A stretch of 64,000 nucleotides of DNA from an uncultured Thermoleophilia bacterium (GCA_963702475.1 CAVPCT010000005.1:448001-512000); one strand, 5' to 3'. Counted from the first letter of the stretch, positions 1 through 64,000 are shown. The notes: generated by a model not told the origin, from the sequence alone. Numbers and translations are program-made.

Positions 1-1
1 C

Positions 2-142
2 CTCGCCACGCGCGGCGTGGCCTGGGAGATCAGCACCGCGATCACGCTGCTGCAGTCGGGCGCCGACATCCTGCTGCTGCGTCACCCGTCCTCGGTCGCG
101 GCCGTCCGCGGCGCCATCGACGACCTCACGAAAGGGGCGTGA
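2..142 (+). CDS. acsD: Corrinoid iron-sulfur protein small subunit, C-terminal part (truncated by window start)
   Basis: Frame 2 reads LATRGVAWEISTAITLLQSGADILLLRHPSSVAAVRGAIDDLTKGA*, matching the AcsD/CdhD C-terminal RG..WE..TA..LL..GADIL..RHP motif; directly upstream of acsC. Confidence 0.85.
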   Translation, partial: LATRGVAWEISTAITLLQSGADILLLRHPSSVAAVRGAIDDLTKGA

Positions 143-145
143 CCC

Positions 146-1495
146 GTGGCCCTCTCCGGACTCGAGATCTACAAGCTGCTCCCCAAGACGAACTGCAAGG
201 AGTGCGGCTTTCCCACGTGCCTGGCATTCGCCATGAAGCTGGCCCAGAAGGGCACCGAGCTGGACAACTGCCCCCACGTGAGCGACGAGGCCAAGCAGGC
301 GCTCGACGCCGCCTCGGCGCCGCCGATCAAGCTCGTCACGATCGGCGCCGGTGAGCGCGCCTTCGAGATCGGCAACGAGACGGTGCTCTTCCGTCACGAG
401 AAGACCTTCTACCACCAGCCCGGGCTCGTGGCCCGGGTGGCGTGCGACGACCCGCAGCTCGCCGACAAGGCCGCCGCGGCGGCGGCCTACGAGGTCGAGC
501 GGGTCGGCATGGTCCTGCGCCTGGACGGGCTGGCCGTGGACCACACGGCCGGCGACGCGGCCGCGTACGCCGCGGCCGTGGCCGCGGCCCGCGCGGCCGC
601 GCCAGGCATGCCGCTGGTGCTCATGACAGCGGACGCCGCGGCGGCCGACGCGGCCCTCTCCGGCGGCGCCGCCGCCGAAAAGCCGCTGCTCCACGCCGCC
701 ACCGCGGCCAACTGCCAGGCCATGGCCGAGGTCGCCGTGAAGCACGGCGTGCCGCTGGCCATCAAGGTCGAGCACGGCGACCTCTCCGGCCTCGCCGACC
801 TCTCCGCCGTGGCCACTGAGGCCGGGGTCGAAGACCTCGTCCTCGACCCCGGCGCCGGCAGCCTCGCCTCCGATCTCTCGGCGTTCACGCAGCTCCGCCG
901 CCTCGCGCTCAAGAAGGGCGCCCGCGCCCTGGGCTACCCCATCATCGCTCTCTGTACCGCGGACTCGTGGGAGCAGGAGCTCGTGCGCGCCACGCAGGCC
1001 GTGGCCAAGTACGCCGGCGTCGTGGTCCTCGACAGCGCCGACCCGGCGGTCTACTACGCGCTCATCACACTGCGCCAGAACATCTACACCGACCCGCAGA
1101 AGCCAATCCAGGTGGAGCCGAAGCTCTACGAGATCGGCTCCCCGACGGCCGACAGCCCGCTCATGATCACGACGAACTTCTCGCTCACGTACTTCAGCGT
1201 CTCGGGCGAGGCCGAGGGCGCCGGCATGCCGTCGTGGCTGCTGGTCGCCGACAGCGACGGCCAGTCGGTGCTCACGGCGTGGGCCGCCGGCAAGTTCGAC
1301 GCCGAGAAGATCGCCAAGACCGTCAAGGGCAGCGGCATCGAGAACATGGTCAGCCACCGCAAGCTGGTGATCCCCGGTCACGTGGCCGGTCTCTCCGGCG
1401 AGGTGGAGGAGGAGCTGCCCGGCTGGCAGATCATGGTCGGGCCGCGCGACGCCGTGGACATCCCCAACTACCTCAAGACCGTGTGGAGCGCCTGA
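146..1495 (+). CDS. acsC: Corrinoid iron-sulfur protein large (gamma) subunit
   Basis: N-terminal LPKTNCKECGFPTCLAFA Fe-S motif; LRQNIYTDPQKP, TTNFSLTYF, SVLTAWAAGKF motifs. Confidence 0.97.
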   Translation: MALSGLEIYKLLPKTNCKECGFPTCLAFAMKLAQKGTELDNCPHVSDEAKQALDAASAPPIKLVTIGAGERAFEIGNETVLFRHEKTFYHQPGLVARVACDDPQLADKAAAAAAYEVERVGMVLRLDGLAVDHTAGDAAAYAAAVAAARAAAPGMPLVLMTADAAAADAALSGGAAAEKPLLHAATAANCQAMAEVAVKHGVPLAIKVEHGDLSGLADLSAVATEAGVEDLVLDPGAGSLASDLSAFTQLRRLALKKGARALGYPIIALCTADSWEQELVRATQAVAKYAGVVVLDSADPAVYYALITLRQNIYTDPQKPIQVEPKLYEIGSPTADSPLMITTNFSLTYFSVSGEAEGAGMPSWLLVADSDGQSVLTAWAAGKFDAEKIAKTVKGSGIENMVSHRKLVIPGHVAGLSGEVEEELPGWQIMVGPRDAVDIPNYLKTVWSA

Positions 1496-1503
1496 GAGGA
1501 CGA

Positions 1504-3469
1504 GTGGCCACCATCACCTTCACGCCGTCGGGCGAGACCATCGACGTGCCGCTCGGCACGACCCTCCTCGACGCGGCCACCCTCTGCGAGGAGGACGTCA
1601 AGGCGCCGTGTGCGGGGCAGGGCCGCTGCGGCCGCTGCCGCGTGCGCGTGCTCAGCGGGGAGGTGGAGCGGCGCAGCAACGCCGGTCTGGAGACGGCCGA
1701 TGTCCTGGAGGGCTGGGCTGTGGCCTGCCAGACCTTCGTCAGGGGCCCGGCCGAGGTCGAGGTCCCCGAGCGGCGCAAGGAGGAGGTGCGCCCGCACGGC
1801 CACGCTGTGGCCGAGCCCGAGTCGCTGCCCATCCGTTGCGATTGGCGGCAGAACCCGGCCGTGCGCACCTTCGAGCTCGACATCGAGCCGCCCACGCTCG
1901 ACGACCAGACCAGCGACTTCGACCGCCTGCGGCGGGCGCTGCAGCGGCAGCACGGCCTGGAGGAGATCCGCGCCGAGCTGCCCATGCTGCGGCGCCTCGG
2001 CAAAGACCTGCGCATGTCCAACTGGAAGGTCAGCGTGACGCTCGAGATGCGCGATTGGGTGTACGGCACGTACCTGCCGCCGCGCCTCATCCGCATCTAC
2101 CCCGGCGCCTTCAAGCACCAGAGCATGGGGCTGGCCGTGGACGTCGGCACCACCTCTGTCGTGGCCTACCTGCTCGACTTCAACGAGGGCCGCGTGGTCG
2201 ACACGGCCAGTGCCTACAACAAGCAGATCAGCTGCGGCGAGGACGTGATCAGCCGCATCATCTACGCCAAGACCAAACGCGGCCTCGACCGCCTGCAGAA
2301 GCTCGTCGTCGAGACCATCAACGACCTGCTCACCGAGCTGCAGGAGCGCAACGGCATCGAGCTCTACGAGATCCACGAGATCGCCGTAGCCGGCAACACC
2401 ACCATGACGCACCTGCTCCTCGGGCTGGACCCCAAGTACCTGCGCGAGGAGCCGTACATCCCCACCATCGCCTCGGCGCCGAAGCTGATGGCCGGCGAGC
2501 TGGGGCTCAACGCCAACATGCTCGCCCGCGTGCACATCATGCCGTCGGTGGGCAGCTACGTGGGCGGCGACATCACCGCCGGCGTGATCTCGTCGGGCCA
2601 GTACGCCACCGACAAGCTCACGCTGTTCATCGACATCGGCACCAACGGCGAGATGGTGCTGGGCACCCAGGACTGGCTGCTCTCGTGCGCGTGCTCCGCC
2701 GGCCCCGCCTTCGAGGGCGGCGGCGTGCGCCACGGCATGCGCGCTTCGGCGGGCGCCATCGAGGACGTCTACGTCGACGACGCCACCTGGGAGCCCACCT
2801 TCCGCACCGTGGACGACGCGCCGCCCGCCGGCATCTGCGGCAGCGGGCTCATCGACCTGCTCGGCGAGCTGTTCGTCACGGGGCTGCTCGACAAGTCCGG
2901 GCACTTCGACCTGGAGGCGCCCACGGCCCGCGTCCGCGTGGACCAGGGCGTACCCGAGTACGTCGTCTGCCGCGCCGGCGAGCAGGGAGCCGACCACGAC
3001 ATCGTGCTCACCGAGTCGGACGTCACCAGCCTCATGAGTGCCAAGGCGGCCATCTACGCCGGCTACATGGTGATGTGCCGCAGCGTGGGCGTGGAGCTCG
3101 GCGACGTCGAGCAGATCCTCATCGGCGGGCGCCTTCGGCCAGTACCTCAACGTGGAGAAGGCGATCCGCATCGGCCTGCTCCCCGACCTGCCGGTGGACC
3201 GCTTCCACTTCCTCGGCAACACCAGCGCCCAGGGCGCCTACGCCGCGCTGCTGTGCGTGAGCGTGCGGCACGACGTCCAGGACGTCGCCGCCAAGATGAC
3301 CTACCTCGAGCTGAGCGCCGACAACAGCTTCATGGACGAGTACACGTCGGCTCTCTTCCTGCCTCACACCGACCTCGGCGTGTTCCCGAGCGTCCAGGCA
3401 GATGCTCGCGCGGCGCGCCGCCGGGCCGGGGCGGCAGGGCACACCCTGAGACGGAGGCCCGCAGTATGA
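1504..3469 (+). CDS. acsV: Reductive activator of corrinoid protein (RACo/AcsV; 2Fe-2S + ASKHA ATPase), with a +1 frameshift near 3128
   Basis: CAGQGRCGRC 2Fe-2S motif, AVDVGTTS, FIDIGTNGE, CSAGPAFEG, GICGSG; conserved IGGAFGQYLN...GNTS...TYLELS...FMDEY..ALFLPHTD continues in the 3152..3469 frame; stop overlaps the cooC ATG (ATGA). Confidence 0.88.
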
Positions 3470-4239
3470 CGACCACCATCGCCGTCGCCGGCAAGGGAGG
3501 GACCGGAAAGACCACGCTGGCCGGTCTGCTCATCCGCCGCCTGGCGGAGGACAAGACCGGCCCCATCCTCGCCATCGACGCCGACCCGGCCAGCAACCTC
3601 AACACGGTGCTCGACCTGCCGCTCGAGAAGACCGTCGGCGACGTCCGCGAGGAGACCGGCGAGAAGGCCCGCGCCAACCTGCTGGAGGCGGGCATCGCCA
3701 AGCGCGACCTGCTCGACTACGAGATCAACGCCAGCGTGGTGGAGGGCGTCGGGGTCGACCTCATCGCCATGGGACGCCCCGAGGGTCCCGGCTGCTACTG
3801 CGCCGCCAACAGCATGCTGCGCGCCATCATCGACGCCATCGCCGACAGCTACCCCGTGGTGGTCATCGACAACGAGGCCGGCCTGGAACACCTCTCGCGA
3901 CGCACCACGCGCGACGTGGACGTGCTCTTCATCGTCAGCGACGCCACGGTGCGCGGCATCACCACCGCCGGCCGCATCGCCTCCCTCATCGCCGAGCTGA
4001 AGACCAAGGTCGGCAAGCACTACCTGGTCGTGAACCGCGCGCCCGACGGGCTCACGCCCGAACTGCGCGCGGCCATCGCCGAGCACGGCCTCGACCTGCT
4101 GGCCGTGCTCCCCGACGACGAGATGGTGGCGGCCCTGGATGCCGCCGGCCGCCCCATCATCGACCTGCCCGCCGACAGCCCTATGTCGGTCGCCCTCACG
4201 CCCGTGCTCGAGACCGTCCTCGCCCAGACCCGCGTCTAA
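3466..4239 (+). CDS. cooC: CooC/AcsF nickel-insertion ATPase
   Basis: AGKGGTGKTT P-loop, AIDADP, GRPEGPGCYC, DNEAGLEHLSRRTT. Confidence 0.93.
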   Translation: MTTTIAVAGKGGTGKTTLAGLLIRRLAEDKTGPILAIDADPASNLNTVLDLPLEKTVGDVREETGEKARANLLEAGIAKRDLLDYEINASVVEGVGVDLIAMGRPEGPGCYCAANSMLRAIIDAIADSYPVVVIDNEAGLEHLSRRTTRDVDVLFIVSDATVRGITTAGRIASLIAELKTKVGKHYLVVNRAPDGLTPELRAAIAEHGLDLLAVLPDDEMVAALDAAGRPIIDLPADSPMSVALTPVLETVLAQTRV

Positions 4240-4250
4240 GGAGGCACCCG

Positions 4251-5171
4251 GTGCTCATCATCGGTGAGAACATCCAGATCATGTCGCCGCCCATCAAGGC
4301 CGCCATCGAGGCGCGCGACAAGACGGTCATCCAGGATCTGGCCGTGATGCAGGTCGAGGCCGGGGCCGGCATCGTGGACCTCAACATCGGCCCCCAGAAG
4401 AAGCTCGGCCACGAGGTCATGCCGTGGATCGTGGAGGCGGTGCAGGAGGTCTGCGACGTGCCGCTCTCGCTCGACACGACGAACTTCGCCGCCATGGAGG
4501 CCGGGCTGCAGGTGTGCAGGCACCCGGCCATGCTGAACTCCGCCTCCGCCGACCCGGACCGGTTGGACAGCGTGATGCAGCTGGCGGCCAAGTACGGCGC
4601 CAGGGTCATCGCCCTCACCATGGGCGTGGAGGGCATCCCCACCACCGCCGACGGCCGCGCCGGCATCGCCATGGAGGCGCTCCTGCCGGCTGCCGAGGCC
4701 GCCGGTCTGCCGGTGGAGAACGTGTACCTCGACCCGCTCGTCCTCGCCGTGAACTGCAACCAGGACGTGTCGATGGCGTCGGTCGAGTCCATCCGCATGT
4801 TCAAGATGATGGCCGACCCGGCGCCGATGACCGTGGTCGGCCTGTCCAACATATCCAACGGCGCGCCGCTCGAGAACCGGTCGCTCATCAACCGCGTGAT
4901 GATGATCATGGTGATGGGCGCCGGACTGGACAGCGCCATCGCCGACCCGCTCGACTCCGTGCAGAACGAGTGGATCCGCGTCGCCGAGGAGCGCGACGAC
5001 GGCACGCCGCTCGGCAGGCTCATCCTCGCGCTCTACGACGCCGTGGCCGCCATGGACGTGCTCGACGAGTCGCTGGTGGACAAGAGCGACCCGGAGCAGC
5101 TCGCCCTCTGGAAGACCTACCGGATGCTCACCAACCAGACGCTGTACGCCGACTCGTACCTGCAGCTCTGA
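4251..5171 (+). CDS. acsE: Methyltetrahydrofolate:corrinoid methyltransferase
   Basis: MLIIGENI start, pterin-binding barrel motifs (DLNIG, LSLDTTN, YLDPL, GLSNISNG, GLDSAIADP); AAGGAGG RBS; acs cluster context. Confidence 0.92.
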   Translation: MLIIGENIQIMSPPIKAAIEARDKTVIQDLAVMQVEAGAGIVDLNIGPQKKLGHEVMPWIVEAVQEVCDVPLSLDTTNFAAMEAGLQVCRHPAMLNSASADPDRLDSVMQLAAKYGARVIALTMGVEGIPTTADGRAGIAMEALLPAAEAAGLPVENVYLDPLVLAVNCNQDVSMASVESIRMFKMMADPAPMTVVGLSNISNGAPLENRSLINRVMMIMVMGAGLDSAIADPLDSVQNEWIRVAEERDDGTPLGRLILALYDAVAAMDVLDESLVDKSDPEQLALWKTYRMLTNQTLYADSYLQL

Positions 5172-5212
5172 GGCCTCGCCGGCTCTGGTCAAGTACGGGC
5201 TGCGGATGCGAA

Positions 5213-5259
5213 GAACGCCGGGGGGCGGCGGTCCTGCGGACCGCCGCCCCCCGGCGTTC
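5213..5259. terminator. Perfect 22-bp hairpin between convergent genes, probable terminator
   Basis: gaacgccggggggcggcggtcc-tgc-ggaccgccgccccccggcgttc. Confidence 0.8.
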
Positions 5260-5285
5260 GCTTGTGTTCAGGAGCAGACCGGCGC

Positions 5286-5450
5286 TCAGGCCGCCGGAGC
5301 GGCGTCGTCCGCCGGCGGCGTGTAACTGCTCCACGGGTCGGTCTTGTCGCCGCCCCATCCGCAGATGCCGTCGCCCTTCCACATCTTCCAGGCGAAGTAG
5401 GCGCCCACGCCCAGCGTGATGATGGCGATAAGGAACAGCAGCTTCTTCAT
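5286..5450 (-). CDS. Small single-pass membrane protein, 54 aa (absent from ORF track)
   Basis: MKKLLFLIAIITLGVGAYFAWKMWKGDGICGWGGDKTDPWSSYTPPADDAAPAA*; GGGAGGAGG RBS upstream; GC3-biased codons. Confidence 0.8.
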   Translation of the reverse strand: MKKLLFLIAIITLGVGAYFAWKMWKGDGICGWGGDKTDPWSSYTPPADDAAPAA

Positions 5451-5666
5451 TCGGGTCCCTCCTCCCTTCGGCTGTGTGCATCATACCCCCGCGCGGCGGT
5501 TTCGGCTCCTCGCTCTGCGTCGCCGCCGCGCCGGGCCGCGGACGCGGGGTCGGCGCCTGGTCTTCCCGACGAGGGCGCCACGTGCGCACTCCACCGGAAC
5601 GGCCGGCGCTCCCAGCGGCGCGCGCCGCTGGCACGCGCACCCGCGTTCCCGTACCCTCGCCGGGCC

Positions 5667-6095
5667 ATGTGGGTCATCACGCACGTGTTCGCCGGGCTCG
5701 CCATCGCCGCCGCCGTCGGCGGGCCGTGGTGGCTCGTCCTCTTCCTCGTGCTCCTGTCGCACGTGGTCATGGACCTCGTCCCGCACTGGGACTACTCGGC
5801 CACGCAGCACCCCATCTCCCTCGGTTTTCTGGACTTCGCCGCGGGTCTGGTCGTCTGGCTGGTCTGCTGGCTCGTCCTCGGTATGCCGTTCTGGATGGCG
5901 CTCATGGGGCCGGTGAGCGGCGCCCCCGATTGGGACGTGCTCATCGCCGAGCTCCGCCGTAAGCCCGACCTCCACTACTTCCCCAGCCACTCGCAGAGGG
6001 TGCACGGCCACGCGGGACCGGTGTGGGGCATCGGCGTGCAGGTGGCCATCATGGTCACTGGCGCGATCGTGGTACTCGCCCTGCGGCCGTACTGA
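5667..6095 (+). CDS. Membrane protein, putative metal-dependent hydrolase (YdjM-like)
   Basis: TH..AG and SHVVMDLVPHWD motifs with hydrophobic helices. Confidence 0.7.
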   Translation: MWVITHVFAGLAIAAAVGGPWWLVLFLVLLSHVVMDLVPHWDYSATQHPISLGFLDFAAGLVVWLVCWLVLGMPFWMALMGPVSGAPDWDVLIAELRRKPDLHYFPSHSQRVHGHAGPVWGIGVQVAIMVTGAIVVLALRPY

Positions 6096-6188
6096 GAGCC
6101 GGACCGCGGGGGTACAGTGAGTCGTGGCGGGCGTTCGTGGAAGACCGCGCCCGCGCCCAGGACTCTCGTACGGACCGAGGAGGGGACC

Positions 6189-6644
6189 GTGGACGAGGTG
6201 ACGATCAAGGAGATCCCGGACCAGCTCGCATTGACGGTGGCCAAGCGCGTGAGCATGGCCACGGTGGGCGACGGGATAGGCGAGGCGTTCGCGGCCATCA
6301 TGGCGCACGCCGGAGCGAGCGGCGCGCAGTTCGTCGGCCCGCCGTTCTGCCTGTACCCGGACGAGATGGGCGACGAGTTCGGCATGGTCGTGTGCCTGCC
6401 GGTGGCGCCGGGGGCCTCGGCGGGCGAGGGCGTGGCCCTCGAGACGGTCCCCGGCGGGACGTGTGCAAGCCTGCTGCACCGAGGCCCGTACTCGGCGATC
6501 GGCGACTCCTACGGAGCCCTGCAGGCGTGGATGGCGGCCAACGGCAGACAGCCGGCCGGGCCACCGCGCGAGGTCTACCTGAACGACCCGCAGACCGTGC
6601 CCGCAGCCGAGCTCCTCACCGAGATCGACTGGCCCGTGGCGTGA
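6189..6644 (+). CDS. GyrI-like small-molecule-binding protein
   Basis: LHRGPYSAIGDSY...REVYLNDP...TEIDWPV; GAGGAGG RBS. Confidence 0.88.
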   Translation: MDEVTIKEIPDQLALTVAKRVSMATVGDGIGEAFAAIMAHAGASGAQFVGPPFCLYPDEMGDEFGMVVCLPVAPGASAGEGVALETVPGGTCASLLHRGPYSAIGDSYGALQAWMAANGRQPAGPPREVYLNDPQTVPAAELLTEIDWPVA

Positions 6645-7264
6645 GCCCGGTCGACCTCGTCAGGCAGCACCGGGCGCTCTACAACCCGTCATGGAAGCAC
6701 CCGGCCGTCGTGGAGGTGCCGGAGCTCTCGTTCGTGACCGTCGACGGGCGAGGGGCGCCTGAGTCGGAGGCGTACGCCGACGCCCTCCAGGCGCTGTACA
6801 GCACGGCGTACACGCTCAAGTTCTCGCTGAGGAACGCGGACGCGGAGCGTGACTTCAAGGTCGCTCCGCTGGAGGGCCTCTGGTGGGGCGACGCCGAGCG
6901 CCCGAGCCTCGAGGAACTGCAGAAAGACCGCGCGGCCTGGAACTGGCGCCTGATGATCGCCCTGCCGGACGGGGTGACGGCCGCCGAAGTGGCCGCCGCC
7001 GCGGAGCAGGCGGCCCGCAAGCGGCGGCCGTCGGCCCCCGTCGAGATCCGCTTCGAGCGCCTCGAAGAGGGCCTGGCCGCCCAGCTCCTGCACATCGGCC
7101 CGTACTCGGAAGAGGCGCCGACCATCGAGCGCCTGCACGCGTGGGTGGCCGAGCAGGGCTACGAGCTGCACGGCCGCCACCACGAGATCTACCTGAGCGA
7201 CCCTCAGCGCACGGCGCCCGAGCGTCTGAAGACGGTCATCAGGCACCCGGTGCGCGAGGCCTGA
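6641..7264 (+). CDS. GyrI-like domain protein
   Basis: VAPLEGLWW, LHIGPYSEEAPTIERLH, HHEIYLSDP..TAPERLKTVIRHP; GTGA overlap with the upstream gene. Confidence 0.88.
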   Translation: MSPVDLVRQHRALYNPSWKHPAVVEVPELSFVTVDGRGAPESEAYADALQALYSTAYTLKFSLRNADAERDFKVAPLEGLWWGDAERPSLEELQKDRAAWNWRLMIALPDGVTAAEVAAAAEQAARKRRPSAPVEIRFERLEEGLAAQLLHIGPYSEEAPTIERLHAWVAEQGYELHGRHHEIYLSDPQRTAPERLKTVIRHPVREA

Positions 7265-7377
7265 GAGCCGGGCGGCGCCCACACGCGGCGGCCGCTGGGG
7301 CGCCGGTACGCGTGACGGGGTCGGGAGCACTCCTCCCGGCCCCGTCTCGTGTCGCCCGCCACTCCCGGCCACTCCCG

Positions 7378-7536
7378 TCAGAGGCCGCGCCGCCACTGCA
7401 CGAACGCGAACGCCCCTACCGCGACCGCCCCCGCGAACAGGAGGACGGCGAGCAGATGGAACCCCACAGCCCACAGAAGGCCGGCGGCCAGCAGGTCGAT
7501 GAAAGCGCCGGCGGCCAGCAACAGGGACGCCTTCAC
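7378..7536 (-). CDS. Small two-helix membrane protein, 52 aa (absent from ORF track)
   Basis: MKASLLLAAGAFIDLLAAGLLWAVGFHLLAVLLFAGAVAVGAFAFVQWRRGL*; GTG start overlaps the M20 peptidase stop (GTGA). Confidence 0.65.
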   Translation of the reverse strand: MKASLLLAAGAFIDLLAAGLLWAVGFHLLAVLLFAGAVAVGAFAFVQWRRGL

Positions 7537-8897
7537 GCCAGCACCTCCAGGGCGATGCGTTCGGCGAACAGCGCCTGGAAGGCGAGGTCGCGAACGCTGA
7601 TGCGCTCGTCAACGTTGTGGTAGCGCTCCGTCACGGCGGCGTAGTCCTCCTCCACGTGAGGCGAGAAGTTGTAGGCCACGACGCCGGGGGCAAGGCTGCG
7701 GAACCAGTTGGAGTCGGTGAACCCGACGCAGTGGGCGTTCGCCAGCTTCGCGCCCGGCACGTGCCGCCCCAGCACGCTGCGAATCGCGTCCGACAGCGGC
7801 GAAGGATACCGGGAGGCGTTGCCGCGCACCGGCGAACCGATCCACTCGAACGCCCAGCGCGCCTCCACGCCGGAGAGCGCGTCGCGCACCTCGGCCTCGA
7901 TCTCGCGCTCGTCATGCCCTGCGAGCATGCGGCAATCCACGCAGACCTCCACGCGCGTGGGGTACACGTTCACCGCCTCGCTGTTGCCGCGCACGATCGT
8001 CGGCGAGAAGGCCGACCCGTACAACGGCTCGACCATGTCGGCGAGGCCGGGGTCCCGGGCCGAGAGCTCGCGCAGGGCGCCGCGGGCGCGCGCGGGGTCG
8101 CGCAGGCGCGCGCGCAGGTCCAGGTCGTCCACCAGGAGCTCCACGAGCTCGGCGGACGACCCGTCGACCACGACGGGCAGCTCGTGGGCCGCGAGCGCCT
8201 CCACGACGTGCGCGGCGCCGACCACGGCGTTGCCGCCGCGCAGGGGCACAGATGCATGCCCACCGTCGCCGGACACGACGATGCGGAACTGGGCGGTGCC
8301 CTTCTCGCCCGTCTCGAGCAGGTACACCGGGGCGCCGCCATGCATGATGAAGTGGCCCCCGCCCTCGTTGATCACGTAGTCGGTGCGCACCAGGTCGGGG
8401 CGGTGCTCCAGCAACCAGCGGGCGCCGCACACGGAGCCCTCCTCCTCGTCGGCGGTGCAGGCGTAGACCAGCGTCCCGGCGAACGGCGCCCCCGCTGCGG
8501 CCAGGCGTCGCACGGCCACGGCGTGGGCGGCGACGAGGTTCTTGATGTCGATGGCGCCGCGGCCCCACACGTAGCCGTCCTTCTCCACCCCGGCGAACGG
8601 CGGCACCTGCCACCCCGCCGGGTCGGCCGGCACCACGTCCTCGTGGGCGAGGAGCAGGAGCGACGGCCCCGGCCCGCTGCCCTCGAGGCGCAGGACGAAG
8701 CTGCGCCGGTCGGCCGGCTCGCCCACGATCTCCCCGTGCAGGCCGGCCTCCGCGAACCAGGCGGCCATGAGCTCGGCCACCCGGGTCTCATTGCCCGGAG
8801 GGTTGCTGGTGTCGATGCGGATGAGCCGGCAGAGCAGCTCGCTGGTCTCCCGCTCGACCTCCTCCACGACGGCCGGGTCGATGCCGACGATGTCCAC
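7533..8897 (-). CDS. M20/M25/M40 family metallo-hydrolase
   Basis: AHEDVVP, WGRGAIDIK, ADEE, GHAS, HNVDER; GGAGGAGG RBS before the GTG at 8897. Confidence 0.9.
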   Translation of the reverse strand: MDIVGIDPAVVEEVERETSELLCRLIRIDTSNPPGNETRVAELMAAWFAEAGLHGEIVGEPADRRSFVLRLEGSGPGPSLLLLAHEDVVPADPAGWQVPPFAGVEKDGYVWGRGAIDIKNLVAAHAVAVRRLAAAGAPFAGTLVYACTADEEEGSVCGARWLLEHRPDLVRTDYVINEGGGHFIMHGGAPVYLLETGEKGTAQFRIVVSGDGGHASVPLRGGNAVVGAAHVVEALAAHELPVVVDGSSAELVELLVDDLDLRARLRDPARARGALRELSARDPGLADMVEPLYGSAFSPTIVRGNSEAVNVYPTRVEVCVDCRMLAGHDEREIEAEVRDALSGVEARWAFEWIGSPVRGNASRYPSPLSDAIRSVLGRHVPGAKLANAHCVGFTDSNWFRSLAPGVVAYNFSPHVEEDYAAVTERYHNVDERISVRDLAFQALFAERIALEVLA

Positions 8898-9102
8898 ACG
8901 TGCCTCCTCCGCTCCGCCGCCCGCACCTATCGCAACGGGCGGGCCTCCCCGCGCATGATAGGAGAGGCTGCGGCCCCGCGCGAGTGGCACCGCCGCGCGC
9001 CCTCGGCGTCCCACCCGGCGCCTGCCGGACGCGGTACACGCCCCCCGCCACTTGCGGTACACTATGTCCCCCCGCGGCGCCCCGGCGCCACGGGCCATGT
9101 GC

Positions 9103-9195
9103 GGAGAAGTGGCCGAGTGGCTGAAGGCAACCGCCTGCTAAGCGGTTAAGGGGTGTCAAACTCCTTCCCGGGTTCGAATCCCGGCTTCTCCGCCA
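9103..9195 (+). tRNA. tRNA-Ser(GCT)
   Basis: GGAGAAG/CTTCTCC acceptor stem, ACCGC-CTGCTAA-GCGGT anticodon arm, long variable arm, GGTTCGAATCC, CCA. Confidence 0.96.
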
Positions 9196-9278
9196 GTCCT
9201 CCCCTCCCCCTGCTCCCCGCGCTCCTCGGCAGGCGGTTCTCTTGCGTCGCCGTTTTCGGGTATACTCTCGGTCCGCGC

Positions 9279-9356
9279 GCGCCTGTAGCTCAGTTGGATC
9301 AGAGCGTCGGTCTACGGAACCGAAGGTCACAGGTTCGAGTCCTGTCAGGCGCGCCA
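9279..9356 (+). tRNA. tRNA-Arg(ACG)
   Basis: GCGCCTG/CAGGCGC acceptor stem, TCGGT-CTACGGA-ACCGA anticodon arm, GGTTCGAGTCC, CCA; TATACT upstream. Confidence 0.96.
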
Positions 9357-9400
9357 CTTCCCCGGCTCCCCGGCTCATGTGCTCACCGGCTCCGTTCCGC

Positions 9401-9496
9401 GGCTCCGCCCTCTACGTGGTCACTGCGGACGGCTCCGGGCTCTCGCAGGTCCCGAACGTCGTAGATGCCCTCAGCCCGGCCTGGCGGCCGGAGTAG
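9401..9496 (+). pseudogene. C-terminal remnant of a TolB/PD40-like propeller gene
   Basis: GSALYVVTADGSGLSQVPNVVDALSPAWRPE* resembles the end of the 36836..37795 protein (QVWLMTSTGSG...SQPAWR*); no plausible start. Confidence 0.5.
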
Positions 9497-9700
9497 CTGC
9501 CGCTGCCGAGCCAGGCGGATCCAGGCAAGAGCCCCTGGCGTTCGTCCAGGGACATGCAGGAGACCGGGTCCCTGCGCCCACGAGAATCAGGAGCCCTGCA
9601 TGCGCGAGCGCCCGAGGCCGCGCGCGGTCCAGCTCATCTCTCGGCGCACCGGGCCACGCCATCCAGTAGCACGAGCGCGGCCCACCCGCGTGTGCTCGTC

Positions 9701-11662
9701 CTACCTCGCCGGCTTGACCTCGAGCACGTCGAGTGCGAACAGCTTCGCGTCCCACCAGTTCTCGTTGGTGCGCTGGCACGCCCACAGGTAACGGCCGTCC
9801 CAGGCCAGGTCCCAGGTGCCCTCGGACGCGGGGTAGATCCAGCCGAGTACGTGACCTTCGACGTCGAACTTGTAGATCCGGGCGCCGGGCACCCAGAAGC
9901 ACTCGCCGTCCCAGGCGATCCCACCTGTGGCCCACTCGTCGAGCTCGATCGTGGCCTTGACGCTGCCCCCGCGGTCCATCCGATAGATGGTCGGCGTCGC
10001 CCACCCCATGACGTCGAGATAGGTGCCGTCCCAGGTGACGCCCTTGCAGCCGCTCTTGGGGTCGGGCGTCGCGAACGTCGCGAGCTCTTCGCCCGTTCGC
10101 GGATCTACCTTCGAGATGCGTTTCTCGGCGAAGTCGACGACCCACAGGGAGGTGCCGTCCCAGGCCATCCCCCACGGCTGCGGGCCGGGAGCGGGGAACT
10201 CCGTGAGGACCGCGCCGGTGACCGGATCAAGCTCGTAGATCTGGCCCGTGCCGATGCTCGCGGTCCAGATGTGCTCGCCGTCCCACGCGACCGACCAGGT
10301 CAAGCCCAGCCCAGCCCCGAGCTTGCGCGCAATGCGACGGGTCTCATCGTCGGGGTACACGTACTGGTAGCGATCCAGCAGCGGATCGCCCGGGATGTAG
10401 CCGAGCGGATGCGACCAGTCGGCGGAGTATCCCAGATCGATCGCTGCGGGAGGGAAGAACGCGGTCTCGACACTGACGACGGGCTCCGGCGTATCTCCGT
10501 GCGCGTTGCCGGCGAACTCCACGTTGCTCACCCGCACGTTGTTGTCTCCCTGGCCGAAGCCGATACCGAAACCCCTGTTGTCCCTGATCGAGACCCCGTA
10601 CGCGCGCAGCGTGGCATTGTCGTCCACGGACAGGCCGTTGGCCCCGTTGTCGTGCACGAGGGAGCGGCGGATCTCCAGGTCGGTCGCGTCGACGTGCACT
10701 CCGTTGGTGCCCGAGCGCCACACCTCGCACTCGTCCATGGTGATCGTGTTGAACTGCTCGGCAGCCAGGCCGTTGTAGCCGTTCTCGACGATCTGGCAGT
10801 GGTCCAGGCGGCCGGTGCTGTCGGATTCGAAGTACACGCCCTCCCAGTTGTTCCAGCGGAAGACGCAGTGCGAGAGATCCGCGGTGCCACGCCAGACGTT
10901 GAGACCCTGCTGCGCGTACTCGAACACCGCGTAGCGGAAGACGCAGGGTGCGTCTGGGGCCAGGAGCCTGATCATGCTCCAGTCGCCGTTGCAGGGGGTC
11001 GTATCGGCGGACGTGAAGTAGATGGGTCGCTCGGCGCTGCCCTCGGCGAGGACGCGACCCTCGACCATGAGCGAGCAGCGTGGCTCGGTGCTGCGGTAGC
11101 TCCTCGTGGCTCGGAACATGACCCTGGTCCCCGGCTCGACCGTGAGCGTCACGTGCGGTGACACGACGACGGTGCCGGCGACGAGGATGTCGCCCGACCA
11201 CACGGTGTCGCGTGTCAGCGTGCCCTCCACGATCACGGGAGACGCGGCGATCTCGACGGTGGCCTTGAGAGGATAGGGACGTGCCCGGCGGCCGCGCAGG
11301 TCCTTGGCGTACACTTCGATGGCGTAGCGCCCCGCAGGTTCCGCATCTCCATGCGAATCACGGCCGTTCCAGGTGATCGTCCGCCTGCCGCTCTCGGTCG
11401 CGCGCCAGAGCTGCAACTCCCTCACGATGGTGGCCCCGCTCCTGACGACGACCCGCACGCGGCATCGCGCGCTGACCGAGTAGGTGAGCTTGGCCTGGTC
11501 GGCGACGCCGTCGCCGTTCGGGGAGATCACAGCCGGCTCCAGTGACACCGCGGCCATCCGGAGCGAGGCTGCCCGGGACTGCGCGTCGGAGACCGCCGTG
11601 ACGGCCAGCGCCACGAGCCCGAGCAGAATGGCGTGGCGCAGGAAGCGCACAGCCACACTCAT
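9701..11662 (-). CDS. Secreted multidomain protein: FlgD-like Ig domain + right-handed beta-helix + beta-propeller
   Basis: Signal peptide; ISPNGDG..D and TWNGRD (FlgD-Ig); N..NG repeats (beta-helix); repeated G(M/V/I/L)AWDG..LW blades. Confidence 0.8.
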   Translation of the reverse strand: MSVAVRFLRHAILLGLVALAVTAVSDAQSRAASLRMAAVSLEPAVISPNGDGVADQAKLTYSVSARCRVRVVVRSGATIVRELQLWRATESGRRTITWNGRDSHGDAEPAGRYAIEVYAKDLRGRRARPYPLKATVEIAASPVIVEGTLTRDTVWSGDILVAGTVVVSPHVTLTVEPGTRVMFRATRSYRSTEPRCSLMVEGRVLAEGSAERPIYFTSADTTPCNGDWSMIRLLAPDAPCVFRYAVFEYAQQGLNVWRGTADLSHCVFRWNNWEGVYFESDSTGRLDHCQIVENGYNGLAAEQFNTITMDECEVWRSGTNGVHVDATDLEIRRSLVHDNGANGLSVDDNATLRAYGVSIRDNRGFGIGFGQGDNNVRVSNVEFAGNAHGDTPEPVVSVETAFFPPAAIDLGYSADWSHPLGYIPGDPLLDRYQYVYPDDETRRIARKLGAGLGLTWSVAWDGEHIWTASIGTGQIYELDPVTGAVLTEFPAPGPQPWGMAWDGTSLWVVDFAEKRISKVDPRTGEELATFATPDPKSGCKGVTWDGTYLDVMGWATPTIYRMDRGGSVKATIELDEWATGGIAWDGECFWVPGARIYKFDVEGHVLGWIYPASEGTWDLAWDGRYLWACQRTNENWWDAKLFALDVLEVKPAR

Positions 11663-11996
11663 GCCGCACCCGCCTCTCGAGGAAGACGAGCAGTGCCGGG
11701 CGTCCCGCGGTCACCTACCTCGCGCCCGGCGACGCTCCACCAGCATAGCGGAACGCGAAGGCGGTCACCGTTGCGCGTCCTCGTCGTGGGAGACAACCGA
11801 TGCCGCGTCGTCACGGCGGACACGCGTCGCACTTCCGGTCAGGGCGCCGCGATCGCTGACCACTCCGTCTCGGCAGCCTGGGTCGCGTCCTTCCCTGGCA
11901 CGGCGGCACTCATGGGGTAGGAGCTGCGGGCGCGAGGCGAAGCCCGCAGAGGGTAGCGCCTCCTTCCTCCCGTGCTTCACGGGTGGGCCTGGGTGC

Positions 11997-12536
11997 TCAC
12001 CGGCCTCTCGGGAACCTCGGGATGAGGAAGGGCACGTCCCGCTTGTACGCGAGGTAGGCCTCGCCGAACCGCTCGGCCAGCTCAGCTTCCTCGAAGCGTT
12101 TGAGGTAGACGAGCAGCGAGGAGGCGAGGCCGAGGACCAGGGTCGTGCCGGCGACCGTTCCCGCACCGATACCGATGCCGAGGTAGGCGAGGATGCTCCC
12201 CAGGGTCATCGGATTGCGGCAGGAGCGGAACGGCCCCTCCGTCAGCAGCTCCTGAGTGGGCATCACCGGCAGTGGCGTGCCCCGGCCCCGATCCAGCTGA
12301 GTGACCACCGACCAGAGACCGAGGGAGAACCCCACGACCATCAGCAGTCCGCCGGCGGCGCGGCGCATCCGGCGCATCCCGAGGCGCGGGAGGCCGAGGC
12401 GGCGGTCGAGGCGCGGGCCGGCCGCGCCCACGACGAGTGGGAGCAGGCCCAGGAAGACCGGGCCGGCGAGCAGCGTCGTCGCCAGCCTCGTGACGGCGCC
12501 GTGCTCTCGCTGGGCCCAGGTTGTGTAGCGGGACAT
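11997..12536 (-). CDS. Isoprenylcysteine carboxyl methyltransferase / phospholipid methyltransferase family membrane protein
   Basis: GRGTPLP..PT..L..GPF...RNPM, EEAELAERFGEAY..Y...VPF.IP. Confidence 0.88.
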   Translation of the reverse strand: MSRYTTWAQREHGAVTRLATTLLAGPVFLGLLPLVVGAAGPRLDRRLGLPRLGMRRMRRAAGGLLMVVGFSLGLWSVVTQLDRGRGTPLPVMPTQELLTEGPFRSCRNPMTLGSILAYLGIGIGAGTVAGTTLVLGLASSLLVYLKRFEEAELAERFGEAYLAYKRDVPFLIPRFPRGR

Positions 12537-12568
12537 GTCCCTTCCAGGTGCGATCGACTCACGAACCG

Positions 12569-12765
12569 TCAGTTGCGCAGCCGGTCGCTGAGCGCACGGG
12601 TGAGCTCGTGCAGGAACGACTCCACGTTGGGCCCGCGGCGCGGGCGACCTGCGCCGCGATCTCCGCGAAGACGCCGTGGAGCGTCGAGGCGACCTCGAGG
12701 TCGTCGAGGTCGGTCTGGAGGGGCAGGTGGAGCGCTCGGCGCATTGGAGAGGTCGCGGTGCTCAT
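12569..12765 (-). pseudogene. Small hypothetical gene (~65 aa) apparently split by a frameshift near 12630
   Basis: GAAAGGAG RBS + MSTATSPMRRALHLPLQTDLDDLEVASTLHGVFAEIAAQVAR, continuing naturally in another frame as GPNVESFLHELTRALSDRLRN*. Confidence 0.5.
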
Positions 12766-12946
12766 GAGGTGCTCCTTTCCGCTCACGCCGGCCACGCCCC
12801 CACTCCCCAGGAAGCCGGCTCCCCACCGGAGTTGTTCCCCTAACGGTGGCGGGTCATCTGGCCGGCGAGGCACAGGGCGCGAGGTCCGTTCTGGGAACAA
12901 CTTCACCGGGGGGTGGCGAGTGTTCCCGCCGGAGGGGGCGATCGAG

Positions 12947-13885
12947 ATGAAGGACGCGCAGAACGGCCGTCAGTCGCAGGTCGGCGAACGGTCCGCGGCG
13001 TGGGCGTGGGTGTGCGTGGTGGTGGTGCCGGCGGTCTTGGCGGTGGCCCTGATCGCCGCGTGGATCGGTCTGGGCGACTCCATCGGCGGCGTCGGGGTGG
13101 TAGGCGTGGTGGTCGTGCTCATCGCCGCACCCACGGCCGGGCTCGTGCTGGCCCTCCGTGCAAGACGCGCAGGGCGGCGGTCCGGCACGGCGGCCGCGGT
13201 GGTGTCGGGAGTCGTTCTGGCCGCTGTGCTGGTCCTCGTTGGGGGAGAGGTGGTCCAGATCCTGACGTACGAGGTCCCCACCGTGCGCGCTCCGTCGAAG
13301 ACGGCGTTCGTCGTCGCCTACGACGGCGGCTTCTGGTTCGAGGTAGGCGGCGACGCGAACGCACCCACGGCCGTGGGTCACGATGCCGGCACACCCATCC
13401 CCGCCGACTACGACGTCGCCATAGCCACGGGCTGGAGAGGCACGTCCCCCGACCAGCTCAAGACCGAGCGATTCATCAAGATGAGGATCCCGGAGGCCGG
13501 CGTGGACATGACCTATGACCGAGGGACGGGCGGCAAGTCGGACAGCAAGGCCTATGGGGGCGGCGCGACCCTCTACGATGCGTACTGGGTCACGTTGCTG
13601 GTCCCGATCACGGGCTTCAAGCCGCCCGGCGGAACGCAGGTCTACGCCAGCCACTGGTGGGTGCCGCTGACCGACACCGAGTGGGAGTACGGCAGCGCCA
13701 CGAACCTCACCGCGGACGGGAAGCTCCCTCAGGGGACCTACACCGTCTACTACGAAGAGACCATGCAGGGGACGACGACGAGCGTGGACGGCATCTACGA
13801 TTGTCCGCAGACGCCCTACCACCCGAAGCCGGGCAGGAACGTGACTGCCCCCTACACGTTCACCGTCGGTCCGCCCGCGCCGTGA
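12947..13885 (+). CDS. Hypothetical membrane-anchored protein (about 3 TM helices + extracellular beta-rich domain)
   Basis: GGAGGGG RBS before the ATG at 12947; hydrophobic N-terminus, aromatic/Thr-rich C-terminus. Confidence 0.7.
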   Translation: MKDAQNGRQSQVGERSAAWAWVCVVVVPAVLAVALIAAWIGLGDSIGGVGVVGVVVVLIAAPTAGLVLALRARRAGRRSGTAAAVVSGVVLAAVLVLVGGEVVQILTYEVPTVRAPSKTAFVVAYDGGFWFEVGGDANAPTAVGHDAGTPIPADYDVAIATGWRGTSPDQLKTERFIKMRIPEAGVDMTYDRGTGGKSDSKAYGGGATLYDAYWVTLLVPITGFKPPGGTQVYASHWWVPLTDTEWEYGSATNLTADGKLPQGTYTVYYEETMQGTTTSVDGIYDCPQTPYHPKPGRNVTAPYTFTVGPPAP

Positions 13886-13943
13886 CCCGCGACCCGCGCG
13901 ACCTCGTGGACGTCCGCGCTGGCGAGTACAGAGACCTCCGTGT

Positions 13944-13975
13944 GGTCAGGGGTTCGACTCCCCTGCGGTCCACCA
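13944..13975 (+). other. Isolated 3' fragment of tRNA-Ala (positions 45-76)
   Basis: GGTC-AGGGG-TTCGACT-CCCCT-GCGGTCC-A-CCA: perfect T-arm, acceptor 3' strand and CCA; no D-arm or anticodon arm upstream. Confidence 0.85.
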
Positions 13976-14099
13976 CCTGGTTCACGCTCAGACACTACGC
14001 TCGTTTCGCTCGTTTCGTCGTATGGCTCCCGGCTCCTCACCGGCGCTTCGCACGGCGCGCCTGACCGCCCGGTCCCGTCCGCGCGGCGCGTCCCGCGGC

Positions 14100-15107
14100 C
14101 TACTCCAGCAGCTTCGCGCGCATCGCCGCGAGCTCGGCGTCCGTGATCGCCCCCGAGAGTCGCAGCTGCGAGAGTCTGTCGAGGGCGGCCTCCTTGGCGG
14201 CGTCCGGCATGCGGCTCGGGGCTCGGGCGTCAGAAGGATCTTCGCCGGAGGTCGTCGCCGCGCCCGTGAACACAGGACCGAGCGAGGCGCGGAACTCGTC
14301 GTCGGTCAGCGATCCCTGGGCGTGCAGCTCGGCCAGGCGCTGGACCTCGTCGGTCACCGGTGACGGCCTGCCCGACGGCGCACGGCCCTCCAGCCGCACG
14401 CCGGCCTCCGCAAGCACGGGAGCCAGAGCTTGGCGGACGTCGTCCGGGGCCACGCCGTCGAGTGCGAAGGCCTCGTAGCCGCGCGGCCTGAGGTGTGTCA
14501 CCAGGAAGGTGCGGTCCTCGGCCGTCCGCGCACCGAGGGTGCGCCCATCGGCCGAGATGGAGGTCGTGAGCCCCGACCTCGCGAGCACCTGCCCGGCGTA
14601 CAGGCTGACGCTCACCACATCGGTGAGCGAGACGGACGGACCGGGGCCTCCACCGCCTCTGACGCCCAATGCGAGGCTGGTCACGAGCATCGACCCGTCG
14701 AGCGAAGGTCCCAGGCTGGGCTGCCCGCCGACGTAGTGGGCGCGGGCGAAACGACACTGGAGCGGACGGGCGGCGGGCCCGAGGGCGCATGCGCCCGGGT
14801 CGGCGCCGTGCGTCGCCGGCACGGCGGCCGGCGGCGCCGCAGGTGAGGTCGCCGCCGCAGCCGGAGCGGCAGCGGTCGGCGCGACCGCAGTGACAGCCGC
14901 GCCGACCGCGCCTCCTTCCCGGTGCGCCAGCGAGCGCACCCACGCGCGGGTGCCGCCGGTGCTCCACAGCAGCGGAGTCACGCGGTCGTACTCGAGCACC
15001 TGCGCGGCGCTGATCGCGCCGAACCCCTGCAGCACGAAGCGGCCCTCGTCGTGCGTGATGGTCCTGCCGGCCCACGCCGTGTCGGCACTGAAGCTCGCGA
15101 CCAGCAC
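14100..15107 (-). CDS. Hypothetical protein with two C-terminal SHOCT domains
   Basis: DEVQRLAELHAQGSLTDDEF and LDRLSQLRLSGAITDAELAAMRAKLL; GAAAGGA RBS. Confidence 0.75.
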   Translation of the reverse strand: MLVASFSADTAWAGRTITHDEGRFVLQGFGAISAAQVLEYDRVTPLLWSTGGTRAWVRSLAHREGGAVGAAVTAVAPTAAAPAAAATSPAAPPAAVPATHGADPGACALGPAARPLQCRFARAHYVGGQPSLGPSLDGSMLVTSLALGVRGGGGPGPSVSLTDVVSVSLYAGQVLARSGLTTSISADGRTLGARTAEDRTFLVTHLRPRGYEAFALDGVAPDDVRQALAPVLAEAGVRLEGRAPSGRPSPVTDEVQRLAELHAQGSLTDDEFRASLGPVFTGAATTSGEDPSDARAPSRMPDAAKEAALDRLSQLRLSGAITDAELAAMRAKLLE

Positions 15108-15301
15108 GTCCCGTCCTTTCCGTCGTCGAGGCGCTGCTGCGCGCCGGGCCGAAGTCTACAGGCGCGGGCTCCCCGCCGGGAGGGCGCGTTCCCTGTCACC
15201 ACCGCGCCGGCCGGCCACCGCACGGCCTCCCCTTGACCGTGGGCCTGCGTGACATACGGTGTCGCCATGCAGCGCCGGGCGACAGACACGGGACGGACCG
15301 G

Positions 15302-17497
15302 ATGACGCGGGCGGAGACGCACGGGATGCGGGCGAGGGGCGACGCGCGCCACCCGCTCGTCTCGCGCGCCGTTCGCGAGGGGCGGCACGCCCTCGACGAA
15401 CGCGAGGCCAAGGCTCTGCTCTCGGCCTACGGCATCCCGACACCGCTGGGCGCCGTGGTCAGTACCGCGGAAGAGGCGGCGCGGACGGTGCGGGCGTTGG
15501 GCAGGCGCTGCGTGCTCAAAGCGCTCGGCCCCGACATCCAGCACAAGAGCGACACGGGCCTGATAGAGACCGACGTGCACGACGCCGCTGCGGCGCGAGC
15601 GGCGTTCCACCGCATCGTCGAGCACGCCGCAGGGCGGGCGGCCGGCGGCGTGCTCGTCGAGGAGTGGGTCCCCCACGAGCGCGAGTTCCTCGTCGGCATG
15701 CGCCGCGACGAGCAGTTCGGGCCGGTGCTGGCGCTCGGCCTCGGCGGCATCTTCACGGAGGCCGTCGCCGACGTCTCGTTCGCGCTGCCGCCCGTGGACG
15801 TCGCGGCGTGCAGAGGCTTGGTCGAGGGGCTGCGGAGCCGGCGGTTGCTCGGTCCTGTGCGCGGCCTGCCTCGCGTCGACCTTGACCGGCTCACCGAGAT
15901 CGTCCAGGCCATCGCGCAGCTCACGGCAGACAACCCGGAGATCCTCGAGATCGACGTGAACCCGCTGCTGGCGGCGGGAGCCGACCTGGTCGCTGCCGAC
16001 GCGCTGGTCATCCTCGCGACGGGCGATGGGCAGGGCGCATCCGACGCCTCCCCACCCCGGCCGACGCCCTGCCTGGCGGCCGTGTTCGAGCCGCGCTCCG
16101 TGGCCGTGGTGGGCGCCTCGGAGGATCCGGCCAAGTGGGGCGGCTCCGTATTGCGCAACCTCCTCGACGGAGGCTACGGCGGCGCCCTGTACCCGGTGAA
16201 CGGCCGCGGCGGGGCGGTGCTCGGGCTGCCGGCCTTCGCCACGCTCGCCGACCTGCCCGGACCGCCCGAGCTGGCCGTGGTCGCGCTCGGCGGCCCCCAG
16301 GCGGCCACCGTCGTGACCGAGTGTGGCCGCCTGGGCATACGCGCCGCCGTGGTCATCGCCGCAGGGTTCGCGGAGACCGGCGACCGGGGGGCGGCGCTCC
16401 AGCGTGACCTGGCCCGGGCCGCCGACGCCGGCGGCGTGACGCTCGTGGGACCCAACTGCATGGGCGTGCTCTGTACGGGCTCCCGCCTGACCGCGGTCGG
16501 GTTCGTCTCGCTGCACCCCGCGTGCGGCGGCCTGAGCGTCGTCTCGCAGTCGGGCAACATCGGTACCCAGCTGCTGATGAGCGCCGAGCGCCGCGGTGTG
16601 GGCATTCAGAAGTTCGTGAGCAGCGGCAACCAGGCGTCGACCGACGCCAACGACTTCCTCGCCTACCTCGCAGACGACCCGGCCACCGACGCGGTCTTCC
16701 TGTATCTGGAGGGCGCCGGGGATGGGCGTCGCTTCTTCGACCTGACGCGCGCGACGACGCCGCGCAAGCCCGTCGTCGTGCTGCACGGCGGGCTGAGCTC
16801 GGCCGGCAGAAGGGCGGCAAGCTCGCACACCGGCGCGCTCGCCGGCTCGTCCGAGGTGTTCGCGGCGGCGGCCCGCCAGGCAGGCGCGATCGTCGTGGAC
16901 GAGCCCGAGGAGGCCCTCGACGTGGCCGCCGTGCTCGGATCGCTGCCGCTCCCGGCCGGGCCGCGCGTCGCCGTGGTCACGCTCGGCGGCGGCTGGGGCG
17001 TGCTGGCGGCCGATGCCGTCGCCGCCGAAGGCCTCGAGCTCGCCGAGCTGCCGGGCGACGTGCTCGCGGCGATCGGCGGGCTCCTGCCGCCTTTCTGGAG
17101 CCACGGGAACCCCATCGACCTCGTGGCCACCGTGGCCGGCGGCGTGCCCGAGCGCGTGATCGAGCTGGTCGCCGGCGCGGACGAGGTGGACGCCGTGCTC
17201 ACGCTCGCGCTGATCGGCAGCCCGAGCAGCGGGCGCGGCGCCGGCAGCGAGGCCGCGGCGCCGGGACCGGCGGGCGGAGCGCTGAACGAGCGCGAGCTGG
17301 CACTGCTGGCGCATATCTCCGCCGTCATGGAGCACACCGGCAAGCCGGTCGTCGGCGTGCCGCTCTCCCCCGTGGAACGGGCGGTCTTCGCCGGAATGGG
17401 CCGCTTCGCGCCGGTGCTCCTGCCGAGCCCGCGCGCCGCCGTGCGCGCGCTCGCGCGGGCGGTCTGGTACGCCGCGCGCAGGCACGGCGCCGGCTGA
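15302..17497 (+). CDS. ADP-forming acyl/acetate-CoA ligase with ATP-grasp domain first (beta-alpha order)
   Basis: LDEREAKALL.AYGIP, HKSDTG, FGPVLALGLGGIFTE, EIDVNPL, then FEPRSVAVVGAS, GPNCMG, SQSGN, ASSHTGALAG; exact start uncertain. Confidence 0.88.
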   Translation: MTRAETHGMRARGDARHPLVSRAVREGRHALDEREAKALLSAYGIPTPLGAVVSTAEEAARTVRALGRRCVLKALGPDIQHKSDTGLIETDVHDAAAARAAFHRIVEHAAGRAAGGVLVEEWVPHEREFLVGMRRDEQFGPVLALGLGGIFTEAVADVSFALPPVDVAACRGLVEGLRSRRLLGPVRGLPRVDLDRLTEIVQAIAQLTADNPEILEIDVNPLLAAGADLVAADALVILATGDGQGASDASPPRPTPCLAAVFEPRSVAVVGASEDPAKWGGSVLRNLLDGGYGGALYPVNGRGGAVLGLPAFATLADLPGPPELAVVALGGPQAATVVTECGRLGIRAAVVIAAGFAETGDRGAALQRDLARAADAGGVTLVGPNCMGVLCTGSRLTAVGFVSLHPACGGLSVVSQSGNIGTQLLMSAERRGVGIQKFVSSGNQASTDANDFLAYLADDPATDAVFLYLEGAGDGRRFFDLTRATTPRKPVVVLHGGLSSAGRRAASSHTGALAGSSEVFAAAARQAGAIVVDEPEEALDVAAVLGSLPLPAGPRVAVVTLGGGWGVLAADAVAAEGLELAELPGDVLAAIGGLLPPFWSHGNPIDLVATVAGGVPERVIELVAGADEVDAVLTLALIGSPSSGRGAGSEAAAPGPAGGALNERELALLAHISAVMEHTGKPVVGVPLSPVERAVFAGMGRFAPVLLPSPRAAVRALARAVWYAARRHGAG

Positions 17498-17630
17498 GGC
17501 GACGGCCGGGCGTCCAGCTCGTCCAGGCCGGCGCTCTTCGGTGCCGCAACGCGTTCTCTTGCGGCCGGGATGAAGAGGCGAGGGGTCTGCACTACCATGG
17601 GGAGGCCTCTTCCTCCGGCAAAGGACCTGT

Positions 17631-18896
17631 GTGAGACGCTGGACACCGTGGAGAGCCCCTTCCGGGACTTCCGTCGCCAGGGCACTCGCGACCGCGTTCG
17701 CGACCGGCGCCGCCGGCCTCGCCGTCCTCGGCGCGCTCAGCGGCTGCGGACACACCGGCCCCGTCGACGACGAGAAGTCGCCGGAGCCCATCCACATCGG
17801 CGCCATCTACGACCTGTCCGGTGCGCAGGCGCCGCTCGACATCCCTTCCCTCGACGGCGCCCGCCTCGCGGTGGACCGCATCAACGCCGCCGGTGGGCTG
17901 CTGGGCCGTCGCGTGGAGCTTCTGGAGCGCGACGGCCAGACCGACGTCAACGTGGTCCGCTACGACGCCCGCAACCTGGCCCGCCTGGGCGTCTCGGCCA
18001 TGATCGGCCTGAGCGACAGCGACCAGGTCCTGGCGGCCGCGCCCATCGCCGCCGCCGCAGGCATCCCCTTCATCACCAGCGGCGCCACGTCTCCCCTGCT
18101 CCCCGAGCAGGTCCCCGACTGGCTGTTCCTCGCCTGCTTCAGCGACAACGAGCAGGCGGCGGCCGGGGCTGAGTTCGCCGTCACCGAGATGGGAGCGCAG
18201 CGCGTCGCCGTGCTGTACGACGAGGACATGGAGTACACCAGGCTCCTGCAGCACTACTTCGTGGAGGCCTTCAACGCGTACGGCGGCAAGGTCGTCTTCA
18301 GCCGGGGATTCAGCACCGGGGAGCTCGACGTCTCGCGACTCATGAAGCCGGCCGTGCAGGACGACGGGGACGGCGACTCACCCCAGCCGGTCGCCGTGCA
18401 CCTCATCTACGTCGCGGCAGGGCCTGAGGACGCCGGCCGCCTGGTACGCAAGCTCCGCGACGCCGGCTTCGGTCAGCCCATCATGGGCGGCGACAGCTTC
18501 GACAACGCCCAGCTCATCAGCGCCGCGGAGCAGTCCGGAGGCGGCGTGTACTTCACCACACACGCCGCCCTCGGCCTGCCCCACAGCTCGCGCCCCATGC
18601 GCAGGTTCTCGGCCAAGTACACGGCGGCCTACGGGCGCTCGCCCGAGAACGCCTTCGCCGCTCTCGGCTACGACACCGTGAACCTCGTCGCCAAGGCCAT
18701 CCGCAAGGCGAAGTCGGCCGACCCGGCAAAGGTCCGCGACGCGCTCCTCGAGATGCGCGCCTTCAACGGCGTCACCGGACCTCTGAGCTACGCCGGCGAC
18801 AGCTTCGTGCCGGTGAAGTCGGTGACGGTGGTGGCGGTGGGGCGTGAGGCCAAGCTCGCCATGCAGCTCACGCCCATCTACGTGCCCGAGCCGTGA
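17631..18896 (+). CDS. ABC transporter substrate-binding lipoprotein (branched-chain amino acid family)
   Basis: Lipobox LSGC; [33 protein letters not shown]. Confidence 0.88.
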
Positions 18897-18985
18897 ACGG
18901 CGGCGGGCGGGCGGCGGAGTCGCCACCCGCCCGCACCAAGCCTGAGGCCGGGGTCTGCCGGGCCCGGGGAGCCGGACCTCGTCGA

Positions 18986-19666
18986 CTAGTTCCTGAACAC
19001 GCCGAGGAAGTAGATGAGCTGCGCGATGGAGGCGAGGGCCGCGGCCACGTAGGTCATCGCGGCGGCCGAGAGCGTCTTGCGCACGCCCACGGCTTCACCG
19101 TCGGTCACGAGCCCCAGCGCCTGGAGCTGCTGCGCCGCCCGGCGCGAGGCGTTGAACTCCACCGGCAGCGTCACGATCTGGAAGAGCACGGCGAAGCCGA
19201 ACACGATGAGCGCCAGCGTGATCAGACCGGTGAACTGGAACACCAGCCCCATGAGCAGCAGGAAGAACCACGCCTGCGAACCGAAGGCGGCCACCGGCCA
19301 CAGGGCCGAACGCGCCTTCATGGGCACGTAGGACTGGGCGTGCTGGATAGCGTGCCCCGTCTCGTGCGCGGCCACGGCGGTGGCGGCCACCGACCGGCCC
19401 GCGTACACCGGCTCGCTGAGGAACACGCCGCGGCGCCGAGGGTCGTAGTGATCGCTCAGGGCACCGCCCTTCGCGGGATGGACCGGTACTTCGTTCAGGC
19501 CGTTGCTGTCGAGGATCCGGCGCGCGACCTGGGCGCCGGTCATCCCGTTCCTGACCGGGACCTGGCTGTTCACGGAGAACGTGTGCTTGAGCCACCCCTG
19601 CACGGCCAGGCCGACGACGAACGGGACGATGAAACACACCAGATAGAGAGTCCAACCACTCATCAT
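18986..19666 (-). CDS. Neutral zinc metallopeptidase (YugP-like)
   Basis: [18 protein letters not shown] (HExxH), [20 protein letters not shown]. Confidence 0.92.
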
Positions 19667-19891
19667 GCAGACACACCTCGCGTCCCTGTAGCCGGTGGCG
19701 CCGCCGGGACGTTGCTGTCACGACGCCGAGCCCTTTATACCCCGTGGCGCGGGAATCGGGCTGAGAGCTTGCTGAGAACGATCCGTGGCCGGTCTCACGG
19801 TCGCGGCCGCGCGAGGCAGGTCGCGCCAACTCCACCCCCACAGGATCGGCGGGGGGTTCCGTGCAGCCGGGAATGCGGTAATGATGACAGC

Positions 19892-20356
19892 GTGACCGAG
19901 CTGCACTTTCCCAGAGACGAGTACTACATGCGCCTGGCGCTGCGCGAGGCGGAGCGCGCCGCGACGCACGGCGACGTGCCGGTGGGCGCGGTCGTCGTGC
20001 TGGACGGCGAGGTCATCGCCGCCGCCGGCAATGAGCGCGAGTTCCGCAACAGCCCGCTCGCGCACGCCGAGATGATCGCCATCGAGCTGGCCGCCAGACA
20101 CATGGGCAGCTGGCGGCTCCTCAACACCGTGCTCTACGTGACCATGGAGCCGTGCCCCATGTGCGCCGGCGCCGTCGTCCAGGCCCGCATCCCGCACCTC
20201 GTGTACGGCGCCCCGGACGAGAAGGCCGGCGCCGCAGGCACGCTCTACAACGTCTGCCAGGACCCCCGCCTGAACCACTGCCTGGAGATCACCAGCGGCG
20301 TGCTGGCCGACGAGTCCATCGCGCTGCTGCGCGAGTTCTTCCACGCGCGCCGCTGA
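19892..20356 (+). CDS. tadA: tRNA adenosine(34) deaminase
   Basis: [37 protein letters not shown]. Confidence 0.93.
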
Positions 20357-20492
20357 GCCCTGTACACGCTGCGCGCCGGCGCGGGTACCTCACGCCGGCG
20401 CAGCGGGCACGGAGAGAGACCGACCGCGGCGCCGGCCGGCGATAGAATCCCGGGGCCGCCTCAGTCCGGCGCCGTCCCGACAAGGAGCACCC

Positions 20493-21836
20493 ATGCACAC
20501 CGACGAGCTGCGCGCCTCCGTGGCCGGTCTCATGCCGCGCCTCCGCGCCGAGCTGGAGACGCTCGTGCGCCTGCCCTCCATCGCCTTTCCCGGCTACCCA
20601 CTCGAGCCCGTCCGCGAGACGGCCGAGGCGGTCGCCGACCTGCTGCGTGCCGCCGGGCTGCCGGAGGTCCGCCTGCTCGACATAGCAGGCGCGCCGGCGG
20701 CGGTGTTCGCGGCGCGCCCGGCGCAGCCCGGCGCGCCCACCGCGCTCCTGTACTCCCACTACGACGTACAGCCGCCCGGCGACGAGTCGCTGTGGACGAG
20801 CCCGCCATTCGCGCCGACGGAACGCGCCGGTCGCCTGTACGGCCGCGGCGCCGCCGACGACAAGTCAGGCATCGTCATGCACGCAGGCGCGCTCGACGCC
20901 CTGGGCCAGGACTGCCCGGTGGGCATCAAGGTGCTCATCGAGGGCTACGAGGAGGTCGACGGCACCGGCATCGAGGCCTTCGTGACCGCCAACCCGGACC
21001 TCCTTGCGGCCGACGTCATCGTCATCGCCGACGTGGGCAACTACAGCATCGGCGTGCCCACCCTCACCACGTCGCTGCGTGGCATGGCCGCCCTCGATGT
21101 GGAGGTCGAGACCCTCGAGGGCGCGGTGCACAGCGGCATGTTCGGAGGCCCCGCGCCGGACGCGCTCATCGCCCTGGCGCGCATGATCGCCACCCTGCAC
21201 ACGCCCGAGGGCGACGTGGCCGTCGAGGGCCTGACGTCGATGCCGCACGCCGGCGCGGCGTACCACCCCGACGCGTTCCGCGAGGACGCCGGGCTGCTGC
21301 CCGGGGTGGACCTCATCGGCAGCGGAAGCATCGCGGAGCACCTCTACGCGCGCCCGTCCATCAACGTGATCGGCTTGGACGCGCCGCCCACGGACGGCGC
21401 CCGCAACGCGCTCGTGCACCGCGCCAAGGCGCGCGTGAGCGTGCGCCTGGCGCCGGGCGAGGTCCCGGCCGAGGCACAGGCCATCGTCGCCGGCCACCTG
21501 CGCGGCGTCACGCCCTGGAACGCGCGCGTGACGATCACCCCCGGCACGCTCGGCGAGGGCTTCCTGGCGCGCACCGACGGCCCGGCGTACGCCTCCGCGG
21601 TCCGCGCCCTCGAGGCCGCCTTCGGCACCGAGGTCGTGCACTACGGCGAAGGCGGCTCCATCCCCCTGGTGGCCGCCTTCCACAAGGCCCTGCCCGACGC
21701 CGAAGTCATCCTCTGGGGCCCGGAGGAGCCGCAGTGCAGGATCCACGGCCCGAACGAGAGCGTGGACCTCGGCGAGCTGGAGCGCTGCGTGCTCGCCGAG
21801 GCGCTCTTTCTCGACGGGATGTGCGCAGGCGCCTGA
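20493..21836 (+). CDS. M20 family dipeptidase
   Basis: LLYSHYDVQP, GRGAADDKSG, EG.EE, HSG.FGG, GGSIP, HGPNES; AAGGAG RBS. Confidence 0.92.
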   Translation: MHTDELRASVAGLMPRLRAELETLVRLPSIAFPGYPLEPVRETAEAVADLLRAAGLPEVRLLDIAGAPAAVFAARPAQPGAPTALLYSHYDVQPPGDESLWTSPPFAPTERAGRLYGRGAADDKSGIVMHAGALDALGQDCPVGIKVLIEGYEEVDGTGIEAFVTANPDLLAADVIVIADVGNYSIGVPTLTTSLRGMAALDVEVETLEGAVHSGMFGGPAPDALIALARMIATLHTPEGDVAVEGLTSMPHAGAAYHPDAFREDAGLLPGVDLIGSGSIAEHLYARPSINVIGLDAPPTDGARNALVHRAKARVSVRLAPGEVPAEAQAIVAGHLRGVTPWNARVTITPGTLGEGFLARTDGPAYASAVRALEAAFGTEVVHYGEGGSIPLVAAFHKALPDAEVILWGPEEPQCRIHGPNESVDLGELERCVLAEALFLDGMCAGA

Positions 21837-22004
21837 GCCGTAGCAGGCGGGCGGGCTGCCGCGAGAGGTCGCCGGGCGGCGCCGCGCGCCCTTCCGCCGG
21901 CCTCGGCGCGCCCGCCGCCCGCACGGGCGCGCCGGTTCCCCGTCCTCGCCCGGCTGACGTATACTGGGCGTCCGCTCGCGGGGCTACGCCCCGCCGCACC
22001 TCGC

Positions 22005-22098
22005 GGAGAGGTGTCCGAGTTGGCTTAAGGAGCGCGACTGGAAATCGCGTGGGCGGGGGTAACCTGCCTCGTGGGTTCGAATCCCACCCTCTCCGCCA
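22005..22098 (+). tRNA. tRNA-Ser(GGA)
   Basis: GGAGAGG/CCTCTCC acceptor stem, CGCGA-CTGGAAA-TCGCG anticodon arm, long variable arm, CCA. Confidence 0.96.
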
Positions 22099-22171
22099 CT
22101 GTCGCTGCCCCCCTGCTCTCCTGCTCCCCGCTCCCCGCTCGGCGGCCGCAACGCCACAGGACGCAGCCGCT

Positions 22172-22289
22172 CTTCACGACTTCCGCACGACTTCCGCAGA
22201 AGCGTGACGCGCTCTGCCCGTTCGGCGGGCTGGAGACTCTGCATTCGCTGCTCACCGGCGAAGGCTTCGTCAAGCGCACCGCCGAGAGC
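22172..22289 (+). pseudogene. Remnant of a paralogue of the 23309..24583 gene (operator motif fused to an internal 28-codon fragment)
   Basis: 22206..22289 DALCPFGGLETLHSLLTGEGFVKRTAES vs 23528..23611 DFLCPFGGLETLYSLLTGDGFLRHTAAS; 22172..22190 matches 23186..23204 at 17/19 nt. Confidence 0.75.
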
Positions 22290-22382
22290 CAGACCCGCGC
22301 CCAGCCGCCCCGGCAGCACTCTCGCACTCGGAGTGCGCGCCCGGTATTCTGACGCATCACTGCCCCCGACCCGGAGGACCGC

Positions 22383-23135
22383 ATGCGCCTGCGACGCTGG
22401 CAAGTGACGATCGCCGCGACACTCATCCTGCTCGCGACCGCCGTCTACGTGATCCGCTGGCTGTTGTTCCCCAGCGACTCGCTGCACAACGAGATGGTGC
22501 GCTACCTCGTGGACGACGTCGCCTTCCTCTTCATCCAGGTGCTGCTCGTCTCCATGCTGCTCGACGGCCTCATGCAGCGCCGCGCCCGCGACCAGATGCT
22601 CAAGAAGCTGAACATGCTCATCGGGGCCTTCTTCACCGAGTGCGGCACCGACTTGCTGGGGCGCATCGCCCGGCTGGACGCGAAGCTGGCGGAGGTCCGT
22701 GGCGACCTCATCCCCACCTTGAAGTGGGACGACAAACACTACGCACGGGCCAAGCAGGCGTTCCGCGACCACGAGCCGGCGATCCACCTGACGCTGGACG
22801 ACCTCGTCGCCCTGCGCGAGCGCCTGGACGCGGAAAAGACCTACATGATCGGCCTGCTCGGCAACCAGGCGTTGCTCGAGCACGAGACCTTCACCGATCT
22901 GCTCTGGGCCGTCACTCACGTCACCGAAGAGCTGCACGCGCGCGGCGACTTCGAGCACCTGCCGGCGACCGACAGGGCGCACCTGGCCGGCGACCTGCGC
23001 CGCGCCTATGCCTTGCTCGGCGTCGAATGGCTGGACTACCTGCACCACCTGCGCGACCAGTACCCCTTCCTCTTCTCGCTGGCGGTGCGCACCAACCCGC
23101 TGGACCCGGACGCGTCCGTCACCGTGACTGAGTGA
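22383..23135 (+). CDS. Hypothetical membrane protein (2 N-terminal TM helices + helical domain)
   Basis: GGAGG RBS; D.AFL.IQVLLV, KLNMLIGAFF.E.G, LLEHETFTDLLWAV.H..EEL, YPFLFSLAVRTNP. Confidence 0.82.
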   Translation: MRLRRWQVTIAATLILLATAVYVIRWLLFPSDSLHNEMVRYLVDDVAFLFIQVLLVSMLLDGLMQRRARDQMLKKLNMLIGAFFTECGTDLLGRIARLDAKLAEVRGDLIPTLKWDDKHYARAKQAFRDHEPAIHLTLDDLVALRERLDAEKTYMIGLLGNQALLEHETFTDLLWAVTHVTEELHARGDFEHLPATDRAHLAGDLRRAYALLGVEWLDYLHHLRDQYPFLFSLAVRTNPLDPDASVTVTE

Positions 23136-23185
23136 GAGGACGCTGAGCGCCCGCGGGCGGAAGGCTCCCTCCCCCCTCTCTCTCC

Positions 23186-23240
23186 CTTCACAACTTCCGC
23201 ACAAGTGGTTCGAAGGTCGTTCACAAGTCGTCGCTACACT
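23186..23240 (+). promoter_or_regulatory. Putative regulator-binding direct repeats plus -10 box
   Basis: CACAA at 23189, 23200 and 23222 (11 and 22 nt spacing); TACACT at 23235. Confidence 0.5.
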
Positions 23241-23308
23241 CCGCCGAGGCCAGAGCGATGCGGGCCACTGCACGGCCCACGGCAGACGACACGCGAGGAA
23301 GACAGACC

Positions 23309-24583
23309 ATGACGGACGAGCAGACGCGGAAGACGGCTGAGCGCACCGACGCGGCGGCAGGCACCGGCAAGGCGGCCGGCACCGGCAAGGCGGAGCGGGC
23401 CGACCGGCAGGCGCAGCAGCGGGCGCGCTGGATACGGTGGGCCGTCCTCGGCGCCGTCCTCGTCGGCATGACGGCGATAGTGACGGCCCACCAGACCAGC
23501 CGCGGCTGGGGTCGCTGGGCCGGCGTCGACTTTCTGTGCCCGTTCGGCGGCCTCGAGACGCTGTACTCGCTGCTCACCGGCGACGGCTTCCTCCGGCACA
23601 CCGCCGCCAGCTCGGTGATCCTGCTGGTCGGGATGCTGGCGATGGCATTCGTCTACCGCCGCTCGTTCTGCGGGACCATCTGCCCCCTCGGCACACTGCA
23701 GGGCCTCTTCGGGGCGCTCGGCGGCAAGCTGTTCAGGCGACGCCTTCTCGTGCCGCGCGGCATCGACCGCGTCGCCAGGTACCTCAAGTACGCGATCCTC
23801 GTCTGGTTCGCCGTGTGGACCTGGCAGGCGGCGGAGCTGGTGCTCAGACCCTACGACCCGTGGGTCGCCTGGGCCCACCTCACGTCTGGCGACCTGTTCA
23901 CGACCTATCTCATCGGCTTCGTGATCCTCGTCCTGTCACTGGCCGGCTCACTGGCGTACGACCGCTTCTTCTGCAAGTACCTCTGCCCCGCCGGCGCGCT
24001 GCTGGCCCTCTTCTCCCGCGCGAGCCTCTTCACCATCCGCCGCGACCCTGTGACCTGCATCGACTGCGGGCGCTGCGACACGGCCTGCATGATGAACGTG
24101 AACGTGGCGACCGCCGACGCTGTGACGAGCGCGGAGTGCATCTCGTGCAACGAGTGTGTGAACGCCTGCCCGGTGAAGGACGCGCTCATGGTGGAGGCGC
24201 CCACGAGCAAGCGCACACCGGTCCTCACGTCCACCGCCGTCGTGGTCGCGGTACTCGTCGCCATCGTGGGCTTCACGACGATCGCCGGCGACTTCCAGTG
24301 GCGGCAGCAGCCGGGCGAAGCCCGCGCCATGGAGCGGGGCTCGGGCGGCGGCGCAGGGCAGGGCGGCGGCCAGGGGATGGGCGGCGAGCAGGACTCGGTC
24401 GTCCGGGGCTCAACCAGCCTGAACGACATCGCCGGGGCCACCGGCATCCCCGCGGAGGAGCTTGCGGCCGCGTTCGGGGTGCCGGCATCCGACCTGGACG
24501 TGCCGCTCCGCGAGCTCAGGGACCTGTACGGGTTCACGCCCCACGACGTGCGCGACTGGGTGGACGAGCGACTGCAGCAGTGA
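23309..24583 (+). CDS. Membrane 4Fe-4S polyferredoxin (NapH/YccM/NosR-like)
   Basis: CPFGG, FCGTICPLG, FFCKYLCPAG, CIDCGRCDTAC, CISCNECVNACP; TM helices. Confidence 0.88.
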   Translation: MTDEQTRKTAERTDAAAGTGKAAGTGKAERADRQAQQRARWIRWAVLGAVLVGMTAIVTAHQTSRGWGRWAGVDFLCPFGGLETLYSLLTGDGFLRHTAASSVILLVGMLAMAFVYRRSFCGTICPLGTLQGLFGALGGKLFRRRLLVPRGIDRVARYLKYAILVWFAVWTWQAAELVLRPYDPWVAWAHLTSGDLFTTYLIGFVILVLSLAGSLAYDRFFCKYLCPAGALLALFSRASLFTIRRDPVTCIDCGRCDTACMMNVNVATADAVTSAECISCNECVNACPVKDALMVEAPTSKRTPVLTSTAVVVAVLVAIVGFTTIAGDFQWRQQPGEARAMERGSGGGAGQGGGQGMGGEQDSVVRGSTSLNDIAGATGIPAEELAAAFGVPASDLDVPLRELRDLYGFTPHDVRDWVDERLQQ

Positions 24584-24756
24584 GACCGGCGACCCGCGTC
24601 GCGTGCAGGCGCCGGCGCCCCACGGCCGCCTTCCACCCCGTGTCCTGCGGGTGAGTCTGCCTCCGGACGGGTAGTGAGGCACCGACGGCCGCGGCCGGGT
24701 CGCGTCCCGGTCGACCCGGTGGGGTCGCGTGCCGCTCGACCGCAGCGAGGTGCCGC

Positions 24757-26907
24757 ATGGCGAACCGCCTGATCGACGAGTCCAGCCCCTATCTGCGCCA
24801 GCACGCCGGGAACCCGGTCGACTGGTACCCCTGGGGCGACGAGGCGTTCGAGAAGGCCCGTCGCGAGGACAAGCCGGTGTTCCTCAGCGTCGGCTACTCC
24901 GCCTGCCACTGGTGTCACGTGATGGAGCGCGAGAGCTTCGAGGACGAGGCGACCGCGGCGCTGCTCTCGCGCCACTTCGTCGCCGTCAAGGTGGACCGCG
25001 AGGAGCGACCGGACGTCGACGCGATCTACATGAAGGCTGTGCAGCTGATCACCGGCCGGGGCGGCTGGCCGATGAGCGTGTTCCTCACCCCGGAGGGCGT
25101 GCCCTTCTACGGTGGGACGTACTTCCCCAACAGGCCTCGCGGCGGGATGGCCTCGTTCACGCAGGTGCTGGAGCGCGTCGCAGCGATCTGGGAGCAGCGA
25201 CGGGACGAGGTCGACAGGAACGGCGAGACGCTGCGGCAGCTGCTGACCCGGGACGAACTGGGCGCAGTACGGCTGACGACGGCGAGGCAGGAGGCGGGAG
25301 GCGGCATCCCGCTGAGGCGCGTGACTCTCGACGAAGCCGTCGCGCGCCTCGCCGAGGACTTCGACCCCGCGCACGGCGGGTTCGGCGGCGCGCCCAAGTT
25401 CCCGCAACCCACCGCGCTCGAGTTCCTCTTGCGGCGCGCCGTCGCGACGGGCGACACAGAAGCGCTCGGCATGGTCACCAAGACGCTCGACGAGATGGCC
25501 GCGGGCGGCATCTACGACCACGTCGGCGGGGGGTTCCACCGGTACTCGGTCGACGACATCTGGCTGGTGCCGCACTTCGAGAAGATGCTCTACGACAACG
25601 CTCAACTGGCGCGGCTCTACCTGCACGCGTGGCAGGTGACCGGCGAGCCGGCGTACCGCCGCGTGGTCGAGGGCACCCTGGATTTCGTGCTGCGCGAGCT
25701 GACCGATCCGGCCGGCGGCTTCTATTCGGCACTGGACGCCGACTCCGAGGGCGAGGAGGGCCGGTTCTACGTGTGGACGCCGGCCCAGATCGAGACGGCG
25801 CTGGCGGGCACGCCGGACGCGCCGCCGGCCCCGATCCCGGTCAACCCGGAGGGTGACGATCTGGACGGGGCGCGTCGACCCGCGGTCAACCCGGAGGGTG
25901 ACGATCTGCGGCTGTTCTTTGACGCGTACGGCGTCGAAGCCGGGGGCAACTTCGAGGGTACGACCATCCTTCACGGCGCCCTCGACGCGCCGCACCTCGC
26001 GGCGCTGCGCGACATCGACGAGGACGAGGTGGAGCGCCGGCTCGCCGCGCTGCGCGCACGGCTTCTCGCGGCCCGCGAGCGGCGTGTCCGGCCGGGCCTG
26101 GACGACAAGGTGCTGGCCTCCTGGAACGGCCTCATGCTCGCCGCCTTCGCCGAGGCTGCGCGCGTTCTCGACTGCGAGACCTACCTGGCGGCCGCGCGCG
26201 CCAACGCCGAGTTCCTGCTCGGCCAGATGCGCGCGCCCGACGGTCGCATGCTCCGCACGTGGCACGCCGGCAAGGCCAAGCTGAACGGCTACCTCGAGGA
26301 CCAGTGTGCCGTCGCAGACGGCCTCCTGCAGCTCTACCAGACCGACTTCGACCCACGCTGGTTCCAGGCCGCGCACGAGGTCGCCGACCTGGCCCTCGCG
26401 CACTTCGCCGCTCCGGACGGCGGGTTCTACGACACCAGCGACGACCACGAGCGGCTGGTGGCCCGGCCCCGTGACCTGCAGGACGGCGTTCAGCCGTGTG
26501 GCGGATCGCTCGCGGCCCTCGTCCTGCTCCAGCTCGGCTCGTACGCCGGCGAAGGCCGCTTCGCCGACGCCGCCGAGCAGGCTCTGGCGCCCCTGCAGCC
26601 GCTGATGGCCGCGTCGCCGCTCGGCTTCGGTACCTGGCTGAGCGCCCTGGACCTGACGCTGGCGCCGCCGACGGAAGTGGCCATCGTCGGTGCCCCGGCG
26701 GACGGACTGCTGGCCGTGATCCGCAGGACCTGGCGGCCGAACGTGCTGGTCGCGGCGGGATGCGGCGCCGACGCGGCCGCCGCCGTCCCCCTTTTGCGGG
26801 GCCGCACGGAGGTGGACGGTCGTCCTGCCGCCTACGTCTGCACCGGCTCCGTCTGCGGGCAGCCGGTCACCGCGGCCGCAGACCTCGGCGCACTGCTCGA
26901 CCGGTAG
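24757..26907 (+). CDS. Thioredoxin domain / alpha-barrel protein (YyaL/SPATA20 family)
   Basis: [61 protein letters not shown]. Confidence 0.94.
25838..25908 (+). repeat. 26-bp direct repeat (2 copies, 45-nt period), in frame inside the YyaL gene
   Basis: cggtcaacccggagggtgacgatctg at 25838..25863 and 25883..25908. Confidence 0.9.
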
Positions 26908-27079
26908 CGAAGCGGAGGGCCGAGCCACCGGCGGAACACGGTGGCGGGCGGGCTCCCAGCGGCCGGCCCGGACGAGCCGAGCGGCCGGCGGCCCCCACCG
27001 GAGGCCCCGGCAACCCCCACGGTCGTCGTGCTAGACTACGCGTCCGCGGCCTGCGCCTTGCGCGTACCCGTCGCCTCGC

Positions 27080-27174
<95 letters not shown>

Positions 27175-27508
27175 GCAGGTAGTTTGTGCACTTCTCCCGC
27201 CCCTCAGCGCGCTCTCACAAGGGCTACCTGCGCGGGAATGGGGCCGGTTTGGGGCCATTTCGTTTCGCTCACTGAGCCCACGCTCTTGCGCGCGCGACCC
27301 GTCGAGACGAGATCAGCGCAGCGACCTTCTCACAGCATCAGCCGCCCACCGGGCCACCAGAGCACGCCAGGGGCGCCGCTCGTGACGAGCTTCGCGGGCC
27401 AGTTGTCGAGCGTGCCCAGGTCGATTCAGAGGGGTGGCGAGGAACGCCCCAGAACGCACGCATGCGGCCGCCGCGAGGTTCCCGCCAAGGAGAGGCCGCC
27501 GCTGCCGC

Positions 27509-27898
27509 TCAGGCGGGCGCTGCGGAGCCGCCACCCAGGCCGGCCGCCCTCTTGCGCGCCGCGGCGGCTTTGGCCTTGGCCATCGCCTTCCCCAGGCTAT
27601 CTTGGAGGTTGCCTGCGGCCGCTTCCTGCATGCTCGGAATCACGTGCGAGTAGGTGTCCATGGTGATGCCGATCGAGGAGTGCCCGAGGCGCTCTTGCAC
27701 GACCTTGGGGTGTTCGCCGTTGGCGAGGAGCAGGGTTGCGTGCGTGTGCCGCAGGTTGTGGAACTTCACCGGCCTGCCGACCTCGTGCGTCTTCTTGCGC
27801 CACTCGGCCGCGAGGCTGCCGGGATGCCAGGGCCGCCCATCTTCGCGGGCAAGGACAAGGTCTCCCTGGAGTTGGAGCCGCCCCGCTTCGTCTTCCAC
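27509..27898 (-). pseudogene. Tyrosine recombinase/integrase, C-terminal remnant
   Basis: KFHNLRHTHATLLL.NGEHPKVVQERLGHSSIGITMDTYSHV (HxxR, H, Y); N-terminal domains absent. Confidence 0.88.
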
Positions 27899-28035
27899 CC
27901 TGCTGGCGGACGATCTGCCCCGTCGCTGCCCGGCGAGGCCGTGATCCGTCGGGCAACGCCAAACGCTTGACTGCTCGTGAGCACGGCGATACGGAGAGCT
28001 CGCGGCAGAAGCGGGCGACAGGTGGAGGAGGGGCC

Positions 28036-29172
28036 ATGGCCATGCTGGCGGCGTTGGGAGAGAAGCTCTACGACTTGGACGAGCTCGACGAAGTCGTGCT
28101 GAGCAAGAAGGAGGCGATCCAGGAGTACATCGATGACCCGAAGGGGCAGCCCAGGTTCAGCGTGTCCGAGGGGGACGTGCAGATCGGGCATGTGGAGCTG
28201 GCCAAGGCAGTAGAGGCCAAGTCGAGCGCAGTCCCTTACCAGGGCATCGGATTCGGCAAACCGCTGACAATCACCGTCGAGTCCGTCTACGTCGGCGACT
28301 ACCCTGACGCGGTCCGGTTCACGCCGTGGGCCGAACGCGGCGATGTGCTCGTGACGTCGGCATGGAAGCCGTTCGAGAGGTTCCAGGCGGCCGCGCGGGC
28401 CGTGCACCTCCTTCAAGAGAACGCCGCGCGTCGCAGCTATCCCAAGGTCACGGCGACCTCGCAGGGCACGCGGCTCGCCTTCTACTCGCCGGCGGTCACC
28501 GAGATGAGCATCTTCTTCTCCGTCGAGTTGACCGTCGACCGGGACTTCTCCAGCGAGGTGGGTGACGCGCTGGCCAAGGCGATGACCGGCGCCGGCGCGC
28601 TGCCGGTGTTCGCTCCGGTGGCACCCTACCTTGTCGCCGGGGCAGTCCTGGTCCCTATCGGCATGAATGTGGCCAAGATGCTCGCCCGTCCGAGGCCCTT
28701 CTTCGCGGAGGACGTCGAGGTGAACTTCACGCGTCCTGGCCTCGATGTAGCACAGACGGGCGCCTACGTGCTGTACCCCGGCGGGGACAAGAAGCCGTTC
28801 GCCGGGTACGACAAGCTCCGGGGCTGCGTGCTTCGCGACAGCAACGGAACACCGTACGGCGGAGAGTTGCCGTACGTGGTGATCAGCCTCGACGGGACCC
28901 CGCGGGAGAAGCTCGAGGGGTGGGCAGCGACGGCGGCGTCGGCGCTCCTCCTTGAGAGGTTCTTTGCTCAGGACGCACTCATGGCCGAGGCGCTCGATGT
29001 CGTGACCAGTGGCCTGGTGTACGCCAACGACATGACGTACCGGCAGAAGGCCGTTGAGGCGCTGGAGAAGAGCAAGACCCTGAAGGGCCCGAAGAAGAAG
29101 GAACAGGAAGAGCTCTACAAGGCGTACGTCAAGAACATCCAGACCAAGGAGCTCCGGGACACCGTTGCGTAG
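28036..29172 (+). CDS. Hypothetical protein (378 aa), island cargo
   Basis: GGAGGAGG RBS before the ATG at 28036; long protein-like ORF; family not recognised. Confidence 0.8.
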   Translation: MAMLAALGEKLYDLDELDEVVLSKKEAIQEYIDDPKGQPRFSVSEGDVQIGHVELAKAVEAKSSAVPYQGIGFGKPLTITVESVYVGDYPDAVRFTPWAERGDVLVTSAWKPFERFQAAARAVHLLQENAARRSYPKVTATSQGTRLAFYSPAVTEMSIFFSVELTVDRDFSSEVGDALAKAMTGAGALPVFAPVAPYLVAGAVLVPIGMNVAKMLARPRPFFAEDVEVNFTRPGLDVAQTGAYVLYPGGDKKPFAGYDKLRGCVLRDSNGTPYGGELPYVVISLDGTPREKLEGWAATAASALLLERFFAQDALMAEALDVVTSGLVYANDMTYRQKAVEALEKSKTLKGPKKKEQEELYKAYVKNIQTKELRDTVA

Positions 29173-29572
29173 GGAGGCGGAGCAGTCTCGCTGGCCCATT
29201 GGGAGCGGGCTGTGACCGTGCCCTCCACTGCTCGGGCGCAAACTGCAGGATTTGTCACCAGACTACCGGGGGGAAGCACTCTACGATCGTTGAGTCTTCG
29301 CCGCGGTCACGCGCATGAGGGAGATGTTGAAGTTGTCATATCTGCGCGGTCATCCGCGCGTCGTCGTTCAACCCTATGTCCGCGAACGAAGCCGGCTGCA
29401 GAGTGAGGAGGCGTGGATTGTCGCCTGCGCGCACTTGAATGACCTCCTCACCGGCGCAGACCCAGACGACGGCGAGTAGGAGCTCCACCTACGGCACGCG
29501 CGGTGTCTCGTAGCGCTCGTGGCGGGACGAACTCAACGGCACCGCTCGCGCGACGACGACCGGTCCCTCGGA

Positions 29573-30718
29573 TCAACTGGCCAGCAGCTCGGCAATTCTG
29601 CCGGGGTCGGCGGGCTCGAAGGCATCGCGCGCAACCCATAGTCGCGCGGCTTGAGGGACGCGGAGGTAGACGGCACGGGCTACGCTCAGCGTGCGCTCTG
29701 GGTGCGTATCCCACTTGAGCGCAGTGGCGGCGGCCTGCATCGCTTGCCCGGTCTCCGTGCCGCCATCGAAACGTGCTAGCCAAGCCTCGAGGTGGCGAGT
29801 CGCAGCCAGGAAGTCGCGTTTGCTGGCGTTGCAGCCGGGGTGCGCCGCTACGAGGTTCTCAAGGCCGTTGTCTGGCCAGCGGGCCCAGGGCACGAAGTGG
29901 TCCACATCGGCGGCGGCGCGCAACTTGCTGCCGCAGTAGAAGCAGCGTCCCGACTGCATGTCTCGCAGCACCGGTCGTACCGCTGCCAACGACACGCGCT
30001 CCACACCGAAGAGGAATTCGGGCAACCCAGCGTCACTGACCATCTGTCGATTGAAGCGCAGGATGCGGTTCGTCCACTTGATCTCGATGAGCGGTCGCAT
30101 GAGGCCGCTGAGCTGGACGAGGTACTCGGCGGCGCGACCGACGAAGTGAATGTGGGCGTCGAACCCCGGCGCGCGCACCTCCGAACGGGTGATGCCCTTC
30201 GCCCAGCCGATCTGGTAGATGAAGGGGTCGTGGACGCCGCCCATCACCTGCAGGCGCGGCAACGGCATCTCGATGAGCTTCCACTCGACCGTGTCGAGGA
30301 GGCGGGCGAACTGCAGCGGGGCTCCTGCCCGAGCCTCCGGCAGCGGCGATGAAGGGTCGGGCGCGTGCCTCTCGCGGAAGGCCCGGATGGCCGTGACGAT
30401 CTCGGCCCGGCCCGATGAGTTCTGGCGCAAGAGGGCGGCCCCGGCGAGTCCGACGTAGAGATTGGTCTGTGGCCAGTAGAGCTCGGTCACGCGGCGCGCG
30501 AGGTCGGCTGTGGCGAGCGACTGCGGAGGGGCACCCGTGGCGGTAGTGCCCTCTAGGCGGGAATCGAGGATCGCGAGCAGCAGCGCGAACTTGTACGTGG
30601 CCGTGAAGGTGCCCTCATCGAGCAGCGCGATGAGGCGTTCGGCGAAGCCGACAGCGCCGCGCTCAGGCTCAGCCGCAGGCATATTCGCAGACTCGCCATG
30701 AATGAGCAGCTCCCCCAC
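29573..30718 (-). CDS. HNH endonuclease domain protein
   Basis: GRCFYCG...DVDHFVPW......NLVAAHPGCNASKRD; N-terminal ATYKFALL motif; exact start uncertain. Confidence 0.88.
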   Translation of the reverse strand: MGELLIHGESANMPAAEPERGAVGFAERLIALLDEGTFTATYKFALLLAILDSRLEGTTATGAPPQSLATADLARRVTELYWPQTNLYVGLAGAALLRQNSSGRAEIVTAIRAFRERHAPDPSSPLPEARAGAPLQFARLLDTVEWKLIEMPLPRLQVMGGVHDPFIYQIGWAKGITRSEVRAPGFDAHIHFVGRAAEYLVQLSGLMRPLIEIKWTNRILRFNRQMVSDAGLPEFLFGVERVSLAAVRPVLRDMQSGRCFYCGSKLRAAADVDHFVPWARWPDNGLENLVAAHPGCNASKRDFLAATRHLEAWLARFDGGTETGQAMQAAATALKWDTHPERTLSVARAVYLRVPQAARLWVARDAFEPADPGRIAELLAS

Positions 30719-30721
30719 CGG

Positions 30722-31096
30722 TCAGTAGGTTCCCTTGCCTGGGAAGAGGTGGCGCATGCCGCCGCGCGGGTTCTCCATGTCGCCTCTCCTGCGTGGGATG
30801 AGGTGGAAGTGGCAGTGGAAGATGGTCTGCCCTGCCGCTTCGCCAACGTTCACTCCGATGTTGAAGCCCTCCACAGCGGCGTCGTCTGCCATGATCAGCT
30901 CGCGCGCGCGACGAAGTAGATCGTCGCAGGCGACGAGCTCATCTGCGGTGAGCGAGAAGTAGTCGCGCACGTGCCGGCGAGGGATGACCAGGGCGTGCAG
31001 GCGGGTGACCGGATAGGAGTCCCAGACCGCATAGGCGAGGTCGCCATCCAGGAACACCCGCTCGCCATCGGGCCGGCAGAAGACGCACTCACTCAT
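30722..31096 (-). CDS. HIT family nucleotide hydrolase
   Basis: CVFC, YPVT.LHALVIPRRH, GFNIGVNVGEAAGQTIFHCHFHLIPRR.GD. Confidence 0.93.
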   Translation of the reverse strand: MSECVFCRPDGERVFLDGDLAYAVWDSYPVTRLHALVIPRRHVRDYFSLTADELVACDDLLRRARELIMADDAAVEGFNIGVNVGEAAGQTIFHCHFHLIPRRRGDMENPRGGMRHLFPGKGTY

Positions 31097-31155
31097 CCGG
31101 ATGCACCTTCACTGCTCGACGGTAAGCATTCATCACTCGTGAAGCCTTCGAAGAC

Positions 31156-31208
31156 CCCCTGACCTCCGCCGTGCAAAGGCGGCGCTCTCCCAACTGAGCT
31201 AGCGGCCC
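31156..31208 (-). pseudogene. 5' part of tRNA-Ala(TGC) (positions 1-53); T-loop and 3' acceptor strand missing
   Basis: GGGCCGC-TA-GCTC-AGTTGGGA-GAGC-G-CCGCC-TTTGCAC-GGCGG-AGGTC-AGGGG, then diverges; TATACT box just upstream. Confidence 0.88.
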
Positions 31209-31332
31209 ACGAGGGGGACGAGTATACCCGGAGAAGCCGAGGAAGCCGGACCGGCTTGTGAATCCACGCGTGTCTCGGTTGCGGCATGGTTGCAGCACTC
31301 CACGGACTCGCTCGGCAGCGTGGCGTACCCGT

Positions 31333-33034
31333 TCACTTCACCCAGAGTCTCCACATGTCGACCACGTACAGCATGTTCGGGGTGAAGCCGCCCAGGCGCG
31401 AGCTGAGCAGGCGGAAGTCCGCGAACGCGAACAGAGGGATGACCGGCACGTCCGCGGCGATCTCATGCGCTGCCCTGCGGCTGAGCTCGAGGCGCCGGGC
31501 TTCGTCAGGCGTGGACCGCGCCAGCGTGAGAAGCCGATCCACGTCCGGGTTCGAGTACGCCGTCCCGCTCGTGAAAGGCGCCTGCGAGCTCTCGTACATC
31601 TCGTAGAGGAAGCCGTCGTAGGAGTTGGCGCCCCAACTGGAGAGGCACAGTTGTGGGGCATCGCCCTTCTGGTACATGGCGACGTAGCGCGTCCCACGAG
31701 ACCACGCGCACCGTGAGCCTGATGCCGGCGGCGGCGCACGCCCGCTTCAGCAACTGGGCGACGGACCTGCCCAGGCGGTCGTCGCCGCAGGTGAGAGTCA
31801 GCTCGGGGCTGCTCGCGGATCCGTACAGCTGCCGGGCCCGCGCAGGGTCGTAGGCCTGCGACGGCTGCTCGTCCTTCCAGCCCGGGAAGATGGGCGGCAC
31901 GAGGCCGGTCTGGGGGATGTACACGCCGTCGCTGACCACGGCCACGAGGGAAGCTCTGTCGATCGCAGCGTCGATCGCCTGCCGCACCGGCAGACCGGCG
32001 TCGCCGCCGACCGTCCCGTCGCGCATGTCGAAACTGAGCAGGGCCATAGCTGCGACCGGCAGAGCCCTGGCCTCCCACTCCCCGCTCCTCACCTCCGGCA
32101 AGGATCGGGAAGCGATGACTTGGCCTTGCGGCACCCAGGTGAAGTCCAGCAACCCATTCTGGAAGGCGAGCAGCTCGGCACTGACGCTCTTGAACAGCTC
32201 GAAGTGGACGGCGTCCAGATAGGGCTTGCCGGACGAGGCGCCCCACCAGGCCGGGTTGCGCACCAAGTCGAGGTACTCGCCCTTCACCCTCCGTGAGAAC
32301 AGGAACGGACCCGTGCCGACGGGGGCGGCCTCGAACGCCACCCGGCCGACGCGCCGCAGGTAGTCGACGGGCCACACCCATGCCGCAGCCCCGCCGAGGT
32401 TGTCGGGGAAGGTCGCGAACGGGCGCTTGAGCGCGAACCGGACGGTGTAGCGGTCGAGGGCCTTCACGCCGAGCCGCGAGGGGACAGCCGTGCCATCGTC
32501 GCTCGTCCCCCGGATGACGGCGTACGTGTTCGCGTACATTGACTTCGTCGACGGGCGGGTGCAGTAACGGAAGTCGGCCACCACGTCGGACGCGGTGACC
32601 TCCCTGTCGACTGGCGCCTGGAAGCGCACTCCTCGCCGCAGGCGGAACGTCCAGACAGTGGCGTCCTCATTCGCCGTCCACTCCTGCGCCAGGCAGGGGA
32701 CTGTCCTGACGGTGCCGTCGGGCAGCGACTCATACGCCGTCAAGCCCTCGTAGATCTCGTGGAGGACGACATTGTCCTCCCACAAGGCGGCGAACGGGAT
32801 GAGCGTGCTGACGTCGGACTGCAGCGGGAAATTGTAGGTGCCGCCCGGCTTCGGCGTCACGGAGGCGGCGGCCGGAGGAGTGCCCGCGGCGCCGGCGCCG
32901 CCTCCGCACCCTCCCGCGCCCACGAGTGCTGCCGTGACGAGCAGGAGGGACGCGGCAAGCCGGGCGAGACCCCGCGCCGGCCTCTTGCCGAGGGATCCGG
33001 CCGCCCTCCACTGGCTGCCCCGCCTGCCTCCCAT
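31333..33034 (-). pseudogene. Family 5 (oligopeptide-type) ABC substrate-binding lipoprotein, frameshifted near 31687
   Basis: Lipobox-like GGC, IYEGL, WTFRLRRGVRF, VTASDVV, PVGTGPF, VRQAI..AIDR; C-terminus (YSNPDVDRLL..AR, ADVPVIPL, LWVK*) lies in another frame. Confidence 0.8.
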
Positions 33035-33374
33035 GTCAGCTCCCCCCTTCGCACCGAGGAATCTGATGAGGATACGACGCCCTTGTGACTTCACCAACAG
33101 TCGCCTGCCGCTCTCCGGAGTGGCGGAAGCAGACGAACCCGTCGATGCACATCGTCAGGCCATTCTCGTCCGGATCCTCACACTCTCTACTGACAAGAGT
33201 CGGGCGTCCCTCAACCTTGCCGGCAAGCCACAGCGCTGCAACGCGGAGGGCACTTGACGCATCCATCGCCGACCGAGGGCGCGTGAGGGCTGCTACGGCA
33301 CGTATGCCCGTTTTGCAGGGCTTTTCACGGATGGCTGCGGAGCGCCGCGGAGCCTAGAGGCCCCGATCTGCGAA

Positions 33375-33434
33375 CTCGAAAACCGTTAATCCGGCTAACC
33401 GGGTTCGGGGGTTCGAATCCCCCCCTCTCCGCCA
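33375..33434 (+). repeat. att repeat: duplicated 3' 60 nt of tRNA-Ser(CGA)
   Basis: ctcgaaaaccgttaatccggctaaccgggttcgggggttcgaatccccccctctccgcca, identical to 27112..27171. Confidence 0.95.
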
Positions 33435-33594
33435 CCTGCTGCGTCCCGTCGCAGTCCCTTCGCGGCACGTCTCCTCCTCTTCAGGGGGCGAGCGGCGGCG
33501 GCGCGTGCTAGGCTGCGGGTCAGCTCGTTCACGGGCGCCCGGACCGGACCTGCCGGAGCTGCGCCCGGGGACGACCCGCATCCAGGGAGGACGC

Positions 33595-33792
33595 GTGAGG
33601 CTCGAAGACCTGCTCGGCAAGCACGTCCGGTACAAGGGCGAGGAGGGCCACGTTGTCGAGGGCCACATCGGCGATGGGCACTCCGGCGAGGAGGCATCGG
33701 TGGTGGTGAGCGTCCGTGGGGCGCACAACGTGGCCCGTCGGAACGTGGCCGTGCCGGAGTCCGAGTGGGAGGAGTTCGAGTTCCTTCGCTAG
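33595..33792 (+). CDS. Small hypothetical protein (65 aa)
   Basis: GGGAGG RBS before GTG; MRLEDLLGKHVRYKGEEGHVVEGHIG...WEEFEFLR. Confidence 0.7.
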   Translation: MRLEDLLGKHVRYKGEEGHVVEGHIGDGHSGEEASVVVSVRGAHNVARRNVAVPESEWEEFEFLR

Positions 33793-33892
33793 CGGCCCGG
33801 CGAGCGGCAGCGGCCCGGCAGCCTGTGGCCGGGGCCGGAGACCCGCGCCTCGCAAGCCTTTCCTCGCTCCAAGCGCGGCCCCCAGCGCACGC

Positions 33893-33997
33893 TCACTCCA
33901 GCCGCCGACACGCCTCATCGTCGCGGTGCTTGCCGACGAGGAGGGCCCTCAGCACGCCATCCTCGACGCCGAGGATCATGCGGTACTCGCCGGCCGA
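33893..33997 (-). pseudogene. Possible RelE/ParE toxin C-terminal remnant
   Basis: SAGEYRMILGVEDGVLRALLVGKHRDDEACRRLE resembles the RelE GEYRIIY...V.LVGKRNDDEVYR ending. Confidence 0.45.
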
Positions 33998-34107
33998 GTG
34001 GCGTGCGCAGAGCTCCGCCGTCCGCGCGGCGGGCTGACCCAGCCACCCGACCGCCGGGCACACGAGTGATAGGTTCACGCCAAGGCGTCGGGAGGAGGCT
34101 GAGCGGA

Positions 34108-35892
34108 ATGCGTCTGCATCGGATCCGAGTGAGCAAGCGGCGTACGACGGCTCGTCGCGCTTCGGTCGCGCCCCGTCCGGCGGTCGCCCTGCTCTCGGCC
34201 GTCGTCGTCCTGTCGGCAGCCACGCTGCTCGCCAGTGCCACCCCCGCCCGCGCCGCCGTCTGGGTCATCCCCGCCACGGCGCGGGCGTTCCCGGGCACGC
34301 CGCCCGGCAAGGCCCAGACCGTCGCCCTCGACGCCGCCGGCGGCGAGTACGAGGGCGCTCAGGTCGTCGTGCGCGGGGCCGCGGCGCGCGACGTCACGGT
34401 CTCCTGGAAGGCCGGCGGCGACGCGCTGATCACCGACAACGCGACGCTCGCCGAGGTCAAGTACGTCCACGTGACGCACCCATCGACGGACGCGGGCACG
34501 AAGGCGGGCTACTACCCGGACCCGCTGGTGCCGCGGCAGTTCGGGGTGGCGATCAGGATGCCCGCCAGAACCGCCGCCCTCTACGTGCTCGTGCACGTGC
34601 CGCACGGCACCAAGCCCGGCGCCGCGACCGCGACGCTCCGCGTCGAGAACGGCGCCGAGACGCTCGACCTGCCGGTGCGCCTGCGCGTCTGGGACTTCGG
34701 CTGGAAGCGCCTCTCCACGCACACGGCATTCTCACTCAGCACCAACGCCATCAAGGCGAGCCTGCGCGGCAGCGTCGGCTTCACCGGCAAGCGCAAGGAC
34801 CAGCTCTTCACCGCCTACTCCGCGATGCTCCTGCAGCATGGGGTCACGCCCATGCCGCCCAACGCCGCGCCGCGCCTGTCGGGCGGCTCCATCGACGCCG
34901 CCGCCTACGCTGCCGACCTCGCGCCCTACGCCGGCGCCGACGGCCTCGACTTTCCCGACGTCCAGCTCCCCTGGTACAGCTGGTTCCCTGAGAGCCTGAG
35001 CCCGTCGCTGGCGACGAGCGACCTGATGCGCACCTACCTCACCGGTGTGTGCCGCGTGTTCGCCGACAACGGCTGGCAGAAGAAGGCCTTCGCCTTCGTG
35101 ATCGACGAACCCACCAGCGTCGCCAAGGAGCGCGAGGCCGAGACGTACGCCCGGTTGCTGCACAAGGCCTCGGCTGCGGCCGGCTTCCGCTGCCGCTTCC
35201 TGCTCACAGACGATCCCCGCCCCACCTCGCTCGGTGGCATCAAGACGGCCAACAGCTTCCTCTTCGACGACGTCGACATCTGGTGCACGCGGTACTACTA
35301 CTTCTTCGGCCGCGTTCCCGCGCTGCGCGCGCGCCGCGCGGCCGGCGATGAGATCTGGTGGTACACCTACGCCAACGCCGGCGCCGACAAGATGCCGGGC
35401 TACCTCATCGACAAACCTCTCGCCGACCAGCGCGTGTTCGGCTGGCTCATGCACGAGTGGGGCGTGGACGGCCTCCTCAACTGGGGCACCAATCGCTGGG
35501 GCGACCCCTACACCGGCAACGGCTGGCGCGACCCGTACCAGGATCCGGTCTCGTACCGCAAGAAGGACGGCCGCGTGGCCAACGGGGACAGCTGCCTCAT
35601 CTACCCCGGCTACTATCCGAACTACGGACTGAAGGACCCCGAGGCCGGACCGGTCTCGTCGCTGCGGCTCGAGGCGCTGCGCGACGGCTTCGAGGACCGC
35701 GAGTACTTGAGACTCGCCGCCCGAACCTCCGGCGGGGCGGCCCTCGTCAAGAACGCCGTCGCGCGCATCACCTGGTACCCCTACCCCGTGCGGCAGGGCA
35801 ACGTCTTCGACTTCCCCAGGTACACCAGTGAGCCCGGCTCCTTCGACAAGGCGCGCCGGGAGCTGGCGCTCGGGATCGAGCAGGCGCAGTAA
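34108..35892 (+). CDS. Secreted DUF4091 / GH123-like glycoside hydrolase
   Basis: Signal peptide; GEYEGAQV, YPDPL, IDEP, IWWY, GLLNWG, NGD..LIYPG, SSLRLEALRDGFEDREYL. Confidence 0.8.
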   Translation: MRLHRIRVSKRRTTARRASVAPRPAVALLSAVVVLSAATLLASATPARAAVWVIPATARAFPGTPPGKAQTVALDAAGGEYEGAQVVVRGAAARDVTVSWKAGGDALITDNATLAEVKYVHVTHPSTDAGTKAGYYPDPLVPRQFGVAIRMPARTAALYVLVHVPHGTKPGAATATLRVENGAETLDLPVRLRVWDFGWKRLSTHTAFSLSTNAIKASLRGSVGFTGKRKDQLFTAYSAMLLQHGVTPMPPNAAPRLSGGSIDAAAYAADLAPYAGADGLDFPDVQLPWYSWFPESLSPSLATSDLMRTYLTGVCRVFADNGWQKKAFAFVIDEPTSVAKEREAETYARLLHKASAAAGFRCRFLLTDDPRPTSLGGIKTANSFLFDDVDIWCTRYYYFFGRVPALRARRAAGDEIWWYTYANAGADKMPGYLIDKPLADQRVFGWLMHEWGVDGLLNWGTNRWGDPYTGNGWRDPYQDPVSYRKKDGRVANGDSCLIYPGYYPNYGLKDPEAGPVSSLRLEALRDGFEDREYLRLAARTSGGAALVKNAVARITWYPYPVRQGNVFDFPRYTSEPGSFDKARRELALGIEQAQ

Positions 35893-36128
35893 GTCCGGCT
35901 GATCCGCCCCAGAAGCCCAAAGCGCCCGAGTCGACGCGCGGCTCCGGGAACCGCAGAGACGCACCTGTGCAGCAGGGCTCGCCGAACCGCCCGGGCGGGC
36001 GCCACCTCACCTGCGCATAGCGAAGATACGTCCGCCCAGCGTCCCGTCGAAGCCGCAGCACCAGGACCCCGCGCCCGACGCGTCGTCCCGGACTCTCGCG
36101 GCGCGACCGCGCCGCCCGTACGTCACCC

Positions 36129-36329
36129 TCAGCCGTGGTGACAGGCGCGTAGCTCCTCGAGGTCCATCTTCGGCCGCGCCAGGGCGTTGCGAAGGTAGCT
36201 CTCGAAGGTCTGGCGGACGTGGGTGGAGCGGCAGGCGAGGCACGGCACCCTGCCGCTCTCGGGCGCGTCCGCCAGCTCCGCCTCGAAGTGCGCGCCGCAC
36301 TCGAGGCAGATGAAGTCGTAGATCGCCAT
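36129..36329 (-). CDS. FmdB-family zinc-ribbon protein (possible Sec extension to 36123)
   Basis: MAIYDFICLECGAHFE...CLACRS; AAGGAG RBS; ends CHHG-TGA-GGG-TGA. Confidence 0.85.
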   Translation of the reverse strand: MAIYDFICLECGAHFEAELADAPESGRVPCLACRSTHVRQTFESYLRNALARPKMDLEELRACHHG

Positions 36330-36835
36330 CGCTCCTTCGTGCGGCCGCGTTGTTCCGTCGCCTTGCCCGGGAGTATGTCCGCGGCGGGCCGCGGGGAATC
36401 CCGGCATCCGCCGGACCGGCCTGACCGCGCCTTCCGGCCACCCCGGGCGCCGGCGCTCTTCGCGCGTCGCCTGCGCCGGCAACGGGACTGCTCGCGCATC
36501 GGCGACAAGAACGGCGCAACGGCGTGAGGCGCGCGCGGCGCGGGAACAAGAAGTGCGTGCAGCAGGCACGTAGCCAGTCGAGGAAGACGCAGCAGCGTCA
36601 CCCGGGCTGGTGGACCCGAAGGGTGATCCGGCGAGATCGCCTGGTGAAGTACAAGGCGGTCCCATCGGAAACACGACCTGCTGCACGACAGCGTACGGAA
36701 CCCGCATCAGATCAGCGCGCCTCGGCGCCGGCGGCCGCGCTCGACCCGCGCGCGCACGAGCCGCCTCGCGCGTATGATGCAGCCGACGGCGACACGGCCC
36801 GCCGGGGCGGCGGGCTCGACGCGAGGGGGACCACC

Positions 36836-37795
36836 ATGGCACGTCCAGGGCCGAACAGCCACAGGTCGATGTTCACGCTCGTGGCCGCGACGCTGCTCCT
36901 CCTGGCTGCCGTACCCTCCGCGGCCGCGGCGGCCGGCGCCGGCTCGGCCGCCGCCGCACTCGCCTTCGTGCGCGCGGATCACGTCTGGGTGGCCGCCGCC
37001 GCAGGGAGCGGTGCGTTCCAGCTCACCAAGGGCACCGCCGAGGACTCCCTTCCCGCCTGGTCCCCCGACGGCCAGACGGTGGCGTACGTGCGCAGCGGCG
37101 GCTCCGGCATCAACACCAGCGTCCGCACCGTCTCTGCGTCCGGCGGAACGCCGCAGCTTCTCTACAAATCGGCCATCCCCAAGGCCGTGTACATCGCCAT
37201 CACGGGGCTCGCGTACACCCCGGACGGCACGGAGCTCACCATCGCCGAGTCCTGGGTCACGGGATCACCCGGCGACATCGGGCGGTGCCGCGTGGTCTCG
37301 TACGAGCTCGCCACCGGCAAGACCAGGGTCCTGCTGTCGAAGAACGGAGGCTTCGGCTCGGTCATCGGCGCCATGTGGCAGCTCGCCTGGTCGCCGGACG
37401 GCGCCACGCTGGCCATCGCCCAGGCGGGGCAGGACTCGGAGGGCGGTCAGACGTGGCTCTTCACCCCGTCGGACTCGGGCCTGCGCCGCCTCGGCACGAC
37501 CCAGGCCTCGTTCTGCGACTGGGCGCCGTCGGGGGACTCCCTGCTGCTCAGCACGTTCACCCAGGCGAGCTCGAAGGTCCAGCTCGTCGGCCTCACCGGC
37601 AAGGTCCGGCGCACGCTGGTCAAGGGTGGCGGCTGGACGGGCAACAGCGTCTACGACGCGCGCATCTCGTGGGACGGTTCCACGGTCGCCTACACGTACA
37701 CGCCGAAGTCCGGAACGGCACAGGTGTGGCTCATGACGTCCACCGGAAGCGGCAGGCACAAGGTCACGACCGGGTCGCAGCCCGCCTGGCGCTGA
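36836..37795 (+). CDS. Secreted TolB/PD40-repeat beta-propeller protein
   Basis: Signal peptide; PAWSPDG, YTPDG, LAWSPDG, WAPSG, ISWDG, PAWR repeats. Confidence 0.85.
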   Translation: MARPGPNSHRSMFTLVAATLLLLAAVPSAAAAAGAGSAAAALAFVRADHVWVAAAAGSGAFQLTKGTAEDSLPAWSPDGQTVAYVRSGGSGINTSVRTVSASGGTPQLLYKSAIPKAVYIAITGLAYTPDGTELTIAESWVTGSPGDIGRCRVVSYELATGKTRVLLSKNGGFGSVIGAMWQLAWSPDGATLAIAQAGQDSEGGQTWLFTPSDSGLRRLGTTQASFCDWAPSGDSLLLSTFTQASSKVQLVGLTGKVRRTLVKGGGWTGNSVYDARISWDGSTVAYTYTPKSGTAQVWLMTSTGSGRHKVTTGSQPAWR

Positions 37796-37914
37796 CGCAG
37801 CGCTGGGCCAAGCTCACCGAGACGCAGGTGCCGCCCTCCCCCTCCCCTGTCTGACCCGCGCGAGGAGTAGACTCGCGCCACATCCCCGGTCTGGGGCAGA
37901 CGAAGGGAGACCTG

Positions 37915-38985
37915 ATGGCCGACCGTCGCGTCAAGCAGCTCCGCGAGTTCATCGAACCGTTCCGCGTCCCGCCGGGAAAGAAGATCGTCCTCGCGCGGGA
38001 TTTCGACCCGTCCTACAAGGCCGATTTCCTGGACAAGGAGGAGGGCGAGGAGCTCCTCCAGCAGGGCGTCGAGCAGCTCAGCGAGTTCCAGGCCCGTCTG
38101 GCCGCGCAGGACACGTATTCGGTGCTCGTGTGCCTGCAGGCGCTGGACGCCGCCGGCAAGGACGGGACGATCCGTCACGTCATGAGCGGCGTGAACCCGC
38201 AGGGCGTGGAGGTGCGCGGCTTCAAGGTGCCGTCGGCCGAGGAGCTGGACCACGACTACCTGTGGCGGTATCAGAAGGCCCTGCCGGCGCGCGGCAACAT
38301 CGGGATCTTCAACCGCTCGCACTACGAAGAGGTCCTCGTGGTGCGCGTGCACGAGCAGGTCCTGGCCAACGAGAAGCTGCCCAAGGCGGCCCGCACGGCC
38401 GGCATCTGGGGCCGTCGCTACCGCGCCATCAACGACTGGGAACGCCACCTGGTCGAGAACGGCTACAAGGTCGTCAAACTGTTCCTCAACCTCTCGAACG
38501 AGGAGCAGCGCCGGCGCTTCCTGTCGCGCATCGACGAGCCCGACAAGAACTGGAAGTTCTCCGCCGGCGACGCCCGCGAGCGGCAGTACTGGGACGCCTA
38601 CCAGAAGGCCTTCTCCGAGATGCTCTCCAGCACCAGCACCGAGTGGGCCCCCTGGTACGTGATCCCCGCCGACCACAAGTGGTTCGCGCGCATCTCGGCA
38701 GCGGCCGTGATCATCGAGACGCTGATGACGATCGACCCGCAGTACCCCGTGCTGTCCGAAGATGCGCTGGAGGAGCTGCAGCAGGTCAAGAAGGAGCTCG
38801 AGGCCGAGGCGCCCGAAGGCGTGGCCGCCGACCCCGTCGAGGAGGAGATCGAGAAGAAGGCCAAGAAGGCCGCGCGCGAGGCGGACGACAAGGACGACGA
38901 CCCGCCCGGCGACGAGGACGACCCGCCGGCGAAGCCCAAGAAGGGCAAGAAGGACAAGGGCGGCAAGAAGAACAAGAAGAAGTGA
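37915..38985 (+). CDS. ppk2: Polyphosphate kinase 2 (class III-type)
   Basis: QALDAAGKDGTIRHV, FKVPSAEELDHDYLWR, IFNRSHYEEVL, KNWKFS, APWYVIPADHKW. Confidence 0.93.
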   Translation: MADRRVKQLREFIEPFRVPPGKKIVLARDFDPSYKADFLDKEEGEELLQQGVEQLSEFQARLAAQDTYSVLVCLQALDAAGKDGTIRHVMSGVNPQGVEVRGFKVPSAEELDHDYLWRYQKALPARGNIGIFNRSHYEEVLVVRVHEQVLANEKLPKAARTAGIWGRRYRAINDWERHLVENGYKVVKLFLNLSNEEQRRRFLSRIDEPDKNWKFSAGDARERQYWDAYQKAFSEMLSSTSTEWAPWYVIPADHKWFARISAAAVIIETLMTIDPQYPVLSEDALEELQQVKKELEAEAPEGVAADPVEEEIEKKAKKAAREADDKDDDPPGDEDDPPAKPKKGKKDKGGKKNKKK

Positions 38986-39016
38986 CGGCGGCCGGCGCAC
39001 AGGCGGCCGCCTGACG

Positions 39017-39060
39017 CGACGACGGGCGGCGGGGCCCCACGGCCCCGCCGCCCGTCGTCG
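39017..39060. terminator. Perfect 20-bp hairpin between convergent genes
   Basis: cgacgacgggcggcggggcc-ccac-ggccccgccgcccgtcgtcg. Confidence 0.75.
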
Positions 39061-39079
39061 TCCTGCGGCCGTCAGCGCT

Positions 39080-40474
39080 TCACTTCACGACCAGCGGCCG
39101 CGACGTCGCGGACTTCTGCGTGTAGCCGGCGTAGTCGGTGCAGGCCACCTTCCACGTGTAGTGTCCGGCCGGGATGCGCACGCGCGCCACACAGGAGCGG
39201 GACGTGCCGGTCGATCCGATACCGGCGGCGAAGCTCTCCACCACGCGGCCGCGCGAGTCGTGCACGAGCACGGTCGCAGAGGCCCGCGGCACGCCGGGGT
39301 CGTCCACGCGGAAGCGGAACGTGGCCTTGGCGCCGCGTCGTACGGTGACGGCGTTGAGCGCGACGGTCGCTGGGCGCTCCTGCGGCGAGAACCCCGCGCC
39401 GCCCCCGTCCGCGGTGTGCAGTGCCAGCCGGCTCGTGCCGACGGCCCATGCCGACGTGGCGCCCAGCGCAGCCACCGCCTCGGCGGCCGGCTGCACGCCG
39501 CAGTCCTGCTGCACCCAGGTCTCGCCCCCGTCCGTCGTATGGAGGATCACGGCCCAGCCCGTTCTGCCGTACCGCAGCGGCCAGCAGGAGCCCACGGCCC
39601 ACCCGTTCTGGGCGTCGGCGAAGCCGACGGACGTGAGCTCGACGGCAGACCCCACCTCGGGCGACTGCCGGGCCCAGGTGGCACCGCCGTCGGCCGTGTG
39701 GAAGATCGAGGCGTCCTGACTGACGACCCAGCCCTGACCCCCGGTCACGAAACTGCAGTCGGTCAGGAAGGCATCCTTGTCCGGGGTGACGTCCTTCCAC
39801 GTCACCCCGCCGTCGCTGGTCGCGTAGCAGCGGCCGCCGTAGAAGTCCTCGTTGCCCTGCGGACCGCACACCCAGCCGTGGGTCGCGTCGGTGAAGCTGA
39901 TCCCCCTGAGCATGACGTCCGACGGAGCGGCGGCCACGGACGTCCAGTGCGTTCCGCCGTCGGAGGTGCGGTACACGACGCCGTCGTCCGCGGTGATGTA
40001 GCCGGCGTCCGCCGTCGGGAACTTCACCCTCTGCAGCGCCGCGTCCCCGCTCAGGGAAGCCCGTTCCCAGGTCTCGCCGGCGTTGGAGCTGGTCAGCAGC
40101 AACGTGCCCTGGCGGTCTCCGGAACCGTAGTCGGCGCCCACCGCCCAGGCGTGGGTCGTGTCGCTGAAAGCGACCCCGCTCAGAGCGCCGTACACCTGCT
40201 CATCCGACACCGCGTCCCACGTCGACCCTCCGTCGGTCGTGCGGAACACGACCGGGATCAGCGAGACCGGGCCCCCCTCCTCGATGTCCCCCACGGCGAG
40301 GCCCACGTGCCCGTCGGGTGTGGCGACGTCGGCGAACGACACCTCGAGGTCGCCCGGTGGGACGTAGCCACGCTGCCAGCCTGCGCTCCCACTCGCCGCG
40401 ACCGCTGCGGCGGCGGCGAGCCCGGCCAGGAGCAGCAGCAGCACCAGCCCCGTCAGATACGGTGTGCGCCTCAT
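39080..40474 (-). CDS. Secreted YCF48/BNR (Asp-box) repeat protein with C-terminal Ig-like domain
   Basis: Signal peptide; repeated T.DGG.TW and F.D..HGW.VG motifs. Confidence 0.85.
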   Translation of the reverse strand: MRRTPYLTGLVLLLLLAGLAAAAAVAASGSAGWQRGYVPPGDLEVSFADVATPDGHVGLAVGDIEEGGPVSLIPVVFRTTDGGSTWDAVSDEQVYGALSGVAFSDTTHAWAVGADYGSGDRQGTLLLTSSNAGETWERASLSGDAALQRVKFPTADAGYITADDGVVYRTSDGGTHWTSVAAAPSDVMLRGISFTDATHGWVCGPQGNEDFYGGRCYATSDGGVTWKDVTPDKDAFLTDCSFVTGGQGWVVSQDASIFHTADGGATWARQSPEVGSAVELTSVGFADAQNGWAVGSCWPLRYGRTGWAVILHTTDGGETWVQQDCGVQPAAEAVAALGATSAWAVGTSRLALHTADGGGAGFSPQERPATVALNAVTVRRGAKATFRFRVDDPGVPRASATVLVHDSRGRVVESFAAGIGSTGTSRSCVARVRIPAGHYTWKVACTDYAGYTQKSATSRPLVVK

Positions 40475-40763
40475 GTGTCCCTCCTCCGCGCCCCTCGGCG
40501 CGACTCCGTGTGCCGGCCGTCGCTCCCGCGCCCACCAGAAGCACGGGGCGCACGCGTTCTCACCTTCAGGAGGTGGCCGCTCTCACACCAGCTTCGACAG
40601 CGGCCGCTCCATCCTTGAGGAGGGATCTCGCAGCTGCCAAGTGAAGAGGCGCCGCGCACCACATCTTCCATGCGCATGTGTTATTCTGCGTTTCACGAAT
40701 TTGCATCCGCTTGATGGGCCGCGCCCACCCTGCGCTCCCGACTACAAGCCACGAGGAGACCTC

Positions 40764-41540
40764 ATGACCCAGCCCGAGACCGTCGCGACCATCCTCGCCG
40801 AGCTCGGCGACGCCCCGGCCGAGCGGGTCCTGGCCGACGCGGCCGCCCGCTTTCCGGGCCGCGTCGCCTTCGCCTCGTCGCTCGGCGCCGAGGACCAGGT
40901 GCTCACGCACATGATCGCCGAAGCCGGCCTGGACATCGCGATCTTCACGCTCGACACCGGCCGCCTCTACCCCGAGACCTACGACCTGCTCGACCGCACC
41001 GCCAAGCACTACGGCCTGTGCATCAAGACGTACTTCCCGGCCGCCGCCGAGGTCGAGAAGATGGTCGACAGGGACGGCGTGAACCTCTTCCGCGACAGCA
41101 TCGAGGCGCGTCACCGCTGCTGCGAGGTGCGCAAGATCATGCCGCTGCGGCGCGCGCAGCTCGAGCTGGACGCCTGGATCTGCGGCCTGCGCAGCGGCCA
41201 GGGCATGACGCGGCAGAGGGTGGAGATCGCCGAGTGGGACCAGCTCGCGGACATGGTCAAGATCAACCCGCTGGCCGCTTGGGACGAGGCCCGCGTGTGG
41301 GAGTACATCCGTGCTCACGACGTGCCGTACAACCCGCTCCACGACCAGGGCTTCCCGAGCATCGGCTGCGCGCCGTGCACGCGCGCCGTCGCCGAGGGCG
41401 AGGACTGGCGCGCCGGCCGCTGGTGGTGGGAGCTGCCCGAGCACCGCGAGTGCGGGCTGCACGACCGCGCGGCGAGGATCCCCGGCAGCGCCGCCGACAC
41501 GGCCACGGCGCCTGCCGCCGTCGCCGGCGCGGACGCCTGA
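40764..41540 (+). CDS. cysH: Adenylylsulfate (APS) reductase, CysH family
   Basis: TLDTG, RCCEVRK, YNPLHDQGFPSIGCAPCT, RAGRW, ECGLH (Fe-S cysteines present). Confidence 0.93.
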   Translation: MTQPETVATILAELGDAPAERVLADAAARFPGRVAFASSLGAEDQVLTHMIAEAGLDIAIFTLDTGRLYPETYDLLDRTAKHYGLCIKTYFPAAAEVEKMVDRDGVNLFRDSIEARHRCCEVRKIMPLRRAQLELDAWICGLRSGQGMTRQRVEIAEWDQLADMVKINPLAAWDEARVWEYIRAHDVPYNPLHDQGFPSIGCAPCTRAVAEGEDWRAGRWWWELPEHRECGLHDRAARIPGSAADTATAPAAVAGADA

Positions 41541-41549
41541 GGCCGGCAC

Positions 41550-42431
41550 GTGAACCAACTGGACACCCTCGAGGCAAAGAGCGTCCACATCCTGCGCGAG
41601 GCGTACCGCTCCCTTGGCAACGTCTGCATGCTCTGGTCTATCGGCAAGGACAGCACCGTGCTGCTGCACCTGGCGCGCAAGGCCTTCTTCGGCCACGTGC
41701 CGATCCCGCTCGTGCACATCGACACGGCCTACAAGATGCCGGAGATGATCGAGTACCGCGACCGCCTGGCGCTGGAGTGGCACCTCAATCTCGTCGTCGG
41801 CCAGAACCGCGCGGCGCTCGAGCAGAAGGCCACGTTCCCCGACGGCAACGCCGACCGCATCACCTGCTGCCGCAACCTCAAGACGCTGGCTCTGAAGCAC
41901 ACGCTCTCAGGAGAGTGGACGCGGCAGCGCATGGACCACACCCTGGGCCGCCTCGTTGATGACGAGGACCACACGCCGTACACGGGAGTCATCGTCGGCG
42001 TGCGCGCGGACGAAGAGGGCTCGCGCTCCAAGGAGCGCTACTTCTCCCCCAGGGACGTCGAGAACGACTGGAACGTCGACGACCAGCCGCCGGAGCTGTG
42101 GCGCTACTTCAAGACCGACTTCGAGCCGGGCACGCACGTGCGCGTGCACCCGCTGCTCGACTGGACCGAGCTGAACGTGTGGGAGTACATCGAGCGCGAG
42201 AGCATCCCCGTCACCTCGCTGTACTTCGACGACGGCAGCGGCACGCGTTGCCGGTCCCTGGGCTGCTGGCCGTGCACGACGCCGGTGCAGTCCACGGCCA
42301 CCGACGTGGCCGAGATCATCGAAGAGCTGCGCACCGGCAAGTTCAGCAACATCGCCGAGCGCAGCGGCCGGGCTCAGGACAAGGACGACGGCGGCGGCCT
42401 GGAGTCGCTGCGCCGCGGGGGGTACATGTGA
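41550..42431 (+). CDS. cysD: Sulfate adenylyltransferase subunit 2
   Basis: [50 protein letters not shown]. Confidence 0.94.
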
Positions 42432-44242
42432 GCACTCAGCCCAGTTGCCGCCCGCCGCAGACCGACCCGCCGGGCGTCTCGGCCTTCGACCTCGAGCGTC
42501 TCGACATCGTCGCCGTCGGCCACGTGGACCACGGCAAGAGCACCGTCATCGGCCGCCTCATGGCCGATACCGGCTCGCTGCCCGACGGCAAGCTCGACCA
42601 GGTGCGCGCCATGTGCGCCACCAACGCGCGCCCCTTCGAGTATGCCTTCCTTCTGGATGCCCTGAAGAACGAGCAGGCGCAGGGCATCACCATCGACACG
42701 GCGCGTTGCTTCTTCACCACCCCGCGCCGTCACTACATCATCCACGACGCCCCCGGGCACGTGGAGTTCCTCAAGAACATGATCACCGGGGCGTCGCGAG
42801 CGCAGGCTGCGCTGCTCGTCATCGACGCGCACGAGGGCGTCAAGGAGAACAGCAAGCGGCACGGCTACATCCTCAGCATGCTCGGCATCCGCCAGATCAG
42901 CGTGCTCGTCAACAAGATGGACCTCCTGGGCTGGGACGAGGCCGAGTACCAGGCCATCGTGGACGAGTACGCCGACTTCCTCGGACGCCTCGGCGTGCAC
43001 CCGCGAAGCTTCATCCCGGTGAGCGCGCGCGACGGCGACAACATCGTCGAGCGCGCCCTGGCCGCGCCCTGGTACGACGGCCCGACGGTGCTGGAGCAGG
43101 TCGAGGCGTTCGAGCGCCTCGACGACGACCTCGACCGGCCGTTCCGCATGCCCTTGCAGGACGTGTACAAGTTCACGGCGGCCGGCGACGACCGGCGCAT
43201 CTTCGTCGGCACCGTCGAGACCGGCCGCGTGCACCCCGGCGACGACGTCGTCTTTCTCCCGTCGGGCAAGCGCTCGAAGGTCAAGACGATCGAGGCGCTC
43301 TCGGGCCCGCGGCCCGAGGAGGCGTTCGCCGGCCAGGCCACGGGCCTCACGCTCGACACCCAGGTCTACACCAAGCCCGGCGAGCTCATGGTGCGCGCCG
43401 ACCAAGCCGGGCCGCTGGTCGCGACACGCCTGCGCGCCAACGTCTTCTGGATGAACAGCGCACCGCTGGTGCGCGGGCGCAGGTACGTGCTGCGCATGGG
43501 CGCCGCCCGCGTGCCCGTCGAGCTCGAGAGCGTGCTCAGCGTGCTCGACGAGCAGGAGCTGGAGTCCGTCACGGGCGCCGGCCAGGTCGAACGGCACGAC
43601 GTCGCCGAGATCGTGCTGCGGGCCATCCGTCCGGTGGCGTTCGACCCCGCCGACGTCCTGGAGCCGACCTCCCGCTTCGTCATCGTGCACGGCTGGGACA
43701 CGGCCGGCTGCGGCATCGTGATCGAGGGTCTGCCCGACGCGGCCGAGGACTCCGGCGCGGAGCGACGCTTCGCGGGCGGAGACATCGGTCCGGAGGAGCG
43801 CGCGGCGCGCTACGGGCACGCCGGCCGTGCCGTGGTGTTCGTCGCGGAGACGGGTGAGGCGGCGGGCCAGGCGGCGGCGGCCCTGGAGCGCCGGCTCTTC
43901 GACCGCGGCGTGCACTCGTACTGCCTCAGCGCCACCGACCTCGGCGACGACAAGGACGTTCTCGGCCGCGAGGCTCAGCTGCGCCGCCTCGGCGAGATCG
44001 CCTGGGCCATGACCGACGCCGGCGTCGTGCTGGTGGCGGCGCTCGGCGACATGGACCGCTTCGACCTCGAGCACCTCAAAGCGCTCGCCGCCCCGCACGA
44101 GGTCTACGTGATCGGCACCGGCGAGTCCGGCGACCTGCAGGCCGACCTCGAGCTTCCGGCCTCGCTGTCCGTGGACGAGGCGGCGGAGCAGGCGCTGAGC
44201 GCCCTCGCCGCCGCCGGCGTGGTGTCCGGGCTGCCTGCCTGA
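42428..44242 (+). CDS. cysN: Sulfate adenylyltransferase subunit 1 (GTPase) with a degenerate C-terminal APS-kinase-like domain
   Basis: [34 protein letters not shown]; GTGA overlap with cysD. Confidence 0.92.
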
Positions 44243-44343
44243 ACCGTGCTGTTCGAAGGGGGGCGTGCCTGCGACGCGCCGCCCCGGATTCACCCACGCT
44301 TTTTCGGTGGCGGCGCAGACGGCCCCCGGGGTACCTTGGGTGC

Positions 44344-45480
44344 ATGGAGACGACCGGGGGCATCTCGACCGCGCATCCCCTCCCCTCCCGGGAAGAGATG
44401 CTCGCCGCGCTGTACGACCGGGACGCGTCGTGCGACGCGCTCTTCTACGCCGCTGTGACGACCACCGGCGTCTTCTGCCGCCCGTCGTGCCCGGCACGCG
44501 ACCCGCGCCCCGAGCACGTCGAGTTCTACGCCACGGCCCGCGAAGCGCTGCTGGCAGGCTTCCGGCCCTGCCGCCGGTGCCGGCCGCTGGAGATCGCGGC
44601 GGGCGCCCCGCCGTGGGTGGCGGCGCTCATCGCCCGCGTGGAGGCCGACCCGTCGGCGCGCATCAGCGACGCGGACCTGCGCGCCGAGGGCCTCGACCCC
44701 GCCGCCGTGCGGCGTCACTTCAAGCAGACGCTCGGCATGACCTTCCAGGCGTACTCGCGCTCGCGACGGCTCGGGGCAGCCTTCGCCGCCCTGCGCTCCG
44801 GTACGTCGCTCGACGAGGTCGTGTTCGAGCACGGCTGGTCGTCACACTCGGGCTTCCGCGACGCCTTTCAGCGCGCCACTGGAGCGCCGCCGGGCGCGGC
44901 CGCGCGACGCGACCGCCGCGCCGGCACCACAGGACCCGACGTGGTCGCAGACCCCGTGCGGCTGGCCTGGATCGACACGCCGCTGGGGACGATGATCGCC
45001 GGCGCCACGAGCGACGCCCTCTGTCTGCTCGAGTTCCTGGACCAGCGGATGATGGAGGCCCGGCTGGAGACCCTCAGCCGCCGCACGGGGAGGCCGGTCA
45101 TCGCCGGCGAGACCTCGCTGCTCGCCGCGCTGCGCGAGCAGCTCACAGAGTACTTCGCCGGCACGCGGCACGACTTCGACCTGCCGCTGGACTGCCCGGG
45201 CTCGCCGTTCCAGCGACGCGTCTGGCACGGCCTGCGCCGCATCCCCTACGGCGAGACCCGCACTTACGGCGAGCTGGCGCGAGAGATCGGCGCGCCCGGC
45301 GCGGCCCGCGCCGTCGGCCGCGCCAACGGGCTGAACCGGATCGCCGTCGTCATCCCCTGCCACCGGGTCGTGGCGGCCGGCGGCGGCCTCGGCGGCTACG
45401 GCGGCGGGCTCTGGCGTAAGCTCCGACTGCTGGAGACCGAGGGGGCGCTGCCGGGACCCGGTCAGTCCGCCCTCAGGTAG
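44344..45480 (+). CDS. ada: Bifunctional Ada regulator / O6-methylguanine-DNA methyltransferase
   Basis: TTGVFCRPSC, GFRPCRRC, AraC-type HTH, IPYGETRTY, IPCHRVV. Confidence 0.94.
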   Translation: METTGGISTAHPLPSREEMLAALYDRDASCDALFYAAVTTTGVFCRPSCPARDPRPEHVEFYATAREALLAGFRPCRRCRPLEIAAGAPPWVAALIARVEADPSARISDADLRAEGLDPAAVRRHFKQTLGMTFQAYSRSRRLGAAFAALRSGTSLDEVVFEHGWSSHSGFRDAFQRATGAPPGAAARRDRRAGTTGPDVVADPVRLAWIDTPLGTMIAGATSDALCLLEFLDQRMMEARLETLSRRTGRPVIAGETSLLAALREQLTEYFAGTRHDFDLPLDCPGSPFQRRVWHGLRRIPYGETRTYGELAREIGAPGAARAVGRANGLNRIAVVIPCHRVVAAGGGLGGYGGGLWRKLRLLETEGALPGPGQSALR

Positions 45481-45546
45481 CCGGCGCCGCTCCCGGGGAT
45501 ACTGAGAGCGAAGCGCGCCGCCGGCGCGCCGGGAGACGGGGGCCGC

Positions 45547-46428
45547 GTGGACGACCGGGTCGCCTTCTACGCCCGCTGGGCCTGGCGCAGCGTCGTCCTC
45601 CGCGACGTGCGACCACTCATCTACGGCGTGGCGCTCACCGACCGCTGCAACCTCCGTTGCCGGGGCTGCGCCATCCCGGGCGCGGAGCGCCCCGACATCA
45701 GCTGGAGCGAGCTGGAGGCCCTGCTGGGCGACGCCCGCCGCCGCGGGTTCCGCGAGGTCTACTACAGCGGCGGCGAACCGCTGCTGTGGCGAGACGGCGG
45801 GCGCACCCTCGACGACGCCGTCCTGCTCGCCCGCCGTCTCGGCTTCTACCACGTCCACGTGTACACGAACGGCACCCTCGGTCTGGCTACGCCGGCGGAC
45901 CTCGTCTGGGTGAGCATGGACGGCCTCCCCGGCACCTTCGAGCGCCGGCGCGGCGACCACTTCGCGGAGGTGGAGGCGGCCGTCCGCGAGCCCGGGCACC
46001 CCAAGGCCGCGGTCCTCTACGTGATCGACAGGGCCACGCGGCACGGCGTCGAGCCCTTCCTTCGCTGGGTGCGCGACACGCGGCTGCCGGTGCTGGGCGT
46101 GATGTTCTACGTGCACACGCCGTACTACGGCTACGACGACCTGTTCCTCGACGCGCGCGAGCGCGCGCACGCGATCGATCTCGTCCTGGGCTGCCTCGAC
46201 CAGGGACTCCCCGTCCTCAACTCGCGCGCCGGGTTGCTCGCGCTGCGGTCCGGCGCCTGGGCGAGACGCACGCCGGCGGCGGCCGTCGCCGACGTGGACG
46301 GCGAGTCGGTGTGTTGCCGGGCGCCGGACTGGTGCTGCGCGGACTGCGGGTACGCAGCATGCACGGAGATCGTCGAGGCGCTCCGCCTGCGGCCGAGCGC
46401 AGTGCTGGCGATGACGAGGTACTGGTGA
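45547..46428 (+). CDS. Radical SAM protein with Cys-rich C-terminus
   Basis: CNLRCRGC, SGGEPLL, YTNG, SMDG; CCR...CCADCGYAAC. Confidence 0.88.
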   Translation: MDDRVAFYARWAWRSVVLRDVRPLIYGVALTDRCNLRCRGCAIPGAERPDISWSELEALLGDARRRGFREVYYSGGEPLLWRDGGRTLDDAVLLARRLGFYHVHVYTNGTLGLATPADLVWVSMDGLPGTFERRRGDHFAEVEAAVREPGHPKAAVLYVIDRATRHGVEPFLRWVRDTRLPVLGVMFYVHTPYYGYDDLFLDARERAHAIDLVLGCLDQGLPVLNSRAGLLALRSGAWARRTPAAAVADVDGESVCCRAPDWCCADCGYAACTEIVEALRLRPSAVLAMTRYW

Positions 46429-47720
46429 GCACGGCCGGACACGGCGCGGCGCGTCTGGTCACCAGAGCCGCACGCCGCCACCTCGTCGGGCCCGGACAGC
46501 CTTGGGTGTTCCGGCCGCCGGAGCCGGGCTACGTGCCTTCCCCTGTCGCGCGCACATCGCTGTACCTGCACGTGCCTTTCTGTCGCAACGCCTGCCCGTA
46601 CTGCCCCTACACCAAGGTCGCCTACCGACCGGAGCTGGTGCCGGGGTGGCGGGACGCGGCCCTCGCCGAGGCCGAGTGGTGGGCGCGCAGCGTCGGCCCG
46701 GCGGAGGTGACCAGCATCTACGTGGGTGGAGGCACGCCCACGCTCGCGCTGGAGGCGGTGGCGGCGGTGCTCGACGGCCTCCGCCGGCTGTTCCGCGTCG
46801 GCGGCGACGTGTGCGTGGAGACGAGCCCGGCCGACGTCGACGCCGGGCTCGTCCCCCGCCTGCACGAGGCGGGCGTGACCATGGTGTCGCTCGGGGTGCA
46901 GTCCTTCGTGGAGCGCCACCTGCAGGCCATCGGGCGCCGGTACGGCCCGGCGGACGCAGAAGAGGCTCTGGACCGGCTGGCCGGCGGCGGCTTCGCGGCC
47001 GTGAACGCCGACATCCTGTTCGCCCTGCCCGGCCAGACGGCGGACGACGTGGTCGCCGACCTGCGACACGCCGCCGCCCTCGGCGCCGACCAGGTCACCA
47101 CCTACCCGCTGTTCACGTTCCCCTACACCGACGTCGGCCGGTACCTGCGCCTGCACGGCGTGCGCCTGCCCGACCTGCGCACGCGCCGCGAGCACTACCG
47201 CGCGATCTGCGCCTGGGCGCGTGCGGAGGGCTTCGAACGAGTGTCGGTGTGGGGGTTCCGCCGCGGCTCCGCGCCGCGCTACTCGTCGGTGACGCGCGAC
47301 GGGTACATCGGCATAGGGCCGGGGGCCGGTTCACACCTCCCCGACGGCTTCGTGCTCGACACATTCGACCTGGACGCGTGGCGCGACGCCTGTCTGGCGG
47401 GCGGCGGCGCGCTCGCGCTGCGGCTGCCGTTCGCGGCCCACATGAGCGGCTGGTGGTGGCTGTACTGGCGCGTGTACGACACGCGCATCCCCGACGCCGG
47501 CCTGGATCCGCTGCTGGGTCCGGACGCCGCCAAGGCGCGACGCTGGCTGCGCGGCCTGCAGGCCGCCGCGCTCGTGCGCCGTCGCGGCGGCGCCTGGGAG
47601 TTGACGGACGAGGGCGCGTTCTGGCTGCACCTCGCCCAGAACCACTTCGCCCTCGCCTACGTGGACCGTCTGTGGACGGCCGGGCGGCGCGAGCCGTGGC
47701 CGGCGGCGGTCGCGCTGTGA
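46425..47720 (+). CDS. HemN-like (class C) radical SAM protein
   Basis: LYLHVPFCRNACPYCPY, SIYVGGGTPT, SLGVQSF, YIGIGPGAGS; GTGA overlap with the upstream gene. Confidence 0.88.
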   Translation: MSTAGHGAARLVTRAARRHLVGPGQPWVFRPPEPGYVPSPVARTSLYLHVPFCRNACPYCPYTKVAYRPELVPGWRDAALAEAEWWARSVGPAEVTSIYVGGGTPTLALEAVAAVLDGLRRLFRVGGDVCVETSPADVDAGLVPRLHEAGVTMVSLGVQSFVERHLQAIGRRYGPADAEEALDRLAGGGFAAVNADILFALPGQTADDVVADLRHAAALGADQVTTYPLFTFPYTDVGRYLRLHGVRLPDLRTRREHYRAICAWARAEGFERVSVWGFRRGSAPRYSSVTRDGYIGIGPGAGSHLPDGFVLDTFDLDAWRDACLAGGGALALRLPFAAHMSGWWWLYWRVYDTRIPDAGLDPLLGPDAAKARRWLRGLQAAALVRRRGGAWELTDEGAFWLHLAQNHFALAYVDRLWTAGRREPWPAAVAL

Positions 47721-47898
47721 AGGGGGAGGGCACGGGCTGCGCACGGCGCGGCGCGAGCTGTGGCCGGCGGCGGTCGCGCGCGGAGCGCCGGATGGCCCGA
47801 GCCGGCGCAGGCTGCGGCCACACACGCTTCGGGCCGCACACCGCGGGACGTCCGCACGTCCCTCGCCCACGCGGCGAGTCACACTGGGGAGGTCGGAG

Positions 47899-48387
47899 AT
47901 GAGACGACGAGGGACGAAGCGGAGCCTGGCGGCCGCGACGCTGGCGGCCGTGACGGTCGCGGTCATCGCGACCCTCGGTCTGGCGATGTCGGGGTGCGGC
48001 GGCTCCGAGAGCTCTGACGTCGCGTCGCCGGCACCCACGGACACCGCCTCCCTGCCCGCGGGCGGCGCGGCCGGCGGCACCAAGCTGGCGCCCGGCCTGT
48101 ACGATCTCGAGGACGGCACGGTGCAGGCGGTCGGCACAGTCGAGTACCGCGACCTCGAGGGCGGCTTCTGGGCCGTCGTCGGCGGCACACAGGCCGAGGG
48201 CGACGAGGGCGAAGTGGTCGCGGTCATCGTCAACGGTGACGAGTTCGCCGACGAGTTCCGCGCCAACGAAGGCATGTCGTTCGTGATCGACGGCGAGCGC
48301 GCGGGCGAAGCCTCGATCCGCATGGCCGGGCCGGAGATCACCGCCACGGGCGTCACGCTCGCCGCCGAGGGCGGCCCCGCGGACTGA
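47899..48387 (+). CDS. Hypothetical lipoprotein
   Basis: GGGAGG RBS; signal peptide with MSGC lipobox; GTVEYRDLEGGFW motif. Confidence 0.78.
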   Translation: MRRRGTKRSLAAATLAAVTVAVIATLGLAMSGCGGSESSDVASPAPTDTASLPAGGAAGGTKLAPGLYDLEDGTVQAVGTVEYRDLEGGFWAVVGGTQAEGDEGEVVAVIVNGDEFADEFRANEGMSFVIDGERAGEASIRMAGPEITATGVTLAAEGGPAD

Positions 48388-48635
48388 CGCCGGCGGCGCC
48401 GAGACCGGCGGCGCCCGCCACTCCGCGCTCGCCGGTGAATCCGTCATCCTGACGGTAGACATCAGTTCGATGGCGAGACATTTGCCTCCGTATGCACTAA
48501 ACTGTGCCGCGGGCCGGTCAGAGGCTCAGGAGTTGGCGGCGTGACCATAAGCTGGACCGCCGGCGTGTACAGCGGTCAGTCGGTGGTCACGTCGTTCAGT
48601 TAAAAGCCCTGCGGGGGCGGAAAAGGATGCGTCAA

Positions 48636-48839
48636 ATGGCAGAAGGCACCGTCAAGTGGTTCAACGCGGCCAAGGGGTATGGCTTCATTTCGCGGGAGGA
48701 TGGTGACGACCTGTTCGTGCACTTCCGCGAGATCCAGGAGGATGGTTTCCGCACCCTGGACGAGGGCCAGAGGGTCTCGTTCGATGTCACTCAGGGCCAG
48801 AACGGCAAGATGCAGGCGAGCAACGTCCGCAAGGTCTGA
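48636..48839 (+). CDS. cspA: Cold-shock protein
   Basis: [18 protein letters not shown]...DLFVHF..I...[13 protein letters not shown]. Confidence 0.96.
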
Positions 48840-48864
48840 CGCCGTTACGTCATCTGCGGTTTCG

Positions 48865-48898
48865 CACGAAAGGCGGCCCCTCGGGGCCGCCTTTCGTG
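48865..48898 (+). terminator. Intrinsic terminator after cspA
   Basis: cacgaaaggcggcccc-tc-ggggccgcctttcgtg. Confidence 0.8.
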
Positions 48899-48942
48899 TG
48901 TCCGGGGCCGACGACGACGCCGCGGTCGGATAGCATCGCGCC

Positions 48943-49659
48943 GTGAGGCTCTCCCGCACCCCCATCGACGCGCTCACCGTGGACGGCCTGCGCTTCGAGG
49001 TGCGCTGGAGCAGGCGCCGGCGCACGATCGGTCTCACCGTCGCCCGGGACGGCGGGTTGCGCGCACTGGCGCCCGCCGGCACCCCCACCCGCCGGCTCGA
49101 GCAGGTCGTGCGCGACAAGCTGCCGTGGGTGCGGCGCAAGCTCGCCGAGCTCGAGGCCATGGGGCCGCCTGCGGCGGCCCCGGTCCTCGTGGACGGCGAG
49201 CGCCTCCCGTACCTGGGGCGTTCCCACACGCTGCGCCTCGTCGACGGACCGGCCGCGCCCTTCGCCCTGCGGCGCGGCCGCTTCGAGCTCGATCGCGCCC
49301 TGGACGGAGACGCGCGCCCGGCCGTCGTGCGCTGGTACACGGCGCGCGGGCAGGCGCACTTTGAAGCCCGCGTCGCCCACTTCGCCCCGCTCGTCGGCGC
49401 CACCCCGGCCGCCGTGGTGGTGCGCGACCTCGGGACACGCCGCTGGGGAGTGTGCGACGGCCGGCGGCGCGTGATCACCTTCCACTGGGAGCTCGTGCTG
49501 CAGGCGCTCGACGCCGTGGACTACGTGGTCGTGCACGAGCTCGCGCACCTGCACGAGCCGAACCACCAGGCGGCGTTCTGGCGCCACGTGGAGGCCGTGC
49601 TGCCGGACTGGAAGGCACGGCGGGCGCTGCTCACAGGGGTCGGCCGGCGCGTCGTCTGA
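48943..49659 (+). CDS. YgjP/M48-like metal-dependent hydrolase (DUF45)
   Basis: RRRRTIGL, RWGVC, DYVVVHELAHL.E.NH..AFW. Confidence 0.88.
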   Translation: MRLSRTPIDALTVDGLRFEVRWSRRRRTIGLTVARDGGLRALAPAGTPTRRLEQVVRDKLPWVRRKLAELEAMGPPAAAPVLVDGERLPYLGRSHTLRLVDGPAAPFALRRGRFELDRALDGDARPAVVRWYTARGQAHFEARVAHFAPLVGATPAAVVVRDLGTRRWGVCDGRRRVITFHWELVLQALDAVDYVVVHELAHLHEPNHQAAFWRHVEAVLPDWKARRALLTGVGRRVV

Positions 49660-49729
49660 GCGGCGCGCGTCGGAGCGGGCGCGCCGCGGGCGCCGCTCTC
49701 CCCGGTCGCCGCCACCCGCCGGGAACCGC

Positions 49730-50197
49730 TCAGCCGGCGGCCCTGACCTCGTCGTGCCGCCGCCCCCAGAGGATGCGGCGGCGGCGCTTCTCTGAGCCGC
49801 GCCGCCGCACCTCGATGCCGGCGAGGTAGTCGAAGACCATCTCGACCCGGTCGCCGGCGACGCTCCAGATGTGGATGAAGGGCAGCGGCATCACCTCCCA
49901 CGCGCCGCGCGGGCGCGTGCGGAACCTGCCGCCGACCACCAGGCGCGAGCGCCTCTCGGAGAAGGCCCAGATGCGCAGGTCCACGCCGGTGATCTCCCAG
50001 TGCGACGGCAGGGCGGCGGCGAACAGCTCCATGGCCACCACCTCGCGAGTGGCGTACACGCCGCCGCCCCCGCCGACGTCGCACACGACCCACTCGGGCG
50101 GGTCGTCCTGTTCCTGGTGGAACATGGCCAGCACGTCGCGGGGGGCGCCGGGGCCGACCGCCCGGTAGCCACGGCGGATGCGTTCAAGCGCGTCCAT
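49730..50197 (-). CDS. SnoaL/NTF2-like hypothetical protein
   Basis: MDALERIRRGY.A start, LPFIHIWSV.GDRV..V.DY ending. Confidence 0.65.
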   Translation of the reverse strand: MDALERIRRGYRAVGPGAPRDVLAMFHQEQDDPPEWVVCDVGGGGGVYATREVVAMELFAAALPSHWEITGVDLRIWAFSERRSRLVVGGRFRTRPRGAWEVMPLPFIHIWSVAGDRVEMVFDYLAGIEVRRRGSEKRRRRILWGRRHDEVRAAG

Positions 50198-50280
50198 ACC
50201 GGCGTTTTCCCCGCCCCCGCGGCTGTGGTATCCTCTGCCTCCCGCGGGGCGCACGGCCTCGCCGCGCGCGCCGCGCCCGT

Positions 50281-50355
50281 GGGCGATTAGCTCAGTGGGA
50301 GAGCGCCCGCCTCACACGCGGGAGGTCGTTGGTTCAAATCCAACATCGCCCACCA
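50281..50355 (+). tRNA. tRNA-Val(CAC)
   Basis: GGGCGAT/ATCGCCC acceptor stem, CCCGC-CTCACAC-GCGGG anticodon arm, GGTTCAAATCC, CCA. Confidence 0.96.
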
Positions 50356-50790
50356 CCGCCTCCCTGCACTTCCCGCCAGTCGCCTCGACGCCCGCGCACT
50401 GGACCTCGAGCGCGAGGCAGCACCAGACTGCCTTCCCCGCTTGTTCCGCATCGTGGACGGCACGACATCCTCTCGCACCGACGGCTCTAGCACAATGACT
50501 TCCGCATTGCGGACACCTCGACGCATGTGCCACCCCGAGGCAGCTGCTTCGTCCACTGTGATGAACCTCCCGCAAGGGCTTGCTTTCCGGCGCGCATATC
50601 ACTAACCTCAGCGATTGGCCATGCCCCTCATGTTCGAGGCGCGCACCGCCGTCGAAGTGACCGCTTGTTCCGCATGACGGTCACCGGCGCGCCGGTCGAG
50701 GAGAGTTCCCCACGACCCCGGTCCGGGCACCGCCACGGGACAGTGCATATCCACGACGAACCGCTGAACGGTTCATGGGAGGTGAACAGG

Positions 50791-52743
<1,953 letters not shown>

Positions 52744-52769
52744 TCGGCGCCGCGCGCTGACGAGAGTCA

Positions 52770-52809
52770 CGGAGAGGGCCGGCGGCCGCAGGGTCGCCGG
52801 CCCTCTCCG
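52770..52809 (+). terminator. GC-rich 18-bp hairpin after acs (no U-tract)
   Basis: cggagagggccggcggcc-gcag-ggtcgccggccctctccg. Confidence 0.6.
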
Positions 52810-52973
52810 CGTTCCGGACCGCTCGCGGCGGGATGACCCCGGGCGCCTCCCGGCGTAGAGTAGGAAGGGTCCCCCGCGAGTGACCCTGCCGCGCCGTGCG
52901 CTGCCCCCCGCACGACGCGCGCACCGCTTCGCGCGGGACCCTGCGGACAATCACGGACGACGGGACGTACATC

Positions 52974-55658
52974 ATGAGCACACGGAACCTGGACAAGCTC
53001 TTCGACCCGCGCAGCATCGCCGTCATCGGCGCTTCCAACAAGAAGGGGTCGGTCGGCTACATCCTGCTGCGCAACCTCATCGGCGCCGAGTACGACGGCA
53101 TCGTGTACCCGGTGAACGTGTCGGCGCAGTCGGTCCAGGGCATCCAGGCCTACGCCTCCATCAGCCAGGTGCCCCGCAAGATCGATCTGGCCGTCATCGC
53201 GGTGCCCGCCAAAGCCGTGCCCGAGACCATGCGCGAGTGCGGTGAGGCCGGCGTGGCCGGCGCCGTCATCGTCTCCTCGGGCTTCAAGGAGGTCGGCCGC
53301 GCGGGAAAGAAGCTCGAAGAAGAGGTGTGCGCCATCGCCGAGAGCTACGGCGTGCGCATCGTCGGGCCCAACTGCCTCGGCTACATCCGCCCGAACATGA
53401 ACCTCAACGTCACGTTCGCGCACGTCATCCCGCCGGCCGGGCGCGTGGCGTTCTTCAGCCAGTCGGGCGCGCTCGGCACCGCCATCCTGGACTGGGCGGC
53501 CGCCAACCACGTGGGGTTCTCCGCCTTCGTCAGCGTCGGCTCCATGGCCGACGTGGACTTCGGCGACCTCATCGACTACTTCGGCGCCGACGCCCACACC
53601 AGCAGCATCATCCTCTACATCGAGTCCATCACCGACGCGCGCAAGTTCATGAGCGCGGCGCGGCACTTCGCCAAGAGCAAGCCGATCATCGTCGTGAAGA
53701 GCGGCCGCACGGCGCGCAGCGCGCTGGCGGCCGCCAGCCACACCGGCGCCATCGCCGGCGACGACACGCTCTACAGCGCGGTGTTCCGCCGCGCCGGCGT
53801 CGTGCGCGTCGACGAGATCGAGGACCTGTTCGACGCCAGCGAGGCGCTCAGCCGCGTCAGCAGCCCGCGCGGGCCTCGCCTGGGCATCGTCACCAACGCC
53901 GGCGGCCCGGGCGTGATGGCCAGCGACTGCCTGCTCGGCCTCGGCGGCGAGCTCGCCGAGATCAGCCCCGAGACCGACGAGAAGCTGCAGGCCGCGCTGC
54001 CCGGCTTCGCCGCGCGCGGCAACCCCGTGGATGTGGGCGGCGACGCCCCGGCGCAGCGCTACGCCGAGGCCGCGCAGGCGCTCATCGACGACCCCAATTG
54101 CGACGGCGTGCTCGCCATCCTCACACCGCAGGCCATGAGCGACCCCACGTCCACGGCGCAGGCACTGGTCGATGTCGCCCGTACTCACCAGCTCAAGCCG
54201 CTCCTCACCTCGTTCATGGGCGAGATCAAGGTGGCAGAGGGTGTGGAGATCCTTCGCCACGCCCACGTGCCGACGTTCTCCACCCCGGAGGACGCGGTGC
54301 GCGCCTACATGTACATGTACCAGTACACGCGCAACCTGCAGAACCTCTACGAGACGCCGGCCGACATCCTGCCCGACTTCGAGCCCGCCCGCGACGAGGT
54401 CAAGAAGATCTTCATCCGCGTGGCCCGCGACGGCCGCTCCATCCTCAGCGAGGTCGAGGCGAAGGCCGTCCTGGAGGCGTACCAGATCCCCGTCGTGAAG
54501 ACGGTCGTTGCCACCTCCGCCGAGGAGTGCGCCAAGTGCGCGGAGGACATCGGCTTCCCCGTGGCCATCAAGATCCTCAGCCACGACATCACCCACAAGA
54601 GCGACGTGGGCGGCATCGCCCTCAACGTCCGTTCCGCACCCGAGGCGGCGAACCAGTTCACCAAGATCGTCGCCCGGGTCAAGGAGAAGGCTCCCGAGGC
54701 GAAGATCCTCGGCGTGGCGGTGCAGGAGATGAGCCGCGGCGGATACGAGGTCATCCTCGGCTCCAAGAAGGACCCCACCTTCGGCCCGGCCCTCATGTTC
54801 GGCATGGGCGGCACCGGCGTGGAGCTCTACCGCGACGTGGCGCTCGACTTCCCGCCGCTCAACCAGGCGCTGGCGAAGAGCATGATCCAGAGCACCAAGG
54901 TGTCCAAGCTGCTGGAGGGCTACCGCGGCAAGGAGCCCGTGGACATGATCGCCCTTGAGCAGGCACTGGTGAAGATGAGCTACCTGCTCGTGGATTTCCC
55001 CGAGATCCTCGAGATGGATGTGAACCCTTTGCAGGTGCGCACCGACGGCATCGTCGCCCTCGACGCGCGCCTGGTGATCGAGCCCAAGGACGTGCGCAAG
55101 ATCGTGCTGCCGGGCTCACATCTCATGATCTCCATGTACCCGAGCAAGTACGAGTGGGAGTTCCCGGTGGACGGGCACCCCGTGAAGATCCGCGCCATCA
55201 AGCCCGAGGACGAGCCCCTGTGGGCGGAGATGATCGAGTCCCTCTCCCCCGCTACGGCAGAGTACCGCTTCTTCGGTCCGGTCAAGGAAGTGACCAAGTC
55301 GATGCTGGTGCGCTACTGCCACATCGACTACGACCGTGAGATCGCCCTGGCGGCGGTGGAACAGCCCAAGGGCAAGCGCCAGAAGCGCATGCTCGGCGTG
55401 GCGCGGCTCAGCATCGAGACCGCCAACTCGGAAGAGGGCGAGTTCGCGATCCTCGTGCGCGACGACTGCCAGCGCAAGGGCATCGGCAGCAAGCTCATGG
55501 AGGCGCTCATCCAGGCCGCCCGCGACCGCCACGTGCGGGAGATCAACGGCGACGTGCTCGCCAAGAACCCCGGCATGACGCGCTTCGCCGAGGATCTGGG
55601 CTTCGACATCCGCCCCGGCAACGAGCCCGAGGTGCGCAAGCTGGTGCTGCGGCTCTAG
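52974..55658 (+). CDS. Acetate-CoA ligase family protein fused to a C-terminal GNAT domain (Pat/PatZ type)
   Basis: FDPRSIAVIGAS, GPNCLG, SQSGA, ASHTGA, HKSDVGG, then IRAIKPEDE, IDYDREIAL, EFAILVRD..QRKGIG. Confidence 0.92.
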   Translation: MSTRNLDKLFDPRSIAVIGASNKKGSVGYILLRNLIGAEYDGIVYPVNVSAQSVQGIQAYASISQVPRKIDLAVIAVPAKAVPETMRECGEAGVAGAVIVSSGFKEVGRAGKKLEEEVCAIAESYGVRIVGPNCLGYIRPNMNLNVTFAHVIPPAGRVAFFSQSGALGTAILDWAAANHVGFSAFVSVGSMADVDFGDLIDYFGADAHTSSIILYIESITDARKFMSAARHFAKSKPIIVVKSGRTARSALAAASHTGAIAGDDTLYSAVFRRAGVVRVDEIEDLFDASEALSRVSSPRGPRLGIVTNAGGPGVMASDCLLGLGGELAEISPETDEKLQAALPGFAARGNPVDVGGDAPAQRYAEAAQALIDDPNCDGVLAILTPQAMSDPTSTAQALVDVARTHQLKPLLTSFMGEIKVAEGVEILRHAHVPTFSTPEDAVRAYMYMYQYTRNLQNLYETPADILPDFEPARDEVKKIFIRVARDGRSILSEVEAKAVLEAYQIPVVKTVVATSAEECAKCAEDIGFPVAIKILSHDITHKSDVGGIALNVRSAPEAANQFTKIVARVKEKAPEAKILGVAVQEMSRGGYEVILGSKKDPTFGPALMFGMGGTGVELYRDVALDFPPLNQALAKSMIQSTKVSKLLEGYRGKEPVDMIALEQALVKMSYLLVDFPEILEMDVNPLQVRTDGIVALDARLVIEPKDVRKIVLPGSHLMISMYPSKYEWEFPVDGHPVKIRAIKPEDEPLWAEMIESLSPATAEYRFFGPVKEVTKSMLVRYCHIDYDREIALAAVEQPKGKRQKRMLGVARLSIETANSEEGEFAILVRDDCQRKGIGSKLMEALIQAARDRHVREINGDVLAKNPGMTRFAEDLGFDIRPGNEPEVRKLVLRL

Positions 55659-55679
55659 ACGGGAGTTCACGCCCCGACA

Positions 55680-55880
55680 GCTGGCCTCCGTTGTGCGCTC
55701 GAGGATGTGCCCGCCGGCGCCGATGCGCACGGAGTTTCGGCAGATGGTGCCAAGCTCGGCGATGAGGTCGGTCAGGCTGTAGGCAGGCAGCCCGTCCTCC
55801 GCGCCGGCGCCGCCCGCCTTGGCGGCCGCCGCCGGCGAGCGTGTGGCGATGGCCACCGGGGACGCGACCCGGGCGTACAC
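55680..55880 (-). mobile_element. Transposase C-terminal remnant (IS1634-like)
   Basis: SPVAIATRSPAAAAKA....EDGLPAYSLTDLIAELGTICRNSVRI resembles the PVAPA.RS..A..KA...DG.PVHSF..LL..L.T..RN end of actinobacterial IS1634 transposases. Confidence 0.55.
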
Positions 55881-55919
55881 TCCCTACCAGGATCCCCGCT
55901 GACGCCTCGAGGAGAGCCC

Positions 55920-57224
55920 CTGTCCGACGGAACGCGGAAGGCCGAAGCACACGCGCGCGATCAGACGCATCGCTCGGTCGTCCCGTTCGCGCTGCTCGAA
56001 GCCAGCGTCATCACCTCGGGGGCCGGCAACGGCGTCGCGGCCGTGGCGCTGCCTTGGCTCGTCCTCGAACGGACCGGAAACGCGGCGGCCGCCGGCGTCG
56101 TCGGCGCGGCAGCGGCCTTCCCCCTGCTGCTCAGCAGCCTCTTCTCCGGCTCTCTCGCCGACACGCTCGGCAGGCGCGCCACGTCGATCGTCGCCGACGT
56201 GTTCTCGGCGATCTCGGTCGCCGCCATCCCCTTCATCGACGCGACCATGGGGCTGGATCTGCCGCTCTTCGTGCTGCTCGTCGCCATCGGAGCGGTGTTC
56301 GATCCGGCCGGCGCCACGGCTCGAGAGGCCATGCTGCCGGACGTCGCCGCCCGAGCCGGCATGCGCCTTGAGCGTGCCAACGGCATCCACGAGGCGGCGT
56401 GGGGCGTGGCCTACATGGTCGGCCCGGGAGTGGGCGGGCTGCTCATCGCGACGGTCGGCGCGAGCGGGGCACTGTGGGCGACGTCGCTCACCTTCCTCGT
56501 GTCGGTGCTGCTCATCGCCTTCTTGCGCGCCCCCGGGGTCGGTCGCCCGGCGACCCACGAGCGGCCCTCGGGGATCGTCCGCGGCAGCCTGGAGGGTCTC
56601 TCCTTCGTGTGGCGCGACCGGGTGCTGCGAGCGCTCACCGTCCTGACGATGGTGATCGTGGCGATCTACCTGCCGATCGAAGGCGTCATCCTCCCGGTGG
56701 TCTACGAGGCGCAGGGCGCGGCGGGCCGCCTCGGCGGCACGCTCATGGCGCTGAGCGCCGGCGGGGTGGCCGGATCGCTCCTCTACGGCGCCGTGGCCCA
56801 GAAGCTCTCACGCCGGGCCGTCTTCGTGGGCTCGCTGATCGGCGCCGCGCTGGCAATCCTCGCGATGTCGCTCCTGCCCCCGTTTCCGCTGCTCATCGTC
56901 GCCGCCGCCCTGGCCGGCTTCTTCTGGGGACCCTTCGGACCGCTGCTCAACCTCCGCATGCAGACGTTCACGCCGCCCTCCATGCGCGGCCGGGTGCTGG
57001 GCGTCCTCATCGCATCGGAGTACGCCGCCGGGCCGCTGGGCTACCTGCTGGTCGGATGGCTGGCGGCTCGCCTTGGACCCGAGACGGTCTTCCTCGGTAC
57101 CGGCATCCTCATGGTCGCCACCTGCCTGGGATTCGCGGCGCTGCCGACGCTCAAGCACCTCGACGACGAGGGACCGTACAGTGCCGCGCTCCAGCCACCG
57201 GACATCAAGCCGCCGGCAGTGTGA
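55920..57224 (+). CDS. MFS transporter
   Basis: About 12 TM helices, GSLADTLGRR motif A, MRGRVLG; start uncertain (CTG at 55920 follows GAGGAG). Confidence 0.88.
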   Translation: MSDGTRKAEAHARDQTHRSVVPFALLEASVITSGAGNGVAAVALPWLVLERTGNAAAAGVVGAAAAFPLLLSSLFSGSLADTLGRRATSIVADVFSAISVAAIPFIDATMGLDLPLFVLLVAIGAVFDPAGATAREAMLPDVAARAGMRLERANGIHEAAWGVAYMVGPGVGGLLIATVGASGALWATSLTFLVSVLLIAFLRAPGVGRPATHERPSGIVRGSLEGLSFVWRDRVLRALTVLTMVIVAIYLPIEGVILPVVYEAQGAAGRLGGTLMALSAGGVAGSLLYGAVAQKLSRRAVFVGSLIGAALAILAMSLLPPFPLLIVAAALAGFFWGPFGPLLNLRMQTFTPPSMRGRVLGVLIASEYAAGPLGYLLVGWLAARLGPETVFLGTGILMVATCLGFAALPTLKHLDDEGPYSAALQPPDIKPPAV

Positions 57225-57393
57225 CCTCAGCGCCGAGCCGGGACGACTCCAGCGCGAGGCCGCGCGCGGGTCAGGCAGAGCACCACGGCCACGTGCCGGC
57301 AGGGCAACGAGCGCTCCACGGCAGGACCTTCGCCTGGGTCGACGACCCGGCGTCCGCGCCGCCACCTCAGGTCCGAGGACGCGGCGGCGGCCC

Positions 57394-59715
57394 TCACTCG
57401 GGCGTTGCCGGCAGATGCAGCAGCGTCTCCGTGATCGCCGCGTCGCCGATGCGGCCGGGGAGCATGCCGGCCGGCCGGGCCGGGTGCTGCCCGGCGGCGC
57501 CGGCCGGCAGGCCGTACGTGAGGTCGACCGCACGGAGCAGGACCGGGGGCCCGGTCGCGAAACTCAGCGTGACCTCCACGCCCGCGGACGGCGGGTCGTA
57601 GAAGTCGAACGACCAGCGCACCGTCGTGCCGTCGAGGAGTGTGGTGTCCTTGCCGGCGAGCGCGTGGCCGTCCACGCTCGCCGAGAGGTGACCGACCACG
57701 GTGTGGACGAGCAGGCTGACCGCGGCCGCGTCGCGGCGGCTGCGCAGGCGCAGCACCACCGTACGGCGGTCGCCCTCCACCGTGTCGGACACCACGCGGA
57801 GGGCAGGGGGCCGCAGCCCGTACCGCGGGGCGGCGCCCACCAGCGTGGCCTGGGTTCCCATCATCGGGAAGTAGGAGTCAGTGAACGGCGAGGAGAGACG
57901 CTCGTTGAGGAACGGGCGCGTGTACCGGTCCACGGGATCGAGCGTCTGCCACACGGTCCTGCCCTCGGCCTCCGCCCGGTAGTACACGCTCGTGGACTTC
58001 GGGTGCTCGCTGCTGAACGCCACGGTGGAGCCGGCGGCGAACAGGACCACCACACCGGCCGCGCCCAGAGCTGCGGGCAGCCAGAGCCTGAAGGCCCGCA
58101 CGACGACGGCCATGGGCAGCACCAGCAGGCCTGCCAGCATCCAGACACAGAGCACGGTGACGACCTGCTTGAGCCCGGCCGACATCAGCAGCAGGTAGGT
58201 GGCCGAACTGAGCAGGAGCAGGCCCGGCGTCGCGCCGGCGAGGGCGACGAGAGCCGGGCCGGCGCCGATCGCCCGGGGCTCGGCGCCGCGGCGGAGCAGC
58301 AGCACCGCGGCGCCGAGCCCCACCGCCCCGCCGACGAGCGGCCAGGCGAGCAGGTAGCTCGCCGCCGGCACCGTGACCAGCACGGCGGCGGCGGCGGCCA
58401 GCCACGACCCCAGCCCGGCGAACGCGAGGTCCCAGGGCCGCAGGCGCCGTAGCAGTAGCGCGTAGACGGCCAGGACGACGGAGGTCGCGAGCAGCACCAA
58501 TCCGAGCCGGTAGGCGTCGCTGATGACGACTCCCGTGTCGGTCCACACGCGCTGCTCGTACGCCGTGCTGTACATGGTCCAGACGATGGCCATGAGGAGC
58601 AGCGAGACGCCCAGCGCAGCTGCGGTCCCCAGCGCCGACCAGGCGAGGCCCGTGAGCGTGAGCAGGCGACGCCGAACGGCGAGCACGACCGCCGCTGCGA
58701 ACAGCGCCGCGGCTGCCAAGCAGAGGGGCAGCGCCCAGCTGAGCGGGTAGTACACCGCCTCGCCGGCCACCACATCGAAGGCCACGAGATCGGGGGCGCG
58801 CACGTGCCACAGATCCATGTCGCCGAGGCGGCGGGCCAGCGCGAGGGCGGTCTCCCCCTCGTGCTGCAGGCCCGCCTCGTGCAGGTTGGCGAGCGAGTCG
58901 TAGGCGGTGTGGTCGTAGCCGGGACCGTCGAGCATGCCGAAGCTCATGCCGGGGATGCCGCGCCGCAGAAACGCGCGGAAGTCGGTGACGAGAGGCCGGC
59001 GGCGCGAGACCTCGTACATGAGCGACGACGTGTACGGCTGCGCCGCGGACTCGATGAGGGCCCGCACCAGCACGCCGTCGCCGGGGCTCACCTCGTACAT
59101 GAGGGCCGGCGACGACGACCCGGCGTTGTCGAAGTTCAGAGCCACGGCGGTGCCGAAGGCCCAGGCGTCGTCGCGCAGGAAGGCCTGGGCGCCGAGCAAC
59201 CCGCGCTCCTCGCCGTCGGTGAACAGGAAGATGACGTCGTTGCGCGGCGGCGGACCGGCGCGCAACGCCCGCGCCACCTCGAGCAACGTGACGACGCCGC
59301 TACCGTCGTCGGCGGCGCCGGGCGCCGTGGGCACGGAGTCGTAGTGTGCCATGAGGAGCAGCGCCCGCGAGGTGTCGCGGCCCGGCAGCCGGCCGGCGAC
59401 GTTGTGCACGACGCCGGCCACCCGCGGATCCGAGGCGGAGACGACCTCGGCCGTCTGGATGTGCGGGCCGAGGTCGAGCTCCCGCAGACGCTCGTAGATG
59501 AGGTCGCGGGCGCGCGCCGCCTGTGCGGAGCCGATGGGCCGCGGCTCCGCGGCGATCCGCCTCAGCGACTCCATCGCCCGCGCCGAGGAGAACTCCCCGG
59601 CCGGCGCCGACGCCGGCCTCGGGCGCGGGGCGTCGAACGGCGTGACGGCGATCACGACGACGAGGACGACGAGGCCGGCCAGCAGCCCCGCCAGCAGGTA
59701 CTTCCGGACGCCCAC
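57394..59715 (-). CDS. Membrane-bound M28 family peptidase (ERMP1-like)
   Basis: LMAHYDSV...PGAADDGSGV, FTDGEERGLLGA, TDF, HT.YD, followed by many TM helices. Confidence 0.9.
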   Translation of the reverse strand: MGVRKYLLAGLLAGLVVLVVVIAVTPFDAPRPRPASAPAGEFSSARAMESLRRIAAEPRPIGSAQAARARDLIYERLRELDLGPHIQTAEVVSASDPRVAGVVHNVAGRLPGRDTSRALLLMAHYDSVPTAPGAADDGSGVVTLLEVARALRAGPPPRNDVIFLFTDGEERGLLGAQAFLRDDAWAFGTAVALNFDNAGSSSPALMYEVSPGDGVLVRALIESAAQPYTSSLMYEVSRRRPLVTDFRAFLRRGIPGMSFGMLDGPGYDHTAYDSLANLHEAGLQHEGETALALARRLGDMDLWHVRAPDLVAFDVVAGEAVYYPLSWALPLCLAAAALFAAAVVLAVRRRLLTLTGLAWSALGTAAALGVSLLLMAIVWTMYSTAYEQRVWTDTGVVISDAYRLGLVLLATSVVLAVYALLLRRLRPWDLAFAGLGSWLAAAAAVLVTVPAASYLLAWPLVGGAVGLGAAVLLLRRGAEPRAIGAGPALVALAGATPGLLLLSSATYLLLMSAGLKQVVTVLCVWMLAGLLVLPMAVVVRAFRLWLPAALGAAGVVVLFAAGSTVAFSSEHPKSTSVYYRAEAEGRTVWQTLDPVDRYTRPFLNERLSSPFTDSYFPMMGTQATLVGAAPRYGLRPPALRVVSDTVEGDRRTVVLRLRSRRDAAAVSLLVHTVVGHLSASVDGHALAGKDTTLLDGTTVRWSFDFYDPPSAGVEVTLSFATGPPVLLRAVDLTYGLPAGAAGQHPARPAGMLPGRIGDAAITETLLHLPATPE

Positions 59716-59798
59716 ACCCTCACTGTAGCCGCGAGGGATCTGTTTGCAACAAGCACCTGGGCGGCGCAGACTGTCGCCATGGCAGAGGGGACCTCACC

Positions 59799-60674
59799 GT
59801 GGTGAGCGCCGGTCGGCCGGCGCTGCCGGGCTCGTTCATCGACGCCGCCGGGACCCGCCTGCACGTGGTGCGAGCAGGCACCGGCCCGGCGCTGGTCTAT
59901 GTCCACGGGGCCAAAGGCTCGTTCCTGGACTTCACGCTCTCCCTCGAGCCCCGGCTCGCGCAGACGTACACGACCGTGGCGATCGACCGGCCGGGCTCCG
60001 GGTACAGCGGCAGGCCCCCCGGGGCCGACAACTCGCCCCCGCGGCAGGCGGCGGTGCTGCGGGCGGCCGCGGCGGAGCTCGGGCTCAGGCGGCCGCTGCT
60101 CGTCGGCCACTCGCTGGGGGCCGCCGTGGCGCTGGCCTGGGCGCTCGACGACCCCGACGGCATCGCGGCGGTGGTCACCCTCGGCGGGTGGGTGCTCCCT
60201 GTGGGCGGCCCGCCCCCGTGGTTCGACGCGCTCGTGCGCTCCCGCACCGTCGCGCGCCTGACGGGCCGGCTGGGCCGCTCCCGCCTCGGCCGGCCCCTGG
60301 TGGACGCCATGCTGCGGCGGGCGTTCACGCCCGGCTCGGCGCCCGCCGACTACGCCCGCCTGGCGCCGCCGCTGGCCGTGGCAGACGCCAACATCGCGTG
60401 GGACGGCGCCGACCACCGCTCGGCCCGGGCCGGCCTCGCGGCGCTGGCGCCGCGCTACTCCGGCCTCGGCGTGCCGCTGGTGATCGTCGTCGGCGACGGG
60501 GACCGCATGGTGCCGCCGACGGTCTCCGAGCGCCTGCACGCGCTCGTCCCGGGCTCCGAGCTGGTGCGCATCCCCAGCGCCGGCCACATGCCGCAGTTCA
60601 CGGCGCCGGATGCGGTGCTCGCGGCCATCGACAGGGCCGCCGCGCTCGGCGGCGTCCGCGCGACTGCGGGATGA
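59799..60674 (+). CDS. Alpha/beta hydrolase
   Basis: VHG, DRPGSGYS, GHSLG nucleophile elbow, GD.D, AGHM. Confidence 0.9.
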   Translation: MVSAGRPALPGSFIDAAGTRLHVVRAGTGPALVYVHGAKGSFLDFTLSLEPRLAQTYTTVAIDRPGSGYSGRPPGADNSPPRQAAVLRAAAAELGLRRPLLVGHSLGAAVALAWALDDPDGIAAVVTLGGWVLPVGGPPPWFDALVRSRTVARLTGRLGRSRLGRPLVDAMLRRAFTPGSAPADYARLAPPLAVADANIAWDGADHRSARAGLAALAPRYSGLGVPLVIVVGDGDRMVPPTVSERLHALVPGSELVRIPSAGHMPQFTAPDAVLAAIDRAAALGGVRATAG

Positions 60675-60750
60675 CCGGCCGGCGGCGCCGGCAGGGGCGA
60701 CGCGCCGCACACGTTTGCTTCTGTCCGCCCCGCGGCGTAGCATCCGAGCC

Positions 60751-61020
60751 GGTCGCGCTAGGCGGGGAGCCAGCGGTGCCCTGTACCCGCAATCCGCTAC
60801 AGCGGGGCTGAATCCCCGCCCGAGGGGCCGTCCCGCGAGGCTGTCAGCCGGTGTGTGGCGTTGACGGTCGGGTCCTGCGCAATGGAACCCTGCGAACCCC
60901 GTCAGGTCCGGGAGGAAGCAGCGGTAAGTAGGCCATTCCATGTGCCGCAGGGTCGCCTGACCCGAGCTTGCGCCCGGCGAGGACGCTCGGAGGACGCGCT
61001 TCGACGGCGGGTGCGCGGCC
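60751..61020 (+). ncRNA. ffs: Signal recognition particle RNA, large (Alu-containing) type
   Basis: 5' GCTAGGCGGGGAGCCAGCGGTGCCCTGTACCCGCAATCCGCT Alu domain; helix 8 GTCAGGTCCGGGAGGAAGCAGC; 5' and 3' ends pair; lies upstream of dnaX. Confidence 0.92.
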
Positions 61021-61061
61021 ATTTTCTCGTTCTCTGACGACCGCGGAGGTAGCGCCGCAGC

Positions 61062-61901
61062 ATGGACCGCCCGCCCGACGCGCCCCGGCCCGACGCGCCC
61101 CAGGCGGACCGCGACCCGCTGGCCTACCACGACGCCGGCTTCATCGACAGTGACGAGGGCCGCCCGCTCCGCATCCTGGCGGAGTACCTGCGCCCACTCG
61201 GCGCGTTCCGCCGCCGGCGCGTCCACGACACCATCGTCTTCTTCGGCTCCGCCCGCATCACCGAGGACGGCCCCTTGGGCGAGTACCACACCGGGGCGCG
61301 AGAGCTCGCCCGCCGGGTAACGGAGTGGTCCGACGGGCTCAGGAGCCCTGCCCAGCGGTACCTCGTCTGCACAGGTGGAGGCCCCGGGATCATGGAAGCC
61401 GCCAACCGCGGCGCGCAGGAGGCCGGTGGCCGCTCGATCGGCCTCAACATCGGCCTGCCGCACGAGCAGCGCCCCAACGCGTTCATCACGCCGGGGCTCT
61501 CGTTCGAGTTCCGCTACTTCTTCATGCGAAAGCTGTGGTTCGCCTACGTCGCCCGGGCGATCATCGTGTTCCCGGGCGGGTTCGGCACCCTCGACGAGCT
61601 GTTCGAGTTCCTCACCCTGTCGCAAACGGGCAAGATCGACCCGCCTCCCGCCACGCTGCTCTACGGCACACGGTACTGGAACGAGATCGTGGACTTCGAC
61701 GCCCTGGCCCGTCACGGCATGGTCGATGCCGCCGACCTCAGGCTCCTGCACTTCGTCGACACGCCGGCGGAGGCGATGGCCGTGCTGCGCAGCCGTCTGC
61801 GGCCGCAGGACGAGGCCGAGCCCGCGCCGGCGATCGCGCGGTCGGTCACGCCGGAGGACGAGTGCGCAACCTGTGGCCCGGAGAAGGAGGAGCGCCGATG
61901 A
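61062..61901 (+). CDS. LOG family protein (TIGR00730-like)
   Basis: FFGSAR, TGGGPGIMEAANRGA, YFFMRK, FPGGFGTLDELFE. Confidence 0.92.
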   Translation: MDRPPDAPRPDAPQADRDPLAYHDAGFIDSDEGRPLRILAEYLRPLGAFRRRRVHDTIVFFGSARITEDGPLGEYHTGARELARRVTEWSDGLRSPAQRYLVCTGGGPGIMEAANRGAQEAGGRSIGLNIGLPHEQRPNAFITPGLSFEFRYFFMRKLWFAYVARAIIVFPGGFGTLDELFEFLTLSQTGKIDPPPATLLYGTRYWNEIVDFDALARHGMVDAADLRLLHFVDTPAEAMAVLRSRLRPQDEAEPAPAIARSVTPEDECATCGPEKEERR

Positions 61902-63367
61902 GGGTGAGCCCGGACGAGCAGCGCGACCTGCTGGCGCGCGTCGCGCGCGAGGCGATGATCGAGTACGGACTCGAGCCGGAGCTCCCGCCCCGTGCGGTGG
62001 CCGAGGCGAGCGCACTGCCCGAGGTCTCGCCCGACGGCACGGGGGCCGCCGACCTCCGCGGCCTTCACTGGTGCTCCATCGACAACGACGACTCCCTGGA
62101 CCTCGACCAGCTCACCGTCGCCGAGGGTGAGACGGGCGGCGGCGTCCGGGTCCTCGTGGCCATCGCCGACGTCAGCGCGACGGTGCAGCCGGGCACGGCG
62201 ATCGACGCGCACGCCGGCGTCAACACCACCTCCGTCTACACGCCGGCGCGCATCTTCCCCATGCTTCCGGAGCGCCTGAGCACGGATCTCACGTCGCTCA
62301 ACGCCGGCGAGGACCGCCTGGCGATCGTCGTCGGCATCACCGTCGGCGACGACGGCGACGTGGTGGCGGAAGAAGTCCGCCGGGCCCTCGTGCACAACCG
62401 CGCCAAGCTCGCCTACCCCTCGCTCGGCGCCTGGCTGCAGGGAGAAGCCGACATGCCGCCCGCGCTGGCCGCCGTCCCCGGCCTGGCCGAGAACCTGCGG
62501 CTGCAGGACGCGGTGGCGCAGCGGCTGCGAGCGCGCCGCCGTGACCAGGGCGCGCTCGACCTCGAGACGCTCGAGGTCAAAGCGCGCTTCGACGGCGGCG
62601 CCGTCAGCGGCCTCGTCGTCGAGCCGCGCGACCGCGCCAAGGAGCTCATCGAGGACTTCATGATCGCCGCCAACGGCGTCGTGGCCCGGTACCTCGCCGG
62701 CAAACGGTTCCCGGTGCTGCGTCGCGTGGTGCACGAGCCGCAGCGGTGGCCGCGCATCGTCGACCTCGCCGACGCGCACGGCTTCATCCTCCCCGAGGAG
62801 CCCGACGCGCCGTCGCTCAACGCGTTCCTGCAGCAACGGCGCGCGGCCGACCCGGAGCGGTTTCCAGACCTCTCGCTCGCCATCGTCAAGCTGCTGGGCA
62901 GCGGCGTGTACGAGGCGACCCGGCCGGGGGAGCCCATCGACGGCCACTTCGGCCTCGCCGTGACCCACTACGCGCACTCCACAGCGCCGAACCGGCGCTA
63001 CCCGGACCTGATCACCCAGCGCCTGGTCAAGGCGGCGCTCGCCGGAGCCCCGAGCCCGTACAGCGGCGAGCGGCTGGCGGAGCTCGCCGACCACTGCACG
63101 CGCCAGGAGGACCAGGCGCAGAAGGTGGAGCGGCGCGTGCGTAAGTCGGCCGCCGCCTGCTTTCTGGCCGAGCACGTCGGCGACGAGTTCGACGGCTTCG
63201 TCACCGGTGCGAGCCCCAAGGGCACCTGGGCGCGCACCGTCGATCCTCCCGTGGAGGGCCGCATCGTCGAAGGGGCGGACGACCTGGATGTCGGCGACGC
63301 GGTGCGCGTGAGGCTCGTGGATGCCGACCCGGAGCGTGGGTACATCGACTTCGCGGTCCTCCCCTGA
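61898..63367 (+). CDS. RNB domain ribonuclease (RNase II/R family, short form)
   Basis: SIDNDDSLDLDQ, VAIADV, TSVY, LIEDFMIAAN, HFGLA...Y.HSTAPNRRYPDL; ATGA overlap. Confidence 0.9.
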   Translation: MRVSPDEQRDLLARVAREAMIEYGLEPELPPRAVAEASALPEVSPDGTGAADLRGLHWCSIDNDDSLDLDQLTVAEGETGGGVRVLVAIADVSATVQPGTAIDAHAGVNTTSVYTPARIFPMLPERLSTDLTSLNAGEDRLAIVVGITVGDDGDVVAEEVRRALVHNRAKLAYPSLGAWLQGEADMPPALAAVPGLAENLRLQDAVAQRLRARRRDQGALDLETLEVKARFDGGAVSGLVVEPRDRAKELIEDFMIAANGVVARYLAGKRFPVLRRVVHEPQRWPRIVDLADAHGFILPEEPDAPSLNAFLQQRRAADPERFPDLSLAIVKLLGSGVYEATRPGEPIDGHFGLAVTHYAHSTAPNRRYPDLITQRLVKAALAGAPSPYSGERLAELADHCTRQEDQAQKVERRVRKSAAACFLAEHVGDEFDGFVTGASPKGTWARTVDPPVEGRIVEGADDLDVGDAVRVRLVDADPERGYIDFAVLP

Positions 63368-63395
63368 GCGCCGCACGGGGTACACTAGCCATCCC

Positions 63396-64000
63396 ATGAA
63401 ACGCTCCCTCTACCGCGAGTACCGCCCGCAGACGTTCGCCGAGCTGGTCGGCCAGGACCACGTGGCGCGCACCCTCAAGAACGCCATCGAGACCGACGCC
63501 GTCGCGCACGCCTACATCTTCTCGGGCCCGCGCGGCACCGGAAAGACGACCACCGCGCGCCTCCTTGCCAAGAGCCTGAACTGCATCGGCCCCGACGGCG
63601 CGCTGGAGCTTCCCACGGCCACCCCCTGCGGCGTCTGCCGCCACTGCCTGACCATCGCGACCGGCACGTCCCTGGACGTCATCGAGATGGACGCCGCCTC
63701 CAACAACAGCGTCGACGACGTGCGCGACCTGCGCGAGAAGATCTCGTACGCCCCTGTGGAGGGACGCCGCAAGGTGTACATCGTGGACGAGGTCCACATG
63801 TTCTCCAACTCGGCGTTCAACGCGCTGCTCAAGACTCTGGAGGAGCCGCCGGCGAACGTCGTGTTCGTGCTCGCCACCACCGAGCCGCACAAGATCCCCG
63901 AGACCATCATCTCCCGCTGCCAGCGCTTCGACTTCCGCCGGCCGCAGGTGCGCGACATCGCCGCCCTGCTGGCGAGCATCGTGGAGCGCGAGAACGGGCG
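63396..64000 (+). CDS. dnaX: DNA polymerase III subunit gamma/tau (truncated by window end)
   Basis: LYREYRPQTFAELVGQ, FSGPRGTGKTT, EMDAASN, VDEVHM, FNALLKTLEEPP, ISRCQRFDF. Confidence 0.96.
   Translation, partial: MKRSLYREYRPQTFAELVGQDHVARTLKNAIETDAVAHAYIFSGPRGTGKTTTARLLAKSLNCIGPDGALELPTATPCGVCRHCLTIATGTSLDVIEMDAASNNSVDDVRDLREKISYAPVEGRRKVYIVDEVHMFSNSAFNALLKTLEEPPANVVFVLATTEPHKIPETIISRCQRFDFRRPQVRDIAALLASIVERENG

Follow-up and report, generated by a model that had tools for sequence, protein, structure and literature searches.

The question raised by this locus is how one tRNA gene came to lie in two complementary pieces on opposite strands, and whether these pieces are the two ends of an inverted segment or have separate origins. 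The window, i.e., the whole stretch of 64,000 nucleotides that was analysed, belongs to a metagenome-assembled genome of an uncultured Thermoleophilia bacterium (G000; 93.8% complete, 6.5% contamination, 9 contigs) and carries the following parts of tRNA-Ala(TGC):

31156..31208, minus strand: tRNA-Ala(TGC) 5' piece, positions 1-53, identical at 53/53 positions to the intact gene at G000 C1:18785-18860
31209..31295, minus strand: upstream module of the 5' unit, 79% identity over 140 nt with the sequence that precedes the intact gene on C1
13944..13992, plus strand: tRNA-Ala 3' block, positions 45-76 plus a 17-nt trailer, identical at 49/49 positions to C1:18829-18877

The 5' piece (31208->31156, minus strand) breaks at 53|54, the boundary of T-stem and T-loop, past which the sequence turns unrelated. 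Its upstream module displays a -10-like TATACT at 31226->31221 (minus strand), 13 nt before tRNA position 1 and within the conserved string TATACT-N-CCCCCTCGTG, as well as the repeat CTGCAACC-N3-CCGCAACC at 31295->31277 (about -90 to -70); a sigma-70 consensus scan found no full promoter in the module. In the 3' block, the tRNA part (13944-13975, plus strand) ends in CCA and matches the intact gene at 32/32 positions, GGCTCC repeats follow the block as they follow the C1 gene, and no promoter-like site was found ahead of it. Joining the pieces in silico at their shared 9-mer GGTCAGGGG yields a sequence of 76 nt that matches the intact tRNA-Ala(TGC) throughout (76/76, 0 mismatches), and the acceptor stem with G3:T70 as well as A73 can be read straight from the sequence. 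The original prediction was accurate in these respects: it had described two complementary pieces on opposite strands, a TATACT box belonging to the 5' piece, a 76-nt tRNA on joining and an acceptor pairing with G3:U70 and A73. As expected for fragments, neither piece was called by ARAGORN, nor by Rfam at the gathering score. Positions 54-76, taken as a 23-mer, have a single occurrence in the window, and 0 of 100 shuffles produced a match; the shared 9-mer occurs twice against 1.22 expected, with at least two copies in 35 of 100 shuffles, and is by itself within chance. The whole-genome look for an intact tRNA-Ala(TGC) that had been proposed found one, the ARAGORN-called C1 gene, identical to the joined pieces and lying on another contig (C1 is assumed to come from the same cell as C5). 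Moreover, C1 carries a second complementary pair, with positions 1-32 at 7962-7993 and positions 32-76 at 28264-28308, and the 3' block of the window is the sole block of this genome that starts at position 45.

The segment between the pieces contains genes whose orientation can be compared among relatives:

17560..27030, no strand assigned: conserved housekeeping block (Pfam), used as orientation marker; binding protein, Zn peptidase, M20 peptidase, tRNA-Ser(GGA) and others

The left-flank marker (M20/tRNA-Ser(GCT)/tRNA-Arg) and this core block were present on one contig in 19 of 25 same-genus genomes, the other six being uninformative, with markers on different contigs or not listed. Order and orientation of the core block relative to the left flank were those of the window in all 19 informative genomes and inverted in none, so that the synteny check suggested earlier revealed no relative with the inverted arrangement. 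In G008 (contig C108), collinearity extends as far as the right-flank GH123 gene.

Each piece is associated with an island of its own. The 5' piece is enclosed by an island (27172-33434) integrated at tRNA-Ser(CGA):

27080..27171, plus strand: tRNA-Ser(CGA), attL end of the 6.2-kb integrated island
33370..33434, plus strand: attR end, in which 65 nt of the tRNA-Ser(CGA) 3' part recur as a direct repeat (94% over the 70-nt family)
27509..27898, minus strand: C-terminal remnant of a tyrosine integrase adjoining tRNA-Ser, covering only PF00589 positions 89-168 (at 27641-27877)
29573..30718, minus strand: 381-aa protein with C-terminal HNH nuclease domain (Pfam), forming a two-gene module with HIT
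30722..31096, minus strand: HIT-family gene (Pfam HIT, 1.7e-17), co-oriented with the 5' piece and beginning 59 nt downstream of it
31505..33097, minus strand: family-5 solute-binding protein gene (Pfam), upstream of the tRNA-Ala unit

The stretch from 27080 to 33434 begins with an intact tRNA-Ser(CGA) and closes with the direct repeat of its 3' part, which is the layout of classical 3'-replacing integration. This insertion is absent from the site in relatives: tRNA-Ser(GGA) and tRNA-Ser(CGA) are adjacent in G008, G015, G031 and G001, and in G008 the GH123 gene is reached within 1.7 kb; G032 carries a different, 14.8-kb island here with the same attR and arm. The integrase remnant gave weak Xer/integron-integrase matches besides PF00589, and no other tyrosine-recombinase signal was detected in the window. 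Both caveats attached to the original prediction, namely the direct att repeats of tRNA-Ser and the lack of an intact recombinase in the window, were thereby upheld. The HIT-HNH pair also occurs in G008, there without any tRNA piece, and paralogues of the solute-binding protein gene lie on contig C8. The tRNA promoter of the 5' piece may read into HIT-HNH.

The 3' block forms the right edge of a second island:

9357..13943, no strand assigned: variable island X (Pfam), between tRNA-Arg(ACG) and the tRNA-Ala 3' block
9701-11662, minus strand: beta-helix protein (Pfam)
11997-12536, minus strand: PEMT-family methyltransferase (Pfam)
12521-13885, plus strand: ORF of unknown kind

Behind tRNA-Arg, 18 of the 19 informative genomes lack island X together with SHOCT and the ADP-forming acyl-CoA synthetase. 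Homologues of its PEMT gene lie beside tRNA-Ala in G014 and within the array of G017. Pfam searches recognized no integrase in island X, and the window holds no partner attL for the 3' block, the intact tRNA partner of which is on C1. Spanning the T-arm through the 3' end plus trailer, the 3' piece is an att-type block of the common sort found on classical tRNA-integrating elements.

Together with its promoter, the 5' piece represents one member of a repeat family spread through the genus. In each unit, CTGCAACC repeats are followed, after about 45 nt, by a -10 box and by a stretch of tRNA-Ala that begins at position 1 and stops at a variable point. In 13 stretches, 68 such units were collected, comprising 10 intact genes, one second full-length tRNA-Ala(CGC) and 57 truncated units. 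The promoter/tRNA junction pattern was detected in 41 of 54 genomes of the genus, with at least two copies in 24 and a maximum of 18; the reversed-pattern control gave 0. Truncated units lie on the same strand as, and upstream of, an intact tRNA-Ala gene, in head-to-tail arrays of up to about 22 units in uncultured Thermoleophilia (G002, G003, G006, G009, G011, G013, G015, G017 and G018). The hosts of these arrays are related soil actinobacteria. The cargo consists of varied accessory genes in both orientations, and a given cargo can occupy different places in the arrays of different genomes. The ends of the units concentrate in the anticodon loop and the anticodon stem, 22 of them at positions 28-33 and 15 at positions 41-44; no more than two of the 57 truncated units extend past position 45, one in G003 (to 55) and that of the window (to 53), which is solitary, with no intact tRNA-Ala beside it. 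Displaced 5' fragments situated upstream of an intact gene and co-oriented with it would be expected of reverse-orientation integration, and the arrays suggest that insertion here was 5'-replacing.

Furthermore, 16 truncated units are followed by a conserved downstream arm, ...TCAAGACGCAAGAGACGAAGCGACG... and then CTGCAACC-N4-CTGCAACC, which places CTGCAACC repeats on both sides of these units; ahead of three more arm copies (L037, L042 and L048), nothing but the anticodon stem-loop or loop is present, and the unit of the window has no such arm. In G056, CTGCAACC repeats flank a 10-kb element that lies between direct copies of the tRNA-Glu(CTC) 3' part and contains an intact 384-aa tyrosine integrase; tRNA-Glu(CTC) and tRNA-Ala(TGC) have the anticodon stem CCGCC/GGCGG in common. 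The G003 array has, at its end nearest the tRNA, a frameshifted integrase that is 48% identical to the G056 integrase over a 128-aa fragment. The arrays of G000, G006, G009, G017 and G018 contain no intact integrase and no PF00589 match, and no integrase ranks among the 25 most frequent Pfam families in a set of 132 array ORFs. Scanning viral contigs for the arm yielded 0 matches, and no integration or excision event, free attP or empty site was observed. Behind position 42, the variable spacer shows better folding than its shuffles (z < -1.5) in only 7 of 17 sequences, which makes a functional hairpin no more than a candidate.

Based on these observations, we consider it likely that each of the two pieces was left behind by a separate event of site-specific recombination, of the tyrosine-integrase type, at tRNA-Ala(TGC), and that they are not the ends of a 17-kb inversion. 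Among the hypotheses of the original prediction, the evidence thus favours two separate att relics of elements targeting tRNA-Ala over an inversion scar or invertible switch, in which the inverted 9-mers would recombine, flip about 17.2 kb and restore or split the tRNA. The topology would allow for this, as flipping 13953-31155 rebuilds the gene on the minus strand, and an archaeal precedent exists in the pTN3 integrase, which inverts DNA between inverted tRNA copies according to PMC5495485. However, the present orientation is shared by all 19 informative relatives (of 25 examined), flipping would make the direct att repeats of tRNA-Ser inverted, the only recombinase of the window is truncated, the repeats are 9 bp long and at chance frequency, an intact copy exists elsewhere in the assembly, and each fragment has an explanation of its own; an inversion is highly improbable. 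The third hypothesis, assembly of a split tRNA in trans out of two transcripts, as for archaeal split tRNA genes, could draw on the promoter-like -10 box of the 5' piece, but is scarcely credible: the pieces do not abut but share 9 nt, nothing promoter-like precedes the 3' piece, the intact gene is present, and the 60-nt flanks are not complementary, their longest exact complement being 6 nt (equalled in 103 of 300 shuffles) and their duplex energy -30.6 versus a shuffle mean of -32.7.

That a chimeric join at 13943/13944 or 31155/31156 produced the arrangement is very unlikely. The genome is metagenome-assembled with an estimated contamination of 6.5%, no reads across the junctions were obtained (even the best run matched the sampled words at a fraction of 0.19), and neither junction is bridged by a contig; against this, both sides of each junction belong to a 1.08-Mb contig with the large-scale order of the relatives, and similar truncated units and 3' blocks recur in many independent assemblies. 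A single origin of the two pieces is unlikely as well. Here, one non-restoring integration into a second tRNA-Ala gene, with crossover in GGTCAGGGG, would have produced an attL and an attR that subsequent rearrangement or transfer moved to two islands in opposite orientation. The exact 9-nt overlap and the full identity of both tRNA parts (53/53 and 32/32) are in line with such an event, as is the meeting of a rare 5' end point (two of 57 units past 45) with the only 45-start 3' block of the genome. On the other hand, the core genes between the pieces keep their ancestral orientation, the att repeats of tRNA-Ser enclose the 5' piece, the 9-mer itself is at chance level, and an analogous complementary pair exists on C1. 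Moreover, none of the loci compared shows, in the vicinity of HIT-HNH, a homologue of ORF454, which lies left of the 3' piece; the reciprocal junction is thus unsupported. Under independent integrase events, complementary break points are to be expected, because such breaks fall at fixed sublocations of the tRNA, and the second pair on C1 argues that pairs of this kind arise from shared break-point hot spots. Since an end at 53 is rare and the 45-start block is the only one, the 9-nt overlap still is a mild coincidence.

For the independent leftovers, we propose that the unit most likely originated from incoming DNA whose attachment site carried the promoter and the tRNA 5' part, so that each insertion would renew the front of the gene and push the older promoter with its 5' fragment outwards. 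The break at 53|54, joined to unrelated DNA (the HIT-HNH module), falls at the point where cutting by an integrase of the T-loop class would be expected; the solitary unit now resides within the island integrated at tRNA-Ser(CGA), and the 3' block is left over at the border of the variable island that follows tRNA-Arg. More tentatively, and as a possibility somewhat short of even, the 5' side of tRNA-Ala(TGC) may serve as an integron-like gene-capture platform in this Thermoleophilia genus. Short cargo, mostly without integrases, would enter at the anticodon loop via a trans-acting tyrosine integrase that recognises the CTGCAACC arm repeats, at an attachment site of about 250 bp; a fresh promoter and tRNA 5' half would arrive while the old ones stay, which would build arrays of at least 20 promoter-bearing stubs. 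If this is true, some stubs, e.g., that of the window, may drive neighbours such as HIT-HNH.

Williams is said to have distinguished, in 2002, sublocation classes of integration in tRNA genes, and the break points seen here at the anticodon loop and T-loop resemble classical tRNA-gene relics. The same is true for the 3' block of the window, which runs from the T-arm to CCA and trailer at an island edge, and for the tRNA-Ser(CGA) island with its 65-nt repeat and integrase remnant beside the tRNA; unlike classical relics, the 3' block stands behind tRNA-Arg, with no intact tRNA-Ala partner in the window and an island lacking an integrase. In integron cassette arrays, ordered short segments of variable cargo are parted by a repeated recombination site. 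The tRNA-Ala arrays are likewise ordered, with variable cargo and the same cargo at differing positions between genomes, whereas no IntI-type integrase is found beside them, the cargo is in both orientations and the candidate attC-like folded site beats shuffles in only 7 of 17 sequences. An identification of the arrays as integrons was rejected on the Pfam results given above for the 132 array ORFs and for PF00589 in five arrays. As for reverse-orientation (5'-distal) integration, PMC5495485 gives tRNA-Leu 2-44 as the minimal site of the pTN3 integrase, and PMC6563490 terms 5'-distal recombination 'considerably less frequent'. In accordance with it, the units retain the tRNA 5' part, often to 41-42, upstream of an intact gene; they differ in forming arrays of up to about 22, each unit with promoter and conserved arms, mostly with no integrase nearby, and in a bacterial host (Thermoleophilia), where we infer the mechanism. 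Archaeal split or disrupted tRNA genes (PMC3293823) share the division of the gene into two pieces and the tie to integrated elements, whereas the present pieces overlap, have no complementary guide sequences and coexist with an intact gene. In the Prochlorococcus tycheposon islands (bioRxiv 10.1101/2020.12.28.424599), a tRNA similarly seeds an additive island with partial tRNAs scattered inside, accessory cargo, and intact elements that are rare compared with remnants; these belong to another phylum, whereas the fragments described here are tRNA 5' parts with promoters.

The two complementary pieces of tRNA-Ala(TGC) that the original prediction had placed on opposite strands of the window were confirmed by their coordinates and by a scripted join at the common GGTCAGGGG, which showed 0 mismatches over 76 nt to the intact tRNA-Ala(TGC). 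The following features were read from the sequence:

31208->31156, minus strand: tRNA-Ala(TGC) positions 1-53 (5' piece), diverging afterwards into GTCTTCGAAGG...
31226->31221, minus strand: TATACT box of the 5' piece
13944-13975, plus strand: tRNA-Ala(TGC) positions 45-76 including the CCA end (3' piece)

Neither piece was called by ARAGORN or Rfam in the window, where six and five other tRNAs were called, respectively. The 23-mer of positions 54-76 occurs once in the window and was matched in 0 of 100 shuffles; the shared 9-mer by itself is at chance level (2 observed vs. 1.22 expected). ARAGORN also called a 92-nt tRNA-His at 16862-16953 (+), inside the acyl-CoA synthetase ORF 15233-17497, which is probably a false positive since Rfam made no call there, and its genome-wide list includes a tRNA-Pyl at C3:641046 that is doubtful. 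The window of this actinobacterial (Thermoleophilia) genome also contains a bacterial large SRP RNA (60753-61018, plus strand, 197.7 bits).

The window corresponds to C5:448001-512000 of the source assembly G000 (4.31 Mb, 9 contigs), in which ARAGORN detected 51 tRNAs, with one tRNA-Ala each for the anticodons TGC, GGC and CGC. The proposed check for an intact tRNA-Ala(TGC) elsewhere thus succeeded: the gene at C1:18785-18860 is identical to the joined window pieces, C1 and C5 being assumed to belong to the same genome. Its upstream 140 nt share 79% identity with the region upstream of the 5' piece, and window 13976-13992 exactly matches the first 17 bases of the trailer of the C1 gene, which makes the 3' piece a 49-bp block. 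An IS481-like HTH ORF lies immediately behind the intact C1 gene. The sequencing runs found contained no more than 0.19 of the words sampled, and the short Logan contigs obtained cross neither 13943/13944 nor 31155/31156; their loose ends at the tRNA pieces resemble intact tRNA-Ala genes from other organisms.

The 5' piece is part of a unit, i.e., a promoter-like module followed by tRNA-Ala from position 1 to a variable end, and lies between two features:

27080-27171: tRNA-Ser(CGA), its last 65 nt repeated in direct orientation at 33370-33434
33370-33434: direct repeat of the last 65 nt of tRNA-Ser(CGA), 94% over the 70-nt repeat family

Judged from this sequence context, the 5' piece is cargo of a classical tRNA-Ser island, which comprises an integrase C-terminal remnant, a 478-aa ORF, the genes for HNH and HIT, the tRNA-Ala unit and a gene for a family-5 solute-binding protein. 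Several relatives lack this island and have both tRNA-Ser genes side by side, and the relative G032 carries another island of 14.8 kb with the same attR and arm at its end. The 478-aa ORF (27736-29172, plus strand), for which Pfam and NCBIfam gave no match, has a coding-like GC3 (0.81) and overlaps the integrase 3' remnant on the opposite strand. A further direct repeat of the window, 78 nt long and 83% identical (22212-22289 and 23534-23611), connects the region just upstream of a 250-aa ORF (22383-23135) with a 4Fe-4S protein gene (23258-24583), which suggests partial duplication of one gene. HIT starts 59 nt after the tRNA-Ala unit, with AAGGTG 7 nt ahead of its ATG, and is followed by HNH; transcription from the tRNA promoter through into HIT-HNH is plausible. 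Both genes form a conserved two-gene module (window 29573-31096, minus strand, and L054:2671-4163 of the relative G008) with amino acid identities of 40% for HIT and 75% for the 381-aa HNH, and the pair of G008 has no tRNA piece. A role of HIT-HNH in defence or mobility is possible; a defence-system reading was not adopted since PADLOC support was limited to weak domain-level matches (PtuB-like HNH, 1.4e-07; ThsC-like HIT, 2.1e-09).

The original prediction had put forward a 17-kb inversion scar or an invertible tRNA switch. Window 7000-21900 and 21900-37500 were compared with 25 same-genus genomes, using as left marker the M20 peptidase, tRNA-Ser(GCT) and tRNA-Arg(ACG), and as core block the binding protein, Zn peptidase, second M20 and tRNA-Ser(GGA). 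Marker and core block share one contig in 19 genomes (G001-G004, G006-G010, G013-G015, G017, G031-G035, G037); in the six uninformative ones (G005, G011, G012, G016, G018, G036) the markers were unlisted or on separate contigs. The synteny check suggested for finding the inverted arrangement yielded the window's order and orientation in all 19 informative genomes, and contig G008:C108 is collinear with the window via tRNA-Ser(CGA) as far as a GH123-like gene beyond the window's island. Since the core block lies inside the would-be flipped interval, the present orientation is ancestral, and an arrangement with the tRNA 'restored' would be derived. Moreover, the caveat raised at the time, that inversion would turn the tRNA-Ser att direct repeats into inverted ones, was justified, because the repeats were found and one flip end lies between them. 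Given the orientation in the relatives and the intact copy elsewhere, the inversion or switch reading is highly improbable and was rejected.

The 49-bp tRNA-Ala block stands exactly at the right border of island X (9357-13943), located beyond tRNA-Arg(ACG). Of the 19 informative relatives, 18 lack island X after tRNA-Arg, together with the ADP-forming acyl-CoA synthetase and SHOCT; in G032 the latter two occur at this place, with different DNA in between. A tRNA-Arg att repeat was looked for at the right end of island X and none was found, and GGCTCC repeats following the 49-bp block are, as read by eye, similar behind the C1 gene and tRNA-Arg. Homologues of the island X PEMT gene with 75% identity adjoin tRNA-Ala in G014 and sit within a tRNA-Ala array of G017, which points to a former residence of island X material at a tRNA-Ala locus. 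A single split event with later dispersal would likewise yield two perfectly joining pieces; however, the reciprocal junction, ORF454 (the island X ORF left of the 3' piece) beside HIT-HNH, was not recovered, as ORF454 had no homologue in any fetched relative locus, and we regard this explanation as unlikely. The second idea of the original prediction, namely that both pieces are independent att relics, is the one we favour and probably the correct one, based on the separate islands, the family of units and a second complementary pair on C1. The latter consists of C1:7962-7993 (positions 1-32) and C1:28264-28308 (positions 32-76), the 3' fragment having a different T-arm, and brackets the intact C1 gene with about 10 kb on each side in direct orientation.

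In the first comparison with relatives, dozens of matches covered the initial 70-140 bases of the query and were grouped on single contigs. Based on BLAST and our own ungapped extension rule, 13 fetched, tRNA-oriented stretches contain 68 units, of which 57 are truncated, 10 are intact genes and one is a second full-length tRNA-Ala(CGC). The truncated units lie upstream of the intact gene on the same strand, forming arrays with about 22 in G006, 8 in G009 and fewer in others. Their ends form clusters, 22 units stopping within positions 28-33 and 15 within 41-44, and only those of the window's unit (53) and of one unit in G003 (55) fall past position 45. A TANNNT box at the expected distance was present in 46 of the 68 units, and the string TATACTTGTCCCCCTCGTG is nearly invariant. 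A pattern for the junction of promoter end and tRNA start, with up to 1 mismatch allowed, was present in 41 of the 54 genomes of the genus, with at least two copies in 24 and one copy in genomes of 1.7-2.5 Mb; the reversed control pattern gave 0 matches. Solitary units like that of the window are found elsewhere, e.g., in G006 immediately behind tRNA-Glu(CTC), and further truncated units of G000 are:

C1:7962, positions 1-32
C3:690, positions 1-28
C3:6346, positions 1-41

The 132 array ORFs scanned are mixed (transporters, hydrolases, GYD, SnoaL, glyoxalase, GNAT and similar) and lie in both orientations (in G006, 14 plus and 13 minus), and between genomes the same cargo occurs at differing array positions, once inverted. 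In the G006 array, one truncated unit is followed after about 80 nt by a c-di-GMP-II-GAG riboswitch (L013:9120-9208, minus strand, 62.7 bits against a gathering score of 40). Units in G009, G011 and G000 (C3:4852) have similar sequence behind them; thus, a riboswitch-led cargo segment recurs across several arrays.

In 16 truncated units, tRNA position 41-42 is followed by a variable 17-22-nt spacer, a conserved arm (C)CCCTCAAGACGCAAGAGACGAAGCGACG...GGT and then CTGCAACC-N4-CTGCAACC. This double motif is found upstream as well, at -90..-70, both in many units, the window's among them, and in the intact C1 gene. Our pattern for it matched only eight sites in G000, four of them at tRNA-Ala units and one behind tRNA-Glu(CTC), while site C5:52912 resembles a chance match. 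At C3:856729 (L031:8729) the double motif precedes five tandem copies of ACATTCTGC(A)C, which looks like another arm-type site array; a PF00589 scan of this neighbourhood found no integrase. A degenerate arm pattern matched 18 places in 185,579 species genomes, 17 of them in records titled uncultured Thermoleophilia or Actinomycetes, and 0 in IMG/VR viral contigs. At E <= 0.1, Rfam matches in three array loci were limited to tRNA, the c-di-GMP-II-GAG riboswitch and a sub-threshold mraW, the conserved arm matching no family, and sequence behind position 42 folded better than shuffles at z < -1.5 in only 7 of 17 cases. Only the anticodon stem-loop or loop precedes the arm in the loci L037, L042 and L048, with unrelated DNA to the left. 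The tRNA-Ala 3' fragments begin at positions 32, 34, 45 and 48, so that, with the unit ends taken into account, the break points border the anticodon loop and the T-loop. Williams reportedly described in 2002 that tRNA-targeting tyrosine integrases exchange strands at these anticodon-loop and T-loop places.

The relative G056 carries two direct copies of the tRNA-Glu(CTC) 3' part, 10 kb apart, each beginning just ahead of the anticodon loop and then showing CTGCAACC three times. Between them lies a tyrosine integrase of 384 aa that is intact (L059:6275-7429; Phage_integrase, 4.3e-26, and a SAM-like domain), and the anticodon stem CCGCC/GGCGG is common to tRNA-Glu(CTC) and tRNA-Ala(TGC). The G003 array has a frameshifted integrase at its tRNA-proximal end; all genomes compared are metagenome-assembled, and frameshifts may be sequencing errors. 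One 128-aa fragment of this integrase shares 48% identity with the G056 enzyme and 72% with an integrase adjoining tRNA-Val in G042. The PF00589 scan gave no match in the arrays of G000, G006, G009, G017 and G018.

The units resemble the P-O-P' sites of lambda-type systems, in which the upstream arm would comprise CTGCAACC repeats, promoter and tRNA 5' half, the core would be the anticodon stem-loop, and the downstream arm would again carry CTGCAACC repeats. Incoming DNA with such a site would recombine with the resident gene, renewing the gene front, and the old promoter and 5' part would end up joined to the downstream arm of the newcomer; repeated rounds would produce a co-oriented stack with the intact gene at its end, in which the unit closest to the tRNA would be the youngest. 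Units ending at 31-32 or 53 without an arm may represent exchanges with non-homologous partners, the junction being fixed at the first cleavage site. Such exchanges would leave complementary fragments without shared history, the C1 pair of 1-32 and 32-76 being another case. We infer both the integrase mechanism and its 5'-replacing direction from the anatomy of the units.

Taken together, the seemingly flippable tRNA halves are probably accounted for by ordinary integrase break-point hot spots, an intact copy exists on C1, and annotators should be aware that complementary tRNA fragments may lack a common history. The main value lies in the family of the 5' piece, i.e., arrays of promoter-bearing tRNA 5' fragments with conserved arms in a little-studied genus of uncultured soil actinobacteria. 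If the 5'-replacing model is true, this would be an unusually rich example of rare reverse-orientation tRNA integration, in which accessory genes are gathered without resident integrases and dozens of orphan strong promoters arise per genome. In the part of the literature that was searched, no account of such arrays in Actinomycetota was found. It is known that tRNA genes can recombine through their 5'-distal part, but this is 'considerably less frequent' than use of the 3' part (PMC6563490). The pTN3 integrase uses positions 2-44 of tRNA-Leu as its site and is able to flip the DNA lying between tRNA copies in inverted orientation (PMC5495485), and tycheposons show partial tRNAs dispersed in tRNA-seeded additive islands with few intact elements (bioRxiv 10.1101/2020.12.28.424599). 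We regard the genus-wide array family as a probable variant of known tRNA-targeted integration.
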